Shown here: one piece after another, positions 1 through 63,824 of the stretch
Position numbering within the stretch: the first letter of the stretch is position 1
How the letters are laid out: every line of letters starts with the position of its first letter
DNA from: a virus
Taxonomy: Duplodnaviria > Caudoviricetes
IMG/VR virus record: IMGVR_UViG_3300037119_005132
Span: 1 to 63,824 of that record
Direction: 5' to 3' (one strand)
DNA: 63,824 nucleotides
Position numbers and translations under genes: made by a program
Notes under the pieces: model-generated
Databases searched by the model: none
What the model was told of the DNA's origin: nothing
Seen by the model: only the letters and a program-made list of their open reading frames with translations

Positions 1-6
1 AAAGGA

Positions 7-115
7 TGCCTGGCCCCCCGCCCCCCGTTGAACCGTTTCAACAACGTGTGGGGGCCCTGTGGATAACTCTCACAGCAAGTTCCCAGGAAGCTGCGCGAAA
101 GCCGCGAAATCACGC
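7..115 (+). repeat. Left copy of 109-bp terminal direct repeat
   Basis: Identical to 63713-63821 by direct comparison. Confidence 0.93.
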
Positions 116-167
116 GGATCTCGGAGCTTTCGCGGTTCCGCGCTCTTGTGGATAACTCTGTGGATAA
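58..167 (-). promoter_or_regulatory. Three perfect DnaA boxes (TTATCCACA)
   Basis: TGTGGATAA on + at 58-66, 147-155 and 159-167 equals the canonical DnaA box on -. Confidence 0.7.
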
Positions 168-588
168 CCGCCACTCCGACGGCTCCCCCGTATGTGGCGG
201 GATGATTGATGAGCGCCGCGGCTCTCCCCCGATATGGGGAGCGAGAGAGCCGTGAGCGCGTGAACCGCTCCCCCGTGAGCACAACTCCACAGTGACCAGA
301 TACCTAGCTCCCGCTCCGCGCTCCTGTCGCGATGACATGGCGCGGCCGCTCCGCTCTGGCTCTCATCCCTTACTCACAGCGCGCCACACGGTGCGAGAGA
401 GCCGCTACGCGCTCCACAGCGCTAGCGGCTTCCACTAGCGAAGAGAGAGCCGCAGAGAGCGTCACAGCGCGCTAGGTACTCACTAGACATAGCTCCCCCA
501 GAGAGAGCCGCAGAGCACAGCACAGCGATAGCGCGTAGCGCGGAAGCTGTGCCGCTCTCGCTCTCTCACGCGGGGGAGCGGTTCACCC

Positions 589-685
589 GTAAAGCTGGCT
601 TTACATGCTCCGCAGGGAGCGCGGAAAGCCAGCTTTACAGTCCACAGCGAAGCGGCTTGCTTCGCTGTAAAGCGCGGCTTTACAG
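589..685. promoter_or_regulatory. Cluster of three GTAAAG-N4/5-CTTTAC palindromic sites upstream of gene 1
   Basis: 589-604 (N4), 623-638 (N4, one mismatch), 665-685 (CTGTAAAG-N5-CTTTACAG). Confidence 0.7.
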
Positions 686-712
686 AGTCGCCACACAAGA
701 GAGACAAGAGAC

Positions 713-1594
713 ATGACAACCGAACCGAACAACACTCCGGCCGCTCCCGCGAAGAAAGAGAGCGCGCCGGTCAGCAAGTCCGCGAAGCTCACGGCCGCAG
801 ACATTCCGGCCGCAGAGTGGGACAAGCTTGTCGCCGCTACCGGCACGAGCGTTACCGCCGTCGGAAAGACAATTCGCGCGGTAGCGGCTTTCTGTCAGAC
901 ACACTCCGCGCTCTCCGCGCGGAGCATGGCGGATTACATGAGCGCTCACTACACGTCCGGCGCGCTGTCGCACACGACGATTGCACAGCACAAGAGGTTG
1001 GATGCCACGCTCACGGAAGCCGTGGATTCCGCCATGCTGTCGGATGAGTTGTATGGGAAAGCGCGCTCGCTCTTCGCGGCCGCTTCCTATGGCTGGGAGC
1101 GCTGGGAGGCCGCGCTCAAATGGGAGAGCGTTACCGCTTCCACTCACGAGGGAGAGCGAAGCGCTCTCGCTGTGCGACTCATTACCGAGACCTACAGCGC
1201 GGCTCAGAGTGACGTGGCAATCGCGGCCGCAGAGACCGCGAAAGCCGCAGAGCGCGAAGCCGCGAAAGCGAAGCGCGAGGAAGCCGCAGAGACCGCGAAG
1301 CAAGAGCGCGCGGCCGAACTGGAAGCCGCTACCGGCGCGCTCCGGGAGGAACTGGAAGCGCTGAAAGCCACGGCCGTTACGGCCGGAGAGCCTGGCTCCT
1401 GGGAAGCGCTCACGCGGCTCTTGGGAGACTTCCTCCCTCACGCGGCGGACATGCCGCGCCACACGGGAGCCGCGCTCGCGGCTCTCATGGCGGCCGCCGG
1501 GAACAACTCTCCCGGAGACGTCGGCGCGAAGCATGGCGCGGCTCCCGCGCGGAAGCCGCAGAGCAAGAGCAAGCCGCTTCCGGTAGCGGCATGA
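713..1594 (+). CDS. Hypothetical Ala-rich coiled-coil protein (293 aa), first early gene
   Basis: Long ORF with purine-rich leader and E/A/K helical segment, followed by a hairpin. Confidence 0.8.
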   Translation: MTTEPNNTPAAPAKKESAPVSKSAKLTAADIPAAEWDKLVAATGTSVTAVGKTIRAVAAFCQTHSALSARSMADYMSAHYTSGALSHTTIAQHKRLDATLTEAVDSAMLSDELYGKARSLFAAASYGWERWEAALKWESVTASTHEGERSALAVRLITETYSAAQSDVAIAAAETAKAAEREAAKAKREEAAETAKQERAAELEAATGALREELEALKATAVTAGEPGSWEALTRLLGDFLPHAADMPRHTGAALAALMAAAGNNSPGDVGAKHGAAPARKPQSKSKPLPVAA

Positions 1595-1599
1595 CATAC

Positions 1600-1626
1600 G
1601 GGGGAGCGGCCGTAAGCCGCTCCCCC
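1600..1626 (+). terminator. GC hairpin after gene 1
   Basis: GGGGGAGCGGC-CGTAA-GCCGCTCCCCC; no U-tract. Confidence 0.5.
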
Positions 1627-1732
1627 ACACTCTCCCGCGAGGGAGCCGCTCACCCGGCTCTCTCGCGGCGAGAGCGCTTCGGCGACCCCGCTGGGCTTGC
1701 AGCTTTGCTGCCGATCCATCCGGGCCTCCGGG

Positions 1733-1753
1733 CTGTAAAGCGTCGCTTTACAG
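1733..1753. promoter_or_regulatory. CTGTAAAG-N5-CTTTACAG palindromic site
   Basis: Perfect 8-bp arms, intergenic. Confidence 0.7.
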
Positions 1754-1852
1754 GCCCTATGCCTATGTCGGCCGCGACACCCGCCGCGGCCGCGCGGTCA
1801 ATGAACGAACGGCCGGACACCGTGTCCGGCCTCGCACAGAAAGGTGACGTCA

Positions 1853-2047
1853 ATGAGCGTTCCCCCTCCCCGTCCGTCCACCCTCCGGGTGATCGAGACC
1901 CCGACCCGAGTGGTCAATGAAGATTCGCCCCGCGCACCGCGCACGACGACCATCGTCGTGCGCTGGGACAGCGTGCTCACCGTCCTCGCGTCGCTGCTCA
2001 TCGGCGTCGCGATCGGCGCGAGCGTCATGACGGCGGTGACGTTCTGA
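1853..2047 (+). CDS. Small membrane protein (64 aa)
   Basis: RBS GAAAGGTG; C-terminal hydrophobic helix; TGATG coupling. Confidence 0.75.
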   Translation: MSVPPPRPSTLRVIETPTRVVNEDSPRAPRTTTIVVRWDSVLTVLASLLIGVAIGASVMTAVTF

Positions 2048-2574
2048 TGCGCGGCTTCGACAAGGCCGTCTTCGTCGGCGCGGGCGTCATCATCGCCTGC
2101 GGATTCGGCGCGCTCACCGTGGCGATGGTCAGCCCGGCGTTCGCCGCGCCGGCCGATGAGCCCGAGGCTGTAAAGCCGCCCTTTACAGGGCAGCCGGTCT
2201 GCTCCGAGTCCGTCGTCGCCGTCGGCGGCGAGTGCTGGGGACCGCTGCTCGCTCTGCCCGAGGTGCCCATCACCGACGTGCCGTGCGTGACCGAGGACAG
2301 CGACAACTGCTACTGGGATGCGACCTCGAGTGGCAACGGCGAGGGGCGTTCGTTCGTCGTCGTCGATGGCAAGCAGTTCTTCGCCGATGAGCCGGAGCCC
2401 GTCGCTCCCGCGCCGGTCGCCGCCCCCACCGGTGAGCACACCGGCACCGTCGTGCTCAACGGCGAGACCTGGCAGTACACCGACGGGTGGGACACCATCC
2501 TGTACTGCGAGCTCCCGCTCACGGTCGGCATCGACGTCGACAACAACGGCAACGAGTGGGCAGCGTGCATGTGA
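2047..2574 (+). CDS. Secreted/membrane-anchored Cys-containing protein (175 aa)
   Basis: N-terminal hydrophobic signal with AFA; coupled start and stop. Confidence 0.8.
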   Translation: MRGFDKAVFVGAGVIIACGFGALTVAMVSPAFAAPADEPEAVKPPFTGQPVCSESVVAVGGECWGPLLALPEVPITDVPCVTEDSDNCYWDATSSGNGEGRSFVVVDGKQFFADEPEPVAPAPVAAPTGEHTGTVVLNGETWQYTDGWDTILYCELPLTVGIDVDNNGNEWAACM

Positions 2575-2861
2575 TGGACGCGCTCACCATCCCCGAGGAG
2601 GGCACGGTCGATCGCTCGCCGCTCAACATCCTCGACGTGCTCTGCTCCCTGCAGGGTGACATCCTCATCGAGACGCGAGCGATCGAGCGCGAGTTCCAGC
2701 GACTCACCGCCCGGCCGCGCATCGAGGAGTCGATCATGCAACGTCTCGCCGTGCTGCGAGACGACCGCGATCGGCTGCTCACGTCGCTGCTCTGGCACCG
2801 CCAGGAGCACGCCCACATGCCCGACGACTGCGCGATCTGCGATCGGTCGGTGTCGCTGTGA
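2574..2861 (+). CDS. Hypothetical protein (95 aa)
   Basis: TGATG overlap; C-terminal H..H..CxxC. Confidence 0.75.
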   Translation: MDALTIPEEGTVDRSPLNILDVLCSLQGDILIETRAIEREFQRLTARPRIEESIMQRLAVLRDDRDRLLTSLLWHRQEHAHMPDDCAICDRSVSL

Positions 2862-2956
2862 GCGTCGTGCTCGCCACCCTGTTCGTCACCTGGGCGGGCG
2901 CTCTCGTGCCCGCCCTGGTCGGCGCCGTCGTCCTGCTCATCGGCCGTGTCCGATGA
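2858..2956 (+). CDS. Very small membrane protein (32 aa)
   Basis: GTGA overlap; VSVVLATLFVTWAGALVPALVGAVVLLIGRVR. Confidence 0.6.
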   Translation: MSVVLATLFVTWAGALVPALVGAVVLLIGRVR

Positions 2957-3017
2957 CCGGAGCAGACTTGCTCTGCACCCCACGGCTCCCGTCACTGCGA
3001 CGGTCTCGCCGAACCAG

Positions 3018-3037
3018 CTGTAAAGATCCGCTTTACA
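3018..3037. promoter_or_regulatory. GTAAAG-N5-CTTTAC palindromic site
   Basis: CTGTAAAG-ATCCG-CTTTACA just upstream of the RBS of the next gene. Confidence 0.7.
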
Positions 3038-3060
3038 CCACACCAGAAAGGCTGGCCGAC

Positions 3061-3306
3061 ATGGCTACTCTCACCCTCACTCCCCGCCACGGCAGGGACT
3101 ACCCCAGCAAGGCCGCCGTCGTCGCGGACTGGGCCGACGGCAAGGACTTCACCGTTGCCAACGCCTTCGACCCGGACAACGGCCGGCCGGTCTCGATCCG
3201 CGAGTCGAGCACGCTCGTCTCGCGTGGCATCGACGCCGTGCACATCCGGTACAAGAAGCTGACGCAGATCGCCGTCATCCCCGTCCGTCCGGTGGTCGAG
3301 TCATGA
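3061..3306 (+). CDS. Hypothetical protein (81 aa)
   Basis: RBS GAAAGG; ATG at 3061. Confidence 0.8.
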   Translation: MATLTLTPRHGRDYPSKAAVVADWADGKDFTVANAFDPDNGRPVSIRESSTLVSRGIDAVHIRYKKLTQIAVIPVRPVVES

Positions 3307-3659
3307 CCCGCCGTCGCGGGGTCGAGGTCGAGATCCTCGACCACGACAAGCTCGAGCGTGCGTGCCAGGCTCACGGTCTGGCGACCGTGAGCTACACCGG
3401 CAACGCGCTGCTCCGTCGCCTCGACGGCGGAGCCGCCGTCGTACTCAGCTACGAGGGCGTCGGCGCGACCACGCTCCGCACCGGCTGGGTCTACCTCGAC
3501 ACCGAGAGCCACGAGTGGCAGTGCCTGCCGCTCGGCGTGGTGGAGGACTGCCGTACCGGAGTCAATGAAGATCTCGCGGACTTCATCCGCACGTTCGGGT
3601 CGCGACTCGACTCGAACCACTACCGCTGGTTCCAGTGGGCGAACGAGGAGACGCGCTGA
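3303..3659 (+). CDS. Hypothetical protein (118 aa)
   Basis: ATGA overlap; high GC3. Confidence 0.8.
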   Translation: MTRRRGVEVEILDHDKLERACQAHGLATVSYTGNALLRRLDGGAAVVLSYEGVGATTLRTGWVYLDTESHEWQCLPLGVVEDCRTGVNEDLADFIRTFGSRLDSNHYRWFQWANEETR

Positions 3660-3928
3660 TGCAGATCCACGACCACAACTACCAGCCGCACCCCGAGATG
3701 CCGACCGTCAAGGTCTGCGCCGTCGAGGACTGCGGCGCCCACGAGAACGACGGGCAGGAGACCTGGCTCGGCCAGATCCTGGTCGACGGCGAGTGGGTGG
3801 ACTACGCCCGAGGCTCGTCGGCCTCGGCGACCCGCTGGGCCGACGAGGATCCAGCCGCCCGCCGCGTCGTCTACTGGACGCGCAAGAGCGTGCCGGTCTG
3901 GCCTGTCAATGAACGAGAGGCACGCTGA
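3659..3928 (+). CDS. Hypothetical protein (89 aa)
   Basis: RBS GAGGAG; TGATG coupling. Confidence 0.8.
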   Translation: MQIHDHNYQPHPEMPTVKVCAVEDCGAHENDGQETWLGQILVDGEWVDYARGSSASATRWADEDPAARRVVYWTRKSVPVWPVNEREAR

Positions 3929-4068
3929 TGTGGGTCGTCTTCAACAATGAGACCGGCTGGTCGGACGAGTCGATGCGGTTCGGCAGCAAGGGTGAGGCGC
4001 TGGACTTCATCGCCGAGCACGACGACAACGAGTACGGCGACACGTTCGGGATGAGGTACGAGCCGTGA
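3928..4068 (+). CDS. Hypothetical protein (46 aa)
   Basis: TGATG coupling; MWVVFNNETG...; not in ORF track. Confidence 0.7.
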   Translation: MWVVFNNETGWSDESMRFGSKGEALDFIAEHDDNEYGDTFGMRYEP

Positions 4069-4289
4069 CCGGCCCCGTCGTGCACCTCAGCACCGGCGGC
4101 ACCGGGTCCGCCTGCGGTCGCCGTGCGGTGGATTGGTCAGCGGACGAGACCGCCAAGGTGGACTGCGCTCGGTGCCGCGGCACCTTCCGGTTCACCCTCC
4201 GCCTGCTGGACGAGCGCGGCGAGCGTGTCCCGTCCAGCTATGGCGAGCGCGTGGCCGCACACCGCCGACGGGTGGCCCGCGATGTGTGA
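4065..4289 (+). CDS. Small putative Zn-binding protein (74 aa)
   Basis: H...CG...CxxC; GTGA overlap. Confidence 0.7.
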   Translation: MTGPVVHLSTGGTGSACGRRAVDWSADETAKVDCARCRGTFRFTLRLLDERGERVPSSYGERVAAHRRRVARDV

Positions 4290-4719
4290 GTCCTGCGTCC
4301 CCACCTGCAGCGTGCCACTGCGTCTGTCAACGAACGGCAACGAGGTCGGCCAGGTGACCCTGCTCATCGACAGCGAAGAGGCAGGCACCGTCGTCAGTGT
4401 CACCGTCGGCGCGAAGGAACTGGCACAGGCCGTGTGGACTGCGGCCAGGGATCACGAGGCCCGCGTTGCTCGGCAGAAGACTGCCGAGTGGGTGTACCAG
4501 ATGACCCTCGGCCGCACCGTCCCGAAGTTCCGAGCGAACCGGCAGATCGCGACGTCGCCGTCGAGCCTGCCGTTCCAGATGCGGCACCATCACGTCGAGT
4601 TGCTCGACACCGAGGTGCCGGCGAGCTACGACGCGGAGGTCTCGGTGATGTTCCACAACGGATACACCGCCCGCGTCCCCTTCTACGACCTCGTGCCACT
4701 GCGCGAGGACGACGAGTAG
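4282..4719 (+). CDS. Hypothetical protein (145 aa)
   Basis: ATG overlapping upstream gene. Confidence 0.7.
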   Translation: MCESCVPTCSVPLRLSTNGNEVGQVTLLIDSEEAGTVVSVTVGAKELAQAVWTAARDHEARVARQKTAEWVYQMTLGRTVPKFRANRQIATSPSSLPFQMRHHHVELLDTEVPASYDAEVSVMFHNGYTARVPFYDLVPLREDDE

Positions 4720-4731
4720 TCAATGAACATC

Positions 4732-4753
4732 GGCTGTCGGAATTCCGACAGCC
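4732..4753. promoter_or_regulatory. Perfect 22-bp palindrome with core TGTCGGAATTCCGACA
   Basis: GGCTGTCGGAATTCCGACAGCC, just upstream of RBS. Confidence 0.7.
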
Positions 4754-4774
4754 CCTCCCTGGAAAGGAACCATC

Positions 4775-6340
4775 ATGGCGAACTACTTCGACACCACCAC
4801 GCGATGGGTCGAGTCTTGCCTGGGCTACACCGACAAGCCGCTGCTCAAGAACCAGCGACTCATCGCCGAGCCCGACCGCATATTCAGCTACGGCTCGCAC
4901 TTCGAGATCGCCCGGCTGATCCGTGACCGCCGCAACCCGTCGCACTGGATGCTCAACGGCGACCGCTTCTCGAACACCACGTCGAAGCACCAGGCCGAGG
5001 TGCTGTCCGCGATCACTCGCCGTGGCGGGAGCTTCGCTCGGGTGACCATCCCGTACTCCGCACTGCAAGCCGCCGACGTGCTGCTCGACACCGTGCAGAT
5101 CATCGAGTCAACGAGCGACCGGTGGGAGGACAAGCAGGAGTACTTCTTCGAGATGCCCGACTCGGCGACGTGGCAGTACGACACCGAGACCGCCGACCTC
5201 GGCGGCTGGCAGAACAGCAAGACCGGGGAGTTCGTCGCCCGGCTCAAGATGTGGGGCGAGGCGGGGCCGAAGCGGGAGACCTGCGTGGTCTGCGCGGATC
5301 CCGTCGGCTACACCCACTTCATGAAGCGCTACCCCGACGACCGCGACCGCGCATGGACGGAGTGCCAGGAGTTCACGCAGGCCATCGAGGCGCACCGCCG
5401 CTTCTCGCATGGCGAGTGGGAAGAGATCGGCCACCACGTGCGGGAGACCGGACGGCGCAGGCTCATCTCCCGTCGTGGCTGGTCGGAGTGGGATCTCGTG
5501 GACATGCCCGACTCCCCGACCGGCGTGGCCTACGTCCGCTCGTGGCGCCGGCACTGGCTGGGTGAGTCAGTGATCAAGGCGAAGGTGAGTTACCGCGGCT
5601 GGCGCAAGTGCCGTGACTGCGAGGGCACCGGCGTGGTCGAGCCCTACTCAGAGCAGTTCGCCGACGACGAGGGCTACGGCCCACTGACCGAGCGGCAGGA
5701 CTACTACGCACCGTCGACCGAGCAGTACGTCACCATCGTCGAGGACGACATGGTCTACCGTCATCGAACGGTGGCCGCCACCCGGATGACCACGCAGTGC
5801 GCCACCTGCGGCGGCGCCCGCCGGAACCGGGTGAACCGGCAGCGTTGGGCGTACTTCCTCAGCGGGTTCGACTCGAACGAGGCACGGCCGAGCTACTTCT
5901 TCTGCGAGCTCCCGCCCAAGGCACGCCCGACCAGCGTGGCCGAGGCGTACCAGGTGCTCAAGCCGAGGGCCGTGCACCTGGCTGAGCAGGTCGGCCGCGA
6001 GGTCGAGCGGCAGGGCGACATCTTCTGGATCCCGATGCCGGACCTCACCCTCCGTGACCTGCGCAAGCAGGGCACGTACCTCAAGCGGACCACCGAGACC
6101 GAGGAGTTCGGCCCGGACTGGAACCGCACTCGAGTGACGCACTTCACCGGCGGGGAACCGTACGTGCTGTCAACGAACCACACCGTGAGTGAGCAGGTCC
6201 GAGTGGGCCGACTCACCTACGCCCGAGGGATCATGCGGCACGAGCCGGACCGCCGCCGTCCCGACCACGCCCGGATCAAGCTGGGCGACGGCAAGACCTG
6301 GGGTCTTGTCGTGAAGAACACCGTTCCGATTGGAGCCTGA
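4775..6340 (+). CDS. Large hypothetical protein (521 aa) with CxxCxGxG Zn motifs
   Basis: RBS GAAAGGA; CRDCEGTG and CATCGG; RQGDI. Confidence 0.9.
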   Translation: MANYFDTTTRWVESCLGYTDKPLLKNQRLIAEPDRIFSYGSHFEIARLIRDRRNPSHWMLNGDRFSNTTSKHQAEVLSAITRRGGSFARVTIPYSALQAADVLLDTVQIIESTSDRWEDKQEYFFEMPDSATWQYDTETADLGGWQNSKTGEFVARLKMWGEAGPKRETCVVCADPVGYTHFMKRYPDDRDRAWTECQEFTQAIEAHRRFSHGEWEEIGHHVRETGRRRLISRRGWSEWDLVDMPDSPTGVAYVRSWRRHWLGESVIKAKVSYRGWRKCRDCEGTGVVEPYSEQFADDEGYGPLTERQDYYAPSTEQYVTIVEDDMVYRHRTVAATRMTTQCATCGGARRNRVNRQRWAYFLSGFDSNEARPSYFFCELPPKARPTSVAEAYQVLKPRAVHLAEQVGREVERQGDIFWIPMPDLTLRDLRKQGTYLKRTTETEEFGPDWNRTRVTHFTGGEPYVLSTNHTVSEQVRVGRLTYARGIMRHEPDRRRPDHARIKLGDGKTWGLVVKNTVPIGA

Positions 6341-6343
6341 TCA

Positions 6344-6502
6344 ATGACCGACGAGCGCATGACTGTCGATGAGTACGACCGGAAGAAGGAACAGGCCCGC
6401 ATCCTGCGGGCCCTGGTCGACGAGACCGCTCGGCACAACGCGGAACTCACGCGATTGTCCGCCGAACTGGACAAGTACACCACCGAGGAGGTGAAGAAAT
6501 GA
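6344..6502 (+). CDS. Small coiled-coil protein (52 aa)
   Basis: RBS GGAG; MTDERMTVDEY... Confidence 0.7.
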   Translation: MTDERMTVDEYDRKKEQARILRALVDETARHNAELTRLSAELDKYTTEEVKK

Positions 6503-6669
6503 ACACCACGCTTGAGAAGCCGGCCATCATCACGGAGGCCGCACCCCTCACGATCAGCGAGACCTCCTCGCTCATCGCCCTGGCCGCGTCGTCCGAGAGG
6601 ACGGCGCGCGTCAAGGCCACCGGCCCGCGCGCGTCGCGCGGCTGGCAGCTGGGCGGCAACGTCGATTAG
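6499..6669 (+). CDS. Hypothetical protein (56 aa)
   Basis: RBS GGAGGTG; ATGA overlap. Confidence 0.7.
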   Translation: MNTTLEKPAIITEAAPLTISETSSLIALAASSERTARVKATGPRASRGWQLGGNVD

Positions 6670-6826
6670 GACTGAACCAGTCCGAACCTCTGGTCGCTTC
6701 ATGCGTGGAGCCCGGTAAGAGCGGCAGCGAACTGCCGCCACCAGAGGACTGACGTTGTCCCATGCGGCCCGCCTCTCTCCTCCATCGGGGGATGTCGGAG
6801 AGCGGCGGGTCGGGCGGACCAGCCCA
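6669..6826 (+). ncRNA. Candidate structured intergenic RNA (three-way junction plus long hairpin)
   Basis: Stems 6687-6694/6740-6747, 6696-6701/6706-6711, 6721-6727/6732-6738, 6766-6780/6797-6811. Confidence 0.45.
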
Positions 6827-6832
6827 CCCCCC

Positions 6833-6848
6833 TGTCGGAATTCCGACA
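6833..6848. promoter_or_regulatory. TGTCGGAATTCCGACA palindrome
   Basis: Perfect 16-mer upstream of RBS. Confidence 0.7.
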
Positions 6849-6866
6849 CCTCAACGAAGGAGCATC

Positions 6867-7187
6867 ATGCCCACCCCATACACCGAAGAACTCCCGGTCG
6901 AACTGACCGTGTACCGCTCGCCGCTCGACGGCGTGGTCGTGGTGCAGATCGACCAGGAGCAGAACAACGAGGACGACACCCGCATCCGGGTGTACCTCAA
7001 CGACAGCCCGATCTTCCAGGGCGACACCGAGACGACCAACGTGCTCGACCAGGACGTGGCGCGGGACGTGGCGATGCACCTCGAGAAGGCATGGGATGTC
7101 GCGAGCGTGCCGCAGTGGGAGCAGGAGAACCTGCGCATCGCCGTCTACAAGGCGATCAGCTTCCTCCGTGGGGAGAGCCGGTCGTGA
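6867..7187 (+). CDS. Hypothetical protein (106 aa)
   Basis: RBS AAGGAG. Confidence 0.85.
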   Translation: MPTPYTEELPVELTVYRSPLDGVVVVQIDQEQNNEDDTRIRVYLNDSPIFQGDTETTNVLDQDVARDVAMHLEKAWDVASVPQWEQENLRIAVYKAISFLRGESRS

Positions 7188-7495
7188 CCGAGAACAAGAA
7201 CGAGATCGCCGACGACCTGCGAGAGCGAGCACTGCGCGACAACCTCACCAAGCTCGAGTGCGCGGCGTGCTCCGAGGATGCCTGGGTCAGCGACCCGGAC
7301 ATGATCGCGAAGCTGGTCGAGCACTGCGTGTTCGACCACGGCCAGCGTCAGGGCATCATCGGCGTCAAGTGCGTCGACTTCATCTCGGCCTACGTGCTGA
7401 GCGACAGGCTCGGCGCCGCACCGACCAGCGACCACGAGGTGATGTGGCGCCACGAGCAGACCGCCGAGCACCCGACCGTCTCCGGGGAGTGGTGA
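7184..7495 (+). CDS. Hypothetical protein (103 aa)
   Basis: GTGA overlap. Confidence 0.75.
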   Translation: MTENKNEIADDLRERALRDNLTKLECAACSEDAWVSDPDMIAKLVEHCVFDHGQRQGIIGVKCVDFISAYVLSDRLGAAPTSDHEVMWRHEQTAEHPTVSGEW

Positions 7496-7758
7496 TGCCC
7501 GCCCGCACCAAGGGCAAGTGGCTCACCGCCCACGCCCTGCGCTCCGGCCTCGCCGAGCAGTGGGCCACGCAGACCGGCGGCATCACCGTCACCGTCGAGC
7601 TCCGCTGGGTCAAGGAACGAGATGAGTTCCGCGTGATGGTGATGCGCGGCCGGCAGATCGACAAGCTCACCCTCTACCCCTCCCTCGCAATGGCGAGGCA
7701 GGTCTTCATCACAGAACAGCGGCACGCCGTGTCGCCCCGAGAAAGGAACCAGCCATGA
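7495..7758 (+). CDS. Hypothetical protein (87 aa)
   Basis: TGATG coupling. Confidence 0.75.
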   Translation: MPARTKGKWLTAHALRSGLAEQWATQTGGITVTVELRWVKERDEFRVMVMRGRQIDKLTLYPSLAMARQVFITEQRHAVSPRERNQP

Positions 7759-8432
7759 CCCTGACCACCAGCGTCCGATGGGTCGAAGCCGACAGCGACT
7801 TCGAGACCGAGACGCACTACGCCGAAACCGATGACCCGCGCATCCTCGCCGTCATCCAGCGCGACCCGTACGCACAGATCAGCGAGCTCTACGACGGGGA
7901 CGCGATCAACCCCATCATCTACGTCGACCACGTCCACGGCCTCAGCTTCGACTGGGTCGCAGGCTACGACGGCGGCGAGGCTGCGCTGATGCAGCGTGCG
8001 TACGACGAGTGGGGCTGGAACGGCACCGCCCGCCGCTACCTCTGGATCTTCCACGGCATCGCGGCCGACAACGCACACGGTGGGTACGACAGGTCAGGCA
8101 ACTGGATCGTCGCCACCTCCCGCGCCTACCGCGAGCACGTCGGCATCACCGAGGAGCCGAAGACCTACGACGAGGCGCTCGAAGATGTGAAGTCCATCGC
8201 GAAGGATCTCTCCGACGCGCTGGATGGATACGTCTACGGCGTGGGATGGGCAGTCAATGAAGCTCGCCGGCTGCCGAGCGATGAGCCCATCGACCTGCTC
8301 GACGGGGAGTGGGAGATCGACATGCAGTGCTGGGGATTCGTCGGCGAGGAGTATGCCCGAACGACGGCGCTCGCCTTCGACCACGGCTCGCCCGACCTGC
8401 CGCTCATGCTCTCGATCGAGGTGTGCGCATGA
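7755..8432 (+). CDS. Acidic hypothetical protein (225 aa)
   Basis: RBS GAAAGGA; CWGF motif. Confidence 0.85.
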   Translation: MTLTTSVRWVEADSDFETETHYAETDDPRILAVIQRDPYAQISELYDGDAINPIIYVDHVHGLSFDWVAGYDGGEAALMQRAYDEWGWNGTARRYLWIFHGIAADNAHGGYDRSGNWIVATSRAYREHVGITEEPKTYDEALEDVKSIAKDLSDALDGYVYGVGWAVNEARRLPSDEPIDLLDGEWEIDMQCWGFVGEEYARTTALAFDHGSPDLPLMLSIEVCA

Positions 8433-8683
8433 ACGACGCATCACTCAATGAACGAGTCTTCGATGCGCTGATGAGCGACGGCCGGCGCACCCTCGCCGAC
8501 GAGTTCGCCGCGGCCAACGGTGGGGACGGTGACCCGCAACCCATGACCGAGAGGGAGGCGCTGACGGAGATCACGCGCATCGTGTTCGACCCGACCGTCC
8601 GGCCGGCGCGAGCGCTCGTGAAGATCATCCATGTGCTCGCCGCGGCGGGTCATGCACGAAGGAAGGAAGGGGCACTCTCATGA
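8429..8683 (+). CDS. Hypothetical protein (84 aa)
   Basis: RBS GAGGTG; ATGA overlap. Confidence 0.75.
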   Translation: MNDASLNERVFDALMSDGRRTLADEFAAANGGDGDPQPMTEREALTEITRIVFDPTVRPARALVKIIHVLAAAGHARRKEGALS

Positions 8684-9123
8684 CGACCACCGTGGAGTTC
8701 ATCCTCGGCGCTGACATCAGATCGTGGACCCGGTTCACCGTCGTCGATGCCACCGACGAAGAGGCCGACATCCTCGGCAGCCTGAACACGGAGGCGGCTG
8801 TCGCCTTGGCGAAGACGCTCGACGAGGCGGACCGCCTGGTCTGGGAGGACATGGACTACGACGACAACCCGGACCTGTTCGCGGACTACGCCAGCCCGGA
8901 TGTCATCGAGTGCAAGGTCACGCCGGTCTGGTATCGACCGTCGCACACCCTCGGCAAGTGGCACCTGATCACGGATATCGCCGACGGCACCGAGGTCAGC
9001 GTCTACACCGCCGCCTGCGGCGCCGGCATCGGTGACAACGGCAGCGTCCCCACCCGTGTCGGAATTCCGACAGACCCCATCTGCAAGAAGTGCGCCGCCG
9101 CTCACGAACGGAGAACAGCATGA
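8680..9123 (+). CDS. Hypothetical protein with C-terminal Zn ribbon (147 aa)
   Basis: WH...ACG...CKKC; contains the 16-bp palindrome at 9057-9072. Confidence 0.8.
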   Translation: MTTTVEFILGADIRSWTRFTVVDATDEEADILGSLNTEAAVALAKTLDEADRLVWEDMDYDDNPDLFADYASPDVIECKVTPVWYRPSHTLGKWHLITDIADGTEVSVYTAACGAGIGDNGSVPTRVGIPTDPICKKCAAAHERRTA

Positions 9124-9446
9124 CCGCAACACCCGGACCAGACCACCTGGTCCCGATCAACGTCGGGCTCGAGCAGATGGATCTGCTCGGCCGGTACGTG
9201 GAGATCCAGAAGACCACGCTGATCAACAAGGACATGCCGAGCGAGCGCGAGGAGCGGCTGCACATCAGCGGCCGACTCGTCGCCACGTTCGACAAGTTCG
9301 TCAACGACGAGATCGTCGAGACCAGCCTCACCCTCGAAGGGGGTGGCGGGATGCACAACGACCGCATCTTCGTCTTCGAGTGGGACAGACCCGCCGTCGA
9401 TCCCGACAAGCAACTCATCCGACCCATCTACGCGAAGGAGCAATGA
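9120..9446 (+). CDS. Hypothetical protein (108 aa)
   Basis: RBS GGAG; ATGA overlap. Confidence 0.8.
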   Translation: MTATPGPDHLVPINVGLEQMDLLGRYVEIQKTTLINKDMPSEREERLHISGRLVATFDKFVNDEIVETSLTLEGGGGMHNDRIFVFEWDRPAVDPDKQLIRPIYAKEQ

Positions 9447-9447
9447 C

Positions 9448-9996
9448 GTGGGCTATTACATCTACCTCAATGAGCACGAGTTCACCCTGCAGGCGACGCA
9501 GTACGAGGCCGTGCTCGCACGCTGGCGCGAGTACGAGGAGGGCAACCTGCCCTACCCGTCGAGCTCGGTGTTCTACCAGTACCCGGACGACCCGCCCCGT
9601 GACCTCACGGTGCCCGGGATCTTCCAGGACATGGGCTTCGAGGTCGGCTTCGACGACGACGGCATGACCATCGAGGGGTGGGAGGGCAAGGCTCACAGCG
9701 AGGCCGACTACGTCCGAGTCATCGCCGACCTGATCGACGAGGGCTGGTATCTGGAATGGACCGGCGAGGACGACGAGCGCTGGCGGATGGAAGCGAGCGG
9801 CACCATCGGTGGCGAGACCGTGTTCATCCGGCCGCACCTGCGTGCTCGGCTCGACGACCTGACCAAGATGCTCGACGAGTACGACGAGACCCCGGTGGCA
9901 CAGGGGCCCGAGCTCACCGAGCAGGTCATCCGCGAGCTCGCCGCTGTCGGCCCGCTCATCGCAGCGATGCGTGCACTCATCGAGGATCTGTCGTGA
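9448..9996 (+). CDS. Acidic hypothetical protein (182 aa)
   Basis: RBS AAGGAG; GTG start; W.GEDD motif. Confidence 0.8.
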   Translation: MGYYIYLNEHEFTLQATQYEAVLARWREYEEGNLPYPSSSVFYQYPDDPPRDLTVPGIFQDMGFEVGFDDDGMTIEGWEGKAHSEADYVRVIADLIDEGWYLEWTGEDDERWRMEASGTIGGETVFIRPHLRARLDDLTKMLDEYDETPVAQGPELTEQVIRELAAVGPLIAAMRALIEDLS

Positions 9997-10367
9997 GCAC
10001 CGTCACGCCGGTGCCGGAGGACGATCTGATCCGGCGGTACGAGGCGGCACAGGCCGAGCTCCGCGAAGGGACCGACAAGTTCCCTCGCCTCGTGATGCAG
10101 GAGGTGACCGACGACGACGAGACGTACTGGACGCTGTACTGCCCACGCTGTGAGCACAGCGTGGGCGACGGCGACCTCTACGCGATCAGTCCGGCCGAGC
10201 ACTGGGCACCGAACGAGTACCTGGAAGACGACGCCTTCGACCGTCACCGAGTGACGTTCGATTCGAGCGAGCGCCCCGACCTGGAAGAGACGCTCTACTA
10301 CCAGCACGGCGACCTGCCTGGTCATGCCGTGAGCCTGCCCGATGGATGGAAGGAGGACTGGTCATGA
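9993..10367 (+). CDS. Hypothetical protein (124 aa)
   Basis: GTGA overlap; CPRC. Confidence 0.75.
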   Translation: MSTVTPVPEDDLIRRYEAAQAELREGTDKFPRLVMQEVTDDDETYWTLYCPRCEHSVGDGDLYAISPAEHWAPNEYLEDDAFDRHRVTFDSSERPDLEETLYYQHGDLPGHAVSLPDGWKEDWS

Positions 10368-10726
10368 CTATCGAGAGCGACATCGCCAGCCACAACGTGG
10401 CCACGGACATCCGTGAATCCATGTCCGAGCAGTCGGGGATCCCCGAGCGGGACACCCTCGACCGTGCGCTGTGGCGGGTGGACACCATCCTCAAGGCGCT
10501 CTACGACATGGAGACAGAGGAGCCGGTGCAAGCACTGGGCGATCTGATGTCGGACGTCCTGCACTGGTGCGACTACCACAACCGAAGCCTGAGCCACGCT
10601 CAGGACCGAGCGACCCAGATGGTGGATTGGGAGCGGGCCGACTGGGGCCTGCCCCGCATGTGGGCATCCGACCGGATGTTCCGCCCGACGGGTCCGATCA
10701 TTCGTCAACGAAGGAGTGACCGATGA
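10364..10726 (+). CDS. Hypothetical protein (120 aa)
   Basis: RBS AGGAGG; DLMSDVLHWCD motif. Confidence 0.8.
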   Translation: MTIESDIASHNVATDIRESMSEQSGIPERDTLDRALWRVDTILKALYDMETEEPVQALGDLMSDVLHWCDYHNRSLSHAQDRATQMVDWERADWGLPRMWASDRMFRPTGPIIRQRRSDR

Positions 10727-10959
10727 GCGTCACCGTGAAGATCGAGAACACCTACGAGGACGGGCACGAGTCCGTCGTCAACGTCATCGTCGCCGACCCG
10801 GAGGACGACGACCTCGAGATGTGGTGGGAGGACGAGGTCTTCCCCCACACCGGGGACGGGCACGGGGAGAAGTACCCGAAGCTCGGCTCCATGTACGAGG
10901 CCACGATCACCAAGGCCGACGACGCATCGCTCGTCGGCCAGAGCATGGAATGGGGATGA
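10723..10959 (+). CDS. Small acidic protein (78 aa)
   Basis: RBS AAGGAG. Confidence 0.8.
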   Translation: MSVTVKIENTYEDGHESVVNVIVADPEDDDLEMWWEDEVFPHTGDGHGEKYPKLGSMYEATITKADDASLVGQSMEWG

Positions 10960-11669
10960 GCATGACACGCAGGGAAGAGCGCGAGCAGCGCGAGGCCGCG
11001 GCCATCCGAGAGGTGGTGCACAACGTCTTCGCCGACTGGGGGATCTGGCCTGACGACCACACCCCCGAGGCGATGGGGCACACCGACATGGGCGACGGGT
11101 TCGCTGCCCAGATCGGACAGGGCGAGGCCGTCGAGTACCACGAGGTCTACCACCTGATCCTCGACGTCGCGAAGACGGTGCACCGGATGCCCAGCGCTGG
11201 CCCCTCGGATGCCGTGAGCCGCACAGAATACGACGAGGCGGTGGCCGAGGCCAAGCGCCTGCAGTCCATCATCGAGCGGGCATATGGCACCGATGGCTGG
11301 GACATCGGGAGCATGAAGAGCGTGCTGATCCCCGGCCTGCCCGGCTACGAGAACTACGGGAGGAAGAGCGTCAGCCATGCTCATGCCCACACCTGGGGTC
11401 CGCCGATAGGTCGACCCAGCCTGCAGCTATGCGAGTGCGGCGCCCACCAGCGGACGCCGTTGCCTGCCTTGCTGCTGTTCACCGACGAGGACGTCCGCCT
11501 CGAGTTCGGCGAGGGATCCAGCGAGCAAGGCTGGTGGATCGAGCTCGTGCTCGACGACGAGAACAGCGACGACCGAGTCCGACTCTCGCTCGACGACATG
11601 GAGGCGACCAAGCTCAGCGATCGACTGGCCGAGAAGGTCCGCGAGGGAAGGAAGGACTGGCAGTCATGA
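10956..11669 (+). CDS. Hypothetical protein (237 aa), apparently mosaic
   Basis: ATGA overlap. Confidence 0.75.
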   Translation: MSMTRREEREQREAAAIREVVHNVFADWGIWPDDHTPEAMGHTDMGDGFAAQIGQGEAVEYHEVYHLILDVAKTVHRMPSAGPSDAVSRTEYDEAVAEAKRLQSIIERAYGTDGWDIGSMKSVLIPGLPGYENYGRKSVSHAHAHTWGPPIGRPSLQLCECGAHQRTPLPALLLFTDEDVRLEFGEGSSEQGWWIELVLDDENSDDRVRLSLDDMEATKLSDRLAEKVREGRKDWQS

Positions 11670-12028
11670 AGATCACGACCAAGCCGTGCATGAAGTGCGG
11701 CAAGACAGCGGAGATGGAGGTCGACTCGACCGCCTACTTCCGCTGGAAGGAGCAGGGCTGGCACATCCAGACCGCGTTCCCTGACATGCCCGCCGAACAG
11801 CGCGAGCTCCTCATCTCCGGCACGCATCCCGCCTGTTGGCTCGAGCTCTTCGGCGACGAGGACGACGACGAGGACGGATGCGAGGGGCACGAGTCCCTGC
11901 GCGGCGACCTCATGGGAGCCACGTTCTACTGCGACGGCTCCTGCCGGCACCCCGCTCCCCGTGAGCAGCGCATCCTGAACGACCCGACCCCCCGCTCTGA
12001 GTACGACGAGCACCACCACCTGCTGTAA
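11666..12028 (+). CDS. Cys-rich hypothetical protein (120 aa)
   Basis: CMKC...RELLISGTHPACW; CEGHES...YCDGSC. Confidence 0.8.
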   Translation: MKITTKPCMKCGKTAEMEVDSTAYFRWKEQGWHIQTAFPDMPAEQRELLISGTHPACWLELFGDEDDDEDGCEGHESLRGDLMGATFYCDGSCRHPAPREQRILNDPTPRSEYDEHHHLL

Positions 12029-12082
12029 GAAACCCCTGGTCAGACCGCAGCCGCGGCTGACCCCCTGGAAAGGACAACGAAC

Positions 12083-12805
12083 ATTCCGAATCACGAGACC
12101 TCGAATGTGGTCATCACCGGTACGCCGGCGAACATCCGTCGCTTCATCGCCGAGGCGACGAAGCCCTACCCGGAGGGAGATGAGACTCCCGCCGAACACC
12201 CCGAGCGCATCATCGACTTCGACCTGATCATCCCGATGCCGCCCGGACTGCGAGACACCGTCAGCCCGCACGAGGTGGTCGCCACCCAGGAGGAGGCCGA
12301 CCAGAAGAACGCCGAGTACAACGCACAGCCGTTCTCGAAGATGTTCCGCGACGACGACGCCGCACCGCAGGTCAAGTACATGACGATGACCGAAGTGCTC
12401 CGCCGCATGGGGGAGTACGGCGCGACCAACTGGTACGACTGGTCGGTCACCAACTGGGGCACGAAGTGGGGGGCGTACAGCCACAGCCACTACCGACTCA
12501 GCTGGGCCAAGAAGTACGGCGAGGACGACGTGATCTACGGTCGCGTCGACCTCCGCTTCGAGACCGCCTGGTCGCAGCCGACGCCGATCTTCCAGACGAT
12601 CGAGGAGCGCTGGGATGTGGAGGTGCGAGCCATCACGCAGGACGAGGGTGGCTACCCCGACGTGCCGTACGGTACCGACCCGTTCGACGTGCTCAACCGC
12701 GAGGTCACCTTCACCTTCGAGAACTGGGACACCGAGATCGAGGAGCCCGCGCTCAACCCCGACTCGGTCGGCGCCGGCCACCCCGAGGAGCAGGTCAATG
12801 AGTGA
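12083..12805 (+). CDS. DUF1281/YubB-type ferredoxin-like domain protein (240 aa), probable ATT start
   Basis: NWYDW..NWGTKW and FETAWS.P motifs; RBS GAAAGGA 8 nt before ATT CCG AAT. Confidence 0.75.
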   Translation: MPNHETSNVVITGTPANIRRFIAEATKPYPEGDETPAEHPERIIDFDLIIPMPPGLRDTVSPHEVVATQEEADQKNAEYNAQPFSKMFRDDDAAPQVKYMTMTEVLRRMGEYGATNWYDWSVTNWGTKWGAYSHSHYRLSWAKKYGEDDVIYGRVDLRFETAWSQPTPIFQTIEERWDVEVRAITQDEGGYPDVPYGTDPFDVLNREVTFTFENWDTEIEEPALNPDSVGAGHPEEQVNE

Positions 12806-13199
12806 CGCCTCGTTCATCATCGAGCTCACGATGGGGTTCGCGGTGAAGGCGGACGACATCAGCATGATGATCGACACCAACATCTACCGCGACTCGTCGC
12901 CGTGGATCGGACGCATCGACCGTGTGGAACTGGGCGAGGACACCCCCGTCTGGAAGGTCTGGTACGACGGGCCCGAGGACGACGAGGCGACCTTCGCTTC
13001 GACCGCCACGGTCAGTCAGTTCCAGCTTCTCGAGGCGTTCGGAAAGGCGGCCGCGGCGCAGTGGAAGGGCAAGCACTTCGGCCTGTGCTGTCTCGACGAG
13101 ATGCTGCAGGACAAGAGCCTGGCCATCGGATGCGCGCAGGACAGCGACATCGTCATGCAGTTCGCACTGCTCGGGGACGAAGCGCCGGTGTATGGATAG
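12798..13199 (+). CDS. Hypothetical protein (133 aa)
   Basis: RBS GAGGAG; ends in D.IVMQFALLG..VYG. Confidence 0.8.
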   Translation: MSDASFIIELTMGFAVKADDISMMIDTNIYRDSSPWIGRIDRVELGEDTPVWKVWYDGPEDDEATFASTATVSQFQLLEAFGKAAAAQWKGKHFGLCCLDEMLQDKSLAIGCAQDSDIVMQFALLGDEAPVYG

Positions 13200-13202
13200 A
13201 GC

Positions 13203-13448
13203 ATGACGCCACCGCCGAAGCGCGAGGACCGGCTCAACCCGATGAGCCGCAGGAGGGGGCGCCCCCCGGCGCCCCCGCCTGGTCCCGAGTGGTTTGTACT
13301 CGGGGCCACCATCACGTGCACAGGATGTGGCTGGGTCGGTCTAGAGACAGACGGACCTGCTGCCATTGAAGCATGGCAAGCGCACGTGAAACGCCAGCCC
13401 GAACAACACCGTGACATCGAGCCCGACGCCTATACGCTTGTACTATGA
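13203..13448 (+). CDS. Hypothetical protein (81 aa)
   Basis: CxxCGW...W..H. Confidence 0.6.
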   Translation: MTPPPKREDRLNPMSRRRGRPPAPPPGPEWFVLGATITCTGCGWVGLETDGPAAIEAWQAHVKRQPEQHRDIEPDAYTLVL

Positions 13449-13461
13449 ACGGTCGACAGCG

Positions 13462-13911
13462 ATGAGTGGCAAGGCGGTGCCGGTAGAGCTCAGGTTCTGG
13501 ACGAAGGTCGACGCTCGTGGCATCTGCTGGGAGTGGACGGCGGCGAAGTCGAAGGGTGGGTACGGAGTCATTGGCCTGCTGCACCCGAAGATCGGATACG
13601 CGCATCGCGTGGCCTGGGAAATCCTGGTCGGGCCCATCCCCGAGGGGCTTGAGCTCGACCACCTTTGCCGGAACCGCGCCTGCGTGAACCCCGACCACCT
13701 TGAGCCGGTGCTCCACCTCGTCAATGCGAGGCGCGGAGTCCGTCGGTTCATGCCGTACGAGCTAGCGGCGGCCAAGGCCGCACGAACTGAATGCCCACGG
13801 GCACACGAGTTCTCAGTCGAGAACACGTACATCACCAAGGAGGGAGCACGAGTATGTCGAACGTGCGCAAGGGACAATCAACGGAGCAGACGATCTACAT
13901 CGACCGCGTGA
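13462..13911 (+). CDS. HNH endonuclease with C-terminal Zn ribbon
   Basis: CWEW, AHRVAW, LDHLCRNRACVNPDHLE, CPRAHEF...CRTC. Confidence 0.9.
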   Translation: MSGKAVPVELRFWTKVDARGICWEWTAAKSKGGYGVIGLLHPKIGYAHRVAWEILVGPIPEGLELDHLCRNRACVNPDHLEPVLHLVNARRGVRRFMPYELAAAKAARTECPRAHEFSVENTYITKEGARVCRTCARDNQRSRRSTSTA

Positions 13912-14150
13912 CCCAGTCGAATGCGGCGCATGTCCTCTGGGTCATGGGCATGGAGGGTGGCGTCCAGCCCGGCAGCTTCGTCGAGAAGCTGATCGAGGCG
14001 ATGGTCGTCGCCGACACGGAGAACCTCGCGCGGCTGAGTCAAGGGTTCGAGGGCCTGACCGCCGCGCTGTCCGTGTACAAGAAGCTCGAGGGTGGCGTGG
14101 CCATCCTGCAGGGCATCGCCGCCGGCCGGCCATACGTCGGGGAGGGGTGA
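13854..14150 (+). CDS. Hypothetical protein (98 aa)
   Basis: RBS AAGGAGG; PGSF..KLIEA...AD..N..RL. Confidence 0.75.
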   Translation: MSNVRKGQSTEQTIYIDRVTQSNAAHVLWVMGMEGGVQPGSFVEKLIEAMVVADTENLARLSQGFEGLTAALSVYKKLEGGVAILQGIAAGRPYVGEG

Positions 14151-14683
14151 TGGTCCGCCCTCACCTGCACGTGGACTGGCCCAAGGCTGTCGCCCTGGCG
14201 GCGGCGGCGGAGGGCGAGTGGGTACTGGTCGGCAACGACGTCTCGGCGAACACGCTGAACACCGTCTACCGCCGCGAGAACCTGGTGCTCCGTGAGGCTG
14301 GCCGCATGGAGGCCAGGATGCCCGAGACCTACGGCGACCCACCCCGCGGTGACCTCTGGCTCCGGTCGGTCACCGACTGGAAGCCACGCCGTACCGTGGG
14401 CGACGCCGTCGTGAAGCAGCTGCGGATGCCGCGCACGCTCAAGCTGCAGGTGCATCGCTTCGCCCGATCGCAGAGCATCTCCGTCTCCGCCCTAGCGGAC
14501 AAGTGCCTCGCCCGCATCGCCCGCCAGGGGCGACGTTACGAGGATCCCGAGGCAACCGTCATCGCGATCAACGTCTCGACGAGGAAGTGGGAGCGGGCGA
14601 TGGCACGGGCCGAGGCAGATGGCTTCGCGCTGGCAGTCGCTCTACGCGAGGAGCTTCTGTACGAAGCGCGCCGACGCCGGTGA
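14147..14683 (+). CDS. Putative ribbon-helix-helix DNA-binding protein (178 aa)
   Basis: QLRMPRTLKLQV...SISVSAL RHH-like pattern, apparently duplicated. Confidence 0.6.
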   Translation: MMVRPHLHVDWPKAVALAAAAEGEWVLVGNDVSANTLNTVYRRENLVLREAGRMEARMPETYGDPPRGDLWLRSVTDWKPRRTVGDAVVKQLRMPRTLKLQVHRFARSQSISVSALADKCLARIARQGRRYEDPEATVIAINVSTRKWERAMARAEADGFALAVALREELLYEARRRR

Positions 14684-14690
14684 ACGTGGA

Positions 14691-14784
14691 CGCCCCCGGT
14701 GCCGAAGCGCCGGGGGCGAGATGTTCCCTGGATGGAACGGCCTCAGCCTACAACACAGATCCCCCCGACCGGAGTCGGGGGGAT
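14691..14784. terminator. Two GC hairpins in intergenic region
   Basis: CGCCCCCGGTGC/GCGCCGGGGGCG and GATCCCCCCGAC/GTCGGGGGGATC. Confidence 0.5.
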
Positions 14785-14893
14785 CGTGGATCGTGACCCG
14801 CAGGGGTACGATCGGAAGCATTCTGGGCCTCGAGTGGGAGCTTAGCATTACCCCCCTCTTGAGGCGTATTTCGTTATGCCCAAGGAGGGCTCA

Positions 14894-15280
14894 ATGACCA
14901 TACCCACCACCGCTCAACTGGCGGCCGCCGACGCCGCCGTCTCTGCGTATCAGCAGGGCTACAGCATGGGACGTGAGGCCGGCATCGCCGAGGCCAACGT
15001 CCAGATCGAGTGTCTCGAGTTGCTGGTCGACCACTGGTACTACGTCGCGAACAACCCGACCGCCGTCGCCGAGGAGCGCAAGCGCGACCTCTCGTACATC
15101 GAGCTCCGCGAAGCGCGTGCCGAGCGACAGGCGAAGCACCGCGAGTGGGACGAGAACGAGCAGCAGATGTTCGACCAGGCCCGCACCATGATCGACCAGG
15201 GTCACAGCGACCGCACCATCGCTGTGACCCTCGGTCTGTTCCTGCCGCTCGTCGCGAACCTGCGGTCCGGCGCCCTGTGA
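14894..15280 (+). CDS. Hypothetical protein with C-terminal HTH-like motif (128 aa)
   Basis: RBS AAGGAGG; GHSDRTIAVTLG. Confidence 0.7.
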   Translation: MTIPTTAQLAAADAAVSAYQQGYSMGREAGIAEANVQIECLELLVDHWYYVANNPTAVAEERKRDLSYIELREARAERQAKHREWDENEQQMFDQARTMIDQGHSDRTIAVTLGLFLPLVANLRSGAL

Positions 15281-16614
15281 GCGCCGAGCCCAACGGGTGG
15301 CCCGAGGTTCTCGGTCCCCCGGCAGGAGCCCTGCCTCATCGCGACAACCAAGACCTCCGAGACTCCTGGTCTCACCCCGACAACCAGCAGAAGCAGGCAC
15401 CCGCTCGCTCGCTGTCGCTCCGCTCGCTCGCCGACGCCGAGTCGAAGAAGACGCGCTTCCTCTGGGAGGGCATGATCCCGCAGTCGGCAGTCACCATCTG
15501 CGCCGGACGCGGTGGCGTGGCCAAGTCCACGTTCGCGATCTGGCTCGGTGGACAGTTGAACCAGGGCATCCTGCGCGGCGAGCTCTACGCTCAGCCGACC
15601 TCCGTGCTGTACGTCAGCCACGAGGACTCGCTGGAAGAGGTCGTGCTGCCCCGAGTGGATGCCAACGACGCCGACCGGACGCTGTTCTACTCGCTCGGCA
15701 TTGAGTCGAAAGAGGTCGGCGGCATCACCGTGCCGCGGCTCCCGGAGGATCTGCCGCTGATCCGGCAGGCCATCGAGGAGACCGACGCCAAGCTGCTGAT
15801 CATCGACCCGATCACGTCGACCCTCTCCGGTGGTGACAACGACCGGATGGCCGACGTCCGGCAGGTGATGGACCCGCTCAATGCGATGGCCGCCGAGCTC
15901 GGCGTGAGCGTCATCGGGATCGCCCACTTCCGCAAGGGCGGCGGCTCCCAGTCCGACATGATCTCCGGCTCTCACGCCTGGCGTGATGCCGCGCGGTGCG
16001 TCATCCTCTTCGCCCGAGACGAGGAGGCGGACTGCACGGTCATCACGCTCGAGAAGATCAACTCCGGCCAGGCCGGGAAGAGCTTCAAGTACCACCTCGA
16101 CATCGTCCAGCAGCTGACCGATGAGGGCACCTTCACGGATGTCGGCAAGGTCGTCTGGGAGGGCGAGTCCACCGCTTCGGTCGGAGACATCATCAACAAC
16201 GAACAGGAACGCTCGCGCCAGGGGAGCACGGCGAACGAACTCCTCGAGTACATGCGCTCGTTCAAGGGCCGGGCCGTCAAGGGCGAGGACATCGTTAAGC
16301 ACTTCGCTGTCGACGGCGTCAAGCCGGCGACGGTGAGGCAGAACCTCGGCCGCATGGTCACCCGAGGTCTGCTGACGAAGCCCGCCTACGGATGGTTCGC
16401 CGCAGTGATGCCGCCCGACGAAGAAGCCTCACGCGCGCGTGGGGGTGTCATAGGTGTCACACCTGTAGAACTTGCAGAAAGTGTGACAGGTACGACAGGT
16501 GTGACCCCCCCACGCGCGCGAGACAACGCCTCCCTCTGTCGCATTTGCGGCTATCCCCTCGCCGACGTAGTGATCGCCAGCGGCGAGCGGGTCCACCCCA
16601 CCTGCGATCGCTAG
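15277..16614 (+). CDS. RepA-like AAA ATPase/replicative helicase (445 aa)
   Basis: Walker A GRGGVAKST, Walker B LLIIDP, H.RK, GS.AW; C-terminal wHTH-like region. Confidence 0.88.
   Translation: MSAEPNGWPEVLGPPAGALPHRDNQDLRDSWSHPDNQQKQAPARSLSLRSLADAESKKTRFLWEGMIPQSAVTICAGRGGVAKSTFAIWLGGQLNQGILRGELYAQPTSVLYVSHEDSLEEVVLPRVDANDADRTLFYSLGIESKEVGGITVPRLPEDLPLIRQAIEETDAKLLIIDPITSTLSGGDNDRMADVRQVMDPLNAMAAELGVSVIGIAHFRKGGGSQSDMISGSHAWRDAARCVILFARDEEADCTVITLEKINSGQAGKSFKYHLDIVQQLTDEGTFTDVGKVVWEGESTASVGDIINNEQERSRQGSTANELLEYMRSFKGRAVKGEDIVKHFAVDGVKPATVRQNLGRMVTRGLLTKPAYGWFAAVMPPDEEASRARGGVIGVTPVELAESVTGTTGVTPPRARDNASLCRICGYPLADVVIASGERVHPTCDR
16431..16520. repeat. Iteron-like TGTCAC/GTGACA repeats in helicase 3' end (possible origin)
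   Basis: GGGGGTGTCA..GGTGTCACACCTGT..GTGTGACAGGT..ACAGGTGTGACCCCCC flanked by ACGCGCGCG. Confidence 0.5.
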
Positions 16615-16623
16615 GAGAACAGC

Positions 16624-16836
16624 ATGACGACGACAACATTCAGCGAGGCGTGCGACCAGGCGGTCGCCGTCATCCAGAACCATCACGAGCGCGGCACCCA
16701 TGACAGGTACGGCTGCATCGTCGAGTGCCTCACGGAGGCCGGCCGCGTCGGCGTCCTCAATGAGCTCGTCAGCAGTGGGCGCGTCGTCGAGAAGTTGCGT
16801 CAGGGCCTGTGGCGCCTGACGCCGGGGCGATCATGA
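16624..16836 (+). CDS. Small winged-helix-like protein (70 aa)
   Basis: RBS AGGAG; LNELVSSGRV...GLWRL. Confidence 0.7.
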   Translation: MTTTTFSEACDQAVAVIQNHHERGTHDRYGCIVECLTEAGRVGVLNELVSSGRVVEKLRQGLWRLTPGRS

Positions 16837-16970
16837 ACGACGACCTGCCCGACGACCTCGCTCGTCCTCGCCGGCGGTATGCCAGCGACATCGCCTCGCT
16901 CATCACCGGCCTGGTCTTGCTCGGCATCGTCGCCGCGCTCGCCACGTTCTGGATGTCGGTGCCGCGGTGA
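16833..16970 (+). CDS. Small membrane protein (45 aa)
   Basis: ATGA overlap; one TM helix. Confidence 0.65.
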   Translation: MNDDLPDDLARPRRRYASDIASLITGLVLLGIVAALATFWMSVPR

Positions 16971-17136
16971 CTCCCCCAGTGGATTGCCACTGGCCGGAGG
17001 AGAGCGGGCTGGTGCACATGCACCACATGCTCGGGCTCGAGGTGCCGCAGATCCTGCGCTGATCGGCGTGTCACTAGCACCACCCCCACCCTGTGGGGCA
17101 TAATGGAATACATCATCACTCCCTGGAAGGAGCACT

Positions 17137-17400
17137 ATGGCGGAACCGCGTGCATCCACGCACAATCACGGCGTCTTCGTCGACAGCGCCATGCCGGCCG
17201 ATCGACACATCGTCGCGGGCTTCGTCGTCCTGATGGACGACGCCGGCAACTTCGGCGCTTACGTGGCGCAGCAGCCGGCCAGCTTCGGCTGGCCGACCGC
17301 GCCGATGCCGAGCCCGGAGATCCTGCTCGAGATCACCAACCTGCTCGCCCACGCCTGGGGCGTGGCGAGCCTGACCACCCTGGAAGGAACCAGCGAGTGA
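17137..17400 (+). CDS. Hypothetical protein (87 aa)
   Basis: RBS AAGGAG; -10-like CATAAT at 17099-17104. Confidence 0.75.
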   Translation: MAEPRASTHNHGVFVDSAMPADRHIVAGFVVLMDDAGNFGAYVAQQPASFGWPTAPMPSPEILLEITNLLAHAWGVASLTTLEGTSE

Positions 17401-17711
17401 AGCTCATCAACTACCAAGAGGTGAAGACGATCCCGACCAGCCCGCGAGGCCGGTACGCGGAGGAAGTCCAAGCCACCATCTCTGGCCTGCGCAACGTGCC
17501 GCGCGACCGCCTGTTCCGCGGCGTCGTCGTGGCGGAGTTTCCGTTCGCGGACCACGGCACCGAGGAGGCACCGAAGGAAGCCCACGCATTCCGTCAGTCC
17601 CTCAAGAAGCAGGCGCCTGGTTTCGTCACCGGAATCAGGACTCAGGGTGAGCGCACATCCGTCTGGATGAAGCTCACCGACCCCACCGCTGCTCAGCAGA
17701 TCATCGCCTAG
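17397..17711 (+). CDS. Hypothetical protein (104 aa)
   Basis: RBS GAAGGA; GTGA overlap. Confidence 0.75.
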   Translation: MKLINYQEVKTIPTSPRGRYAEEVQATISGLRNVPRDRLFRGVVVAEFPFADHGTEEAPKEAHAFRQSLKKQAPGFVTGIRTQGERTSVWMKLTDPTAAQQIIA

Positions 17712-17738
17712 ATCACCACCACCGAATAGAGGAACAAC

Positions 17739-18308
17739 ATGGGATTCGTCTCGCACATCGTCGGCAACACCACTGCTGACGCCGAGCTCCGCTACACGCA
17801 GAGCGGGCTCCCGGTCGCGAGCTTCACGGTCGCCGTGAACGACCGGAAGTTCAACCGCCAGACCAACGAGTGGGAGGACGGCGAGCCCACGTTCGTGCGC
17901 TGCTCCGCCTGGCGCGAGCTCGCCGAGCACGTCGCGGCCACGCTCACCAAGGGCACCCGCGTGATGGTCAGCGGCAAGGTCTCGATGCAGGAGTTCGAGA
18001 AGAAAGAGGGCGGCACCGGCGCCTCGCTCGAGATGCAGGTCGACGAGATCGGCCCGTCGCTGCGCTACGCCACCGCCGTCGTCACCAGGTCTGCGCCGAA
18101 GCAGCAGGGTGCGCCCCAGCAGGGCGCACCGCAGGGCTACGGCCAGCAGACGCCTCCCGGGTACGGCCAGCAGCAGCCGCAGCAGTGGCAGCAGCCGCAG
18201 CAGGGTGCGCCCGGAGGGTGGCCCGCGCAGCAGCCGCAGCAGGGCGCCCCTCGTCAGCCCGACGCCTGGTCGCAGCCCGGCGCCTACTCAGATGACCAGC
18301 CGTTCTGA
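17739..18308 (+). CDS. ssb: Single-stranded DNA-binding protein
   Basis: Actinobacterial SSB OB-fold (ELRYT, VASFTVA, GPSLRYA); Q/G/P linker; DDQPF tail. Confidence 0.97.
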   Translation: MGFVSHIVGNTTADAELRYTQSGLPVASFTVAVNDRKFNRQTNEWEDGEPTFVRCSAWRELAEHVAATLTKGTRVMVSGKVSMQEFEKKEGGTGASLEMQVDEIGPSLRYATAVVTRSAPKQQGAPQQGAPQGYGQQTPPGYGQQQPQQWQQPQQGAPGGWPAQQPQQGAPRQPDAWSQPGAYSDDQPF

Positions 18309-18424
18309 TGGCCGACGACGTCAGCTACCACGAGTACGAGAGTCCTCGTGGGGAGTCCGCGCCGGACAAGCCGTGCGCAGTCTGCGGCGCTGACCGCAAC
18401 GCGCTGATCCACTCGGTCGGCTGA
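18308..18424 (+). CDS. Tiny Zn-finger-like protein (38 aa)
   Basis: TGATG coupling at both ends; H...CAVCG...H. Confidence 0.6.
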   Translation: MADDVSYHEYESPRGESAPDKPCAVCGADRNALIHSVG

Positions 18425-18891
18425 TGACGCTCGCGCTACGGATCGAGGCGTACGGCGTGCCCGAGTCTCAGGGCTCGGCACGTGCGTTCGTGCAGGGTGG
18501 CAAGGCCATCGTGACTTCCGCCAACGTGAAGCTCCGGCCGTGGCGCGAGACCGTGACCTGGGCCGCGCGCGACGCGATCGTCGCGAACGACTGGGTCACG
18601 CTCGGGTCGCGGGTTCCAGTGAGGTGCGAACTCACCTTCTGGATCCCGCGGCCCTTGAGTGCGCCGAAGACGCGGGACGTCTTGCCCTCCTGGGGGAAGG
18701 ACGTGGACAAGATGATCCGCTCCGTCTTCGACTCGCTCACCAATGCGGGGGTCTGGGTCGACGATTCCCAGGTCTGCGCCGGAGCGTTCAACAAGCGCTT
18801 CGTCGTCGGCCCAGACCTCCCCAAGATCTACGTCGAGCGCTTCCACCGGACAGCGCCCGGCGTCTCCCTACGAATCGAGACCATCGAATGA
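18424..18891 (+). CDS. rusA: RusA-like Holliday junction resolvase
   Basis: P.SQGS, D.DK..R...DSLT..G.W.DDSQV. Confidence 0.92.
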   Translation: MTLALRIEAYGVPESQGSARAFVQGGKAIVTSANVKLRPWRETVTWAARDAIVANDWVTLGSRVPVRCELTFWIPRPLSAPKTRDVLPSWGKDVDKMIRSVFDSLTNAGVWVDDSQVCAGAFNKRFVVGPDLPKIYVERFHRTAPGVSLRIETIE

Positions 18892-19472
18892 GGACTGACA
18901 CCAGAACGGAGCTCGTCGACCTGATCCGCGCCAATCCCACGGCGGAGGTCGTCCTCCCGGACGAGCTCTACAGCGACCGTCACAACGGCGTGCGCACCGA
19001 GATCGAGGGGATCAAGGTGATGCTGCACCGCTGGCTGTATGACCAGCTGAACCCGACCTCCCCGCTCGGCCGTGACCGACTGCGCCGCGACCCCGCGCAC
19101 GACCCGCGCAACGTGAACCCGCTGCTCATGCGACGGGTCGCGCCGAACGACCGACTGCCGACCGACCGCTGCCGTAAAGGGCACCTTTACAGCGAGGTCG
19201 GCGAGCTCCCCGAGGGTCGCGGCGACAAGCGGCGATGTCGGCAGTGCTGGCGAGAATCGAGGGATCGGGTGAACCAGGCCGAGCGCACGGAGTACCCCAG
19301 CGCGAACCCCGTGCACGCCAACCGCGACAAGACCCACTGCCCGAACGGGCACGAGTACACCCCCGAGAACACGCTCCGCTGGGCGGCCGACAAGGGCCGC
19401 CGGCGGTGCCGCATCTGTGAGACCACCCGCGCGAAGGCGCGCTGGAACGAGAGGAAGAACGATGGCAACTAG
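18888..19472 (+). CDS. Degenerate HNH-like protein with two Zn ribbons (194 aa)
   Basis: LHRWLY..NVNP; CRKGH..RCRQC and CPNGHEYTPENT..RCRIC. Confidence 0.7.
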   Translation: MRTDTRTELVDLIRANPTAEVVLPDELYSDRHNGVRTEIEGIKVMLHRWLYDQLNPTSPLGRDRLRRDPAHDPRNVNPLLMRRVAPNDRLPTDRCRKGHLYSEVGELPEGRGDKRRCRQCWRESRDRVNQAERTEYPSANPVHANRDKTHCPNGHEYTPENTLRWAADKGRRRCRICETTRAKARWNERKNDGN

Positions 19473-20589
19473 GAAGAAGCCTGTGGAGCAGCCCGCTCCC
19501 GAGCCCGAAGAGGTACAGGAAGACCCGCACGCCGACGCTGAGACCGGCGAGATCATCGACGCCGAGACGGAGGACATCCCGTTCGAGGAGCACGAGACGC
19601 CGCCGCGGCCGACGAGCATGATGACCGCGCTGCCGCGCACGTCGGACATGACGCAGTGGAGCGACGAGCAGGCCGCCCTGCTCGACGCCGCCGGCCTCGT
19701 TCAGCGGAAGAACGGGCAGGCTCCGAACTGGGCACCGCGCGCCACCGTCGCGGCGTTCCTGCAGCAGTGCGCACGCACCGGGCTCGACCCGATCGCTCGC
19801 CAGATCTACTGCATCGAGCGCGCCGGGAAGTGGCAGATCCAGATCTCCATCGACGGCGCACGCCTGGTCGCTCAGCGCTCCGGTGAGTACCGCGGCCAGA
19901 CCCCGGCGCAGTGGACCGGCGACGGCCGCGAGTGGTTCGACGTGTGGCTGTTCGAGACCCCGCCTGCCGCCGCTCGTGTCGGCGTCTACCGCGAGGGCTT
20001 CGCCGAGCCGCTGTACGCCGTCGCCCGCTGGTCGAGCTACGCGGTCTACACCAAGGACTGGAAGACGAAGCAGGAGAAGCTCTCGTCGATGTGGCAGAAG
20101 ATGCCCGACGTGATGCTGAGCAAGGTCGCCGAGATGCTGGCGCTGCGCAAGGCGTTCCCGCAGGATCTGTCCGGCCTCTACTCCACCGAGGAGATGGAGC
20201 AGGCAGGCCCGGGTGCGGGCGTGCAGGCCGCACCCGAGCCCGCGAAGACGGCGGTCGCGCCGGTCGTCGCCAGCCCGCAGGCGCCCAGCCGGGAGCCCGA
20301 GGGTGACGCCCGCTGGGTGCCGTGGAAGAAGCTCATCGACAGCGCGCCCGCCGAGAAGCTGGCCGAGGTCCGCGAGAACGCGGCGCACGCCGGCATCCTC
20401 AACCTGCAGGTGCCCGGCGCGGACTACCGGGTGCTCGACTACATCGTCGCCCGCGAGCTTGAGCTCAAGGGCGAGGGGCGAGCGAAGCCCGCATCCGTGC
20501 AGGAGCGCCTGGCGCAGGGTCTCAAGACCGACGACAGCTACGACCGTGCCGCCGCCGAGGCCGAGCAGTTCCCGGGAGCCCCCGAGTGA
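19462..20589 (+). CDS. bet: RecT/Bet-like single-strand annealing recombinase
   Basis: TGLDP..RQIY, SIDGARLVAQRSG, W.KMP.VML.KVAE..ALRKAFP. Confidence 0.93.
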   Translation: MATRKKPVEQPAPEPEEVQEDPHADAETGEIIDAETEDIPFEEHETPPRPTSMMTALPRTSDMTQWSDEQAALLDAAGLVQRKNGQAPNWAPRATVAAFLQQCARTGLDPIARQIYCIERAGKWQIQISIDGARLVAQRSGEYRGQTPAQWTGDGREWFDVWLFETPPAAARVGVYREGFAEPLYAVARWSSYAVYTKDWKTKQEKLSSMWQKMPDVMLSKVAEMLALRKAFPQDLSGLYSTEEMEQAGPGAGVQAAPEPAKTAVAPVVASPQAPSREPEGDARWVPWKKLIDSAPAEKLAEVRENAAHAGILNLQVPGADYRVLDYIVARELELKGEGRAKPASVQERLAQGLKTDDSYDRAAAEAEQFPGAPE

Positions 20590-20906
20590 GCGCGCTGCCC
20601 GAGGACATCACGCCCGAGGTGCTCGCCGCCCACCGTGGCGGCGTCGCAGCCGCCGGGAACCTCATCGACCTCACGGTGTCGTTCATGCGGCACGAGGCAG
20701 ACTCCCCCGAGGAGCGGATTGCCGAGGTCGAGCTCGCCTCCGGCGTGATGAGCACCGTCGACCTCCCCGAGGAGGTCGTGGCGAACGTCATCATGTCGCT
20801 CTGCGCGCTGATCGTCGAGGTCGCCGAGCCTGGCCCTGTGGTGGCCTGGTTCGAGCGGCAGTACGACCGACTCAACGAAGCTGAGGGGTCAGCTGATGCC
20901 AGTTGA
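20586..20906 (+). CDS. Hypothetical protein (106 aa)
   Basis: GTGA overlap. Confidence 0.75.
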   Translation: MSALPEDITPEVLAAHRGGVAAAGNLIDLTVSFMRHEADSPEERIAEVELASGVMSTVDLPEEVVANVIMSLCALIVEVAEPGPVVAWFERQYDRLNEAEGSADAS

Positions 20907-21855
20907 ACTGGTGCGGGACGAGGAGCTTGAAGCGAAGCTCCTGGGTGCCGTCATTGCGGAGGAACGCGCACGTCCGCGCTCGCTTCAACGCGAGGTGGGC
21001 CCGAGCGAGATTGGTGGCTGCCTGGAACTCATGCGCTCCAAGGTCTTCGAGCCGGCGGAGGACGACGCACCGGAGGAGCACTGGCACGTCGCCGCCCAGA
21101 TCGGAACGGTCATGGGCGACGCGCTGGAAGACATCTTCGGTCGTCGGTTGGATGCGCTCACTCAACAGCGCATCACGGCGAGCCTGGAAGAGCTCGGGAT
21201 CTCGATCTCGGGCTCGGCGGATGTGATCTTCATCGACGACAACACGATCATCGACCTCAAGTCGACGGCGGCGATGGGGTCAGTCTTCTACGAGGGCCCG
21301 AAGCTCAGCTACTACATCCAGATCGCGATCTACGTGATGGGTGCAGTGCAGGCAGGCATCCTCGAGCCCGGCGCCGAGGGGCGGATCGTCTACTACGACC
21401 GGACCGGCCAGCAGCAGTCGTTCGTGGCCGTCGTGGTGTCATGGGAGGCCATCCAGAACTTCTTCGACCTCGCTCAGCAGCGCATCCGCACCGTGATGCA
21501 CGCTCAGGAGGTCTGGGAGGACACCGGTGACACCCACCTGATCCACGACCTCCGCGAGTACACGCCGAGCTACTGCTTCTCGGCCAAGGTCGAGTGCCCG
21601 CGGCGCTTCAAGTGCTGGGGTGGCACCGACTGGGCTCCGGTGGAGATCCTCACGGATCCGAACCACCTGTCGGCCGCGCGTCGCTACATCGAGGGGCGCC
21701 GGCTGGCGCAGATCGGCGCGGCGATGAAAGACGAGGCCAAGGGAGAGCTCGAGGGGATCAACGGCACGTTCGAGGAGGGCATCATGATCGGCCGCGACAA
21801 GCGCGGGTACATCTCGGTCGTCGAGACCAAGGTAGAGACGGAGACAAAGGCATGA
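20896..21855 (+). CDS. Cas4-like PD-(D/E)xK exonuclease
   Basis: GPSEIGGC, GSAD, IIDLKS, Q..IY, C-terminal Cys cluster; lies near recombinase. Confidence 0.85.
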   Translation: MPVELVRDEELEAKLLGAVIAEERARPRSLQREVGPSEIGGCLELMRSKVFEPAEDDAPEEHWHVAAQIGTVMGDALEDIFGRRLDALTQQRITASLEELGISISGSADVIFIDDNTIIDLKSTAAMGSVFYEGPKLSYYIQIAIYVMGAVQAGILEPGAEGRIVYYDRTGQQQSFVAVVVSWEAIQNFFDLAQQRIRTVMHAQEVWEDTGDTHLIHDLREYTPSYCFSAKVECPRRFKCWGGTDWAPVEILTDPNHLSAARRYIEGRRLAQIGAAMKDEAKGELEGINGTFEEGIMIGRDKRGYISVVETKVETETKA

Positions 21856-22331
21856 ACGACGAGACGCTCTACGAGCGCATGAAGCGGATCGCCAGCGACA
21901 TCACGCTGCCCGAGCAGTTCGCGATCGAGGTCAATCACGACGACGACCACGAGCTCCACTACTTCCAGATCGCCTGCTGGCGCATGGACGTGGTCACCGG
22001 CGAGATGGGCATGGGCTACGGCGGACCCGGGTACGTGAATCCGCTCGCCTCCGACTCGCAGCTGGTGAGCCTGATCTTCGGGCTCTACCTGCGCTACGTC
22101 GAGCACGAGGCGCGCGAGACGTTCGAGTGGCGGGGCAAGCGCATCTATGGCCCGCACATCGACGTGAACGCGCTGTGGGAAGTCGCTCGCCGGGTCGACG
22201 TGCGCTCTGCGATGCACGTCGGGGACCGCGGTATCCACGACCACGGCGCGCGAGACAGCCGTGACGACGACCTGGACCTCGCTGGATACCGCGCCGACCC
22301 ACACTACGACCTCGGCGGGAGTCCACAGTGA
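21852..22331 (+). CDS. Hypothetical protein (159 aa)
   Basis: EHEARE.F......GPH motif. Confidence 0.8.
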   Translation: MNDETLYERMKRIASDITLPEQFAIEVNHDDDHELHYFQIACWRMDVVTGEMGMGYGGPGYVNPLASDSQLVSLIFGLYLRYVEHEARETFEWRGKRIYGPHIDVNALWEVARRVDVRSAMHVGDRGIHDHGARDSRDDDLDLAGYRADPHYDLGGSPQ

Positions 22332-23053
22332 CCGGCGGGAAGAACGGCGCGACGCCGTTTGAGAATCTGCGCCACCTGCAGAGCAAGCCGATCATCGAGA
22401 ATCCGGCCACGCTCACGCTGACAAAGTGTCCTGCCCACCCCACGAAGCGGATGTGGACCGACCCGATCGAGGCGATCCGGGAGGCGGAAGTGCGCTCGAC
22501 TGCCGCGAAGATGCCCATCGCGGCTTATCGCTGTGATGGATGCGGCAATGCGCACCTCTGCAAGCTGGACAACGTCCGTCCGGGATCGCTTCTGACCCGG
22601 CCGGAACGGAACTTCGAGGTGTTCAAGCCGGTGAGGCCCGGCAATTCCGACGCGAAGCGGAAGCTGCTTCTCGAGTATCTGGATGGGCGCACCGAGGCCA
22701 CGTCCGAGGTGCTCATGACCCTGCTCGACGTCACCAACACGAGGACGGTGGGCCGCTACATGCAGGAGATCGGCTGGTACAACACCCGCGGGCGCAACGC
22801 CGTCTGGAAGCTCCGGGAGGAGAAGCCGGTCGAGGTCGAGGCGCCGAAGCGGAAGCTTGCGGCCGTCGAGAAGCCGACAGACAAGCCGATCGACCTGGCG
22901 AAGCGTCGGCATCCGTCGGCGCAGAACACCGGCTGGGTCGGGATGACCGGGCTGGACAAGATCAGGCACATCGCCTTGGGCGACCTGATCGACACGCTCG
23001 CGGCCGCCGGCCGCGAGCTTCGGATAGCAACGAGGGAGATCGACAATGACTGA
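22328..23053 (+). CDS. Hypothetical protein, Zn ribbon plus HTH-like (241 aa)
   Basis: C...K......A...YRC..CG..HL. Confidence 0.75.
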   Translation: MTGGKNGATPFENLRHLQSKPIIENPATLTLTKCPAHPTKRMWTDPIEAIREAEVRSTAAKMPIAAYRCDGCGNAHLCKLDNVRPGSLLTRPERNFEVFKPVRPGNSDAKRKLLLEYLDGRTEATSEVLMTLLDVTNTRTVGRYMQEIGWYNTRGRNAVWKLREEKPVEVEAPKRKLAAVEKPTDKPIDLAKRRHPSAQNTGWVGMTGLDKIRHIALGDLIDTLAAAGRELRIATREIDND

Positions 23054-23192
23054 CCCCACCCCCATCCGCCCCCGCGTCGAGCGCAAGCGCGGCCCGGTCA
23101 TCGCGGCGCTCATCGTGCTCGGCCTCGGCATCGTGGGCATCGTGACGCTCTCCGTCCTCATCACCCTCGCCGTCACGGGGCAGATCGGGTGA
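23046..23192 (+). CDS. Small membrane protein (48 aa)
   Basis: RBS GGGAG; one TM helix. Confidence 0.7.
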   Translation: MTDPTPIRPRVERKRGPVIAALIVLGLGIVGIVTLSVLITLAVTGQIG

Positions 23193-23392
23193 CCGACACC
23201 GAGAGCATCGACCAGACACTCGGTCTGATCGAGGGCGTGAACAGTCTCGCCGACTCGATGGACGCGATGAAGCGCGCTCTCGAGGAGCGCGCATGGTCGA
23301 CGCCGATGGCTGAACAGGTCGGCGCGCAGTTCGGTGCCGTCCTGTTCGCCATGATTGGAAACGCTCAGCGCCCACCGGAGGGGAAGCGATGA
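23189..23392 (+). CDS. Hypothetical protein (67 aa)
   Basis: GTGA overlap. Confidence 0.7.
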
Positions 23393-23823
23393 GCCTCCGG
23401 CCACCGCCGCTGTGCGTTCGGTGCGATCTGCCACCCAATCCGGGTCGACGCCTCAACATGCGCAACCTGTGCAGTCGATGCGTCTACCAGCTGGGTGAGG
23501 CGATCGACGAGTGGCCGATCGTGCGGAAGCACGCTCGGCTTCGCGAAGAGGGCGAGCGCTTCCATGACACGCAGGGCTACATCCGTATCAAGCGCGGCAA
23601 GCGGATCGTGGCCGAACACCGCGCCGTCATGGAGGAGCAACTCGGCCGGTCGCTCGTCAAGGGCGAGACGGTCCACCACAAGAACGGAGTCCATGATGAC
23701 AACCGACCCGAGAATCTCGAGCTCTGGTACTCGCAGCCGGCAGGCCAGAGGATCGAAGACCTCGCCGACTACCTCATCACCCACCACGCCGCCCTGCTCG
23801 CAGAGCGCCAGACGCCCGCCTGA
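23389..23823 (+). CDS. HNH endonuclease
   Basis: EHRAVME..LGR.L...ETVHHKNG...[10 protein letters not shown]. Confidence 0.92.
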
Positions 23824-23940
23824 GCCTCCGAAGCCCCGGAAGGGGTCGTGATGGCACCCCAACCCACATCGGCGCTGAGCGCTGACGACAGCCTCAACCA
23901 GCCACAATTCCGTGGCACCAACCCTGGAAGGACTGCAGTA

Positions 23941-24774
23941 ATGGAAGCCAAGACCGATCTCAAGGTCGAATGGGTGGCCGTGACACCCGAGGTGGCCCAG
24001 GCATACCTCGAATCCATGCGGGTGAATCGGCCGCTGTCGACCGCCAACCTCAAGAAGATCCAGGTCGACATGAAGGAGGGTCGCTGGCACGAAGATGGAG
24101 GTCCGCTCCGCTTCGACAAGCAGGGCGCGATGATCGACGGCCAGCACCGCATGTGGGCCATCGTCGAGACCGAGATGACCTTCAACTTCCTGGTCATCCG
24201 AGGGGTGGACTTCGCAGCGATGGCGACGATGGATACCGGCAAGAGCCGGTCTGTCTCCGACATCATCGGGCTCTACGACCCGATGGCGAAGGATCTGACG
24301 AACCTCGCCGCGTGCACCACGATCGCCTACCGCTGGGAGGCGGGCATCCGCGGCACCAGCCTGCGGAACTTCGCGCTGTCCAACGACGAGGTGCTGGTCT
24401 TCTACGACGAGAACAAGCTGGCGCTCGGCGAAGCCGCGCGCATCGGCAAGAAGGTCAGCCGTCACGTGCAGGGAGCGACCACGCAGGGCTTCTCGCTGTG
24501 CGCCTGGGTCTTCGAGCGCATCGACCACGAGGACGCGGCGTTCTTCTGGGAGCGCCTCATGGACGGCGTCGGCCTCGACGAGGACTCGCCCATCCGGGCG
24601 CTGCGTGAGCTCTTCCTGCGGGAAGCGCGCTCGAGCCGGCCGAAGATGCGGTCGGAGCTTGCCGCAGCATTCACGATCAAGGCGTGGAACGCCTACCGCG
24701 AGGGTCGGGCGATGAAGGTCGTCTCGTACCGCATCGGTGGCGCGTCACCCGAGCGATTCCCGGAGGCCGTCTGA
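23941..24774 (+). CDS. ParB-like N-terminal domain protein (277 aa)
   Basis: VTPE.A..YL, NRPL, G.W, IDGQHR..A, D.G..R. Confidence 0.8.
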   Translation: MEAKTDLKVEWVAVTPEVAQAYLESMRVNRPLSTANLKKIQVDMKEGRWHEDGGPLRFDKQGAMIDGQHRMWAIVETEMTFNFLVIRGVDFAAMATMDTGKSRSVSDIIGLYDPMAKDLTNLAACTTIAYRWEAGIRGTSLRNFALSNDEVLVFYDENKLALGEAARIGKKVSRHVQGATTQGFSLCAWVFERIDHEDAAFFWERLMDGVGLDEDSPIRALRELFLREARSSRPKMRSELAAAFTIKAWNAYREGRAMKVVSYRIGGASPERFPEAV

Positions 24775-25205
24775 TGTCCACCCCGATCACCTACGACGCC
24801 ATGCTCGGCGCGCTCGAGAGAGCCATCGAGCAGCGCGGCGCGGACTACATCCACGCTGCCGACTGCGTCTACGTCGACCGCGAGGACCGTCCGGTCTGCG
24901 GCGTCGGCGTGGCGCTGCTCGACCTCGGCTACCTCGACACCGTGAAGTTCCTCGTGCTCGCGCACCAGATGGACGGCGGACTCCTGATCCCGGACGTCGC
25001 GGACAGGAACTACCAGCCGCGCGCCTCGGCTCTGCTCGACGCGATGGATGACTCCGGCATCGAGGTCGACCCTCGAGCGAGAGATCTCGCGCAGGCGTTC
25101 CAGATCTGGCAGGACGAGGGGCGCTCCTGGGGCGACGCGCTCGAGCACGCCAGATTCACCACACCGACCGACCCCTTCGCCCGGAGAGAAGAGCACGCAT
25201 CATGA
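24774..25205 (+). CDS. Hypothetical protein (143 aa)
   Basis: C.Y...P.C.VG; Q..QD.G.SWG.A. Confidence 0.8.
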   Translation: MSTPITYDAMLGALERAIEQRGADYIHAADCVYVDREDRPVCGVGVALLDLGYLDTVKFLVLAHQMDGGLLIPDVADRNYQPRASALLDAMDDSGIEVDPRARDLAQAFQIWQDEGRSWGDALEHARFTTPTDPFARREEHAS

Positions 25206-25657
25206 CCGAACCCATCCTCACCGCGGACCTCGTGGAGAAGGTCTACGCCGCCTGCCTGTACTCCGACGAGGAGACGGCTGGCTGGGACGGGACCGCGGAG
25301 ACCCTGCCCGAGGGCACGATCATCACCGACGGGATCTTGAACCAGACCGGCTTCCACCCGGGTCGCATCGAGGAGAACCGCGAGGTGATCTGGGACATGC
25401 TCGCGGAGCTCCCGCTCAACTTCCGGCCGACGATTGAGGGCGGCGGTGGCGGCTGGTCGTTCCTGAACGCCTGTATGCGCGAGGACGGCGAGCAGTGGAC
25501 CGGCCTCCACCAGACGCAGGACCGGCTGTTCCAGCTGGGCATGGCCATCGGCGCGGTGAAGTACGCGCTGCCCCGCGCCATGTGGGCAGCGCTCCCCGGC
25601 GGGATGCCGTACCTCACCGTCAGCCTGGCTCCCGTGAGCGAGGTCGCCGATGTCTGA
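25202..25657 (+). CDS. Hypothetical protein (151 aa)
   Basis: GGGWSFLNAC...GEQWTG.H; LPGGMPY. Confidence 0.85.
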   Translation: MTEPILTADLVEKVYAACLYSDEETAGWDGTAETLPEGTIITDGILNQTGFHPGRIEENREVIWDMLAELPLNFRPTIEGGGGGWSFLNACMREDGEQWTGLHQTQDRLFQLGMAIGAVKYALPRAMWAALPGGMPYLTVSLAPVSEVADV

Positions 25658-25889
25658 CAACAAGGTGCGTCCCATCGAGGTCCGCCTCAAGGAGTACGCC
25701 GAGGCGACGCGCGCTCTCAACCCGCAGATGATCGCAGTGGCCGAGGCGGCGGAGGCGAAGTTCGGCAAGGCCGCGAACACCGAGCCGCTGCGTGATGCCG
25801 CTCGGCTGTACGAGCTCATCGCGAACGACCTGGACAAGATCCTGGCCGGCGAGGAGCTCACCCCGTTCCGAGTGGAGGGTGTGCTGTGA
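25650..25889 (+). CDS. Hypothetical protein (79 aa)
   Basis: RBS GAGGT; overlap. Confidence 0.75.
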   Translation: MSDNKVRPIEVRLKEYAEATRALNPQMIAVAEAAEAKFGKAANTEPLRDAARLYELIANDLDKILAGEELTPFRVEGVL

Positions 25890-26215
25890 ACCTCAACGAC
25901 ATCATCGAGGAGGCCATCGACGATGAGCTCTCCGCACAGAACGCCGGCAACGATGTCGCAATGACGGCGCTCGCGGCGTTCATCGAGCAGAAGATCGTGG
26001 CCGCCAGCGGCGGCCCCGATCACATCGTGCGCTCCGACCACGTGCACGGCGTGCTCACCATGCAGCACCCGATCGCCGAGCGCTTCGACGGCACGCTGCT
26101 GTTCGACTGCGACATCTTCGAGCACATCCGCAAGGCGCGAGCAGTGTTCGGCGACGGCTCGTTCCGCGTCTGGGTGAAGGACGGCATCCTGCGCTACGAG
26201 AAGGTGCCCTCATGA
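25886..26215 (+). CDS. Hypothetical protein (109 aa)
   Basis: RBS GGAGG; QHP..ER...LFDC. Confidence 0.75.
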   Translation: MNLNDIIEEAIDDELSAQNAGNDVAMTALAAFIEQKIVAASGGPDHIVRSDHVHGVLTMQHPIAERFDGTLLFDCDIFEHIRKARAVFGDGSFRVWVKDGILRYEKVPS

Positions 26216-26346
26216 AGACGCTCGCGGAGATCCAGACGAAGCTCGCGGAGAGCCGCGAGTGGGTGGACGAGAACGAGAACAGCGGCGCGTCCGAGGTCGG
26301 CGTTGAGCTCGGCTGGCTGCAGGCGCTCGAATGGGTGCTCTCATGA
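26212..26346 (+). CDS. Small hypothetical protein (44 aa)
   Basis: ATGA overlaps at both ends; ALEWVL. Confidence 0.7.
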   Translation: MKTLAEIQTKLAESREWVDENENSGASEVGVELGWLQALEWVLS

Positions 26347-26600
26347 AGTGGCTCGCGGCGGCGGGGGTCATCCTCGCCGCCGCGGGTGGCACCTCGTCGT
26401 GCTCGGGCGAGGGCGCCAGCCCGAGGGAGCCCCAGCCCATCCAGCAGCAGTCCTCCACGGACGGCATCGAGGAGCGCAAGATCATGCTCCACGACGGCAC
26501 GGTGCTGACCTGCATCACGTGGGTCGACAGCGGCTACTCCGGCGACGGCACGGCGGCCGGCATCGACTGCGACTGGGCGAGCAAGAGGGGGACGAAGTGA
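26343..26600 (+). CDS. Putative lipoprotein (85 aa)
   Basis: Hydrophobic N-terminus then TSSC; L.DG..L.C...G.DCDW. Confidence 0.7.
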   Translation: MKWLAAAGVILAAAGGTSSCSGEGASPREPQPIQQQSSTDGIEERKIMLHDGTVLTCITWVDSGYSGDGTAAGIDCDWASKRGTK

Positions 26601-26788
26601 ACGGCAAGAACGAGCCCGTCGTGGTCATCACGCTGCGCCTGACGCAGACCCTCGTGATGAACCGCGGCATCGGCGACGTGATGCGGAACATGACGCTCAT
26701 GCAGGACGGGCGCATGATCGTCGACTACGAGTCGAACGGGCTCGCGTGGGCCGGCGACGTCGTCGGGGAGTGGGTGTTGGAGTCATGA
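26597..26788 (+). CDS. Hypothetical protein (63 aa)
   Basis: GTGA overlap. Confidence 0.7.
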   Translation: MNGKNEPVVVITLRLTQTLVMNRGIGDVMRNMTLMQDGRMIVDYESNGLAWAGDVVGEWVLES

Positions 26789-26997
26789 GCGATGGCATCG
26801 TTCCGGTGTACATGAACAAGGACTGGCAGCGGATGCGCACTCGCCTCCGCGACGCCGCGCGCTCCGCCGAGGTGGCGGCCGCGGCATCCACCATCGAGGA
26901 GGTCGCGCGCAATCTCGGCGAGGCATCCATCGCCCTGATCGACGCCGACTTCGCTCGCCGGCACATCGAGCGTGACCGCGAGAGGGGGAAGGGATGA
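26785..26997 (+). CDS. Hypothetical protein (70 aa)
   Basis: ATGA overlap. Confidence 0.7.
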   Translation: MSDGIVPVYMNKDWQRMRTRLRDAARSAEVAAAASTIEEVARNLGEASIALIDADFARRHIERDRERGKG

Positions 26998-27200
26998 GCA
27001 CCGCCCGGAAGATCGAGGTCGTGCTGACCGAAGCGCAGTACGACGCGCTCGCCTCAGCCGTCGGCCACCTCGCGACGGCGCTTGAGCAGGACGGCCAGGG
27101 CGTGCAGGATCGCGGGCTGCAGCGAGCGCTGGACAACGGCTGGTCCCGCGTCCGCACCGCCTGGCACGCTCACGCGAGAGGCGCCGCCCGTCATGAGTAA
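26994..27200 (+). CDS. Hypothetical protein (68 aa)
   Basis: ATGA overlap. Confidence 0.7.
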   Translation: MSTARKIEVVLTEAQYDALASAVGHLATALEQDGQGVQDRGLQRALDNGWSRVRTAWHAHARGAARHE

Positions 27201-27429
27201 GCCCGTCCCCACCGTGGTCGAACTTGCTGCGCAGGGCCGGCACCTCGCGTACCTGGTGACGGGCAGCAAGAAGGGCGAGGTCTCCCGCTACCACGTGACC
27301 GCCGAGGGCCACGCCCTGATGGGCGCGGCCATGCGGGAGAACGCCGAGGCCGCGATCGCGAGCGGCGAGACTGCTTGGGTGCAGCCGCCATCGCGCGACA
27401 TCCCTGCACTGAGAGGGCCGGTGGCATGA
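27193..27429 (+). CDS. Hypothetical protein (78 aa)
   Basis: RBS GAGG; overlap. Confidence 0.7.
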   Translation: MSKPVPTVVELAAQGRHLAYLVTGSKKGEVSRYHVTAEGHALMGAAMRENAEAAIASGETAWVQPPSRDIPALRGPVA

Positions 27430-27587
27430 CCAAGCGGAAGAAGATGCACATCGAGACGGGCCTGTCCCGTGCGGGGTTCGCCCACCCGTGCGGGCACCGT
27501 GCCCCCTCGAACCGCGTCACAACAGACCCGGACAAGGTGGACTGCTACGGCTGTCTCGCCTGGGTCGTGAGAGTAGGGAAGCGATGA
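27426..27587 (+). CDS. Small Zn-binding protein (53 aa)
   Basis: H...CG...VDCxxC, same pattern as 4065-4289. Confidence 0.65.
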   Translation: MTKRKKMHIETGLSRAGFAHPCGHRAPSNRVTTDPDKVDCYGCLAWVVRVGKR

Positions 27588-27901
27588 CCCGCACAGTGGA
27601 CGCCGACATCGTGCTCGCGGCACTGCACCAGATCGAGGACCACCTCTCGAGCCCTCACGCGAACGGCGCGCTGCGAGCGTCGAACGGCAGGCACGGCGTG
27701 CGCTCGCTCATCCAGCAGATCGAGAACGTGGCGGCGGATCACGCGGATGGGGGTGTCGCGGAAGCAGCCTGGAACGCTGGCGTCGCGGCGGCGGATCGGT
27801 ACGAAGAGTACGACGCCGAATGGCGTGCGGCTCGCAACCCCTACCGAGTGACCCACGAATCGAGCGACCCGGATCACACGAATGGGAGCGGGGATGACTG
27901 A
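27584..27901 (+). CDS. Hypothetical protein (105 aa)
   Basis: AW.AG....NPYR. Confidence 0.7.
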   Translation: MTRTVDADIVLAALHQIEDHLSSPHANGALRASNGRHGVRSLIQQIENVAADHADGGVAEAAWNAGVAAADRYEEYDAEWRAARNPYRVTHESSDPDHTNGSGDD

Positions 27902-28139
27902 GCCCGCACACGATGCCCGCGCCCGCTACTGCATCCAGATCGGCGTCCCGGTGGAGCATCTGCGCGACGACATCCGGTGTCCCGCGTGCGACGAGCTGCA
28001 CACGCTCATGCACATCGACCCAGACGTGAGCGAAGTCCTCACGCGCGAATCGTGGTGCGAGTCGTGCATCGCGGGCGACAAGCCCGAGATCCGACGGGGC
28101 ACCAAATCGAGCGATCCGTCGTCAGAGTCCAGTGGATGA
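27894..28139 (+). CDS. Small CxxC...CxxC protein (81 aa)
   Basis: CPAC, CESC. Confidence 0.65.
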   Translation: MTEPAHDARARYCIQIGVPVEHLRDDIRCPACDELHTLMHIDPDVSEVLTRESWCESCIAGDKPEIRRGTKSSDPSSESSG

Positions 28140-28338
28140 TCGCGAGATCGAGATCTGGTTCGATGTGCCCATGACGACGCGCTTCGAGCCTCATCGAACG
28201 AAGAGTCCTCGGCAGTGCGATCGCTGCAGGAAGCCGGCCAGGTGGAACCTCCGCCAGCCTGGTCGACTCACGGAGTACGTCTGTCAGGGTCACGCCGAGA
28301 TCGCCGCACGCACGCTCGGCATCCAGCCCCCGCGATAG
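28132..28338 (+). CDS. Small Zn-finger protein (68 aa)
   Basis: CDRC...C..H; followed by terminator. Confidence 0.65.
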   Translation: MDDREIEIWFDVPMTTRFEPHRTKSPRQCDRCRKPARWNLRQPGRLTEYVCQGHAEIAARTLGIQPPR

Positions 28339-28339
28339 C

Positions 28340-28382
28340 GAAAGCCCCCCCTCCGTCCTTCTGGGACGGAGGGGGGGCTTTC
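28340..28382 (+). terminator. Rho-independent terminator of left-arm operon
   Basis: GAAAGCCCCCCCTCCGTCC / GGACGGAGGGGGGGCTTTC inverted repeat. Confidence 0.85.
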
Positions 28383-28453
28383 TGTCGTCGCCCTTTGGGA
28401 TGGCGACACGGGGGAAACCGTTGCCGAGAAGCCTACCGAGTACCCTGAGCGGC

Positions 28454-28792
28454 ATGGCCACCGTTCTCGTCTCCATCGCGATCACCGCTCCCACCATCGG
28501 CACGCGCTCGAAGACGCGCACCGTCGAGATCCCGCCGGACTACGACCAGGAGTCGCGACGCGAGTTCTTCGTCCACTGGCTCGGACGCACCAACACCGAG
28601 CTCATCGAGGAGCAGGGCTGGATCGACCGCATCCGCGAAGCCGCGCTCGCGAACGACGCGAAGATCACCCGCATCGAGGAGCTCCTCACCGGCGAGGATG
28701 TCGACCCCGAGCTCCGCGACCAGATCACCGAGGTCATCCTCACCGAGCCCGCCGAGGCGATCGCGCTGTGGGGCGAGCCCGAGAACGAGTAG
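28454..28792 (+). CDS. Acidic hypothetical protein (112 aa), possibly leaderless
   Basis: High GC3; TACCCT 7 nt before ATG; no SD. Confidence 0.75.
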   Translation: MATVLVSIAITAPTIGTRSKTRTVEIPPDYDQESRREFFVHWLGRTNTELIEEQGWIDRIREAALANDAKITRIEELLTGEDVDPELRDQITEVILTEPAEAIALWGEPENE

Positions 28793-28932
28793 CCCGGTTC
28801 CCGCCGCCCTCGCGAGTTACGACGCCCTCTGCACCGGAAGGTGCCGTCAGCCTAGCGCGGGATGATGCCAGCCCAGACGAGCACGCCCACTTCGATGACC
28901 AGCAGTAGGACCACGGCCCACGAGAACCACTG

Positions 28933-28984
28933 AAACCCCGTCCCATTCTTCCCATTCGCGGGGAGGATGGGGCGGGGTTTTCTG
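28933..28984 (+). terminator. Terminator at convergence of the two arms
   Basis: AAACCCCGTCCCATTCTTCCC..GGGAGGATGGGGCGGGGTTTT. Confidence 0.75.
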
Positions 28985-29059
28985 CGTTGACGGCCCACGC
29001 GCTGCACGCGAAAAAGCCACGTGATCGACCAGCGCGGTCGGTCGTCCTCGACCACGGAT

Positions 29060-29926
29060 CTAGTTCGTGAACTCGCCGCCACGCACCACGACGCCGAGGA
29101 CGAGAACGTCACCCGAGCCCGCCGGTGCATGGACCTTGATCCGCAAGTACTTGTCGTCGGTGCTGAGCCGCGTCTCGATGGGGATCAGCACGCGGGTGTA
29201 GCCGGGCGTGCCGCGCACCTCCTGCCGGCCGAGCGACGTGTCCGCGAGCGAGCCGTCCTTCTGCCGCTCGCTCACGATCGGCTCGACCTGCACCGCCTCG
29301 AGCAGCGGGTCGATCGGCAGGTTGTCGAACGCGATGTACGCGACCGCCGAGATGTGATCGTTCGGGCCGGTCGCGATCTTCGTGTTCACCGGGCTCTTCG
29401 TGACCAGCAGGAACTCCGCCTCCCCGTCACGGATGGTCTGCGTGCCGTCCGTGTCGAGCTCGAAGTCCTTCTTGAACGAACTGACCTTCATGTCATCCTC
29501 CGGTGGGGGTGTCGAGCCGCCGACGTACTTCTCGAAGTCGATGGTGGGTGCGGCCCAGATGTTGCCCGGCCACAGGGTCTGGTGCAAATGGCTGCCGTAG
29601 TACCAGTCGCTCCCGTATCCGCTGGCACCGCTGACGCCGATCTTCTGGCCCTTGCTGACGCGCTGACCCTTGGACACGCTGGTCGACGACAGGTGCAGAG
29701 CGCGCGCCGTGCGGCCGTCGTCCAGGCTGACGGTGACGTAGCGCCCTGTCGCGGACGAGTTCGACGACTTCACGTCCTCGATGGTCCCCGCGCCAGGCGA
29801 GTCCACCGTGGTCCCGCTGGACGAGGCGTAGTCAGTGCCGGGCTCCGACGAGGGTGGAGTCCGGTTCTTGTGGTTCGCCCAGTCCGCGCTGACGTAGATG
29901 TCACCGACCGGGTATGCGTAGCCCAT
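29060..29926 (-). CDS. Endolysin, M23 peptidase (288 aa)
   Basis: H...PGTDY, G..V.V, LHLS...V.KGQRV.KGQ.IG.SG.SG, HLHQT. Confidence 0.88.
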   Translation of the reverse strand: MGYAYPVGDIYVSADWANHKNRTPPSSEPGTDYASSSGTTVDSPGAGTIEDVKSSNSSATGRYVTVSLDDGRTARALHLSSTSVSKGQRVSKGQKIGVSGASGYGSDWYYGSHLHQTLWPGNIWAAPTIDFEKYVGGSTPPPEDDMKVSSFKKDFELDTDGTQTIRDGEAEFLLVTKSPVNTKIATGPNDHISAVAYIAFDNLPIDPLLEAVQVEPIVSERQKDGSLADTSLGRQEVRGTPGYTRVLIPIETRLSTDDKYLRIKVHAPAGSGDVLVLGVVVRGGEFTN

Positions 29927-29928
29927 GC

Positions 29929-30210
29929 TCAGGCTTCGGCGTCGGGCGGAATCTCGCCGGCGGCGACCGCCTGGATGGCGCTCAGGATCATGGCGTCGGT
30001 GATGACGCCCTCGTCTGCGCCGGGGTTGTCGACCCCGCCCGCGACGGCCGACGCCCACGCGGCGTCCCAGCCGGGCTGCGCCACGATCTCCCAGTACCGG
30101 GGGTACAGCCAGCCCTGCGGATCGAGGGTGCCCTCCTTCGCGACGCCTGCGGTCACGCGGCGCTTGAGAGCAATGTCTTCGGCCATGTCAGCCACGTCGT
30201 TGTACGTCAT
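29929..30210 (-). CDS. Small protein downstream of tail fibre (93 aa)
   Basis: PGW..AW.SA...PG.D..VITD.MILSA.Q. Confidence 0.8.
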   Translation of the reverse strand: MTYNDVADMAEDIALKRRVTAGVAKEGTLDPQGWLYPRYWEIVAQPGWDAAWASAVAGGVDNPGADEGVITDAMILSAIQAVAAGEIPPDAEA

Positions 30211-30239
30211 GCGCTCATTCTCCTCTGTGTGTCAACTGC

Positions 30240-33200
30240 TCAGTTCGGGTCCATGATCGCGGTCCAGAACACCGTGCCCGACGACGAGCCCGCCGCCGTC
30301 CAGTTCGCGATGATCGCGGTGAAGCCGTCCACGGTGGGGACAGCACCCGAGCCGTTGAACGCGAGGTTCAGACGCGACTGGGTGGCAACCATCGACACCG
30401 TGGGCGCACGCTGGAACAGCCCAGCCGGGAACGTCACCGCCTGGGTAATGTTCGAGTTCGAGGCGATCGCGGCGATCGCGAACGACCCGGTCTGAACGAT
30501 CGGGGCGCCCCATGACCACGGCGACCAGGTGGCGCCGCTGTCCGCCGATGTGCGCCGCCAGGTGCGCATGTCCTGCACGCCTGCGGCCTGGTAGGCGCGC
30601 TGGAACTCCTGCCGAACGTAGACGCCGCTGACCTGCACGATGAGCACGCCCGCCGCCGTGCTCGTCGGGCTGTTGGCGGCGGACGGCGCGTTGTAGAAGC
30701 CCGGGGTGAGAGCGGTGTTGCAGTCCGCGGTCGTGCGGGCGAACTTCTCCTCGAGCGTGCGCGGCGTGATGATGCGACTATGGTCGGTGCGCGCCAGCAT
30801 CTCGGCGCTGGTCGCGATCTCCGCGATGCCGGCCACCGTCTCCGTCGCCTGCACGTCGGCGGGCGGGATCACGATGGCAGCGATGCGCTGTGCCAACTTG
30901 AGCGGCGTGACGATGCGCAGATCATCGGTGCCCGCCGAGACCTCGGCTGTCGTCGCAAGCTCCGCCTTGCCAGCGACGGTCTCTGTCGCTTGGACCTCGG
31001 CGGGAGCCGCGGCAATGACAGCGGCGTTGAAGTCGGTGATCTGTGACGCGGTGTGCGTATGGCTCAGCGGCGCCTTGGTGTCGGCCACGCCCTTGAGGCC
31101 GAGCGGCGTGACGATGCGCGTGTGGTCCGTGCCCGCCGCGGCCTCCGCCACCGTCGCGAGCTCGGCGGCACCCTTCACGGTCTCCGAGGCATCCGCCACC
31201 GAGCCGGGAGGGATCGCCGCGATGCGCTGCTGCAGCTTGAGCGGCGTCACGAAGCGGAGGTCATCCGTACCCGTCGTCACCTCCGCAGTGGTGGCGATCT
31301 CCGCGATGCCGGCCGCGGTCTCGGTCGCCTGCACCGGGCCAGCTGCGGGTGCGGCCCACTTCACGCCGCCCTGCGCCACCGCGGAGTCGGCGGTGAGTAC
31401 CTGCCCGTTCGCGCCGACAGGGATCAGCGTGACCCCATCGGCGTCGGCCATTCCGACGAGTATCGAGCCCGTGCTGACGTAGTGCGAGAAGGGGACGTAG
31501 TTCTGCAGCCGCTGGTCGAGGACGAACTTGACTCCGGCAGGGTGGACAGCGCGCGTGCCATCGGTGCCGGTTGCTGTCTCTGCAGCCGTCGCGAGCTCGA
31601 CGATGCCCTGCACGGTCTCGGATGCGATTGGAGGCGTGTACACCGGGATCGCGGCGATCCGTTGCGCGAGTTTGAGCGGGGTGACGATGCGGAGGTCGTC
31701 GGTCCCCGCCGTGGTCTCGGCCTGAGTGGCGATCTCGGCCTTGCCGGCGACCGTCTCGGTGGCCTGCACCTCGGCAGGCGCCGCCGCGAGGGCGGCGGCG
31801 TTGAAGTCGGTGATCTGACTGGCGGTGTGCGTGTGCGCCAGCGGCGCCTTCGTGTCACCCACTGCCTTGACGCCCGCCGGAGTCACGGCCCGAACCGTAT
31901 CGACCCCGGCGGTCGCCTCGGCCACGGTAGCCAGTTCGACCTTGCCCTGCACCGTCTCACTCGCCAGGGGAACCGCAGCGGGGACAGCAGTGGCGAAGTC
32001 AGTGATCTGGCTCGCGGTATGGGTATGGCTCAGCGGGGCGAGGCCATCGGTGACGCCCTTGAGTTTGAGCGGGGTGACGATCCGCGCATCGTCTGTTCCG
32101 GTCGTCACCTCCGCAGTCGTTGCGATCTCGGCGATGCCGGCGACGGTCTCCGTAGCCGCGCTCGGCGCTGGCGGGACGAACGCGGCGAGCCGCTGCTGCA
32201 GCTTGAGGGGCGTGACCGCCCGCTGATCATCGGTGCCGGTGGTCACCTCGGCCTGCGTGGCAAGCTCGATCTTGCCCTGGCCGGACTCCGTGGCCTGCGG
32301 GGTGGCGGCGAACACCGCCGATGCGAAGTTCGTGATGTCGGTCGACACGTGGGTGTGACCGGTCGGCGAGTAGCCGGCAAGCTTCTGCTGCAGTTTCAGC
32401 GGCGACACGATGCGAGCGTCATCCGTGCCCGTGGTCGTCTCCGCCTGAGTGGCGATCTCGGCGACGCCCTTCACCGTCTCCGTCGCGTCTGCGACCGTGC
32501 CCGGAGGAATCGCAGCGATCCGCTGAGCGAGCTTGAGGGGCGTGACGAACCGGAGGTCGTCCGTGCCGGTGGTCACCTCTGCGGCGGTCGCGATCTCCGC
32601 CTTGCCCTGCACGGTCTCGGATGCCGCGGGGACGGCGGCCGGGACCGCGGTCGCAAAGTCGCTGATCTGCGAGGACGTGTGCGTGTGGCTCGTCGGGGCC
32701 TTGCCGTCGAGCAGTGGCTTGAGTCCGGCGGGGTGCACGGCGCGCGTCGCATCCGTGCCAGTGGCCGTCTCCGCCGCGGTGGCGAGTTCGACGATGCCCT
32801 GTACCGTCTCGCTCGCGACCGGGATGGTGGGCGTGAATCCGGCGAGCCGGGATGCCAGCTTCTGCGGCGTGACGATGCGGCTATCGTCGGTGCCGGCGTT
32901 GGTCTCCGCCTGCGTCGCGACCTCCGCGATACCCTTCACGGACTCGGAGGCATCGACCGGCGTCCAGCCGCCGCCGCTGCCGGCGCCGCCGACGTCCACC
33001 CACGACGACCACACCAGGGTGACCGGATCGAACACCCGGCGCCAGGTGTTCGACACCGTCGAGACGATCTGCGACGGCGAGATGAGCTCCTGCACGATGC
33101 GGCCGACGACGCTGCCGCCCTCGATGGTGAACACATGGCCGACGAAGTTGGCCAGCGTGGGCCCGTTCAACGCCTGCGAGCCCCAGTAGAAGCCAGGCTC

Positions 33201-33425
33201 GGTGGCGTCATCCCAGTCGGCGACCTCCATCGAGTCGATCGAGATCGTGTACGGCTCGTCGAACGTGCCGAGACCGTCCATCTCGAGCCCGGAGCCAGCG
33301 GTCAGGTAGTCCGACAGGTCGATGACGTTCGCCTGCCCTACCGCCCGCTCCAACGCGACGATGCGCTTGCGAACCTCGGTCAGCACATCTTCGAGGGAGC
33401 GTGGGGCATCCCCCACGCCGGTCAT
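30240..33425 (-). CDS. Tail fibre with 13 AT.AE...GTDD.R.VTP repeats (1061 aa)
   Basis: T4 gp12/gp34-like repeats, five HTH (HxH) motifs, two knob-like segments. Confidence 0.88.
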   Translation of the reverse strand: MTGVGDAPRSLEDVLTEVRKRIVALERAVGQANVIDLSDYLTAGSGLEMDGLGTFDEPYTISIDSMEVADWDDATEPGFYWGSQALNGPTLANFVGHVFTIEGGSVVGRIVQELISPSQIVSTVSNTWRRVFDPVTLVWSSWVDVGGAGSGGGWTPVDASESVKGIAEVATQAETNAGTDDSRIVTPQKLASRLAGFTPTIPVASETVQGIVELATAAETATGTDATRAVHPAGLKPLLDGKAPTSHTHTSSQISDFATAVPAAVPAASETVQGKAEIATAAEVTTGTDDLRFVTPLKLAQRIAAIPPGTVADATETVKGVAEIATQAETTTGTDDARIVSPLKLQQKLAGYSPTGHTHVSTDITNFASAVFAATPQATESGQGKIELATQAEVTTGTDDQRAVTPLKLQQRLAAFVPPAPSAATETVAGIAEIATTAEVTTGTDDARIVTPLKLKGVTDGLAPLSHTHTASQITDFATAVPAAVPLASETVQGKVELATVAEATAGVDTVRAVTPAGVKAVGDTKAPLAHTHTASQITDFNAAALAAAPAEVQATETVAGKAEIATQAETTAGTDDLRIVTPLKLAQRIAAIPVYTPPIASETVQGIVELATAAETATGTDGTRAVHPAGVKFVLDQRLQNYVPFSHYVSTGSILVGMADADGVTLIPVGANGQVLTADSAVAQGGVKWAAPAAGPVQATETAAGIAEIATTAEVTTGTDDLRFVTPLKLQQRIAAIPPGSVADASETVKGAAELATVAEAAAGTDHTRIVTPLGLKGVADTKAPLSHTHTASQITDFNAAVIAAAPAEVQATETVAGKAELATTAEVSAGTDDLRIVTPLKLAQRIAAIVIPPADVQATETVAGIAEIATSAEMLARTDHSRIITPRTLEEKFARTTADCNTALTPGFYNAPSAANSPTSTAAGVLIVQVSGVYVRQEFQRAYQAAGVQDMRTWRRTSADSGATWSPWSWGAPIVQTGSFAIAAIASNSNITQAVTFPAGLFQRAPTVSMVATQSRLNLAFNGSGAVPTVDGFTAIIANWTAAGSSSGTVFWTAIMDPN

Positions 33426-33850
33426 GTCAGCGCCGAGCCGATCTTGACGCCCGCCCAGACATCGCCGGCGTGAACCAGCGTGATCCAGTCCGTCGCGTTC
33501 GCGGCGGCGGTTAGCACGGGGTCCGTGCCGCCGGGCCAGATCACTGCGGCCGGCCAGGTGATGGTGCGACCGCCCACCGAGTCCTGCGCGATCAGCAGAT
33601 CGAGCCGGGAGCCGTTGGAGGGGAGGTTCACGCTGGTCGGGCTAGCGTGCAGCAGGATGCGCGCCACGGCGGCGGGTGCCAGCTGCCCGAGGTCGAGCGT
33701 GCCGGTGTCATCCTGGGTGATCGTGTCGGGCGTCGGCGCGACCGAAATCACGAATGGGTTGTTGACCGAGCCGATGCCCTCCACGACAACGCCGGACCCG
33801 GCCTTGATCGTGCAGGAACAGGCGTTCCCGGCGCAGCTGCACTTTGGCAT
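33422..33850 (-). CDS. Minor tail protein (142 aa)
   Basis: CSC..C.C.I.AG.G..V.G.GS...P.VIS; QD..GGRTITWP. Confidence 0.75.
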   Translation of the reverse strand: MPKCSCAGNACSCTIKAGSGVVVEGIGSVNNPFVISVAPTPDTITQDDTGTLDLGQLAPAAVARILLHASPTSVNLPSNGSRLDLLIAQDSVGGRTITWPAAVIWPGGTDPVLTAAANATDWITLVHAGDVWAGVKIGSALT

Positions 33851-35958
33851 CAGGGCTCCTCTCCTTCTTCTTCGTCAGCATCCGGCTTGGTCGCCGGCAC
33901 CAGGGTGACCTGCACCGTTTCCCCCTCGGGGGTCTCGGAGACGGTGAGCTTGTCGAGCTTCTGCACCTGCGAGAACTGCCGCGCGTTCAGCGTAGCCAGC
34001 AGCGGCATGTAGGTGCCAGGCACCAGGGTGTCCATCGTGATGCCGTTGCTCAGCCGGATGCTCGCATTGTCCGGCACGCGCACCTCGACCGGAACCGGCG
34101 AGCGGCCGGACAGGTTGCGCTTGGCCTGCGAGTTCAGATCGCCCTGCGTCGGCGGGTTGGTGTCGTTCTCGTCGTAGACAGTGAACATCTTGGTCCACGG
34201 TCCGTAGTAGTCGAGGTAGGGATCACCCTTACCGATGTGCGGATCCGGACCAGAGAGCGTGGTGCGGAACATGTGCCAGACCGAGCCGAGTCCGCCGTAG
34301 TAGACCCGCAGCGAGCCGTTCGGGTTGAGCCGGAACGTAGCGCGGCCGACGGACGTGTACTGGCTGGCAACGCTGCCCGGGAACGCCGGGGTGCTCGGGC
34401 CGGTGAAGCCCTCCGCCACCAGGTTCCCCGCCGGGCCCTCCTTGAGGTACACCACGCCGCCGATGGTGATCAGCGCCGCCCACTTGCTGCCGGATCGGCG
34501 CACCGTGATCGCCTGCGGGATCGCGCCGCCGTTGATCGGCACGGTGCGGAATGGTCCCCACTGCCCGTTGGCATCGAGGTTCGGCGAGGTGGACCGCGAC
34601 ACCACGAGTCGGTCCGGGGTCGCGCCGGTGTCGACCGCGAACAGTAGCCAACTCTCGTTCGCCTGATCCCAGTACAGGCTGGGCGAGACGAGCGTCATGC
34701 CGGCCGGCGCGGTATGGATGAGGATCTTGCTCGTGAAGTCCCTGCCGTCATCGGTGCGCGAGCGGTACATGTTCTGGCCGTCCATCCAGAACAGCCAGAT
34801 CCGATCGTCGTCGCTGAGCGCGATGTCCGGGTAATCACCGGTCGTGAACGTGATCGCTGCCGGCGGATCGCCGACGGTGCCAGAGTCGGCATCGACGCTC
34901 TTCTTCGACGGCGTCACCCACTTGGTGCCGTTCTTCGACGCAGACAGCCGCATCTTCCGCACCCCGGCGGTCGGCTGGTACGCCATCCAGAACCGATAGC
35001 CGTGCCACGACCGACCCTCGCCGAAGTCGATCAACGAGGGCCAGCGCGGACGGCTGCCCTCGGGTGGCATCGTCTGCAGTTCGCCGTACGGACCGGACTT
35101 CTCCGTCACCCGCCAGTCGGTCGGGGTGCCACCCGCACCGCCATACTGGCCCTTGTCCCCCACCGCGAATGCCACCGAAGCATGGTCCGAGCCGTACGCG
35201 GTGACGATGATCTCGCCGTTGAAGTCCGCCTCCGTCAGCACCCGGGTCCGGCCGAGCTCGCGCGAGACATCCCAGATGTGCAGCGCACGACCAACCACCG
35301 TGTAGTCGATGCCGCCGGTGCGCGCGTAGTTGTCCATGTGCTCGCCGACGCTCATCTGGAACGGCGTGGTGACGGCGCTGGTGCGCGCTTCATTCGCGGA
35401 GTGATGCACCACGACGTGAGGCAGCACATTCGCCGGTCGGGGAATCAGGGCGCCGGTGACCGGATCGACGTCGGTCAGCTGCTCCCAGGCAGGCAGCGAG
35501 ACCGGGTCTCCCTTGTCGCTGACGTAGGTATACGAGTGGGTGAGCTCGTAGGCGATGATGCCCTCGAGCCGCTTGGTGACCGTGTCGTTGTGCGGGTACT
35601 TGTTGCTCCACCTGACCGACAACGGCCGGCCGAACAGGTAGTCGGTGATGTCCTTCGCGCGAATCTCCACCCAGTCGGCGTGCCAGCCGACCAGCGAGAT
35701 TGGCCCCTCCCAGACGCGCTTGTCGCCGCGGTAGATGACGAGCTCGGTGCGCTTGGGCTCGATCGACGCGAGCAGGTCCGCCTGCGCAGAGCACGCTGCC
35801 CCGCGCAGCGTGACGTACGCCTCGCTGGTGGCGTCGCGGACCCGCCCCCACTGCACGCTGGCGATGTCGATGAGCTCAGCAATACGCCGCACTCCGCCGC
35901 GGTCGGTGATGTAGACGTGGTGGTTCGCGACACAGTCCTCGCCGTAGACGCCCAGCAT
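33850..35958 (-). CDS. Minor tail/baseplate protein with inserted sialidase-like segment (702 aa)
   Basis: ReqiPepy6 gp37-like start (EL.IYR...RVWEGP); Asp-box-like S.NG..W and T.DG..F. Confidence 0.75.
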   Translation of the reverse strand: MLGVYGEDCVANHHVYITDRGGVRRIAELIDIASVQWGRVRDATSEAYVTLRGAACSAQADLLASIEPKRTELVIYRGDKRVWEGPISLVGWHADWVEIRAKDITDYLFGRPLSVRWSNKYPHNDTVTKRLEGIIAYELTHSYTYVSDKGDPVSLPAWEQLTDVDPVTGALIPRPANVLPHVVVHHSANEARTSAVTTPFQMSVGEHMDNYARTGGIDYTVVGRALHIWDVSRELGRTRVLTEADFNGEIIVTAYGSDHASVAFAVGDKGQYGGAGGTPTDWRVTEKSGPYGELQTMPPEGSRPRWPSLIDFGEGRSWHGYRFWMAYQPTAGVRKMRLSASKNGTKWVTPSKKSVDADSGTVGDPPAAITFTTGDYPDIALSDDDRIWLFWMDGQNMYRSRTDDGRDFTSKILIHTAPAGMTLVSPSLYWDQANESWLLFAVDTGATPDRLVVSRSTSPNLDANGQWGPFRTVPINGGAIPQAITVRRSGSKWAALITIGGVVYLKEGPAGNLVAEGFTGPSTPAFPGSVASQYTSVGRATFRLNPNGSLRVYYGGLGSVWHMFRTTLSGPDPHIGKGDPYLDYYGPWTKMFTVYDENDTNPPTQGDLNSQAKRNLSGRSPVPVEVRVPDNASIRLSNGITMDTLVPGTYMPLLATLNARQFSQVQKLDKLTVSETPEGETVQVTLVPATKPDADEEEGEEP

Positions 35959-38204
35959 CAGGTTCTCCGCGTCAGCATCAGCCGTGCCACCACGTTGTTC
36001 GGCGGCGACGGCAGCGGCTCGTCGATCGACATCAGGTGCTGGATGCCGCAGGTGAGCTCCGGCCAGGTCGCCGGCGTACCGCCGGTGCCGTAGAGCAGGT
36101 GGTCGGCGGAGCGAGACTGCTGGCCCTGCACCTCGGCGAACACCCGGCGCAGCGGGCCGTCGAGGGTGAACGTCGAGAACGGCGGCATGTACGAGATGAT
36201 CTGCTCCGAGCAGTAGCTCTCGGTGTCGATCTGCTCGGGCGCATACTCGAACGGGTTCGCGTAGATGCGGATGCGGATCTGCTTCGCCCCCGTGGGGTTG
36301 CCGTTCTCGTCCAGGACGCCTTGACCGCTGGTGAGGATGATCGTCGGGAGCTCGGCGAGCCAGTCCGACACCTCTCGGGCGTCGATGGTGTACCAATACC
36401 GGCGCCACGACGGCGGATCGTCGATGCACTCGTCGAGGATCACCGGCGGGCGGGGCGGCGCGGGGATTGGGTCGCAGTCCGGGTCGGCCAGCGGGTCTGG
36501 CGGCGCGACGATGTGGGAGGTGCGCACCGACGACGAAGCGTGCGCGGTGCTGGCCCAGTCGTAGGCGTAGGTGCCGTCATCCACGAATGAGCCGTCGAAG
36601 TATGGCGTGACCGTGCCGACGGCGAGCATTGCGGCGTCCATCGTGATCGTGTCGCCACCGTGCCACACCGACCAGCCGTCACCGACGACGTCGACCAGCC
36701 GCACCGCAGCGGTGACGGCGTCTTTGGGGGAGTCCGCGGCCAGCGACAGACGCACCCAGGTGCTCGCCGGCACGACCTGCCCCTCGGCCACTGTCGCGCC
36801 GAGGAAGCCGCCGCCAGCGTCGTACCAGGCGACCCGCATCGCAAGGCGCTGCTGCCGCCCCGGGACGAAGACGTACATCGAGGCGACGTAGGTGACGAGC
36901 TCGAGCACCGACGACTGGTTCGACAGCCCCGAGACGAAGCCCGCCGCGATGGTGTCGGAGTTGAACTGGACGCGCGCGGCGTGCGTGCCGGCCTTGAGGT
37001 TCTTGCCGTTGTGGCCGGGCAGCGGGGCGGCATCCGAGACCTGGGCGACCACGCCGGTGCCGCCCGAGGTGGTGTTGCCCTGCGCGAACGTCAGCCAGCC
37101 GGTGGGCGCAGGGAGCACCGCGTAGGACTGGGTGTTCTTCGCCGGACCGAGGCCGGTGTCCCAGACGAAGTCGAGGTCGGTGTTCGGCGGCGACGGAGTG
37201 TCGCCGTCGAAGTAGTCGCCCGCGCTGGTGTTCGGGTTCGGCTGCGGCTTGACCACCGGCGGGTCCGACGGGATCGAGGTGTAGCCGTTGTAGGTCGCCG
37301 TCGCGGTCCACTCGTAGGTGGTGCCGGGCGTCAGCCCGTTCACGACGTACGTGGAACCGGTCACCTTGACCGTGGTCACGCTGGTGGTGTTCTTCGCCTT
37401 CCACGACAGCATGTAGTAGTCCACACCGCTGACCCCGCCCGGAGGCTTGAGGGTCACCGTCGCCGACGTGCCGTTCGCCGACGGCACCACGGTCAGGGTC
37501 GGCCCGCCGCCGGCCAGCGTGGTGCCGTAGACGGTGCTGGACCACGGTCCCCAGCCGACGCTGTTCTCGTAGCGGTAGCGGATGCCGTACTTCTTCGACG
37601 ACTGCAGACCCTGGAAGAAGAACGACGGGATGCCGGACGGGTACGGGTAGGTCTTGGTCTGGATCGGGTTGTCCCAGCCGGTGCCCTCGAGCGTGATCTG
37701 GTGCTGCGAGCGCTCGAGCTCGGCGCCGCCGGTGGTGGTGGATGATCCGGTGTAGTTCAGCGACGTCGGGGTGGCATCGACGACCTTCACCGGGTCGGGC
37801 TGGCCGGGCACGCTGAGCAGCGGCGTGGAGGCGAACGAGCCAGACAGCGACGCCGACCCGAAGATCCAGCCGGACTTGCTGTGGCTGGCGGAGTAGTTGA
37901 CGGTGAGCTCGCCCTGGCTGTTGTGCGTCTTCCAGCCGGTCTCACCGCTGCTGATGGTGATGTAGTCCTGGCCGCCGCGGAAGTCGAGCGCCTTGTTGCC
38001 GGAGTAGTTCGAGCCCTCGACATTCGCCGTCCACGGCGCGGCGGTGCCATCCCATGTGTAGTTGGTGCCGTCGAGGTTGTATGCCCGCAGCCACCACGTG
38101 TAGCGCGACTGGTTGCCGCTGGTGTCGGAGCGGGTGACGTTCATCCGCAGCTCGAACCGCGGCCGCCCGGAGTATGCGTCCTTGCCGGTTTCACTGGTTG
38201 CCAT
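35958..38204 (-). CDS. Minor tail protein with FN3 and CBM-like domains (748 aa)
   Basis: GL.....Y..R, GLTPGTTYEW, YFDG motifs. Confidence 0.8.
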   Translation of the reverse strand: MATSETGKDAYSGRPRFELRMNVTRSDTSGNQSRYTWWLRAYNLDGTNYTWDGTAAPWTANVEGSNYSGNKALDFRGGQDYITISSGETGWKTHNSQGELTVNYSASHSKSGWIFGSASLSGSFASTPLLSVPGQPDPVKVVDATPTSLNYTGSSTTTGGAELERSQHQITLEGTGWDNPIQTKTYPYPSGIPSFFFQGLQSSKKYGIRYRYENSVGWGPWSSTVYGTTLAGGGPTLTVVPSANGTSATVTLKPPGGVSGVDYYMLSWKAKNTTSVTTVKVTGSTYVVNGLTPGTTYEWTATATYNGYTSIPSDPPVVKPQPNPNTSAGDYFDGDTPSPPNTDLDFVWDTGLGPAKNTQSYAVLPAPTGWLTFAQGNTTSGGTGVVAQVSDAAPLPGHNGKNLKAGTHAARVQFNSDTIAAGFVSGLSNQSSVLELVTYVASMYVFVPGRQQRLAMRVAWYDAGGGFLGATVAEGQVVPASTWVRLSLAADSPKDAVTAAVRLVDVVGDGWSVWHGGDTITMDAAMLAVGTVTPYFDGSFVDDGTYAYDWASTAHASSSVRTSHIVAPPDPLADPDCDPIPAPPRPPVILDECIDDPPSWRRYWYTIDAREVSDWLAELPTIILTSGQGVLDENGNPTGAKQIRIRIYANPFEYAPEQIDTESYCSEQIISYMPPFSTFTLDGPLRRVFAEVQGQQSRSADHLLYGTGGTPATWPELTCGIQHLMSIDEPLPSPPNNVVARLMLTRRT

Positions 38205-38213
38205 GATCGCCTC

Positions 38214-41200
38214 CTACGGCACTGTCACGGCGAGGGCGTCGGCGTACAGCCGGACCTTCGCGCCTGTCGACCAGCTGGTGACCCGCTGCAGCACCCGGAC
38301 TACGGCGATCGTGGCGCCCACCGGCGGCGCGATCGACTTCGCCGAGACCGCGCCAGATCCGCCGGCGATGATGCCCAGACCGACAGTGCTGATCAGGCCG
38401 CTCGCGCCGCGCCACTCTACCTGCACCTCGAGCGCGCCGAGCACGACAGTTCCGGACTCGATCTCACCCTGACCCCAGATATTGAACGAGTAGCGCTCGC
38501 CGGCAGTGACGGCGTGCGCCAGCTGCACGCCCTGCTGCATCGCGATCCAGCCGGGGACGGCGCTGGTGTTCGGTGCCGTCCAGGTGGTCTTCACCGACTG
38601 CGCTCCTACCGAGGCGGTCTCGGTGGACACGGCCGCGGTGGACACTCCGCCGCTGGTGGTGGTGGTGTCGTAGATCGCCTGCCAGCCCAGCGCGCTCCCC
38701 TCGGCCGAGGGGTTCATCGAGTAGTTGCGCGCCACCTCGACGGTGCCAGTGCCGAGTCCGGCGCTCGGGTAGTTCACGAGGTTCACCGGGTCGTCCTGCA
38801 CGATCGACGGCGACGCCGGGTCGAGCGTCACCTCCTCGGGGAGCGTGAAGACGAACGGCACTCCGGCGGCGAGGGTGAACTGCACGATGTAGCCGTAGAC
38901 GTCCCCGCGGCGCATCTTCTGCTGCACGATCGGACCGCTGATCGCGACGACGCCGTGCAGCACGCGGACCAGCCCCTCCACGTACGCGGCGTAGGCGACC
39001 GGATCGGGCACCTCGACGCGACTGCCGAACTGCGCCCGCGACGGCGAGGCATCCGCCGGCCCGGTCCAGTCGTACTCGGTGGGCGGGTCTTCGGTGTCGA
39101 CGCCGTAGCCATCGAAGTAGGTGCCGTCGTACTCGCCTTCGACGAGGATCAGCGAGTCCCACCACACGTCGCCGCCGCCGGATGACGCGCCGTTGTAGAG
39201 CCGGATGAACGCCTCGGTGGCATCGGCCGGCGTGGTGAAGGTGTGGATCAGCCGGGTCACGCCCGCCGCGTTCGGCGCGGCGGCCGCGCTCACCTCGGTG
39301 TAGCCGGGCAACGCCGCGCTCTTCACGAACGAAACCATCTTGCGCGCCCGCGGGTTGAGTACGCCGGTCTGCGCGGCGGTGAGCCGGATGTTCGCCGCCA
39401 CGGTGTACGTCTTGCCGGGCTGCATCTGCAGCCGCATCCCGCCGGTGTCGCCACCAGGGGAGGCGTAGCTGTCGGTGCTGCTGGTGAGCGGGATGATCCG
39501 CATCGACTTGGTGCGGTCAGTGGCCCAGTGCGTCGAGGAGACCCGCTTGGATGCCGCGCCGCCGCTGTAGCTGTTCACGTCGGCGGCGTTCAGCGCGGTG
39601 GTGGAGGCGTTCGCGGTGCCGGTCCACACCGGGAAGAAGTCCGGGTCGTACAGGTACGATCGGGAGGCGTGCGCAGTGCCCTCCCAGGCCGCGGCGTACG
39701 GCGCGATCGGGACAGTGCCGTCGAAGTAGGGGTTGAGCACCGAGCCGAACTCCACCATCGCGGCGGCGGCGTCCAGCCAGTCGCCCACGGTGTACTTGCC
39801 GACGAAGTCCGAGCGCAGATCCACCCGCACCTTCGCCGCGCCGGCGGGAGCCGTCGCGGTGACGGTGTAGCGCCGCCAGGTGCCGTCGACCACGGATGCC
39901 GCACCCACGACGATCCCACCGATCATGGCGTTGGTTGCAGTGAACCAGTAGACAGCGGCATAGGCGGTAGCTGCGCCCAGGCTGGCCTGCGCGCGACCGT
40001 AGATCGAGTGCGTCACGGTCTGCCCCGGCGTCACGGCAGGCTGTGCGACTGTGCCCGAGTAGTGGTTGATCGTGCCGCTGCCGCCGAGGGTCTGCACCGT
40101 CAGCCGGCGGTAGAACGGCGAGACCCCGGCGGGGCCGTCGGTGCTCGAGATCGCGGACTGCGCGGTGCCGCCGTTGTCCACGCCACCCTGCCACCCCGCC
40201 TGCAAGGTCGGGTAGGGCTGCAGGTTCCGGCGCACCCGGCTGCGGGTGGCGCCGTCGAAGTACGGCCCGTTGTAGACGCCCTCGACGACGAGCAGGTCGT
40301 CGAACCACAGCGACTCACCAATGGTGTTGTGCGCAGGAAGACGAAGGCGAACAAAGCCCGCCGCGGCAGTCACGGTGAACGTCAGCCGCCACTCCTGGAC
40401 GCCCGCGAAGGTGGTCGAGATGACGCCACTCACGTCGATGGTCGAACCACCGCCCGCCCACACGCCGAGTGGCACGGTGGGCGTGGAGGCGGCGGAGAGC
40501 GTCCGCGACTTCACGAGGACGGTGTACGTCTTCCCAACCTCGACCGGCAGGGTCGAGAAGGCGTAGTTGGTCGTGCCGGTGCGGTTCAGCACGCGAGCAC
40601 TCTGCGTGCCGGACGAAGCCCATTCGGTGGACTTGAGGGAGACTGCGGCACCCCCCGCCGACTCATTGCTGACGCCCGGCACCGCTGTGCCGATCTGCAC
40701 GCTCGGAGTGGCGTTCGCCGCCCCGGTCCAGGCGTAGGAGTAGTCCCCTGCGGCGATCGTCGAGCCGTCGAAGTAGGAGCCGAGGACTGGGGAGAGTTCC
40801 ACCAGCAGGCCGGTCGCGTCGAGCGTCTCCCCGATGAGCCAGTTCGGACCCGTGTCCGGGTCGATGTTTGCGCCCAGGAATGCCGCACCCGCCGGGGCTG
40901 TCACCGTGTGGGAGATGCGCACCCAGGCGCCAGACGTGAGCGAGACGATCGGAGAGACCGAGTTCGTGATCGGGTTGCCAGCGGCGTCCCGCCAGAACAC
41001 CTGAATATTCGCGGTACGGGCAGCGCCTACCCAAGTGGCGCGCATCCATGCCGAGATGGTGAACACCTGCGCCGCGACGACGGGATACCCCAGGACGCTC
41101 ACGCCAGTCGGGGCGTCACTCTGCGCGAGCGTGAACCCGGTGTCCCCCGCTCCTCCACTGGCCGACCAGGTCTTGCGCTGGTAGGAGTTCGGGCCGCCAG

Positions 41201-41981
41201 CCGGACCGTCCGCCGCTCCGGTCACGAGGGTCGTGGTTCCCGCCCCGGTGCCGCCGTACCAGCGGGCAGAGAAGCCCCACCGGCCGGTGGGGACAGTGGC
41301 TCCTGTCGCCCGCGGATCGTGCGCCAGGTTCCGCCGCACCTCGACGGTGCTGGCTGTGGCCTGCTCGAAGGACGGGTTGGTGGCGAGGTTCGTCAGCATC
41401 AGCGTCGGGCTGCCGGCGCTCTCCATCGACGGGTTCGTGGCGAGGTTGATCACGCCGCGATCCCACTGCGTCTCCACCTTGGTGAAGTCCTCGGGGGAGC
41501 GTGGGCAGGCGGCGAAGAACGTGGCATCCGCCTCGCCGCACGAGGCGCCGTGGATACCGCACTCGTCGGGGCGCAGTGCGGCATCCAGCCAGGAGAACCC
41601 GGCCTCGAGCGCGTCCTCGCCCTGTGCGGTGAGCACCGCGGTGCAGCGGATGGTGCGAATCGCGTGGCGCACGCCGTTGATCGTTCCGCCGTCCAGGATG
41701 CCCTCGGTCAGCGTGGCGGTGCGGGTGGAGTCGGTGATCTGGTCGATCCGGGTCGGGTAGGCGCCGAAGAACCGGTGTGTGGGCTCGTCCTCCTCGTCGT
41801 ACCAGGGAGCGTCGGAGATGTTGTCGTAGTCGTAGGCGCGCTCGGCGAGCGCGCTGGCGATGTCGCCGCACTCCGGCAGTTTCAGCCAGTGCACCGGACA
41901 GTCAGCGGTGTGTGAGTAGCCGTAGGCCCGAGCGCGCGAGAGGATCTCGTTGCAGCCGAGGGTCAGATAGCCGGTGAACAC
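38214..41981 (-). CDS. Minor tail protein with multiple CBM-like modules (1255 aa)
   Basis: GTG overlaps TMP stop; repeated NL..NPS and YFDG..WTG motifs. Confidence 0.85.
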   Translation of the reverse strand: MFTGYLTLGCNEILSRARAYGYSHTADCPVHWLKLPECGDIASALAERAYDYDNISDAPWYDEEDEPTHRFFGAYPTRIDQITDSTRTATLTEGILDGGTINGVRHAIRTIRCTAVLTAQGEDALEAGFSWLDAALRPDECGIHGASCGEADATFFAACPRSPEDFTKVETQWDRGVINLATNPSMESAGSPTLMLTNLATNPSFEQATASTVEVRRNLAHDPRATGATVPTGRWGFSARWYGGTGAGTTTLVTGAADGPAGGPNSYQRKTWSASGGAGDTGFTLAQSDAPTGVSVLGYPVVAAQVFTISAWMRATWVGAARTANIQVFWRDAAGNPITNSVSPIVSLTSGAWVRISHTVTAPAGAAFLGANIDPDTGPNWLIGETLDATGLLVELSPVLGSYFDGSTIAAGDYSYAWTGAANATPSVQIGTAVPGVSNESAGGAAVSLKSTEWASSGTQSARVLNRTGTTNYAFSTLPVEVGKTYTVLVKSRTLSAASTPTVPLGVWAGGGSTIDVSGVISTTFAGVQEWRLTFTVTAAAGFVRLRLPAHNTIGESLWFDDLLVVEGVYNGPYFDGATRSRVRRNLQPYPTLQAGWQGGVDNGGTAQSAISSTDGPAGVSPFYRRLTVQTLGGSGTINHYSGTVAQPAVTPGQTVTHSIYGRAQASLGAATAYAAVYWFTATNAMIGGIVVGAASVVDGTWRRYTVTATAPAGAAKVRVDLRSDFVGKYTVGDWLDAAAAMVEFGSVLNPYFDGTVPIAPYAAAWEGTAHASRSYLYDPDFFPVWTGTANASTTALNAADVNSYSGGAASKRVSSTHWATDRTKSMRIIPLTSSTDSYASPGGDTGGMRLQMQPGKTYTVAANIRLTAAQTGVLNPRARKMVSFVKSAALPGYTEVSAAAAPNAAGVTRLIHTFTTPADATEAFIRLYNGASSGGGDVWWDSLILVEGEYDGTYFDGYGVDTEDPPTEYDWTGPADASPSRAQFGSRVEVPDPVAYAAYVEGLVRVLHGVVAISGPIVQQKMRRGDVYGYIVQFTLAAGVPFVFTLPEEVTLDPASPSIVQDDPVNLVNYPSAGLGTGTVEVARNYSMNPSAEGSALGWQAIYDTTTTSGGVSTAAVSTETASVGAQSVKTTWTAPNTSAVPGWIAMQQGVQLAHAVTAGERYSFNIWGQGEIESGTVVLGALEVQVEWRGASGLISTVGLGIIAGGSGAVSAKSIAPPVGATIAVVRVLQRVTSWSTGAKVRLYADALAVTVP

Positions 41982-44900
41982 TATGCGACCGACCTCTCTA
42001 CGATCTGGTTGACCGTCTCGTTCGCGGCCCGCCACGGGTCCGGCGCGTTGATCTGGATGGCGCCCTCGGAGATGTTGATCTGCTTGCTCGGACCGCTCGG
42101 CCCGACGGTAGAAGCCGTCCGACCCTGCGCGATCGCACTGAGGCCACGCACCGCAGGATCGACCTGCGACAGCGGCCGGCGCAACGGCACGAGCGCCTCG
42201 GGCCCGGCCTCGCCGCCGATCAGCGCTGTCGGTCGGGTGAGCAGTGCGCCGGTGGCACCCTTGGGCAGCTTGCCACCGCCGGGGATCGGGATGGAGGACA
42301 CCCCGCTGATCGCGTCCGAGATCGGCGCGAAGAGACGGCTGATGGAGCCGATGATGGTGTTGACGACGCCGCTCACGGTCTCCGCCAGGCCGTTCCAGAA
42401 GTTGTCCCACTTCGTCTTCGCGCCGATCACGCCGAGCGTGAACTGCAGTGAGATCGTCGACCACATCAGGCGCAACACGGTGCCGATCAAGCCTGCCGCC
42501 TCGGCAGGCTTCTTCGGGACGCCGTTCCAGAAGCTGTCCCAGTCGGTCTTGAGCTTGCCGTACCAGACGACGAAGCCCAGCTGTATCGTCGTCCACCACA
42601 GCCCGATCGTGACGCTGATCAGCGTCCAGGCGGTGGTGATCGTCTTGGGAAGGTTCAGCCAGAACGTCGTCCACTGGATCGCCAGCCCAGCGAACCAGAC
42701 CTTGAAGCCGATGATGACCTGGGCGAACCAGGTGCCGATGAGGGTCGAGATGGAGAACCAGAACTCCGGGTTCTTCATGGTCTCCCAGGCCGTCTCCCAC
42801 ATCGTCGGCAGAGTGGCGGTGAAGATCGCCCACTGGATCTTGAAGACGTCCATCCCCAGCGCGACGTTGTCCCAGGTGGTCTGGAACAGCTTCGGCAGGC
42901 TCGTGATGTAGGTGCCCGGGTCGGTGACCGGCGCCGCGATGGTGGCGAGGGTCTTCTCGAGCGGGTTGTCGCTGGTCATCCACTCCTCGGGGATGAGGCC
43001 CGCAAAGAACTCCGCGACCTGCGCAGCGAAGGTGCCCCACGGCCCAGTGGTCAGCGCCGCCGTCATCCGAGTGCCGGTGTCGTTCCAGGTGCCCTCGAAC
43101 TCGGTAAGCAGCGAGTAGATGTAGCCGATGCCAGCACCGATCACGACGCCCCAGATGCCGAACATGGCGCCGAGCCCGGCGCCGGTGAGGGTGTTCTGCG
43201 ACACGTTGCTGTCCAGGTCGAACTGATCCCAGAACTCGTCCGGGATGATCTGGACCGCCGTGACGACAGCGAGACCGGCGAGACCACCGGAGATCCGCTT
43301 CAACTTGCCGACGTCGAACTTCTTGATCGCCGCGCCGCCGGCGACCATCTCCGTCGTGAACAGCGCCATGTCCACCGCGATGCTGCCGAGCTTGACCGCC
43401 CGGAACAGCACGAGCGCGCTGACGATTGCGATGAGTCCCTTCGCGACCTCCTTCGGGTGCTCCTTCATGAAGTCGGCGAGCGCCTGCACGAATGGAGCGA
43501 GCGCCTCTGCGACGTCCGCGATGATGGGCGCGAGGATCTTGATCCCCGACTTGATGACCTCGTTGGTGGCCTCCGCAAGCTCGCCCATCGGGCCAGCGAG
43601 CGGCTCGAGTGCCCTGCCGAATTCGTCCAGGGCTTCCGCGAGCAGCCCGAAAATGTCGAGCTTCTGTGCGACGTCGAGTAGATCGCGGCCGCCGCCGTCT
43701 AGGAAGCCCTCGATGTGGCCGATGAAGTCGGTCAGCTGGCCGATGGTCTCGTCCGTGACCATGTCGTTGAGTAGGCCGCCGGTCGTCTCGAGCAGGGAGC
43801 CGAGCGCGCCGAACACGGCCTCGCCGTGACGCAGCCACTCGTCGAAGCCCGGCCCTTTCAAGAAGTCCGCGAAGGTGTCGGTGAGCTCCTCGATCCAGGA
43901 CAGCAGTCCTTCGAGCGAGCGCTGGAACGCCGGGCTTGCGAACGCCACGAGCAGCGCGTCGCCGACCTTGCCGACCACGCGCAGCAGCCGGCCGAAGATC
44001 TCCCCGGACATGGTCAGGAACGTGTTGAGATTCTCGATCGTCTTGGGCTTGATGTTCTTCGCGAGGTCGGTGATGAGGTCGTTGATCACGTCGCCGATGG
44101 CCTCGAACCCGGGGGTCAGCTGCTTCACCACGGACGCAAGTCGCTTCCAGGAACCCTCGGTGCCCTTGAAGGCGCGCACCGACATCGCCGTCATCACCTC
44201 GGAGAAGGTGTCCCGGAAGTCGTCGAACGCCTTGCGCGCAGGGACGATCGCCGCGGGCAGCTTCTCGATGTCCCCGATGAACTTGCTGAACGCCACAAAC
44301 CCGAAGATCGCGCCGGTGAGGGCGCCGCTCAGCGCGCCGCCCAGCACGAACAGCCCGGATCCGGCGGCCGAGGAGAGTCCGGCGAGGTCGCTCATGCTCG
44401 CGATGACCGCGCCGATGATGAGGGTCCACTGTCGCGTGTTCGCCGACAGGTTCTTCCACATCGAGCCCTGCTTGTGGCCATCTGCGGTGAGCCGCCGTAT
44501 GGCCTTACTCAGGCCCGAGCTCTCCTTCTCGGCGGCGTCGAGGCTGTCGCTGACCTCGTCGATGGACGGCCGCAACCGGCCGCGCAGGTTGTCCGCGAAC
44601 AGGTCGATCGAGCCGTTGAGTGACTCGACCTCCCGCTTCGTGATGACCAGGCCCCGCCACGTACCGTCGTCGTCGAAGAGGTGCTCTTCGTGCAGCGCGT
44701 CGATGCTGGTCCGCAGGTGGTCGATAGCCCCATCGACAGAGCCGATCCGCTCAACCAGATTGTCGAAGCCGTGCTGGTCGAACAGCGCCTCGGCGATGTC
44801 GATCCGACGCTCGCGGATGCGACGCAGCGCGATGTCTGCAAAGTCGTCGGCGAGCTTGCGTCCGCCGAGCTTGCCCGACTCGGACAACCGGGTTGCGATC

Positions 44901-45085
44901 GTCTTCGACAGCTTCGAGAGGTGAGGGCCGACGGCGCGGTTGAAGCTCTGACCGAACTCATCTCCGGCCTCGTCGCCGACGCCGGAGAGCTTCTTCGCCT
45001 CACGTCGGGCCTCACGAGAGAGACCCCTGCCGTCGAGGCCGACGATGAACTCGACGCGCCCGATCGTGTCAGCGATGGAAACCAC
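41981..45085 (-). CDS. Tape measure protein (1034 aa)
   Basis: Helical A/L/G-rich; Trp periodicity; GEAGPEALVPL; follows chaperone. Confidence 0.92.
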   Translation of the reverse strand: MVSIADTIGRVEFIVGLDGRGLSREARREAKKLSGVGDEAGDEFGQSFNRAVGPHLSKLSKTIATRLSESGKLGGRKLADDFADIALRRIRERRIDIAEALFDQHGFDNLVERIGSVDGAIDHLRTSIDALHEEHLFDDDGTWRGLVITKREVESLNGSIDLFADNLRGRLRPSIDEVSDSLDAAEKESSGLSKAIRRLTADGHKQGSMWKNLSANTRQWTLIIGAVIASMSDLAGLSSAAGSGLFVLGGALSGALTGAIFGFVAFSKFIGDIEKLPAAIVPARKAFDDFRDTFSEVMTAMSVRAFKGTEGSWKRLASVVKQLTPGFEAIGDVINDLITDLAKNIKPKTIENLNTFLTMSGEIFGRLLRVVGKVGDALLVAFASPAFQRSLEGLLSWIEELTDTFADFLKGPGFDEWLRHGEAVFGALGSLLETTGGLLNDMVTDETIGQLTDFIGHIEGFLDGGGRDLLDVAQKLDIFGLLAEALDEFGRALEPLAGPMGELAEATNEVIKSGIKILAPIIADVAEALAPFVQALADFMKEHPKEVAKGLIAIVSALVLFRAVKLGSIAVDMALFTTEMVAGGAAIKKFDVGKLKRISGGLAGLAVVTAVQIIPDEFWDQFDLDSNVSQNTLTGAGLGAMFGIWGVVIGAGIGYIYSLLTEFEGTWNDTGTRMTAALTTGPWGTFAAQVAEFFAGLIPEEWMTSDNPLEKTLATIAAPVTDPGTYITSLPKLFQTTWDNVALGMDVFKIQWAIFTATLPTMWETAWETMKNPEFWFSISTLIGTWFAQVIIGFKVWFAGLAIQWTTFWLNLPKTITTAWTLISVTIGLWWTTIQLGFVVWYGKLKTDWDSFWNGVPKKPAEAAGLIGTVLRLMWSTISLQFTLGVIGAKTKWDNFWNGLAETVSGVVNTIIGSISRLFAPISDAISGVSSIPIPGGGKLPKGATGALLTRPTALIGGEAGPEALVPLRRPLSQVDPAVRGLSAIAQGRTASTVGPSGPSKQINISEGAIQINAPDPWRAANETVNQIVERSVA

Positions 45086-45098
45086 CCCCCACTCTGGG

Positions 45099-45709
45099 TC
45101 AGAGAACTCCCTGGGCCCGAGAGAAGAGCGACATCTCCTCGTCCACCACGGCCTGGCTCACTCTACCGCTGGGCCCCTCTCCTCTGATAGGAGCGTTGAG
45201 GTCACTGATCCAGCGGTCCTGCTCCTCCTCGGGGACGCGCTCGAGGCACCACAGGTAGACGAAGTTGAGGAACCCGCCGGGCCTTAGCTCGAAAGCTTCG
45301 ATGCCTTGCCCGGTGAGCGCCCCGTCGATCTCTGCCCACCGCTGCCCTGCGATGGCAAGTAGTCGGTAGGCAGCTTGGTAGGGCGTTCGTCTGCCGACTT
45401 CTCGATGATCCAGTCCACGATCCCGTCCTCGTTGTCGTCGTCACCACCCGCGAGGAGATCGAACGACACGGTGCCGTCGGCGACAAGGTTGCGCAGTCGC
45501 TGATAGCCGTCGTCGTGCAGTAGTCCCTTGAGGAACCGGAACACGGCGGCGATCAGCGTCTGACCGCCCTCGTCCTGTGCTGCAGCGACCAGGGCCATCT
45601 GCCCGATGGTCGCCTTGTCGGCGACGAACTCCTGGCCCGCGAGTGAGAACTCGAGAACCGGCTTCTCTTCGCTGGTCGCGGCCTCCGCCGCGGCCTTGAA
45701 CTCCTTCAT
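45099..45709 (-). CDS. Frameshifted (-1) long tail assembly chaperone
   Basis: -1 frame open from ~45383 to TGA at 45101-45099 (YQAAYRLLAIAGQRWAEIDG...). Confidence 0.65.
45284..45709 (-). CDS. Tail assembly chaperone (141 aa)
   Basis: Directly upstream of TMP; RBS AGGAGG; RPT near end. Confidence 0.8.
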   Translation of the reverse strand: MKEFKAAAEAATSEEKPVLEFSLAGQEFVADKATIGQMALVAAAQDEGGQTLIAAVFRFLKGLLHDDGYQRLRNLVADGTVSFDLLAGGDDDNEDGIVDWIIEKSADERPTKLPTDYLPSQGSGGQRSTGRSPGKASKLSS

Positions 45710-45775
45710 GAGAGTCCCTCCTGTGCGGACGCCCGCCCGCTCGTGCAGAGCGTAGCCCAGATGGGATACGACTGC

Positions 45776-46312
45776 CTACCGCAGGAACGCGCTCTGCGCC
45801 GCGAAGGCCCTCATGCCGGCGGTGCGCAGCCAGGGGTTCGCGTCCTGCCCGCGCACGTGGTTGCCGAGCAGCACGATGCCGTTGCCGCGGGCGTAGTCGA
45901 GCTCCTGGCTGTTGGCCCAGAGGCCACCGCGTACCCGACCCTTGCCGACCCGCATCATTGGCTGCCGCGCGACGACGATCGAGGTGCCCTCGTGGACGTA
46001 CCGGGCGTACGGGGCGGTGTTGCGCACGCCGTACTGGAAGCTGCGCGGGCCGCGACCGATGCGGCCGCTGCGCTTATGTGACCACTTCAAGTGCGAGGAG
46101 CCGGGATGCCGCCCCCACGGCACCTTGCGGCCGGATACCGGCGCACCGCGCACCGCGAAGGTGAAGACCAGGTTGTTCATGCGCCGACCGAAGGCGTCCG
46201 GCGCCTCGCCCCGCTGCATCAGACCGGTGAGGGCAGGCTCGTAGATGATGACGCGGAAGTCCCCGGTGCCGAGGTTGCCACCGCCGAATCTAACGAGCGC
46301 CACGCCACTCAC
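45776..46312 (-). CDS. HK97 gp10-like tail-completion protein (178 aa)
   Basis: APV..G.L..S; YA.YVHEGT; VRGQ.ANPWL. Confidence 0.75.
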   Translation of the reverse strand: MSGVALVRFGGGNLGTGDFRVIIYEPALTGLMQRGEAPDAFGRRMNNLVFTFAVRGAPVSGRKVPWGRHPGSSHLKWSHKRSGRIGRGPRSFQYGVRNTAPYARYVHEGTSIVVARQPMMRVGKGRVRGGLWANSQELDYARGNGIVLLGNHVRGQDANPWLRTAGMRAFAAQSAFLR

Positions 46313-46838
46313 CCACCGTCAGGGTCCAGGTGCTGGCGAGGCAACCGCCCATAATGGGCAGCGGCTCATACTGGCCGAGCACGTAGTCGACCTCGTCGTC
46401 CGACATGCAGCAGGCGATGGCGCGACGCATCGCGCTCATCGACGCCAGCTGTCGCCGGGTGGCATCCAGCTGCTCATCGACACCGGGCACCTCGCCGCCC
46501 TCGCCGAGCACCGGCGCGCACTGGCTCATTCCGACTTCCAGCTGGAACGCCAGCGGCGTCGCGCAGTTCGCTCCGGCCGCCGGATTCTCCTGGTCGATCG
46601 ACGGCGCGATCCCGATGAGCCGCACCCACGCCATGCCGCCACATGTGCCGGCCTCGCCGTTACAGGAGTGCCCGGTCTCGTCCCCGCAGAAGTCGAGCAC
46701 GGTCTCGGCGCCGGGCACGATGCCGCAGAAGCATAGATTGGAGAAGCCCGACCGCTCCATCTCCTCGCAGAGGCAGCCGGCCAGCTTCACCATCGTCGGG
46801 TAGACCAGAAAGTCTTCGACGAGAGGGATGTCCGTCAT
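46290..46838 (-). CDS. Tail terminator-like protein (182 aa)
   Basis: Cys-rich; G.AWVR; position in neck module. Confidence 0.7.
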   Translation of the reverse strand: MTDIPLVEDFLVYPTMVKLAGCLCEEMERSGFSNLCFCGIVPGAETVLDFCGDETGHSCNGEAGTCGGMAWVRLIGIAPSIDQENPAAGANCATPLAFQLEVGMSQCAPVLGEGGEVPGVDEQLDATRRQLASMSAMRRAIACCMSDDEVDYVLGQYEPLPIMGGCLASTWTLTVGEWRGAR

Positions 46839-47686
46839 CAGCGACTCCACGTGGTCTGACGCGGCCGACGGATGGTCTGCGGTGTCGAGATAACCGGAGC
46901 CATCTTGAGGCCGTACGGGTTGTACCGCGCCACGACAGCGTCGACCTCCGGGATGCCGGTGGTGCCCTCCGAGAACAGGTTCCGCTCGATCTCGTACTGG
47001 ATGCCCTGGCGCGAGATGTTGCGCGCGCCGCGCGGCAACCGGCAGGTCTTGTCGTTGTTGCACGCCTTGTACCACTCGACGGCGAGCAGGCCCGCGACCC
47101 AGAGCAGCACATCGTCCGGCGCCGCGCCGCGGTAGTAGGTGACGGCGAAGGTGTCCGCCTCGGTGGGGGCAGCGGCCATGTCCTGACAGGCCGGCCAGCA
47201 GTCGCCGTCGATACGCACCAGCCGATTGCCGTTGTCGACGCGGTACGCGGTGGGGTCCAGCACGGCACCGTCGAGCAGCACCTCAGTGATGTCACCGACC
47301 GGGCCGGGAAGGATCGCCTCGCACAGCGCCGCGCACGAGCAGTCGTTCGCGGAGCCGCACCCGCAGGAGTTCACCCACACGCCCTGGCCGTTGATGTACG
47401 GCGCGAACGTCGCGCGTCCGGCGTAGACGCCGGCGTAGTGCCCGCTGAGACCGACCGGCGCCGTGAGATATGTGTCGGAATTCCGACACCCGGCCTTGCA
47501 GGGACGGACGGTGATCGGGCATGTGCCGACCTGGTCAGCCGTCAGTGCGGCGAGCGTCATCCATGCAAGCGACTCCGATCGGGCCATCACGGCAGCGATG
47601 ATCGGGTCGGCGCGCATCACCGCGAGCTCCTCGGGTGTGTACGCACACGACCAGTCCGTGCCGTCTGGGGTGCAGATGCTGGTCAT
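46838..47686 (-). CDS. Head-to-tail adaptor (282 aa)
   Basis: TVRPC, LPGPV, WP.CQD, CRLP, RQG, TG.PEVD..NP. Confidence 0.82.
   Translation of the reverse strand: MTSICTPDGTDWSCAYTPEELAVMRADPIIAAVMARSESLAWMTLAALTADQVGTCPITVRPCKAGCRNSDTYLTAPVGLSGHYAGVYAGRATFAPYINGQGVWVNSCGCGSANDCSCAALCEAILPGPVGDITEVLLDGAVLDPTAYRVDNGNRLVRIDGDCWPACQDMAAAPTEADTFAVTYYRGAAPDDVLLWVAGLLAVEWYKACNNDKTCRLPRGARNISRQGIQYEIERNLFSEGTTGIPEVDAVVARYNPYGLKMAPVISTPQTIRRPRQTTWSR
47472..47489. promoter_or_regulatory. TGTCGGAATTCCGACA palindrome inside adaptor gene
   Basis: GTGTCGGAATTCCGACAC, 18-bp perfect. Confidence 0.6.
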
Positions 47687-47741
47687 GGGGACTCCCTCTG
47701 TCGGGTGCATTCTCCCATCGACGGCGTGCCCGCGATAGGAG

Positions 47742-47778
47742 TGAAGCCCCCCACCGCTCACCGGGGTGGGGGGCTTCA
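47742..47778 (-). terminator. Hairpin after major tail gene
   Basis: TGAAGCCCCCCACC / GGTGGGGGGCTTCA. Confidence 0.75.
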
Positions 47779-47790
47779 TGTCAGTCCTGG

Positions 47791-48735
47791 TCAGGCGGGC
47801 GGAGCGTCGATCGTGGTGGTGACCGACGTCGAGACCCAGACCCCGTTCTGCGACGCCTTCACCGTGTAGGTGCCAGCCTTCGCATAGGTGTGCGAGGTCT
47901 CTCCGGGAGCCGCAACCAGATCCCAGGTGCCGTCGCCGAAGTCGAACCAGACGGATCCGGTGGCGATCGGCGTGACGTCGAGGTCGACGCTGGCGCCGGT
48001 GGCGACGCCGGCGACTGCGGTGAGCTCCGGCAGCGCGCTGTCGAGCAGCGGGCGGCAGCCGCAGACGGCCTCCGGCGGCGCGACATCCGTGAGGATGGTG
48101 CGCAGCGCGACGGTCGAGCCGATCGGCGAGTACATCGGACCGGGCTGTCCGCCGGAGTCGATCTGGATGTCGCTGTACGGGCCGTACCCCCAGCTGTTGC
48201 CGTCGCGGGTGTTCGCGCCGGTGAGCGTGAAGGTGACCGAGCCGTTCTCCACGGTGAAGTCACCGACGATGCCACCCTGCAGGAACGGGAGGAGCAGGTA
48301 GCCGTAGCTGCCCTGCGCGCCTTCGGTCGCGCAGGCGTCGCCCGCGGCCGATCCCGCCCAGAGCTCGAGCGCGAAGCCCTGCCCGGTGAGCGAGGTGGCG
48401 GTGTCGATGTCGAAGCCGATGGCGTTGCCGAACGAGTCGACGACGACCGGCTGGCCGGTGACCAGGGCAAAGAGCTCCGGGTCGACCTCGCAGAACGCGA
48501 TCTCCACGCCGTATCCGGTGAGGGTCGTCTCTGCGGGCTCGAACACGCAAACCTCGCCGGCGGCGTTCGTCACGTTGATCTCGTCGGACTCGGTCGTGTT
48601 CGCGGTGAACGAGACCGAGATGAAGCCCTTCGAGACGGACGTCGAGCAGTCGCCATAGACCGGCCGACCGCAGCCGTCCAGCCGCGTGAGCCGGATACGC
48701 CGGCCCTTGACCAGCGAGAGGCACTTGGTGGGCAT
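47791..48735 (-). CDS. Major tail protein with C-terminal PKD/Ig domain
   Basis: GRRIRLTRLD.CG, FCEVDP, FALELW, FGDG..HTY...GTYTV. Confidence 0.88.
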   Translation of the reverse strand: MPTKCLSLVKGRRIRLTRLDGCGRPVYGDCSTSVSKGFISVSFTANTTESDEINVTNAAGEVCVFEPAETTLTGYGVEIAFCEVDPELFALVTGQPVVVDSFGNAIGFDIDTATSLTGQGFALELWAGSAAGDACATEGAQGSYGYLLLPFLQGGIVGDFTVENGSVTFTLTGANTRDGNSWGYGPYSDIQIDSGGQPGPMYSPIGSTVALRTILTDVAPPEAVCGCRPLLDSALPELTAVAGVATGASVDLDVTPIATGSVWFDFGDGTWDLVAAPGETSHTYAKAGTYTVKASQNGVWVSTSVTTTIDAPPA

Positions 48736-48738
48736 GGC

Positions 48739-49065
48739 CTATTCCTTTCCTGTCGCCGACGCGATGGCGTCGAGCATGTCGGCCTTCTTGGTGGCTTCAC
48801 CGAGATCAACGCCGTGGGTCTTGGCCCAGTCCTCGATCTCGGCGTTCTTCCAGTCGGAAGTCGGGGTGGCCTCGGCGTCGTCGGGCGTGCCCGCGATCGC
48901 TTCATGGAAGGCGTCGAGCACGGCCTCGGGAACGAGGTAGCCCTCCTTCACGGCTCGGACCTCGGCGGGATCCACGCCCGCCTTCACTGCGGCGTCGAGC
49001 GCAGCCTGCGCGTTCGCGCGGCTGCGACCGGCGATGACGCCGTAGCCGTCAGGGGTATCGGTCAT
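48739..49065 (-). CDS. Hypothetical virion-associated protein (108 aa)
   Basis: C-terminal W...EI..WA..HGVDL....KADML (HeH/SAP-like). Confidence 0.75.
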   Translation of the reverse strand: MTDTPDGYGVIAGRSRANAQAALDAAVKAGVDPAEVRAVKEGYLVPEAVLDAFHEAIAGTPDDAEATPTSDWKNAEIEDWAKTHGVDLGEATKKADMLDAIASATGKE

Positions 49066-50135
49066 CAGGTCACCTCGATCGTGATGTGGTTGGACTCCGT
49101 CGTGCCGGAGAGCGCCCAGAGTTCGACGCTGTCACCGGTGGTGGTGCTCGTCCCCTGGACTTCCCAGACGAACTCATGCGGGTTCGTCTGCGTCATCTGG
49201 CCAGCCTCGATCGCGGGATCCCCGTTGACCGAGTACCAGAGGATGACCTCGTCGTCCGGCGTCACGTTGGTCTGCGCGATGATCGTGGCGTCCGCGCCGT
49301 CCGGGATGGGGGACGACGGGATGGAACCGAGCAGGATCTCGAGGTCTTCGTCGGGGTCATCCGCGGGCGGATCGTCCGACACGGCGACGGTGACCGCGTA
49401 GTGCAGCGCGAACTCGCAGTCCACGGCGATGCCGTAGACGCGCTCGGAGATAGCCATCTCCTGGTTGAGCGTGAGGTCCGCGGTGCGCGTGGTGACGAAC
49501 TCGCCGGCGAAGACCGTCGGCCAGCCGAACACCACCGCGACGGTGTCGGATGCCGCGGCCGACGCGATGATCGGCGTGCCGTTGGCGGTCCAGAGTCGGC
49601 CGGTCTCTTCGTCGCCGAAGATCGCCTTGGCCGCGCGTGCCTGCACCGCCGCGAAGCGGGACATCATGATGACCGGCTGGCCGACGTACAGCGTGTCCGC
49701 CGCCTCGTCCATCTGGCCGATCGCGGCGACCCACGACGTCTGTGCCGGGCCGGTGCCGCCCGCCGTGTTGAGGTACTCCCAGAGCACCTCTTCCACGCCG
49801 CGCGCTTCGCCCGCCTCGAGAAGCGCGCGAGCGCGCTCGTCATAGTCGGGGTCGTCGCCAGTGCCGAGGTAGCACTTCACGCCCTGGTAGAGCGCGAAGA
49901 TCGGGCCGGAGCCGGTGTCGATCCCGACGTAGGTCTTGTCGCCGGTGACCGGGTTCGGCACGTAGCAGAGTCCGGGTGCGGCCTTCGGGAACTCGCAGCC
50001 CGCACTGACCCACTGCAGCGACTCGGCGGCAGCCAGGCGTGGGGCGGACTCGAACTCACCGACGACCGACTTGATGCCGCCCTTGCGCTCCTTGCGCGTC
50101 GGCGGAGAGATGGAAACCTTGGGTCCAGCCATCAT
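49065..50135 (-). CDS. Major capsid pentamer-type/second capsid protein (356 aa)
   Basis: Follows the MCP; F.LY.G..C, E..GVE..LW, T..GTP motifs; Ig-like C-terminal extension. Confidence 0.65.
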   Translation of the reverse strand: MMAGPKVSISPPTRKERKGGIKSVVGEFESAPRLAAAESLQWVSAGCEFPKAAPGLCYVPNPVTGDKTYVGIDTGSGPIFALYQGVKCYLGTGDDPDYDERARALLEAGEARGVEEVLWEYLNTAGGTGPAQTSWVAAIGQMDEAADTLYVGQPVIMMSRFAAVQARAAKAIFGDEETGRLWTANGTPIIASAAASDTVAVVFGWPTVFAGEFVTTRTADLTLNQEMAISERVYGIAVDCEFALHYAVTVAVSDDPPADDPDEDLEILLGSIPSSPIPDGADATIIAQTNVTPDDEVILWYSVNGDPAIEAGQMTQTNPHEFVWEVQGTSTTTGDSVELWALSGTTESNHITIEVT

Positions 50136-50160
50136 GCCCACCTCCCTTCGAGAGTGGTTC

Positions 50161-50196
50161 TCCGGGGGTCACGCCGGGCGAGCCGTGACCCCCGGA
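50161..50196 (-). terminator. Hairpin between the two capsid genes
   Basis: TCCGGGGGTCACG / CGTGACCCCCGGA. Confidence 0.65.
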
Positions 50197-50202
50197 GTTG
50201 AC

Positions 50203-51867
50203 TCACGGGATGATGCAGCTGAGCTCGGCCGCGCCGGTGATGCCCTTGAGGCAGGTGATGTCGATCGACACCTTGCGGCCCGAGCCGCAGCGGTTGATCA
50301 GCATCCCCGACTCCTCGAAGAACGCGGCGGTGTACATGTTGACCTCGAGGCCCGCGGAGTCGTACACGGTGTCGAGGTTGATCACGTCGTTGTTGCCCCA
50401 CACGTAGGTGCCGGCGGGGTAGACGAGGGCCTCGATCGTGGTCGGCCATGCGGTGCCCGTGGTGGCCAGCGGCTGGTAGCCGTTGATCCACTGCGGGGCG
50501 AGGTTGCGGGCGCCGAACGCCTGCTGGATCTGCGCGTCGGTGTAGGCGAGCAGGGCCTGGCCGGAGCGGCGGGCGAGGTCGGCGCGGAAGATCTCCTTGG
50601 CCCAGAGGGGAAGGATGACCTCCATCGTCTCCGTCGGGGACAGGAACTGCGTCTGGCGGATGACCGCCGCCTGCAGGCTGACCGCGTCGAGGATGTCCGC
50701 CGAGACCGAGCCGAGCTCGACCCAGTTGGTCGCGGCACCGATCGCCGTGGAGACCCGCTGCAGCTGGACCGCCGACATCTTGTACTGCCAGCCGATGGTC
50801 GACAGGTTGAGGAAGCGGCGGATGAGCTCGGGCCAGCCCGACGGCGAGGCCGTCAGGATCGGCGCCTTGAAGCAGTAGCCAAAGGCGTCGAGGCGGTGGT
50901 CCTCGAAGGGCGGGCACTCGAACTCGAAGCAGACCTTGGGGGTGCCGGCCTCGGCCTGCGCCTCGGTCTGCACGAAGCCGAAGTTCGGGTCGGCGAGCAG
51001 GTCGGCCAGCTGCGGTCCCTTGGTGAAGTTCAGACCACCGTGGGTGATCGTCACCTCGGGGAGCGTGTACAGGCCCTCGGCCGTCTCGTTCTCACAGAAG
51101 TCGTAGACCGTGTCGGACGGGGCGCACCAGGCACCGGACGCCATGAGCGTCTGCAGCCGCTGGCCCTTGGCCGCGGCCTCGATGATCGACAGCTGCTCGC
51201 TGGTCGACATCTTGCCGTTGACGGTGAAGTCGCTCTCGGGGCGCGAGATCTTGGCGACGCCGTAGCGCTCCATGTTCGCCTTGTCGCTGCGACCCGCGAA
51301 CATCCGCGAGCGAGCCATGAACGCCTTGACCAGGTCGTCCATGCCCTCGAGCTTGGCGCCGGCCGCGAAGTCCGGGACGTTCGCCGAGGCGATCAGCGCG
51401 CCACCGGTCTTGCGGACCGGCAGGTCGGGGGGCGGCGTCTTGCTCGCCGAACGGCGGACGACGGGACGCTTGGCTGCGGATGCGGTCACGAGCTCCTTCT
51501 CCTCCGCGACCTCGTCCGCGACCTCGGGCTCTTCGGCCGGCTCTTCGTCAGCGCCGTCCTCGTCCTCCGCATCCTCGTCTTCGTCGCCTTCGGGGTCTTC
51601 GGCGGAGGTCGAGCCCTCCGCCACCTTGCTGCGGGCTGCAGCGAGACGATCGGTGCGGGCCTGCGCGGCGGCTTCGAGCGCGCCACGTGCCTCGACGATG
51701 GAGTCGAGGTGGCCGTTGAGCTCCTCGAGTTCGGTCAGCTGCTCGTCCGTGATCTCGTCATCGGCGAGACCGGCGAGCTCCTGCGACTCGGCGTGACCTT
51801 CGAGGTACAGCTTGTCGAGGTCGGCGATCGAGAGGCCGTCGAGGCTCTCGGGCATCTTGAAACGCAT
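50203..51867 (-). CDS. Major capsid (hexamer-type) protein (554 aa)
   Basis: N-terminal scaffold-like acidic coiled coil; ASG.WCAPS, K.C....CP, YDS..L..N.YTA.F.E. Confidence 0.85.
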   Translation of the reverse strand: MRFKMPESLDGLSIADLDKLYLEGHAESQELAGLADDEITDEQLTELEELNGHLDSIVEARGALEAAAQARTDRLAAARSKVAEGSTSAEDPEGDEDEDAEDEDGADEEPAEEPEVADEVAEEKELVTASAAKRPVVRRSASKTPPPDLPVRKTGGALIASANVPDFAAGAKLEGMDDLVKAFMARSRMFAGRSDKANMERYGVAKISRPESDFTVNGKMSTSEQLSIIEAAAKGQRLQTLMASGAWCAPSDTVYDFCENETAEGLYTLPEVTITHGGLNFTKGPQLADLLADPNFGFVQTEAQAEAGTPKVCFEFECPPFEDHRLDAFGYCFKAPILTASPSGWPELIRRFLNLSTIGWQYKMSAVQLQRVSTAIGAATNWVELGSVSADILDAVSLQAAVIRQTQFLSPTETMEVILPLWAKEIFRADLARRSGQALLAYTDAQIQQAFGARNLAPQWINGYQPLATTGTAWPTTIEALVYPAGTYVWGNNDVINLDTVYDSAGLEVNMYTAAFFEESGMLINRCGSGRKVSIDITCLKGITGAAELSCIIP

Positions 51868-51869
51868 GG

Positions 51870-52010
51870 GATTCCTCCGGGGCGTAGGGGTCGGCGTAGG
51901 CGACCCGGTTTCAGAAACGGGTTCACCTCGCGCCTACGGCACAGAGGGGTGTTGCTCTGGGATGAGAGTAGGCCCACCTGCGCTCGGGACGCAAGCGGGC
52001 CTAGCCCTCG
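51870..52010 (-). promoter_or_regulatory. Structured 5' leader of major capsid gene
   Basis: 14-bp stem 51969-51982/51990-52003 with G-U pairs on - strand; stem 51895-51902/51931-51938. Confidence 0.55.
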
Positions 52011-52022
52011 GATCGGCTGGGA

Positions 52023-52175
52023 TCAGGCGGCTTTGTAGCTGCCGCCCAGTCGTCGCGCCGCCGCAGCGGCCTCCACTTCCGTCTTGTACGCCTTCTTCGA
52101 TCCGTCCTTCGCAGTGACGGTGTAGCTCTTGGGCGACGCGGTCGCGCCGCTCTTGCCCTGGCAGCTGCAAGCCAT
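52023..52175 (-). CDS. Small basic protein MACSC... (50 aa)
   Basis: RBS GAGGG; lies between protease and capsid genes. Confidence 0.75.
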   Translation of the reverse strand: MACSCQGKSGATASPKSYTVTAKDGSKKAYKTEVEAAAAARRLGGSYKAA

Positions 52176-52176
52176 G

Positions 52177-54810
52177 TCAGTCCCTCTCGACTCGTGCGCG
52201 CGCCGCCGCCAGGCGACGCTCGCGGACCTTCGCCCGGGCCGGTTCGGCACGAGCAGCGATCTTCTCCTGGTGACGGTACTCGGCGACCGCCGTCCGCGCG
52301 ATCCCCGCGACGAGCTCGGGATCCATGCCGACCGTCGCGGCCGCCACGAGCACCGGGTCCGGCTTGAGCGCACCGGCGCCGATCATCACGGTCTGCCGGC
52401 CGGCGGATGCCGCCAGCTGACGCACCGGCAGGCCCGGGGTGTTCACGACCGGGACGCCGATGAGCTCGAGCGCGCCGCGCACCTCGCGCCAGTCGCCGGA
52501 GACCGCACCGATGGCGCGCATCTTGGTGATGTCGTCGTCGGTGACGTCGGGCGGGATGATGCCGGAGTACCAGACGCCGAAGGCGTTCTCGCCGACGTTG
52601 ACGAACGCGCGCACTGCCTCGGGCTTGTCGTAGAACTCGCTCGCCCGCGACATGCTCATGGTGCGCGTGGCGTGCCCGCCCCAGGTGAGGCAGCCGACGA
52701 ACTGCTCGCCCTGGTCGGTGTCGATGACGCCCTTCTTGAAGTAGGCGTAGTCGGTGTACGAGCGCGGCACCTCCTGGCAGAAGCCGGTGATGCCGACGTG
52801 GCAGACGCCCCACTCCGAGACGTAGCCCTGGATGCGCCGGGTCTCCCGGTCGATCTTGAGCGGGAACGCGCGGTCCAGGGTCGGCTCGGAGAAGAACTCG
52901 GCCGGGTAGACCGGGTGCGCGGGCTCGACCAGGCGCGCGGCCGGCGCGCGCTCGGCGACGCTGGCGGATGCCGTGATGACCTTGGAGCCGTGGTGCTGCG
53001 CCGGCCAGATGCCGAGCGCCTCCTTGTGCATGTTCGCGCACAGGCCCGCGAGCCAGTCGGGGTTCTGGACGTACTTCGCCAGCTGCATCCGGCAGCGGTT
53101 GAAGTCGCCGGGAGCGCCCCACGCGATCTTCGCGGCGCCCTCGCCCTTGACCCAGTAGCGCCGGATGCGCGCGGTCGGGATCGGGTGGGTGATCCAGCCC
53201 GGGCCGTCGTGCGTGCCGGGCGCGTAGGTGTGGACCGTGACCGGCCCGCCATCCTGGGAGTTGAGCTCGACCAGCGCACCCGCGGCGATGGCCCAGGTGT
53301 CGGGGAGCTCGACCTCGTCGCAGCCGAGCGCGCTCTTGCGCTTGCGGATGTGCGCCTTCACGGCGTCCGGGTCGTTCGCGCGGCCGATGGCCTGGATGGC
53401 GTTCTGCAGATCCTCGCAGTTCGCGATGGGGAACGAGCCGTCCGGCATCGCCGCACCCTCGCCGGCGAGGCGGTCGCGCTCCTCGGGGGAGACGTCGCGG
53501 AACTCCGGCTCGCTCTCCGGCGACATGCAGCCGCACGCGGCGAGCACCGCGAACTGCTCGTCGACCTGCGCGTCGGTGAGATCCTCCTGGAACTCGTGGC
53601 CGAGCGCGATGTACGCCTCCTGAAAGGCGGGGATCGGCACGATGGTCAGGCCCGCGACGCGCATCTTCGAGAACACCGTCTTGTCGGGGTTCATCATGTC
53701 GAGGATGGCGTCCATGATGTCGTCGCCCTCGCCCGACATCTCCTCGACCTGGATCTCGGCGTCGTCGCCGTCGATGGAGACACCGCGCACGGTGCCGTCG
53801 ACCATGCCGTCGATCGCCTCCTGGGCGAACGGCTTGGTGAGCACCACCGCGCCCTTCCAGCGCCACATGTCCGTGGCGTCGTCGCGCCACGCCTCATCGA
53901 CCCGGCCGATGGTCACGACATCCGAGGTCTGCCCGCCGTGGGTCGAGACCGTCTCGTAGCGCAGCGGGATGGGCAGCTGTCGGGTGGAGAGCGCGCCGAT
54001 CGCGAACTCGCGGCCGTCGCCGGTGGCGACGCCCTCCGGGGCGAGCACGCCATGGACGGGGATCTCGGTGATGAGCTCCTCGCCCTCCTCGGGCTCGTCG
54101 GCGATCAGGTCTTCCTCGTCCGGCGGCTCGACGGCGATGTCCGTCTCGTCCACCGCGGCGGCCGCCATGACGAGGTCGTCGCTGGTGACGATGTCGGGGT
54201 TGTCGACCTCGATCGGGTCTTCGGGACCGAGCACGAACGTGTTGGCGCTCATCGCGTCCCCCTCTCTCGCCGCTGGCATAGCCAGGCACCGGCAGTTGAT
54301 CCAGATCTCGGGCGGGCCGATCGGCTCCCCCGGGAAGTGCAGGTGGAATCCACCCACTGTGAAGGTGGCACCGATGGGGACGGTCTGTCCATCGGTGTTC
54401 TCGTGATTCTCGCGCACCGCGTCGTCGTGATGACTGACCCAGCGCTTGTGCTTGCCGCCGCGGGCGGCCACGCCGCCCACGGTGGCGTGGTTCACGGTGT
54501 ATCCGCTCAGCCAGTACGTGATCCGGGTGACCTGGGAGTCCTCGACCTCGAATCCGGGGTCCGAGGTCTTCTCGAGGGCCTCGATGAGGCTCTCCTGGTA
54601 CTCCGCCATGCGCTTTTCGCCGTCGGCGTGCGGCGCCTCGGCCTTGAAGTGCTCCAACCAGAGCACCGAGGCCGCCGTGACGACGTCCTCGGTCCAATCC
54701 GGGTTCCCGGCGATGAGATTCTCGAGAGAATCGCGAACGAACGGCTCAAGTTCCTCGTCGGCGGCCGTCAGACGGGCCGCGCGTGCTGCAGCGAACGTCT
54801 GCGGGTCCAT
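52177..54810 (-). CDS. MuF-like minor capsid / capsid maturation protease fusion (877 aa)
   Basis: K.W....D..VR..H...GQ..FPG.P..INCRC; EG..TGDGR; PDGSFPI; SGDWR. Confidence 0.85.
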   Translation of the reverse strand: MDPQTFAAARAARLTAADEELEPFVRDSLENLIAGNPDWTEDVVTAASVLWLEHFKAEAPHADGEKRMAEYQESLIEALEKTSDPGFEVEDSQVTRITYWLSGYTVNHATVGGVAARGGKHKRWVSHHDDAVRENHENTDGQTVPIGATFTVGGFHLHFPGEPIGPPEIWINCRCLAMPAAREGDAMSANTFVLGPEDPIEVDNPDIVTSDDLVMAAAAVDETDIAVEPPDEEDLIADEPEEGEELITEIPVHGVLAPEGVATGDGREFAIGALSTRQLPIPLRYETVSTHGGQTSDVVTIGRVDEAWRDDATDMWRWKGAVVLTKPFAQEAIDGMVDGTVRGVSIDGDDAEIQVEEMSGEGDDIMDAILDMMNPDKTVFSKMRVAGLTIVPIPAFQEAYIALGHEFQEDLTDAQVDEQFAVLAACGCMSPESEPEFRDVSPEERDRLAGEGAAMPDGSFPIANCEDLQNAIQAIGRANDPDAVKAHIRKRKSALGCDEVELPDTWAIAAGALVELNSQDGGPVTVHTYAPGTHDGPGWITHPIPTARIRRYWVKGEGAAKIAWGAPGDFNRCRMQLAKYVQNPDWLAGLCANMHKEALGIWPAQHHGSKVITASASVAERAPAARLVEPAHPVYPAEFFSEPTLDRAFPLKIDRETRRIQGYVSEWGVCHVGITGFCQEVPRSYTDYAYFKKGVIDTDQGEQFVGCLTWGGHATRTMSMSRASEFYDKPEAVRAFVNVGENAFGVWYSGIIPPDVTDDDITKMRAIGAVSGDWREVRGALELIGVPVVNTPGLPVRQLAASAGRQTVMIGAGALKPDPVLVAAATVGMDPELVAGIARTAVAEYRHQEKIAARAEPARAKVRERRLAAARARVERD

Positions 54811-56636
54811 CAGATGCTCGCGGGGTACTCGAGACGCATCAGCGCGAGGTGTTCGCGCAGCAGCTGCCGGTCAGGACGCTTGCGGAGGGTCAAGAGCGTC
54901 CGAGTGTAGCCGTCGAGGGCTCGATTGAGGGTGTCGGTGTCGCTGGGAAGGTCGAATTGCCCCGTACAGGCCCAGGCATCGTCGAGAACGGCCGTGATTT
55001 CGGCCTCAGAGAGCGCCGGCATCCGCAGATAGAGCTCCGCGGCGCTGGTCTTGGGCGGGATGTGCCCGTTGACCCGGTTCTTGAGCCGGTTCCCGGCCCT
55101 CTCGAGCGCCCGGAACACCAGGATCTCGCTGCCGGCGACCAGTTCGTCGGGGACTTCGCCGTCGTTCGGCGCCCCGCGGGTCGGGTGATTGAGGATCGAC
55201 GGCGTCGGCCGGTCCTCGTGGGTCTCCTCGGCGTGCTCGACGGGTGCGGCGACGGGCACGCCGAGAAGGGCGAGGCCCTGTGCGACGAGTTCGGGGGTGG
55301 TCTGGCCTTCGGCGAGCTTGACGGTGAGCCACTCGGTGCGCTCCTTCTCGCCCATCACGTCGGTCTCGTCGAATCCGTTCTCGCGGACGACGGCTTCCTT
55401 GCTCAGCACGCCCCGGTCGTAGAGCTCCATCGCCTCCTTGGAGCGGTTCGGCCGCAGGCGGAGGTCCGCGGTGTCCGCCGCGATGGCGTAGTCCTCGACC
55501 TCGTCCTCCGACATGCCCAGACCGAGCAGCACCGGGCGAAGGTAGCCCACGGTGAGCGACGAGGTGATGACCTTGAGCAGCGGCTCGGAGTGCGACTTGA
55601 TCGCGGCCTCGTCAATCTGCCAGGCGGCCCAGTGGTTGGTGTCGGCGGTGCCGGTGAGCACCTCGGGGGGCATGTCGAGGCCCAGCGCCAGGCGACGGAT
55701 GGCCTCCTGGCGGAGCTCGATGGCGTGCGCATCGAGGTCGGTCCAGAACTTGAGGAACTGCACCTTGTCGATGTACTCGCCGTCGACCTGCGTGACGATC
55801 GGCACCTTCGCCGAGGCGTCGCTGGGGTCGTCGATCGCGATGGACGCGATCTCCACCAGCAGGTCGGCGAACGCCTGCGCCGGGTTCGCGACCTGCGTGG
55901 CGACCGGCTCGGCATCCGGGTCGCCCGGATTCAGCTTGCGCGAGGGGAGCGTGGGGAACGAGAACTGCGACGGCAGGATCAGCAGGCCCGCGGAGGTGAG
56001 TCGGGATTCCAGCTGCGCGGCGACGTGCATGGTGAGCCGCTCGATCTCACTGAGGATCGGCAGCACCGCGCGCGACGGGCTGGTGGAGATCTTCGGCTTG
56101 CGCGGATGTGGCCGCCAGATCCTGATCACCATTGAGTCGGCGGTGTCGGCCTCGATCTTGTCGCTGCCGGTGCCGATCTGGAAGGTGGTGTCGCCCTTCC
56201 GGGTGATCTCGGTGGCCGCGATCACGAACCAGTCGTCGTCGCCATCCTCGTCCAGGCCGATGATGAACGCCTCGCCGGCGACGGTGAACTGGATCCCGAG
56301 CATTCGCAGCATCTCGGCCTGGCCCTCGGGTCCGCCGAACAGCGCGGCCATCGCCTCGGTGACGAGGTCGTGCTGTGAAGGCTGACCATCGGGGCCGACG
56401 ACGTAAAGCGTGGCTTTACTGAGCAGGTTGCCCACCCAGTCGACGCCGTAGCGGTACTCGCCGATGGTGTCGTAGAAGTCCCACGCGGCGTTCTGCCATG
56501 CTTCGCCGGCAGCCTTGCCGTTCTTCCCCGACCAGTTGCGATTCGCCTTGCCGATCGTGTAGTTCTTGGCGGCAGCGACGAAGCCGGTCTGTGGAACGGC
56601 GAGGACTTCGGATCGGAATGGCGTCCCCCGTGGCAT
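54810..56636 (-). CDS. Portal protein (608 aa)
   Basis: WQ..AWD.YD.IGE, V.GE, RIWRPHP, RLA.GLD.PPE.L.G, NHW. Confidence 0.92.
   Translation of the reverse strand: MPRGTPFRSEVLAVPQTGFVAAAKNYTIGKANRNWSGKNGKAAGEAWQNAAWDFYDTIGEYRYGVDWVGNLLSKATLYVVGPDGQPSQHDLVTEAMAALFGGPEGQAEMLRMLGIQFTVAGEAFIIGLDEDGDDDWFVIAATEITRKGDTTFQIGTGSDKIEADTADSMVIRIWRPHPRKPKISTSPSRAVLPILSEIERLTMHVAAQLESRLTSAGLLILPSQFSFPTLPSRKLNPGDPDAEPVATQVANPAQAFADLLVEIASIAIDDPSDASAKVPIVTQVDGEYIDKVQFLKFWTDLDAHAIELRQEAIRRLALGLDMPPEVLTGTADTNHWAAWQIDEAAIKSHSEPLLKVITSSLTVGYLRPVLLGLGMSEDEVEDYAIAADTADLRLRPNRSKEAMELYDRGVLSKEAVVRENGFDETDVMGEKERTEWLTVKLAEGQTTPELVAQGLALLGVPVAAPVEHAEETHEDRPTPSILNHPTRGAPNDGEVPDELVAGSEILVFRALERAGNRLKNRVNGHIPPKTSAAELYLRMPALSEAEITAVLDDAWACTGQFDLPSDTDTLNRALDGYTRTLLTLRKRPDRQLLREHLALMRLEYPASI
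56403..56419. promoter_or_regulatory. GTAAAG-N5-CTTTAC site inside portal gene
   Basis: Perfect arms; encoded by rare codons AGT AAA ... CTT. Confidence 0.55.
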
Positions 56637-56725
56637 TGGGCCCCCTCGGCGCTCAGATGGGAGCGCGGCGTCAGCGCGCTCCTCTGAGGCCGAATCCTAG
56701 CGCGCGGTCGGCCGAACCGACCAGG

Positions 56726-57076
56726 CTACTCGTCGCGACCCTGGTCGAAGTGCACGTACTGGCTCGTCCAGTAGCTCAGCGCGAGCCACCCCCAGAACAG
56801 CCACCACGCCCAGCCGAGCCACGGTGCGACGAAGCTGGCGAGGAACGAGATCACCGCGATCAGGGTGATCCACGGTCCCATGCACCACGGACAGTGCAGC
56901 AGCTTGGCCCACGGCCCGTCGTGGGTGACGGTGTCCCACCAGATGCGCAGCTTGATCGCCGGTGGGTAGTCGTCGTAGACCAGCACGCGGGTCAGTCGGG
57001 CCGAGCCGACGACGGTCACGATCACCGCGAGCACCGCCACCCACCAGGGCAGCAGGGTGAAGCCGGTGTAGATCAT
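56726..57076 (-). CDS. DUF1360-like membrane protein (holin candidate)
   Basis: RLTR....D, LL.CPWC..W; three TM segments. Confidence 0.75.
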   Translation of the reverse strand: MIYTGFTLLPWWVAVLAVIVTVVGSARLTRVLVYDDYPPAIKLRIWWDTVTHDGPWAKLLHCPWCMGPWITLIAVISFLASFVAPWLGWAWWLFWGWLALSYWTSQYVHFDQGRDE

Positions 57077-57318
57077 CTCTTGGTCCCCTCGTACTCGAAG
57101 ACGACGTAGCCGCCCTTGCTCAGTCTGTTCCGCCGGACGTAGACGTGGATCTCCGTCCTCGCCGGCAGCGCGGCGTCAGCCGGGCTGCCCATCGTCGGCG
57201 GGAAGCCCTCGAGCGGGACACGATAGCCGAAGCCGCGCGCCATCACCTCGCGCCGATTGCCGTCCCACGGCCCGCCGAAGAACTCGGCCAGCACGGTCTT
57301 GAGCTCGTCGGTCATCAT
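57073..57318 (-). CDS. Hypothetical protein (81 aa)
   Basis: FFGGP.DG motif. Confidence 0.7.
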   Translation of the reverse strand: MMTDELKTVLAEFFGGPWDGNRREVMARGFGYRVPLEGFPPTMGSPADAALPARTEIHVYVRRNRLSKGGYVVFEYEGTKR

Positions 57319-58703
57319 CGCCCCCGCCGCCACGGCATCCGGGGGCGGCCGTCGTCGCCGCCGACTCGACCGCGCGGCATCCCGACCTGCAGCGCGCCGC
57401 CGCCCTTGAGCAGGAGCTCGGTGAAGACCCAGACCAGCGCGTCCACGCGGTTCGGCGACGGGTCGTTGGACTCCGGCACCCAGGTGGTCTGCTCGTCCTC
57501 GAGATCGCTGAGACCGGGGAAGTGCTTCACCAGGTGCTGCTCGTACTTCGAGACGATCGGTTCGGCGCGGACCTTCTTGCCGCGGGTCGCGACCACCTCG
57601 ATGATGCGGCCGGTGAAGCCGGCCGCCTTGAGCGTGGCCTTCACCATGTCGCCGCCGTAGTTGCGCTCGACCACGATGGCGTCGGCCGAGTACTTCTCAT
57701 AGAGCGCGATGGCCCGGCGAGCCCAGGCGTCCGGCGAGTAGGTGCCGGTGGCGTCCTCGATCGCGTAGCCGACGCCTCCCGCGATGCCGCCGACGACGAT
57801 GCCGGTCTCGTCGCTGGTGCGCTTCACGGATCCCGCCGGGTCGATGCCGACCACGATGCGATCCATCTGCTCGATGGGGATCGACTCGTACTCGATCATC
57901 GCCATCGCCCACAGCGCGCCCTCGACGTCCTCGAGGATCTCGCCGTGGAGTTCCTGCCGGCCGAGCCGGGTGCCCTCGTAGCGGGAGAGGATCACCTGCG
58001 CCGTGGAGGGCGCCAGGTTCTTGAGGTTCGCGTAGGTGGACACGCGCGCGAGGCGCGAGTTCGGCTCGGCGATGCGGGTCTTCATCCACTTCGTCGGCAG
58101 CGGCGTGGTGGTCAGCAGGATGTGCGGCCGGCGCCCCTTGCGCAGTCCGAGCAGCGCCATGTCCCAGACCTCCTGGATCTTCGGGAAGTGCGCGGGCTCA
58201 TCGAACCACAGGAAGCCGTGCTGCGGACCACGGAGACGGTCGGGCTCCTCGGCGCTGAACACGCGCGCGATCGCGCCGTTCGGCAGCGAGATGCGGCGCT
58301 TCGTCGGCTCGTACCGGACCTTCTCGCCGTAGCGCTCGAAGACGCGGATGATCCCGGAGTCGGGATCCTCGATCATGACGTCGCGCACGGCGGTCGCGGT
58401 CTGGCCGATGAGGCTGATCTGCTGGATCTGCTTGCTGGCCTGCCGGGTGTACTCCGACCCGGTGCGGGTCTTGCCGCTGCCGCGGCCGCCCATCTGGATC
58501 CACGTGAACCAGTCGGTGCCGGGCGGCGGCCACTGGTCGGCGCGCGCGTGCTGCCAGGGGAAGCCCTCGTGCGGCTCGCCGTCGCAGACGCGCCCGCGCG
58601 TGCAGTAGAACGCTTCGAGGTGCATCGACTCGCGCGCCTTGTAGCGCTTGAGCACCTCGGCGCGCGCCGCCGGCGTGAGGTTCGAGAGGTCGGGAAGGGC
58701 CAT
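57315..58703 (-). CDS. terL: Terminase large subunit (462 aa)
   Basis: GGRGSGKT, LRGPQ, FDE, TTTP, GIDP, VE.N.GG, SP.R.DALVW. Confidence 0.96.
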   Translation of the reverse strand: MALPDLSNLTPAARAEVLKRYKARESMHLEAFYCTRGRVCDGEPHEGFPWQHARADQWPPPGTDWFTWIQMGGRGSGKTRTGSEYTRQASKQIQQISLIGQTATAVRDVMIEDPDSGIIRVFERYGEKVRYEPTKRRISLPNGAIARVFSAEEPDRLRGPQHGFLWFDEPAHFPKIQEVWDMALLGLRKGRRPHILLTTTPLPTKWMKTRIAEPNSRLARVSTYANLKNLAPSTAQVILSRYEGTRLGRQELHGEILEDVEGALWAMAMIEYESIPIEQMDRIVVGIDPAGSVKRTSDETGIVVGGIAGGVGYAIEDATGTYSPDAWARRAIALYEKYSADAIVVERNYGGDMVKATLKAAGFTGRIIEVVATRGKKVRAEPIVSKYEQHLVKHFPGLSDLEDEQTTWVPESNDPSPNRVDALVWVFTELLLKGGGALQVGMPRGRVGGDDGRPRMPWRRGR

Positions 58704-59044
58704 CAGCACTCCTCGAGTCCGGTGATGCACCACGGCCCGAACCCGGCGCCGGCGAGGAACTGCCGCTGCCGGAACAGCCCGGTCTCGTCGAAGTGCGTGA
58801 CGAACGGCTCCTCAGCCATCACGAACGACCAGGGCAGCTGCAGGTCGTGCGCGGCGAACGCGACGATCGCGCGACGGGCGTAGCTCTGCATCGCCAGGTC
58901 GCGGAACTGCGCCGCGGCGAACAGCAGCTTGCGCTGCTGCGGCGTGGTGTAGATCGTGACCTGGTCGTAGTTCGGGTTCGAGCGAGCGGCCTTGGCGCGG
59001 AGCTCGCTCTCGAGGATGTCCCAGCCCTCGGACTCGTCAGCCAC
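58703..59044 (-). CDS. Hypothetical protein, RHH-like (113 aa)
   Basis: L..AA..R.LAM..Y.RRA; coupled to terminase. Confidence 0.7.
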   Translation of the reverse strand: MADESEGWDILESELRAKAARSNPNYDQVTIYTTPQQRKLLFAAAQFRDLAMQSYARRAIVAFAAHDLQLPWSFVMAEEPFVTHFDETGLFRQRQFLAGAGFGPWCITGLEEC

Positions 59045-59711
59045 TGCTCTCGTCCTCGACCTCGATCACGTCGAGGACGAGGACGTCTTCGGCCTCGGCG
59101 ACGGAGCGCCCGGATGCCTGCTCGAGCGCGCGCACGATGTTGTCGAGCTCCTCGGACTCGGGCGAGATCAGCCGCAGCTGCGCCGCGGCCTGGGCGCCGG
59201 AGATGCGAGCGAGCACCTCGACGTCCTGGCGGAGCTCCTTGTGCCAGGCGAGCCGGGACTCGTTGGCGTAGCGGTTGCCGTCGGCGTCCTCGAAGTAGTC
59301 GGCGCTGGCGAACTCGATGGACCGCCGCAGCGAGTCCTCCATCGTGCCGATCAGGATCTGCCGCATCACCTCGACGGTCTCCGGCTTGCCCTCGACGGAG
59401 GCGATGAAGCCGGCGATCGCGCCACGAACGTGCTCGGCCGACGGATAGTCGAGGAGCTCGGCGATCTCCTGCGGCGGGATCGAGCGCTTGCGCATCACGT
59501 AGGCGGCGTAGGCGCGCTTGGACGGGTTGGTCGCGTTGCGGATCAGCGTCGGCATGTCGATCTGCGACTGCGGCAGCGTCGGGATCGCGACGCGGACGAT
59601 CTTCTTCTGCTCGACCGGCGCCTCGTTCTTCGCGCGCGTCTTCGGCTTCTTGCCGGGGACGAAGGTGATGACGTTGCTGGGCGGCTGGGTGTCGTCGCTG
59701 TCGTCGCTCAT
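59037..59711 (-). CDS. Putative terminase small subunit (224 aa)
   Basis: HTH (EIAE.L.Y) and A.I.G.QA; upstream of terL. Confidence 0.55.
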   Translation of the reverse strand: MSDDSDDTQPPSNVITFVPGKKPKTRAKNEAPVEQKKIVRVAIPTLPQSQIDMPTLIRNATNPSKRAYAAYVMRKRSIPPQEIAELLDYPSAEHVRGAIAGFIASVEGKPETVEVMRQILIGTMEDSLRRSIEFASADYFEDADGNRYANESRLAWHKELRQDVEVLARISGAQAAAQLRLISPESEELDNIVRALEQASGRSVAEAEDVLVLDVIEVEDESSG

Positions 59712-59875
59712 TCGATCCCCCGCTCCTTGCAGTCGCGGTCGATCAGGCTGCGGATGTACTCACCTCGCGAGGGGTGACCCTGCTGTGCGCGGGCGATCCG
59801 CTCGACCTCGAAGCCGGCAGCGCGGAAGACCACTTGGTGGTTCCTGACCACCCCGATCCTCGGCTGGTACGGCAC
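59708..59875 (-). CDS. Small RHH-like DNA-binding protein (55 aa), leaderless
   Basis: QVVFR...SRGEYIRSLIDRD; TACGCT 6 nt before GTG; ATGA overlap downstream; not in ORF track. Confidence 0.65.
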   Translation of the reverse strand: MPYQPRIGVVRNHQVVFRAAGFEVERIARAQQGHPSRGEYIRSLIDRDCKERGIE

Positions 59876-59898
59876 GCGGGAAGCGTATCACCACACCC

Positions 59899-60123
59899 TC
59901 AGCTGTTGAGGGGAACCTCGAGCCTGTCGGCCATCGCGCGCAGCGCGGTGGGCAGATCCAGGCTGGCGACCATCGTCGCCTCTGCGGCGGCCTCGGTGTC
60001 GACGGCGCGGTCGATCGGGCGCAGCTTCACGTCGACCTCGACGGTGCCGATCTCGTTCTGCACCGTCGAGCCGTCGACCTGGGCGAAGAGGCGGAGCTTG
60101 ACGACGCTGCCGATGGTGGCCAT
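59899..60123 (-). CDS. Hypothetical protein (74 aa)
   Basis: ALRAMADRLE motif; TGATG coupling. Confidence 0.75.
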   Translation of the reverse strand: MATIGSVVKLRLFAQVDGSTVQNEIGTVEVDVKLRPIDRAVDTEAAAEATMVASLDLPTALRAMADRLEVPLNS

Positions 60124-60356
60124 CAGTCATGTCCAATCGCCACGAGCATTTCGGTCACCGTCACGTCGCTCGGATCCAGGTTCGGCTCGGCCACGCACGC
60201 CGCGCGCACCGCCGCCCAGTACAGCACCCGGCGCGGGAGTGCCCATGCGATCTTGATCGCCAGCCACTCGTCCCAGGTCCGACGCCACCGCTCGCGCAGC
60301 GCCATGCCCGGCAGGGTCCAGATCGTCGTCAGCTTCACGAGTCCCACCGCCCCCAT
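60123..60356 (-). CDS. Hypothetical protein (~77 aa)
   Basis: IAW.LPRR..YWA motif; start uncertain. Confidence 0.65.
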   Translation of the reverse strand: MGAVGLVKLTTIWTLPGMALRERWRRTWDEWLAIKIAWALPRRVLYWAAVRAACVAEPNLDPSDVTVTEMLVAIGHD

Positions 60357-61555
60357 GACTCGACGCTGCTGGCGGCTCGATCGACACCCTCCTTGAAGCC
60401 GTTCAGGAACGCGCGGCGGAGGCGGTCCTCGATTGGCTCCTCGGCCTGGGTCGTCTCGCCCTCGCCCTCCTCGCCCCAGCCGTACTCGTCGCGCACCTTG
60501 TCGTGCCACTCGTGCAGGTCAGGGCTGAACGCGCTCTCCTCAGTGAGATCCTGGTGCTCGACACCGTAGGTAGCGGCGATGTGCTCCTCAGTCTGCGACG
60601 ACAGCTGGCGGATCACCGCCTCGCGCTCCTCCTGCGCGCGGCGCACCTTGATCCGTTCGAGGTCGCGGTCCCACATCACCGCCGAGTCGTGGTCGCCGCC
60701 AGCGCAGATGGCGCGCGAGCGTGGGGTGTAGTGCGTGTGCTCCTCCTGGTCGGTGACCCGCTCGTCCGCGGCGCCCTCGAGCGCGAGCCGCACCAGTTCG
60801 CGGAGCGCGTCGACCCGCACCTGGACCGCACCATCGGGCCCGGCCTCGTTCGCGACCTCGGCGATCCGGCCGATGTCCTCGACGGTGAGGTGGAACGGCT
60901 CATCAGTGGCGACGGCAGGCACCTCGACGGTCGCCTTGATCACCGGCTCGTCCCACGGACTGGGGCGGAGGTCGGTCGCGACGTTGAACGGGCTGCCGAG
61001 CAGCACGTTCGCCACCGTGGTGAGCGTGTCGGCGTCCAGGCTGAGGTGCCCGAGGTAGCGCACCCGCTCTGCGACGTACTCGCGCCACTCCTGGGCCAGC
61101 ACCTCCCAGTCCTCCGGCGCCTCATCCTCCGGCTCGGTCTCGCCGGTCCAGGTGTCGCTGACGATCCCGCCCTCCGGGACCGTGCCGTCGAAGTACTGCG
61201 GCTCCTCCTCGGGCAGGATGAGCACGCCGAACTTCTGGCCCTGCTCGGTCTGCTGGGCCTCGATGATCTCGTGGGGCATCGGGTTGCCGCGCAGGATCAC
61301 CGGGATCCGCGAGAACTGGTACGCCGGCGCCGGGTTCGGCACCTCGTTCACGCGCTCGGTGATCGGCGGCGGGGTGAGGTCGAACTTGTCGCGGTCAGTC
61401 ATGGTGGTCTCCTCGTCGGTCTGCCACTCGGTGCAGTCGGGGTCGCTGCACCAGCAGCCCCAGTGGTGGAAGTTGTCGCCGAACGCCGGGCCGTTGCCGT
61501 CGACCGTCAGGCCGATGCGCTGGTGCTTCGGGATCGGGATCATCGGGGTGCTCAT
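60335..61555 (-). CDS. Acidic mosaic hypothetical protein (406 aa)
   Basis: ATGA overlap at 61555; second strong start at 61402. Confidence 0.75.
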   Translation of the reverse strand: MSTPMIPIPKHQRIGLTVDGNGPAFGDNFHHWGCWCSDPDCTEWQTDEETTMTDRDKFDLTPPPITERVNEVPNPAPAYQFSRIPVILRGNPMPHEIIEAQQTEQGQKFGVLILPEEEPQYFDGTVPEGGIVSDTWTGETEPEDEAPEDWEVLAQEWREYVAERVRYLGHLSLDADTLTTVANVLLGSPFNVATDLRPSPWDEPVIKATVEVPAVATDEPFHLTVEDIGRIAEVANEAGPDGAVQVRVDALRELVRLALEGAADERVTDQEEHTHYTPRSRAICAGGDHDSAVMWDRDLERIKVRRAQEEREAVIRQLSSQTEEHIAATYGVEHQDLTEESAFSPDLHEWHDKVRDEYGWGEEGEGETTQAEEPIEDRLRRAFLNGFKEGVDRAASSVESWGRWDS

Positions 61556-61707
61556 GACAGCCTCTCGATCAGTCGGGTCAGGTGCGCGGTCTCCGCGTCG
61601 GTGTGCAGGTGCTCGTCGCGCGCGGACCGCAGCGCCGTGACGATGACGGCGCAGTCGCGCTCGGTGAAGACGACGAGGGTCTGGGCGCGCGGCGCGACGT
61701 CGGTCAT
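61552..61707 (-). CDS. Hypothetical protein (51 aa)
   Basis: RBS GGAGGTG. Confidence 0.7.
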   Translation of the reverse strand: MTDVAPRAQTLVVFTERDCAVIVTALRSARDEHLHTDAETAHLTRLIERLS

Positions 61708-62057
61708 GCGGTCCACCTCCGGGTCTCGATACCCGCGTTCTCGGCGAGGTCGGCGCACATCGTCGCGCCACGCGACTCGGCGCGGATGAACGCGATGCAC
61801 AGGTCGACGCCGGAGGCCACCATCTCAGCGTTGCGACGGAAGCCCGCGGGCTTGCCGTAGCGCTTCCAGTCCGCCGGGTGCGCCTCGGCTTCGCCGCCCC
61901 AGCTGGTGTGGATCTCCGCCGCGATCAGGTCGGCGCCTCTCGCGCCGCCGTGCACCAGGGTGAACGGGCCAACCTCGCCGGCGACGACCGCCAGCGCTGC
62001 GGCGATGACGGGAGCGTCGTCCCAGTCCCGCGACCCGGTGACGAGCACGCGCGTCAT
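61704..62057 (-). CDS. SLOG-family (DUF2493/DprA-like) protein (117 aa)
   Basis: RVLVTGSRDW, VHGGARGAD, PADW..YG..AG..RN.EM, SRG. Confidence 0.88.
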   Translation of the reverse strand: MTRVLVTGSRDWDDAPVIAAALAVVAGEVGPFTLVHGGARGADLIAAEIHTSWGGEAEAHPADWKRYGKPAGFRRNAEMVASGVDLCIAFIRAESRGATMCADLAENAGIETRRWTA

Positions 62058-62347
62058 CGGGTGTCCTCGAGACGTGCGCGCGGGCTGTCGAGCTCGGGCT
62101 TGGCGAACGGGTCCGGGCCCATCCACATGTTGATCCGGTCGGCCGTGCCGGTCGCCTCCACCTCGTAGTGGTCGAGCGTCGGGGGTGCCACGAACCAGAC
62201 GCGACGGTCTGCGAGCTCGGGGTCGAATACGACCGCCGTGAGGGTGACGGTGACCGCGGTGAGGTGCACCGCCATCGTGACGCCGTTCTGGCGGATCAGC
62301 AGCACGCCCTCGGTCGAGGCGAACTGCGTGGGGGGCTGGGTGCTCAC
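62054..62347 (-). CDS. Hypothetical protein (97 aa)
   Basis: GTGA overlap. Confidence 0.65.
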   Translation of the reverse strand: MSTQPPTQFASTEGVLLIRQNGVTMAVHLTAVTVTLTAVVFDPELADRRVWFVAPPTLDHYEVEATGTADRINMWMGPDPFAKPELDSPRARLEDTR

Positions 62348-62511
62348 GCCAGCACCGCCCGGTTCGGGGTCTTGTGCCCGCACCAACAGAGGACACCCAT
62401 CCGGTGATCGTGCTCCGGCCCGGACTCGTCGGCCTCGTGCTCGACCTCGACGTAGCTCCCCGGGAAGCCCTCGCCCTCGGTCGACGGGAACTGGGTGCGG
62501 TCGTTGGTCAT
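62344..62511 (-). CDS. Hypothetical protein (55 aa)
   Basis: RBS GAGGAG; H.H....CWC. Confidence 0.65.
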   Translation of the reverse strand: MTNDRTQFPSTEGEGFPGSYVEVEHEADESGPEHDHRMGVLCWCGHKTPNRAVLA

Positions 62512-62648
62512 GAGGTCTCCTCGCGCCGGCGAGGAATCGCGAAGAACTCCATCGGACAGCGGTCGAGCCCGGTCTCGAGGTGATACCAGGCGTGGCGGGC
62601 GGGGGCGTAGGCGATCGGCTGGCTGCAGTTCGCGCAGATCGTGCGCAT
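62508..62648 (-). CDS. Small Zn-binding protein (46 aa)
   Basis: CANC.QPI...W.H...C. Confidence 0.65.
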   Translation of the reverse strand: MRTICANCSQPIAYAPARHAWYHLETGLDRCPMEFFAIPRRREETS

Positions 62649-62920
62649 CACTCGCCCCGTCCCGGCCGCCAGCCAATGCGGGCCGCCGTCTTGAACTCGC
62701 TGAGACGTGTCAGCGCGACCTGGCGCTCCTCGCCGGATGCCGCGAGCTTGTGCCAGATCCGCGTCGCCTGCGCGCGGTCGCCGTCGAGGAGCGCCGTGCC
62801 GTAGCCGATGGCCCAGGCGCGGTCGATGGCGGGGTGATGCTCAAGACCCTGCGCGACGAACGCCGCGAACCAGTCCGCGACGGGGAACATCGCCTGGCGG
62901 ATGACGATCGGCCTCACCAC
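62648..62920 (-). CDS. Hypothetical protein (~90 aa)
   Basis: Coupled to neighbours. Confidence 0.65.
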   Translation of the reverse strand: MVRPIVIRQAMFPVADWFAAFVAQGLEHHPAIDRAWAIGYGTALLDGDRAQATRIWHKLAASGEERQVALTRLSEFKTAARIGWRPGRGE

Positions 62921-63363
62921 GCGGGGGCCTCCGTCGACTCAAGCGCCTCGGCCCAGTCTGCCTTCGAGCCGCGGAAGCCGTAGTGCGGATTCACGTACCA
63001 AGCCGTCGAGGAGATCTTGAACAGGAAGCGCCGCGCGCGCAGGTCGCGGATCGTCTTGTAGAGGAAGTTCCGGTCGAGGTTCAGCGCCAGCGCCATCTCC
63101 GTCGCCGTCATGCGCGCCCACGCTTGCTCCGGCGGGTTGTAGTCGCTGAGGACGAGCGCCAGTACGCGCTGCTCCGTCTGGTTCAGCGACTTCGGGGCCT
63201 TCTGAGCCGCCTCCATCTCGAGCATCACGTACATGACCTCTCCCTTCCCTGTCCGGCGCCGGCGCCGGGTCGGCTCCGGCCTGGTGTCGTAGATCTCGCC
63301 GTTCTCGTACACCTCCGCGACCTTGTGGCCCCGGGCCTGCCTGCTGGTCTTCGGCTCCGGCAT
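62914..63363 (-). CDS. RepL-like winged-helix DNA-binding protein (149 aa)
   Basis: RBS AGGAG; T..EMA..L.L.R..Y.TI..L; WYVNP..FRG. Confidence 0.72.
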   Translation of the reverse strand: MPEPKTSRQARGHKVAEVYENGEIYDTRPEPTRRRRRTGKGEVMYVMLEMEAAQKAPKSLNQTEQRVLALVLSDYNPPEQAWARMTATEMALALNLDRNFLYKTIRDLRARRFLFKISSTAWYVNPHYGFRGSKADWAEALESTEAPAW

Positions 63364-63401
63364 CGGGGCTCCTGATCGTAGTCGTCACATCTACGGAGTG
63401 A

Positions 63402-63415
63402 GTAGTGGCCACTAC
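63402..63415. promoter_or_regulatory. Perfect 14-bp palindrome upstream of RepL-like gene
   Basis: GTAGTGGCCACTAC overlapping a -10-like TAGCGT on -. Confidence 0.5.
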
Positions 63416-63605
63416 GCTACCTGATGTGTAGCCACTCCACCACTCTGAGAGGCACTTTGCCCTACTCCCGACTGGGATCGCGGCCCCTTGGGGGGCAGTT
63501 CTTGTATTGAGTATCTTTCTTCACCCTGTTCCCCCTCCTTGATCGTCACGGTCTTCGGTTCTTCTGCTCTTCCTCGCCATGACCCTTCGATTCCTGCCGA
63601 TGCAG

Positions 63606-63631
63606 AGCCCCCCGGCCTTCGCCGGGGGGCT
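63606..63631. terminator. GC hairpin near right end
   Basis: AGCCCCCCGGC-CTTC-GCCGGGGGGCT. Confidence 0.5.
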
Positions 63632-63712
63632 TCGTCATGTTCCGGTGCCGGCATACCTCTTGTGATGTATCCCATTACCCGAATGGAGACGCGGTTGTGC
63701 TCCAACCCGGGG

Positions 63713-63821
63713 TGCCTGGCCCCCCGCCCCCCGTTGAACCGTTTCAACAACGTGTGGGGGCCCTGTGGATAACTCTCACAGCAAGTTCCCAGGAAGCTGC
63801 GCGAAAGCCGCGAAATCACGC
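63713..63821 (+). repeat. Right copy of 109-bp terminal direct repeat
   Basis: Identical to 7-115; DnaA box at 63764-63772. Confidence 0.93.
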
Positions 63822-63824
63822 TCT

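Follow-up and report, generated by a model that had tools for sequence, protein, structure and literature searches.

Conserved DnaA-box sequences around a candidate iteron-type origin suggest use of host DnaA by a lineage of lytic actinobacteriophages

Lytic phages are usually thought to initiate replication without the host initiator. The canonical high-affinity binding site of that initiator, the DnaA box, is the 9-mer TGTGGATAA or, on the other strand, TTATCCACA, and in the oriR of P1 such boxes lie at both ends of the core. Plasmid origins carry DnaA boxes at which DnaA assists the plasmid Rep protein, and the O protein of lambda binds four iterons, as summarized in the relevant section of PMC10797057. 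For T5-like phages, the pertinent part of a bioRxiv article by Davison (10.1101/866236) describes about eight DnaA boxes, "always in pairs separated by 3 bp". These boxes occupy untranslated, repeat-rich DNA within the injection-stop (iss) region of the terminal repeat, whereas the origins map elsewhere, and the same article proposes that membrane-bound DnaA stops the injection of T5 DNA at these terminal-repeat boxes. The basal unwinding system (BUS), as outlined in PMC8287927, combines co-oriented tandem boxes, separated by a spacer of at most 3 bp, with DnaA-trios that start no more than about 16 bp away. In Bacillus subtilis, a distal box involved in looping works at 132–462 bp (PMC8287927 and PMC6669920). 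Our literature search returned no report of DnaA use or DnaA boxes for actinobacteriophages, and two papers on the Microbacterium phages of cluster EG (PMC7302621 and PMC9224216) do not mention DnaA.

The window, by which we mean the whole stretch of DNA analyzed here, is a virus record that looks complete, with a length of 63,824 bp and a G+C content of 67.5%. When both strands were searched over its full length, TGTGGATAA, the complement of the DnaA-box consensus TTATCCACA, was found as an exact match at 58–66, 147–155, 159–167, and 63764–63772, on the + strand every time. No further exact copy was present on either strand of the 63,824 bases, and tolerating one mismatch added a single site at 39242–39250. 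The Streptomyces-type box TGTGGACAA was not found in the window. The four copies compare with 0.02 expected, and none of 100 shuffled sequences contained four or more. The original prediction had listed these 9-mers in a single orientation, noticed none internally, and considered their clustering improbable; the exact search and the genome-wide count agree with it on each of these points. The extension of two boxes to a longer motif was also confirmed, as the 13-mer TGTGGATAACTCT occupies 58–70 and 147–159 (repeat family D2). The copy in the right repeat is present as described, but it adds no site: 63764–63772 lies inside a 112-nt end duplication and repeats box 1, so that the R-type 9-mer is represented by three independent exact copies, not four. 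Box 1 (58–66, +), which we call the distal box, stands singly within the end duplication. Boxes 2 and 3 (147–167, +) follow 89 bp further on as a tandem pair of perfect boxes, with a 3-bp spacer and in the same orientation as box 1.

The duplication of the window ends extends from 4 to 115 on the left and from 63710 to 63821 on the right with one mismatch; it may be a genuine terminal repeat or may have arisen as an overlap in the assembly. In independently assembled Logan contigs of three soil runs (X1–X3), possibly the source samples of the window, window position 7 runs straight into right-end sequence, and the repeat occurs once; the first six and the last three bases of the window are absent from this bridged junction. 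These contigs fit a collapsed terminal repeat as well as a circular or permuted molecule and do not tell the two apart. Because contigs of three runs bridge the junction, the window ends may not be physical ends, and the earlier description of the boxes as lying at the ends of the phage holds for relatives with defined ends (269–674 bp from the left end) but is unproven for the window. In a fourth soil run (X4), low-depth contigs cover about 40% of the sampled words of window positions 1–1500, which points to a related strain in a further sample.

The genes form two arms, a rightward one starting at 713 and a leftward one starting at 63,363, each of which reaches to about 29 kb; they therefore diverge from a single gene-free stretch across the record ends. 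This main gene-free stretch of about 1.06 kb (63364–63709 plus 4–712) contains the boxes and is rich in repeats. A perfect inverted repeat, GTTGAACCGTTTCAAC, occupies 27–42, with its second copy at 63733–63748; it is confined to the end duplication, and its two exact copies in the window compare with 0.38 expected at up to two mismatches. An iteron-like array of GAGAGAGCCG (243–510, +; repeat family D1) has copies at 243, 395, 443, and 501, spaced irregularly by 152, 48, and 58 bp, and the last three are embedded in 33-nt repeats (395–427, 443–475, and 501–533). Genome-wide, GAGAGAGCCG occurs five times, four of them in this gene-free array, with 0.76 expected. Positions 588–684, immediately before the first ORF of the + arm, contain three copies of GCTTTACA and an inverted repeat of 23 nt at 589–611/616–638 (families D4, D5, and I2). 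On the other side of the junction, the composition scan revealed a G+C hairpin (63483–63496) followed by an A+T-rich stretch (63492–63532), which is the sole stretch of at least 60% A+T in the gene-free junction (30-nt windows) and is not beside the GAGAGAGCCG repeats. Neither a promoter-prediction tool nor a scan at a score of 8 or more detected a sigma-70-like promoter in the junction, weak candidates appearing only at 7, and an Rfam scan of the window returned no RNA family. Between 63380 and 63460, just upstream of the winged-helix gene described below, there is a perfect 14-bp palindrome, GTAGTGGCCACTAC, with CCACT half-sites nearby; this region may be the operator of that gene itself.

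At the DNA level, similarity between the window and its relatives is patchy (about 77% over 6–7% of an 8-kb query). The window helicase shares 44–67% identity with its counterpart in 43 Microbacterium phage records. These belong to cluster EG (Squashvirus and Gillianvirus), whose members are lytic siphoviruses with genomes of about 62 kb and grow on M. foliorum or M. paraoxydans. Thirteen cluster EG records were taken into the box comparison. All 13 contain perfect boxes, one to three each and 27 in total, and every one of these lies 269–674 bp from the left end and on a single strand. There is no perfect box elsewhere in the approximately 62 kb, and a reversed control pattern gave no match in the 13 genomes. 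Of five Microbacterium phages from other groups, three have no box and two have one each, internal and unclustered. Direct terminal repeats of 181–209 bp are present in all 13 relatives, in agreement with the terminal repeats given for cluster EG in the genome descriptions of PMC7302621 and PMC9224216. Read in the orientation of the window, the relatives share one plan: a distal box, 286–376 bp, a tandem pair with a 3-bp spacer, 65–150 bp, and the terminal repeat. The distal box mostly begins 2 nt past the stop codon of the last left-end gene, and in one relative this site reads TTGTCCACA. The partner at the 3-bp spacing has at most one mismatch in nine relatives and two mismatches in the other four (OneinaGillian, RobinRose, Pepe25, and Marcie, as seen in the printed flanks); the weaker partner boxes include TTTTCCACA, TTCTCCACA, TCATCCACA, ATATCCACA, and TTATCCCCA. 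The flanking sequence diverges between Squash-like and Gillian-like phages, whereas the 9-mer is unchanged. The conservation among related phages that had been named as a check is thus seen in 13 of 13 genomes with diverged flanks. The sites are real, exceed chance, and are conserved in position, strand, and pairing across the lineage in a repeat-rich gene-free region. A separate scan of viral contigs with the tandem-box pattern was uninformative, since more than 118 unrelated contigs matched.

For a chromosomal comparison, 199 dnaA-flanking loci of Actinomycetota were surveyed, a sample in which no chromosome was identified as Microbacterium. Same-strand box pairs in these loci peak sharply at the 3-bp spacer, with 227 pairs versus at most 60 at any other spacer from 0 to 30. 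Most of the weak-partner variants of the relatives recur in box pairs beside dnaA in Actinomycetota. The 9-mer TTATCCACA has 158 copies in 74 of the 199 loci and TTGTCCACA 249 copies in 144; in this sample without an identified Microbacterium, the variable base of perfect TTNTCCACA is G in 249, A in 158, C in 53, and T in 40 cases. Many of the dnaA-flanking pairs listed are followed by a ..CTGTG.. motif, and in Arthrobacter loci the TTATCCACA-type pairs adjoin TGTTAATAAGGTA. The phage pair has the chromosomal design, and DnaA rather than a phage protein is therefore the likely ligand. Their conservation in 13 of 13 relatives, the chromosome-like partner variants, and the use of the commonest spacer argue that the 9-mers are genuine DnaA boxes under selection, and we regard them as very probable DnaA sites.

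Between the distal box and the pair (at about 400–600 in record coordinates), all 13 relatives carry three dyad-symmetric repeats at 33/35-bp spacing, a regular array of the kind found in iteron-type origins. By sequence, three lineage-specific classes of repeat can be told apart (GAGAACC.., GAGATGC.., and GAGAAGG..), and the repeat arms change jointly yet stay complementary, 10 of 29 predicted pairs being altered on both sides. Such covariation between lineages is expected for the sites of a phage-specific dimeric protein, and the constancy of the DnaA boxes between the same lineages is expected for the sites of a host protein. About 10–20 bp past the third repeat is the motif ATAGTA(R)(W)(W)ACAGG, which matches in 12 relatives and more loosely in the 13th and is single-copy in the four genomes, of five searched, in which it matched. 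It lies in an A+T-rich stretch (at least 57% A+T) in 11 of the 13, the exceptions being OneinaGillian and RobinRose. The order in the relatives is, in full, distal box, three dyad repeats, ATAGTA..ACAGG, tandem boxes, and terminal repeat. The 18-bp inverted repeat GATCAACCNNGGTTGATC, described for cluster EG in the corresponding passages of PMC7302621 and PMC9224216, is distinct from the three dyad repeats and was not found in the window. When ORFs of the 13 relatives were compared with the repeat-sequence classes (after removal of ORFs shorter than 45 aa and of those with a GC3 under 0.72), none covaried with the phylogenetically scattered ACC class, and the classes of the helicase C terminus do not fit those of the repeats. 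All 13 relatives have a consensus TTGACA-16-TAnnnT promoter within the terminal repeat of about 200 bp. In OneinaGillian, 5 nt separate the end of this promoter from the first ATG of the non-structural arm, which gives the transcript a leaderless appearance. The promoter copy at the left end points off the genome end.

Among the approximately 105 GC3-supported ORFs of the window, 29 were scanned with Pfam, and 10 of these 29 also with PHROGs. Matches at or above the Pfam cutoffs were obtained for an AAA_25/DnaB-like helicase, a single-strand DNA-binding protein (SSB), RecT, RusA, and HNH, and an M23 endolysin was also among the scanned ORFs. The helicase is encoded at 15010–16614 (+), with its real start probably near 15385, and the SSB at 17739–18308 (+); both had been named at the outset and were recovered. 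A RecT-family recombinase (19417–20589, +) is accompanied by RusA (18424–18891) and a weak PDDEXK-like match below the cutoff (20896–21855; Pfam E 0.0039). The statement that the phage has no recognizable polymerase or primase agrees with the absence of either among the 29 Pfam-scanned ORFs, 10 of them with PHROGs. It also agrees with the build of the helicase, which matches the helicase part only of the relatives' "DNA primase/helicase"; the primase part of the latter, a zinc-finger/Toprim region of about 237 aa at the N terminus, has no counterpart in the window when compared with Lonelysoil gene 67. In the window, the place of the primase part is filled by two ORFs (14147–14683 and 14876–15280) with no family match. 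A 1061-aa ORF in the tail-gene region (30240–33425, −) contains many diverged internal repeats of 108–185 nt (D1–D4, 30747–32957).

Two genes border the gene-free region. The first ORF of the + arm (713–1594, 293 aa) starts 546 bp downstream of the tandem boxes and has no family match. The first gene of the − arm (62914–63363) encodes a winged-helix DNA-binding protein of 149 aa, which had been called RepL-like. This label is partly supported: RepL is matched by 19 of the 39 members of its family (40 representatives) on which Pfam was run, but not by the protein itself. MarR_2 is matched by 25 members, Phage_rep_O by 6, and Rep3_N by 4, and the best Pfam match of the protein itself is a subthreshold one to Rep3_N (E 0.009). 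A first structure model from three sequences was poor (pLDDT 51.5), whereas a second model from 39 sequences was good (pLDDT 88.8). A Foldseek search of the PDB with the model yielded generic winged-helix regulators only (E 0.0037 or higher), and a profile search of PDB sequences led to regulators too. The 149-aa protein is a candidate initiator or regulator. In the phage collection, tblastn gave no match for 713–1594, 62914–63363, or a 478-aa ORF at 60335–61771, and no closer relatives of the window with the gene of the 149-aa protein were found among viral or metagenome contigs.

Here, we propose that the region may be an iteron-type phage origin with host DnaA as a helper, a reading to which we assign a probability of roughly 45%. 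A phage-specific DNA-binding protein would occupy the repeated dyad sites, which adjoin an easily melted A+T-rich stretch, and host DnaA would bind one single box and one tandem pair, both of which flank the dyad-repeat core. Bound there, DnaA might help to open the DNA or might bring the helicase and the remaining host replisome. The phage would need the host replisome because no polymerase was recognized among the scanned ORFs and the window helicase is without a primase part. DnaA binding, the identity of the region as an origin, and the role of DnaA there are all points that we infer from sequence comparison. The conserved layout of the relatives, with dyad repeats, A+T-rich DNA, and DnaA boxes on both sides, is by analogy that of an iteron origin. 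The window supports the proposal with similar parts in another layout, namely four copies of GAGAGAGCCG, one A+T-rich stretch, and a winged-helix gene at the border. Three functions had been offered originally for the boxes, docking as in T5 not among them; the comparative anatomy favors an origin, and titration and promoter control less so.

Several observations argue against an origin. A canonical DnaA-trio unwinding element was not found on the expected side of the pair in the window or the relatives. The unwinding side was calibrated on Arthrobacter origins, in which trio-like A+T-rich DNA begins about 5 nt past the 3′ side of the TTATCCACA pair; in the phages, the 3′ side of the pair is G+C-rich, and the A+T-rich stretch is 115–235 bp off. 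Since the A+T-rich DNA is distant from the pair, DnaA would be a helper and not the sole opener. In the window, moreover, the repeats are downstream of the pair and irregular, and the A+T-rich stretch is on the other side. With a helicase of their own, and in the relatives also a primase, the phages have no obvious need for DnaA, and the covariation with repeat class yields no candidate for the iteron-binding protein. In T5-like phages, the origins have been mapped to sites other than the 3-bp pairs near the terminal repeat, according to the part of 10.1101/866236 that deals with them. Finally, TTGTCCACA is commoner than TTATCCACA in the 199 actinomycetotal loci, among which no Microbacterium was identified.

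These points leave room for other readings, which differ in whether DnaA binds at all and in what it does there. The 9-mer could be the site of a phage protein, such as the small terminase subunit or a regulator near the terminal repeat, with a coincidental likeness to the DnaA box, given that the sites adjoin the packaging ends in the relatives and that two copies in the window share the longer 13-mer TGTGGATAACTCT. An exact match to a 9-bp consensus is unlikely by chance, however, conservation across lineages does not extend into the flanks beyond the 9-mer, the variants (including the swap to TTGTCCACA) are also chromosomal, and the 3-bp pairing is the chromosomal pairing; we consider this explanation the least credible of all. 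More weight, although still on the unlikely side, is due to a terminal docking function like that of T5, in which partly membrane-bound DnaA would hold, pause, or protect the entering or packaged end while replication starts elsewhere. The tandem boxes lie 65–150 bp from the 181–209 bp terminal repeat in all 13 relatives, both T5-like and cluster EG phages are lytic with terminal repeats, and the T5-like boxes occur in 3-bp pairs in repeat-rich untranslated terminal-repeat DNA, with origins elsewhere (10.1101/866236, in the section on these boxes). The role in T5 is itself a proposal, however, and the boxes here are three in one orientation, not eight in inverted repeats. If entry stopped after 270–675 bp, all of it gene-free, the cell would not have received a single gene, and the promoter for the first non-structural gene of the relatives is in the repeat of the other end, which suggests that the other end acts first. 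The window boxes, moreover, may not lie at physical ends, as contigs bridge the junction, and the boxes frame an iteron-like core.

DnaA might instead regulate phage promoters or block read-through, tying early expression to the replication state of the host. Tandem pairs with a 3-bp spacer also occur about 110–130 bp upstream of dnaA in Arthrobacter, the pair of the relatives lies 160–250 bp upstream of the TTGACA-16-TAnnnT promoter in the terminal repeat in 13 of 13 genomes, and the distal box, 2 nt past the stop of the last left-end gene in most relatives, is a possible roadblock site. Nevertheless, 160–250 bp is long for direct repression and exists only in joined or circular genomes. In the window, there is no sigma-70-like promoter in the junction at a score of 8 or more, and the first ORF begins 546 bp downstream. 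Control of transcription, which we think rather improbable, would also leave unexplained why dyad repeats and an A+T-rich motif lie between the boxes. As a sponge, in the manner of datA, replicating phage genomes would draw DnaA off oriC, halt host initiation, and free the host replisome. The perfect consensus, conservation, and clustering of the boxes are compatible with this function, as is a dependence on the host polymerase, none having been recognized among the scanned ORFs of the phage. Two or three boxes per genome are few for a sponge, and titration would not need position, strand, and pairing to be kept so strictly with respect to other conserved elements, which makes the sponge very improbable.

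The presence of perfect DnaA boxes in every examined member of the lineage suggests a dependence on, or a use of, host DnaA, and taken together, the sequence comparisons suggest that these lytic phages make use of this host protein, most probably to initiate replication of their own DNA. A broader claim, which we put forward tentatively, is that a polymerase-less lytic lineage, comprising cluster EG and its soil relative, fires its origin with host DnaA bound on both sides of a lambda-like iteron core. If so, phage DNA synthesis would be coupled to the DnaA-ATP state of the host, and the 3-bp box pair of T5 would become an instance of a general exploitation of DnaA by tailed phages, found independently in two bacterial phyla. 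An origin here would be the first one mapped for this phage group and would provide a defined cis element for phage-dependent vectors. If the region is not an origin, it would be the second independent case, after T5, of DnaA boxes by a phage terminal repeat, and the feature would look general. The lineage is easily testable, as the relatives grow on a harmless laboratory strain of Microbacterium foliorum, the element is shorter than 500 bp, and it lends itself to clear mutants.

Compared with the BUS, the phages share the co-oriented tandem pair with a spacer of at most 3 bp, often composed of a strong and a weaker box, and a single distal box some hundred bp off. The pair is formed by 147–155 and 159–167 in the window and by partners with at most one mismatch in nine and with two mismatches in four of the 13 relatives. 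The two differ on the 3′ side of TTATCCACA, where three or more trios would be expected within about 16 bp; this DNA is G+C-rich in the window and the relatives, the A+T-rich DNA is 115–235 bp from the phage pair, and TAGTAGTAA-like triplets occur about 115 bp from the pair in the relatives. The likeness to the T5 iss region, as far as its published description is drawn on here, extends to the lytic lifestyle, the terminal repeats, the 3-bp pairs of consensus and variant boxes, and the conservation across a phage group; as in T5, the pairs of the relatives are in untranslated DNA by the terminal repeat, 65–150 bp from it. The terminal repeat is about 10 kb long in T5 and about 200 bp here, and the host phylum and the phage lineage differ. 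The iss region has about eight boxes in inverted-repeat arms with a 52-bp spacer and is associated with a two-step injection, whereas the window and the relatives have two or three boxes, all co-oriented, and are not known to inject in two steps. A further resemblance is to the iteron origins (RK2, F, R6K, pSC101, and P1, together with the lambda iterons), in which repeats bound by the replicon's own protein lie by an A+T-rich stretch with consensus DnaA boxes nearby. Those replicons differ from the present phages, which are lytic actinobacteriophages with short terminal repeats and for which an initiator is postulated; the repeats of the relatives are dyad-symmetric and number three, and those of the window number four and are irregularly spaced. 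DnaA boxes in iteron origins and DnaA boxes beside the T5 terminal repeat were already known, and what the present comparison adds to them is the actinobacteriophage case.

Follow-up and report, generated by a model that had tools for sequence, protein, structure and literature searches.

A palindrome family in the early region of a soil siphovirus and its candidate reader, the orphan protein of gene 1

In the early arm of the phage genome analysed here, a short palindrome with the sequence GTAAAG-N5-CTTTAC recurs before genes and also within them, which raises the question of what these sites are and which molecule recognizes them. The stretch of DNA under study (63,824 nucleotides, referred to as the window) is the complete genome of a soil siphovirus of 63.8 kb with a GC content of 67%, which distantly resembles the Cluster EG Microbacterium phages: its major capsid protein is 38-40% identical to theirs, and a 521-aa early protein is 42% identical to OneinaGillian gp96. 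A megablast search of positions 1-6000 against cultured phages yielded no match; a search of viral contigs for related loci returned none for the 521-aa protein, gene 1 or alignment A4, and a search of prokaryote genomes with alignment A4 returned none either. Neither an integrase nor a repressor was detected with Pfam and PHROGs, which suggests a lytic phage; likewise, no RNA polymerase or sigma factor gene was detected in the window, and no RNA families or tRNAs were found. The reading that we favor, with a probability of about 0.5, is that the palindromes are double-stranded operators of an autoregulated homodimeric phage protein, most likely the product of gene 1, which would control the immediate-early transcription units; binding as such is something we infer.

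The palindromes and their positions

A scan of the window for GTAAAG-N{3,7}-CTTTAC gives seven exact matches, whereas none is expected and none of 100 dinucleotide shuffles contains one. An eighth copy at 623-638 (GGAAAGCCAGCTTTAC) has an N4 spacer and a single mismatch, and the eight-copy family given in the preliminary description thus stands; no extra copies exist in the window with up to three mismatches to the 19-mer. In total, the window contains seven GTAAAG and eight CTTTAC hexamers, all within the palindrome sites, and even the pentamers GTAAA and TTTAC are confined to them. The claim that lone half-sites are avoided was dropped, however, because the background of TAA-containing AT-rich pentamers in the window is already only 0-2 copies. 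In a de novo scan for palindrome families with 6-mer arms, the GTAAAG family alone has an arm that is never found singly. The arms of 6-8 bp are invariant across the eight copies, the one mismatch aside, and the spacer is free; a longer form, CTGTAAAG-N5-CTTTACA, is common to four sites, and all sites are identical when read on either strand.

Six of the eight copies lie within the first 3.1 kb. Site 1 (589-604, GTAAAG-CTGG-CTTTAC) and site 2 (623-638, GGAAAG-CCAG-CTTTAC) have N4 spacers and are followed by site 3 (665-685, core 667-683, CTGTAAAG-CGCGG-CTTTACAG), which has an N5 spacer and is located 29 nt upstream of the ATG of gene 1 (713-1594, plus strand, 293 aa). The centre-to-centre spacing of these three sites is 34 and 44.5 bp. 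Sites 1 and 2 double as the left and right arms of a larger inverted repeat spanning 589-638. Directly 3' of the gene 1 stop codon lies a GC-rich, 11-bp hairpin (1600-1626, plus strand; -27 kcal/mol, z -4.3), which is terminator-like, lacks a U tract and is kept in L148, a metagenomic relative described below. Site 4 (1733-1753, core 1735-1751, CTGTAAAG-CGTCG-CTTTACAG, N5) is found between this hairpin and the ATG at 1853, and site 6 (3018-3037, core 3020-3036, CTGTAAAG-ATCCG-CTTTACA, N5) lies 24 nt upstream of the ATG at 3061. The early clustering that had been described is thus borne out, but the wording that these copies lie mostly just upstream of genes does not fit the copy at 1735, which is 101 nt away from the ATG at 1853. 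Joining of the genome ends would probably make the region with the three sites before gene 1 a divergent one. The palindromes cluster near a group of DnaA boxes at the joined ends.

Three copies are intragenic. Site 5 (2168-2188, core 2170-2186, CTGTAAAG-CCGCC-CTTTACAG, N5) is read as GTA AAG CCG CCC TTT ACA within ORF 2047-2574, site 7 (19174-19190, GTAAAG-GGCAC-CTTTAC, N5) as CGT AAA GGG CAC CTT TAC within the HNH-like ORF 18888-19472, and site 8 (56403-56419, GTAAAG-CGTGG-CTTTAC, N5) as AGT AAA GCC ACG CTT TAC, encoding SKATLY, within the portal gene on the minus strand (54810-56636). These copies had been described as using rare codons, and the counts agree: AAA accounts for 3.9% of lysine, CTT for 3.8% of leucine, TTT for 2.2% of phenylalanine, GTA for 3.3% of valine and AGT for 4.3% of serine codons, i.e., the named codons each have a share of 2.2-4.3%. 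When synonymous codons were shuffled within genes 1000 times, 0.002 sites arose on average as opposed to the three observed; two shuffles contained at least one site and none contained three or more. Conservation of the intragenic copies is poor, as site 5 is absent from the L148 homolog of ORF 2047-2574 and site 8 is retained in only one of six relatives. In the reading that we favor, the intragenic sites would be younger, lineage-specific additions, which may act as roadblocks, by looping or by titration; a roadblock or loop formed by the distant sites is speculation. If the intragenic copies are functional, they show that a phage can place regulatory sites within its genes and pay for them with rare codons. 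No differences at the sites were seen among the matches listed for contigs aligned to positions 1-20000 of the window, and no RNA run with the sequence was present among the public runs listed.

Co-inheritance with gene 1 and the predicted dimer

Gene 1 has two metagenomic relatives for which DNA is available, L148 and L149; the proteins share 62% and 36-45% identity with gene 1, and in both cases the upstream palindrome is kept, whereas spacers and flanks have diverged. In L148, all three intergenic N5 sites are present at orthologous places with altered spacers (window/L148: CGCGG/AGCCG, CGTCG/AGCGG and ATCCG/AACCG). Site 3 is kept upstream of the gene 1 homologs of both L148 and L149, with the spacer CGGCG in the gene-1-proximal site of the latter, and, when the three gene 1 upstream regions are aligned, no other run of invariant columns is as long. 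The L148 counterpart of site 4 is retained with a different spacer, and that of site 6 is retained at an unchanged distance to the start codon; in addition, the site-2 form AAGCCAGCTTTACAG is found twice upstream of the L149 homolog. The intergenic N5 sites of the window are 29, 101 and 24 nt away from the next start codon, those of L148 27, 72 and 24 nt, and for five of the seven such sites in the window, L148 and L149 the distance is 24-38 nt. As judged from these alignments, constraint acts on the arms but not on the spacers, which agrees with the constant arms and variable spacers of the preliminary description.

The motif lies upstream of a gene 1 family member in all three sequences with DNA (the window, L148 and L149). 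The gene 1 profile matches none of five other relatives (G002 and G007, which are complete, G006, which is 89% complete, and the fragments G001 and G009), and GTAAAG sites are absent from all five; the distant relatives G002, G006 and G007 also lack a palindrome family of their own. On the basis of only the three sequences with DNA, the motif and gene 1 are inherited together, a pattern of presence and absence that many window genes share, since the relatives without the motif are only distantly related to the window and most early genes are missing from them.

The gene 1 family is tiny: a search of 1.84 billion proteins gives five representatives at E <= 1e-30. None of seven family members has a Pfam match at E below 0.05, no ParB_N match, i.e., no N-terminal CTP-binding domain of ParB, was detected in gene 1, a profile search of the PDB returned nothing relevant, and tblastn against cultured phages found no match. 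An initial AlphaFold model based on four sequences had a pLDDT of 60.9, and its Foldseek search gave no rows below E 1. The gene 1 model is all helical with a pLDDT above 90 for residues 30-200 and includes a long helix at residues 167-218; residues 1-22 are mostly below 50, and the helical fold starts at about residue 30. The longest invariant block of the family, ALSH(T/A)T(I/L)(A/G)QH, is helix-turn-helix-like and is located on the helix formed by residues 87-103. The top Foldseek rows are the DNA-binding domains of ParB, Noc and VirB, with weak E values of 0.29-2.4. VIA-align gave similarly weak matches to the KorB-operator complex 1r71 (Z 5.0, 107 residues aligned, rmsd 6.8), Noc 6y93 (Z 5.0), P1 ParB (Z 4.5), VirB (Z 4.1) and SopB (Z 4.0), where Z values of up to 5 with an rmsd of about 7 A are a common level for helical models; in a wide VIA-align search, matches to the long helix (166-222) crowded out the others. 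The protein-atlas rows reached TM scores of 0.41-0.46 with feature matches below 0.9. The model thus weakly resembles the DNA-binding domains of ParB, KorB and Noc.

As a pair, the gene 1 protein scores as a symmetric homodimer in the structure predictions, with an ipSAE of 0.74 compared to 0.00 for the best control. Among proteins solved as pairs of one chain, 20 of 30 reach this mark, as does one of 23 solved as single chains, counts that provide only a rough calibration because an alignment of our own was used. In three runs, at least 84% of the contacts agree, with a partner pLDDT of 80 or more. The invariant helix is part of the segment 86-114, which lies outside the listed dimer interface.

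Such a dimer would suit the geometry of the sites, with one GTAAAG half-site read by each subunit. The half-site centres are 10-11 bp apart (6-bp arms, 4-5 bp spacer), which corresponds to one helical turn and places both on the same face of the DNA. The AT-rich arms are identical in all copies and show no compensatory changes, which argues for sequence-specific reading rather than for a generic hairpin. The presence of three sites before gene 1 itself suggests autoregulation. According to this reading, gene 1 would end in its terminator-like hairpin, one site would then precede each early block (starts at 1853 and 3061), and the gene 1 protein would determine how strongly immediate-early transcription runs or when it is shut off. 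Two points count against operators: no sigma-70-like promoters were found in positions 1-4200 (-35/-10 hexamers with 16-18 bp spacing), and rigid dimers often tolerate a change to a 4-bp spacer poorly, while two of the sites have N4 spacers. The suggestion that the motif is the operator of a dimeric protein controlling the earliest genes remains the best reading, and the conservation of arms versus spacers adds support to it; the contact between protein and DNA is the part that we infer. Intrinsic termination by the palindromes themselves was rejected, as they lack a GC-rich stem followed by a T run; four terminator-like hits were found in positions 1-4200, none of which coincides with a site, and the stems of the sites are AT-rich.

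Other readings of the sites

The sites could also be operators of another phage protein or of a host transcription factor, with gene 1 being merely the first regulated gene. Dyad symmetry and arm conservation would suit any dimeric binder, gene 1 has no recognized DNA-binding family, and several further early ORFs are common to L148 and the window. Another linked protein could indeed be the binder, as L148 shares these other early genes and the L149 contig spans only 1.4 kb; however, that contig has the sites with gene 1 alone. Among the binders named previously, the wHTH protein (ORF 62914-63363) found no support, because a homolog with 36% identity is encoded by the complete G007, which lacks the sites. 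Nor was support found for the RHH candidates: no homolog of ORF 14147-14683 could be detected in any of the five relatives, and neither this ORF nor ORF 59708-59875 has a Pfam match. With regard to a host factor, a scan of prokaryote contigs for CTGTAAAG-N4-GCTTTACAG revealed no host regulon among the matches listed (80 of at least 120 loci); these loci carry one site each and are scattered over many phyla without an actinobacterial cluster. Furthermore, the complete genomes G002 and G007 lack the motif, although shared hosts, if that is what they have, would presumably expose them to the same host factors. A corresponding scan of IMG/VR for TGTAAAG-N5-CTTTACA found at least 117 loci, with a single site in each of the matches listed. 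With three sites in front of it and a motif that is inherited along with it, gene 1 appears to be a better candidate than the binders named earlier, and we regard a different binder as unlikely.

Alternatively, the motif could act as an RNA hairpin on early transcripts, with an 8-bp stem and a loop of 4-5 nt, serving as a 5' stabiliser, a processing site or the site of a translational regulator located shortly before the ribosome-binding sites. This would account for the placement of five of the seven intergenic N5 sites 24-38 nt before start codons, isolated sites fold as hairpins (-5.4 to -17.2 kcal/mol, z -1.8 to -3.9), and a loop of either 4 or 5 nt would be easily tolerated; the repeats of Cluster EG phages are also described as start-associated in the accessible portions of the report (PMC7302621). 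However, the arms are invariant in 11 N5 copies from four sequences without any compensatory pairs, AU-rich stems would be a weak choice at 67% GC, and the minimum-energy fold of site 5 does not contain the hairpin. In addition, site 4 of the window is 101 nt and the L148 site at 1424 is 72 nt away from the next start codon. Since the site is symmetric, it reveals no strand preference. We consider a role as RNA improbable.

It is also conceivable that the palindromes are early promoters or activator sites, which recruit RNA polymerase via a phage or virion factor without any repression. Transcription units must restart after the gene 1 hairpin although no sigma-70-type promoter is found in positions 1-4200, sites 4 and 6 lie exactly in the gaps that need new transcription starts, and the right arm, TTTACA, looks like a -35 hexamer when read by eye. 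Yet inspection revealed no TANNNT-like -10 element that follows any site at a constant spacing, promoters do not normally have such symmetry, neither an RNA polymerase nor a sigma gene was detected, and promoters within the HNH and portal genes would be odd, which makes this reading quite improbable. It is highly improbable that the sites are centromere-like or DNA-organising elements (parS/NBS-like) of a ParB-type protein involved in segregation, compaction or packaging instead of transcription: the gene 1 fold weakly resembles the DNA-binding domains of ParB, Noc, SopB and KorB, the sites lie near the DnaA-box cluster, and a minority of copies is located inside genes, as is also the case for chromosomal parS sites, but neither a ParA-type ATPase nor the N-terminal domain of ParB was detected, the phage appears to be lytic given that Pfam and PHROGs revealed no integrase or repressor, and the site positions follow gene starts in two relatives.

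Comparison with known repeat systems

The motif had been called unrecognized, which holds for its sequence: a literature search with the motif letters returned unrelated papers only, and a search for inverted repeats of early actinophage genes combined with RNA-seq found nothing relevant. The kind of element, however, has already been published for Cluster EG (PMC7302621) and Cluster O phages (PMC4351075), as far as the accessible text of both reports goes. Cluster EG Microbacterium phages contain 8-10 copies of an 18-bp inverted repeat with the consensus GATCAACCNNGGTTGATC, whose function is stated to be unknown and for which no binder is named in the available part of the paper (Jacobs-Sera et al. 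2020, PMC7302621). Both are related phages with the same genome layout and perfect short palindromes at the non-structural-gene end; the EG repeats, however, lie mostly in short gaps 14-22 nt before starts and have a 2-bp spacer, whereas the window sites are 24-101 nt away from starts, three of them are intragenic, and they have AT-rich arms and a spacer of 5 (or 4) bp. A comparison of site coordinates with the annotation places at least one of the ten EG-type repeat sites of OneinaGillian inside gp96. The EG-type consensus has no match in the window with up to three mismatches, and the window palindrome is thus the same kind of element but not the same element; conversely, the final 9.7 kb of OneinaGillian contain no GTAAAG sites. 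The terminal first gene of OneinaGillian, gp104, belongs to a different family than gene 1 (hhalign probability 0.2%) and has no Pfam domain; at about 34% identity, it is the last annotated right-end gene in 37 records of Microbacterium phages, Hyperion and Squash among them.

Cluster O mycobacteriophages carry 34 copies of 17-bp dyad repeats (TGTTCGGNNNCCGAACA) throughout the genome, for which the authors predict a dimeric DNA-binding protein, with binder and function given as unknown in the portion of the report available (Cresawn et al. 2015, PMC4351075). As described there, these repeats likewise have invariant 7-bp arms and a variable short spacer, become denser toward the right genome end and lie in coding regions in about one third of cases; however, they are more numerous than the eight copies of the window, are mostly located away from promoters and starts, and belong to an unrelated phage group and sequence. 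The discussion section of the same paper also mentions the stoperators of Cluster A mycobacteriophages, which occur in many copies, including copies in genes, and are proposed to block transcription (PMC4351075). In that account, stoperators are asymmetric and oriented with transcription, whereas the window sites are symmetric. The window sites were rejected as elements of this type, because both strands read the same.

Operators of lambdoid phages are 17 bp long and are bound by helix-turn-helix dimers. They share with the window sites the 17-bp dyad and the arrangement of three tandem sites before the regulator's own gene; however, neither an integrase nor a CI/Cro-like family was detected in the window, and the spacing of its sites is wider (34 and 44.5 bp). 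KorB of plasmid RK2 is a single dimeric regulator, which acts at about 12 identical short OB palindromes located close to promoters or in distant and intragenic positions. Gene 1 finds its best structural match, albeit a weak one, in the ParB-type helical DNA-binding domain of KorB; in contrast to KorB, gene 1 has neither a ParB N-terminal domain nor a KorB sequence match, the operators differ, and the window is a lytic-looking phage rather than a plasmid.

The conservation of gp104 in cultivable Cluster EG phages may point to a parallel pairing of a first-gene protein with a repeat. It is a doubtful extension that EG-like actinophages possess a swappable immediate-early cassette, which would consist of gene 1 and GTAAAG-N5-CTTTAC in one case and of gp104 and GATCAACC-NN-GGTTGATC in the other; gene 1 would then be a new ParB/KorB-like dimer without the CTP-binding domain, acting as a global lytic timer, and selected rare-codon sites in the HNH and portal genes would delay or block transcription. 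If the pairing of gene 1 and the palindromes is true, it would explain the layout of immediate-early transcription in these lytic phages and add a new family of DNA-binding regulators. After Cluster O (2015) and Cluster EG (2020), the window adds a third, unrelated motif, and new here is its pairing with a co-inherited orphan protein that is modelled as a symmetric dimer.

The palindromes and the genome that carries them

The preliminary description proposed a family of GTAAAG/CTTTAC palindromes, and this family is borne out by seven exact matches to GTAAAG-N{3,7}-CTTTAC in the window versus none in 100 shuffles. The eighth copy, at 623-638, has one mismatch, and no further copies were found in the window at up to 3 mismatches. 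All occurrences of GTAAAG, CTTTAC, GTAAA and TTTAC in the genome are parts of palindrome sites, and four copies share the longer form CTGTAAAG-N5-CTTTACA. The two N4 copies (589-604 and 623-638) double as arms of one 50-nt inverted repeat, whose single strand is predicted to fold with -35.4 kcal/mol (z -7.7). Three copies lie in genes (2168-2188, 19174-19190 and 56403-56419) and, as had been claimed, use rare codons, each accounting for 2-4% of its synonymous class. Within-gene synonymous shuffling yielded a mean of 0.002 intragenic sites versus the three observed, and at least one site in 2 of 1000 shuffles.

The record of 63,824 bp is classed as linear and estimated to be 100% complete in IMG/VR, has a GC content of 64-70% in 2-kb windows and encodes a siphovirus according to Pfam and PHROGs annotation of 88 ORFs. 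The early and DNA-metabolism arm (713 to ~28,800, plus strand) codes for HNH nucleases, an AAA_25 primase/helicase-like protein, SSB, RusA, RecT and an exonuclease, while the lysis, tail, head, portal (54,810-56,636) and large terminase genes occupy 29,060-63,819 on the minus strand; annotation revealed no integrase or repressor and no sigma factor or RNA polymerase among the 88 ORFs. The early arm contains three ORFs for HNH-type endonucleases (13411-13911, 18888-19472 and 23389-23823), and the palindrome at 19174-19190 falls inside a CxxGH-type motif of the middle one. On the minus strand, two long open frames overlap. The one at 41981-45085 matches tape measure proteins; the 2081-aa frame at 38214-44459 is spurious in part, its matches to minor tail proteins being confined to the portion downstream of 41978.

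Contigs from two soil runs extend ~1.4 kb leftward past position 7; the left end of the record is thus no physical end in those assemblies, and the phage genome probably has either circularly joined ends or terminal redundancy. Four exact TTATCCACA boxes, which we take to be the DnaA-box consensus, straddle both record ends (58-66, 147-155, 159-167 and 63764-63772, all on the minus strand), and their clustering suggests that joining of the ends would create an origin-like region. Based on these contigs and boxes, the non-coding stretch 1-712 would then probably be a divergent region between the two arms.

Conservation of the sites

A scan of metagenomes revealed two contigs encoding members of the family of gene 1, the first rightward early ORF (713-1594). 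The contig L148 (2,930 bp) encodes a homolog with 62% identity and is syntenic with window positions ~350-3,600. It carries GTAAAG-CTAG-CTTTAC at 267 plus three N5 sites (321, 1424 and 2326), which are the counterparts of the window sites at 665-685, 1733-1753 and 3018-3037 with changed spacers; the last of these is 24 nt away from a start codon in both sequences. The contig L149 (1,437 bp), whose gene-1 homolog is 36-45% identical, has a perfect N5 site 38 nt upstream of that gene and two copies of GGCAAGCCAGCTTTACAG, which resemble the window copy at 623-638. When the upstream regions of all three sequences are aligned, no other block of invariant columns is as long as the N5 site.

The intragenic copies behave differently. 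The one at 2168-2188 is not kept in L148, where VNEPAAS replaces VKPPFTG, and the portal copy (56403-56419) is kept in one of six IMG/VR relatives identified by way of the portal protein, a 4.5-kb fragment with 88% identity. A second relative (87%) encodes the same SKATLY peptide by AGC AAG GCC ACG CTC TAT, with four synonymous differences and without the site, which is also absent from the other four. Two complete relatives (G002 and G007) and an 89%-complete one (G006) possess neither GTAAAG sites nor a palindrome family of their own. As judged from this comparison, the intergenic sites are old and under constraint, and the intragenic sites are young yet non-random.

The early arm and its leader carry other repeats as well. 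The asymmetric motif GTCAAYGAR is present in 12 copies (1797-12802; 1.4 expected), all on the plus strand of the early arm, and in five copies in L148 (1481-2319), again all on the plus strand; the plus strand has 23 copies of its core TCAAYGA and the minus strand two. Some copies include a start codon (ATG 1853 in the window, ATG 1513 in L148), and the motif may act in sense orientation as a regulatory or RNA-level signal. GGGGGAGCGG is found in four exact copies (265-274, 572-581, 1600-1609 and 1617-1626) and nowhere beyond the first 1.7 kb, and repeated GAGAGAGCCGCAGAG-type units in 380-560 are common to the window and L148. Third-position GC is weaker in the leader region and gene 1 (0.75 versus ~0.9 in the rest of the genome), as if the two formed a separate module.

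Gene 1 and the candidate binders

Relatives of gene 1 are few: a word-indexed search of 5.8 billion proteins found only two, and a full HMM search across 1.84 billion representatives found five at E <= 1e-30. The gene-1 protein matches no Pfam family and no PDB sequence. The seven-sequence alignment contains the invariant block ALSH(T/A)T(I/L)(A/G)QH, and the AlphaFold model built from it (mean pLDDT 78.9, above 90 at residues 30-200) is all helical, with eight helices up to residue 164, a long helix at 167-218 and another at 229-263. No Foldseek match fell below E 0.001; the best rows, all weak, were DNA-bound P1 ParB (E 0.29), the DNA-binding domain of Noc and the core of VirB. VIA-align, run on Foldseek's list, likewise gave weak scores for the KorB-operator complex (Z 5.0, 107 aligned residues, rmsd 6.8), Noc (Z 5.0), ParB (Z 4.5), VirB (Z 4.1) and SopB (Z 4.0), and the protein atlas returned clusters bearing SopB_HTH and ParB_N (TM 0.41-0.46). 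The modeled likeness to ParB/Noc/KorB DNA-binding domains is a weak but consistent lead, which does not assign the protein to a family. A two-copy model reached an ipSAE of 0.74 versus 0.00 for the best control, a mark attained by 20 of 30 proteins known to be one-chain pairs and by 1 of 23 known to be single chains; these counts are a rough guide, since our own alignment was used for gene 1. The runs share at least 84% of contacts with a partner pLDDT of at least 80, and residues 86-114, including the invariant helix, are not listed in the symmetric interface.

As the best-supported mechanism, we infer, at roughly even odds, that a phage-encoded dimer, most likely the product of gene 1, binds the palindromes as operators and would thereby control both gene 1 itself and the two early units that follow. 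Gene 1 ends in a hairpin with an 11-bp GC stem (-27 kcal/mol, z -4.3), which is kept in L148 and, in the window, made up of two GGGGGAGCGG copies; the genes downstream thus probably depend on start signals of their own, and the sites at 1733-1753 and 3018-3037 sit in exactly the gaps preceding them. The gene-1 profile has no match in the five relatives searched. Alternatively, another protein could be the binder. The winged-helix protein proposed earlier (62914-63363) gains no support, as G007, which lacks the motif, encodes a homolog (36%); for the ribbon-helix-helix ORF 14147-14683, likewise proposed, no homolog was detected in the five relatives searched. A centromere-like role, the least likely of the alternatives, would be in keeping with the ParB likeness; the ParB N-terminal domain is absent from gene 1. 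The palindromes might also serve as promoters, given their position in these gaps; no sigma-70-like promoter was found in 1-4200. A role as RNA hairpins is unlikely, since the arms neither vary nor covary among the window and its relatives and the site at 2168-2188 prefers a different fold; single sites form modest predicted hairpins (-5.4 to -17.2 kcal/mol), and none of the four terminator-like matches in 1-4200 coincides with a palindrome.

Repeats of Cluster EG and Cluster O phages

The closest cultured phages, which include the Cluster EG members OneinaGillian and Squash, infect Microbacterium (capsid identity 38-40%). OneinaGillian gp96, encoded 3.5-5 kb from the right end of its genome, shares 42% identity with the 521-aa early protein at 4775-6340; the left end of the window thus corresponds to the right end of Cluster EG genomes. 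According to Jacobs-Sera et al. 2020 (PMC7302621), an 18-bp inverted repeat, GATCAACCNNGGTTGATC, occurs 8-10 times in Cluster EG phages, 14-22 bp upstream of start codons, in front of genes that run leftward at the right genome end; the repeats are kept despite divergence of the region, are assigned no function in that text and are likened to the 17-bp repeats of Cluster O. For the latter, TGTTCGGNNNCCGAACA, the paper of Cresawn et al. 2015 (PMC4351075) reports 34 copies, one third of them intragenic, and predicts a dimeric binder, which it does not name. The last 9.7 kb of the OneinaGillian record, positions 52000-61703, contain ten EG-type sites (up to 3 mismatches) and no GTAAAG palindrome, and the EG motif is absent from the window. 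The palindrome therefore belongs to a type of repeat that is already in print yet unexplained, and the motif itself is new.

At the extreme right end of OneinaGillian, the first of the leftward genes encodes gp104 (255 aa). This protein has no Pfam domain and is conserved (down to ~34% identity) as the last annotated right-end gene in 37 records of Microbacterium phages, Hyperion and Squash among them. These phages share the GATCAACC repeat according to PMC7302621, and gp104 is a candidate binder of this repeat. No relationship links gp104 to gene 1 (hhalign probability 0.2%). The conservation of gp104 at this position mirrors the pairing of gene 1 with the GTAAAG palindrome.
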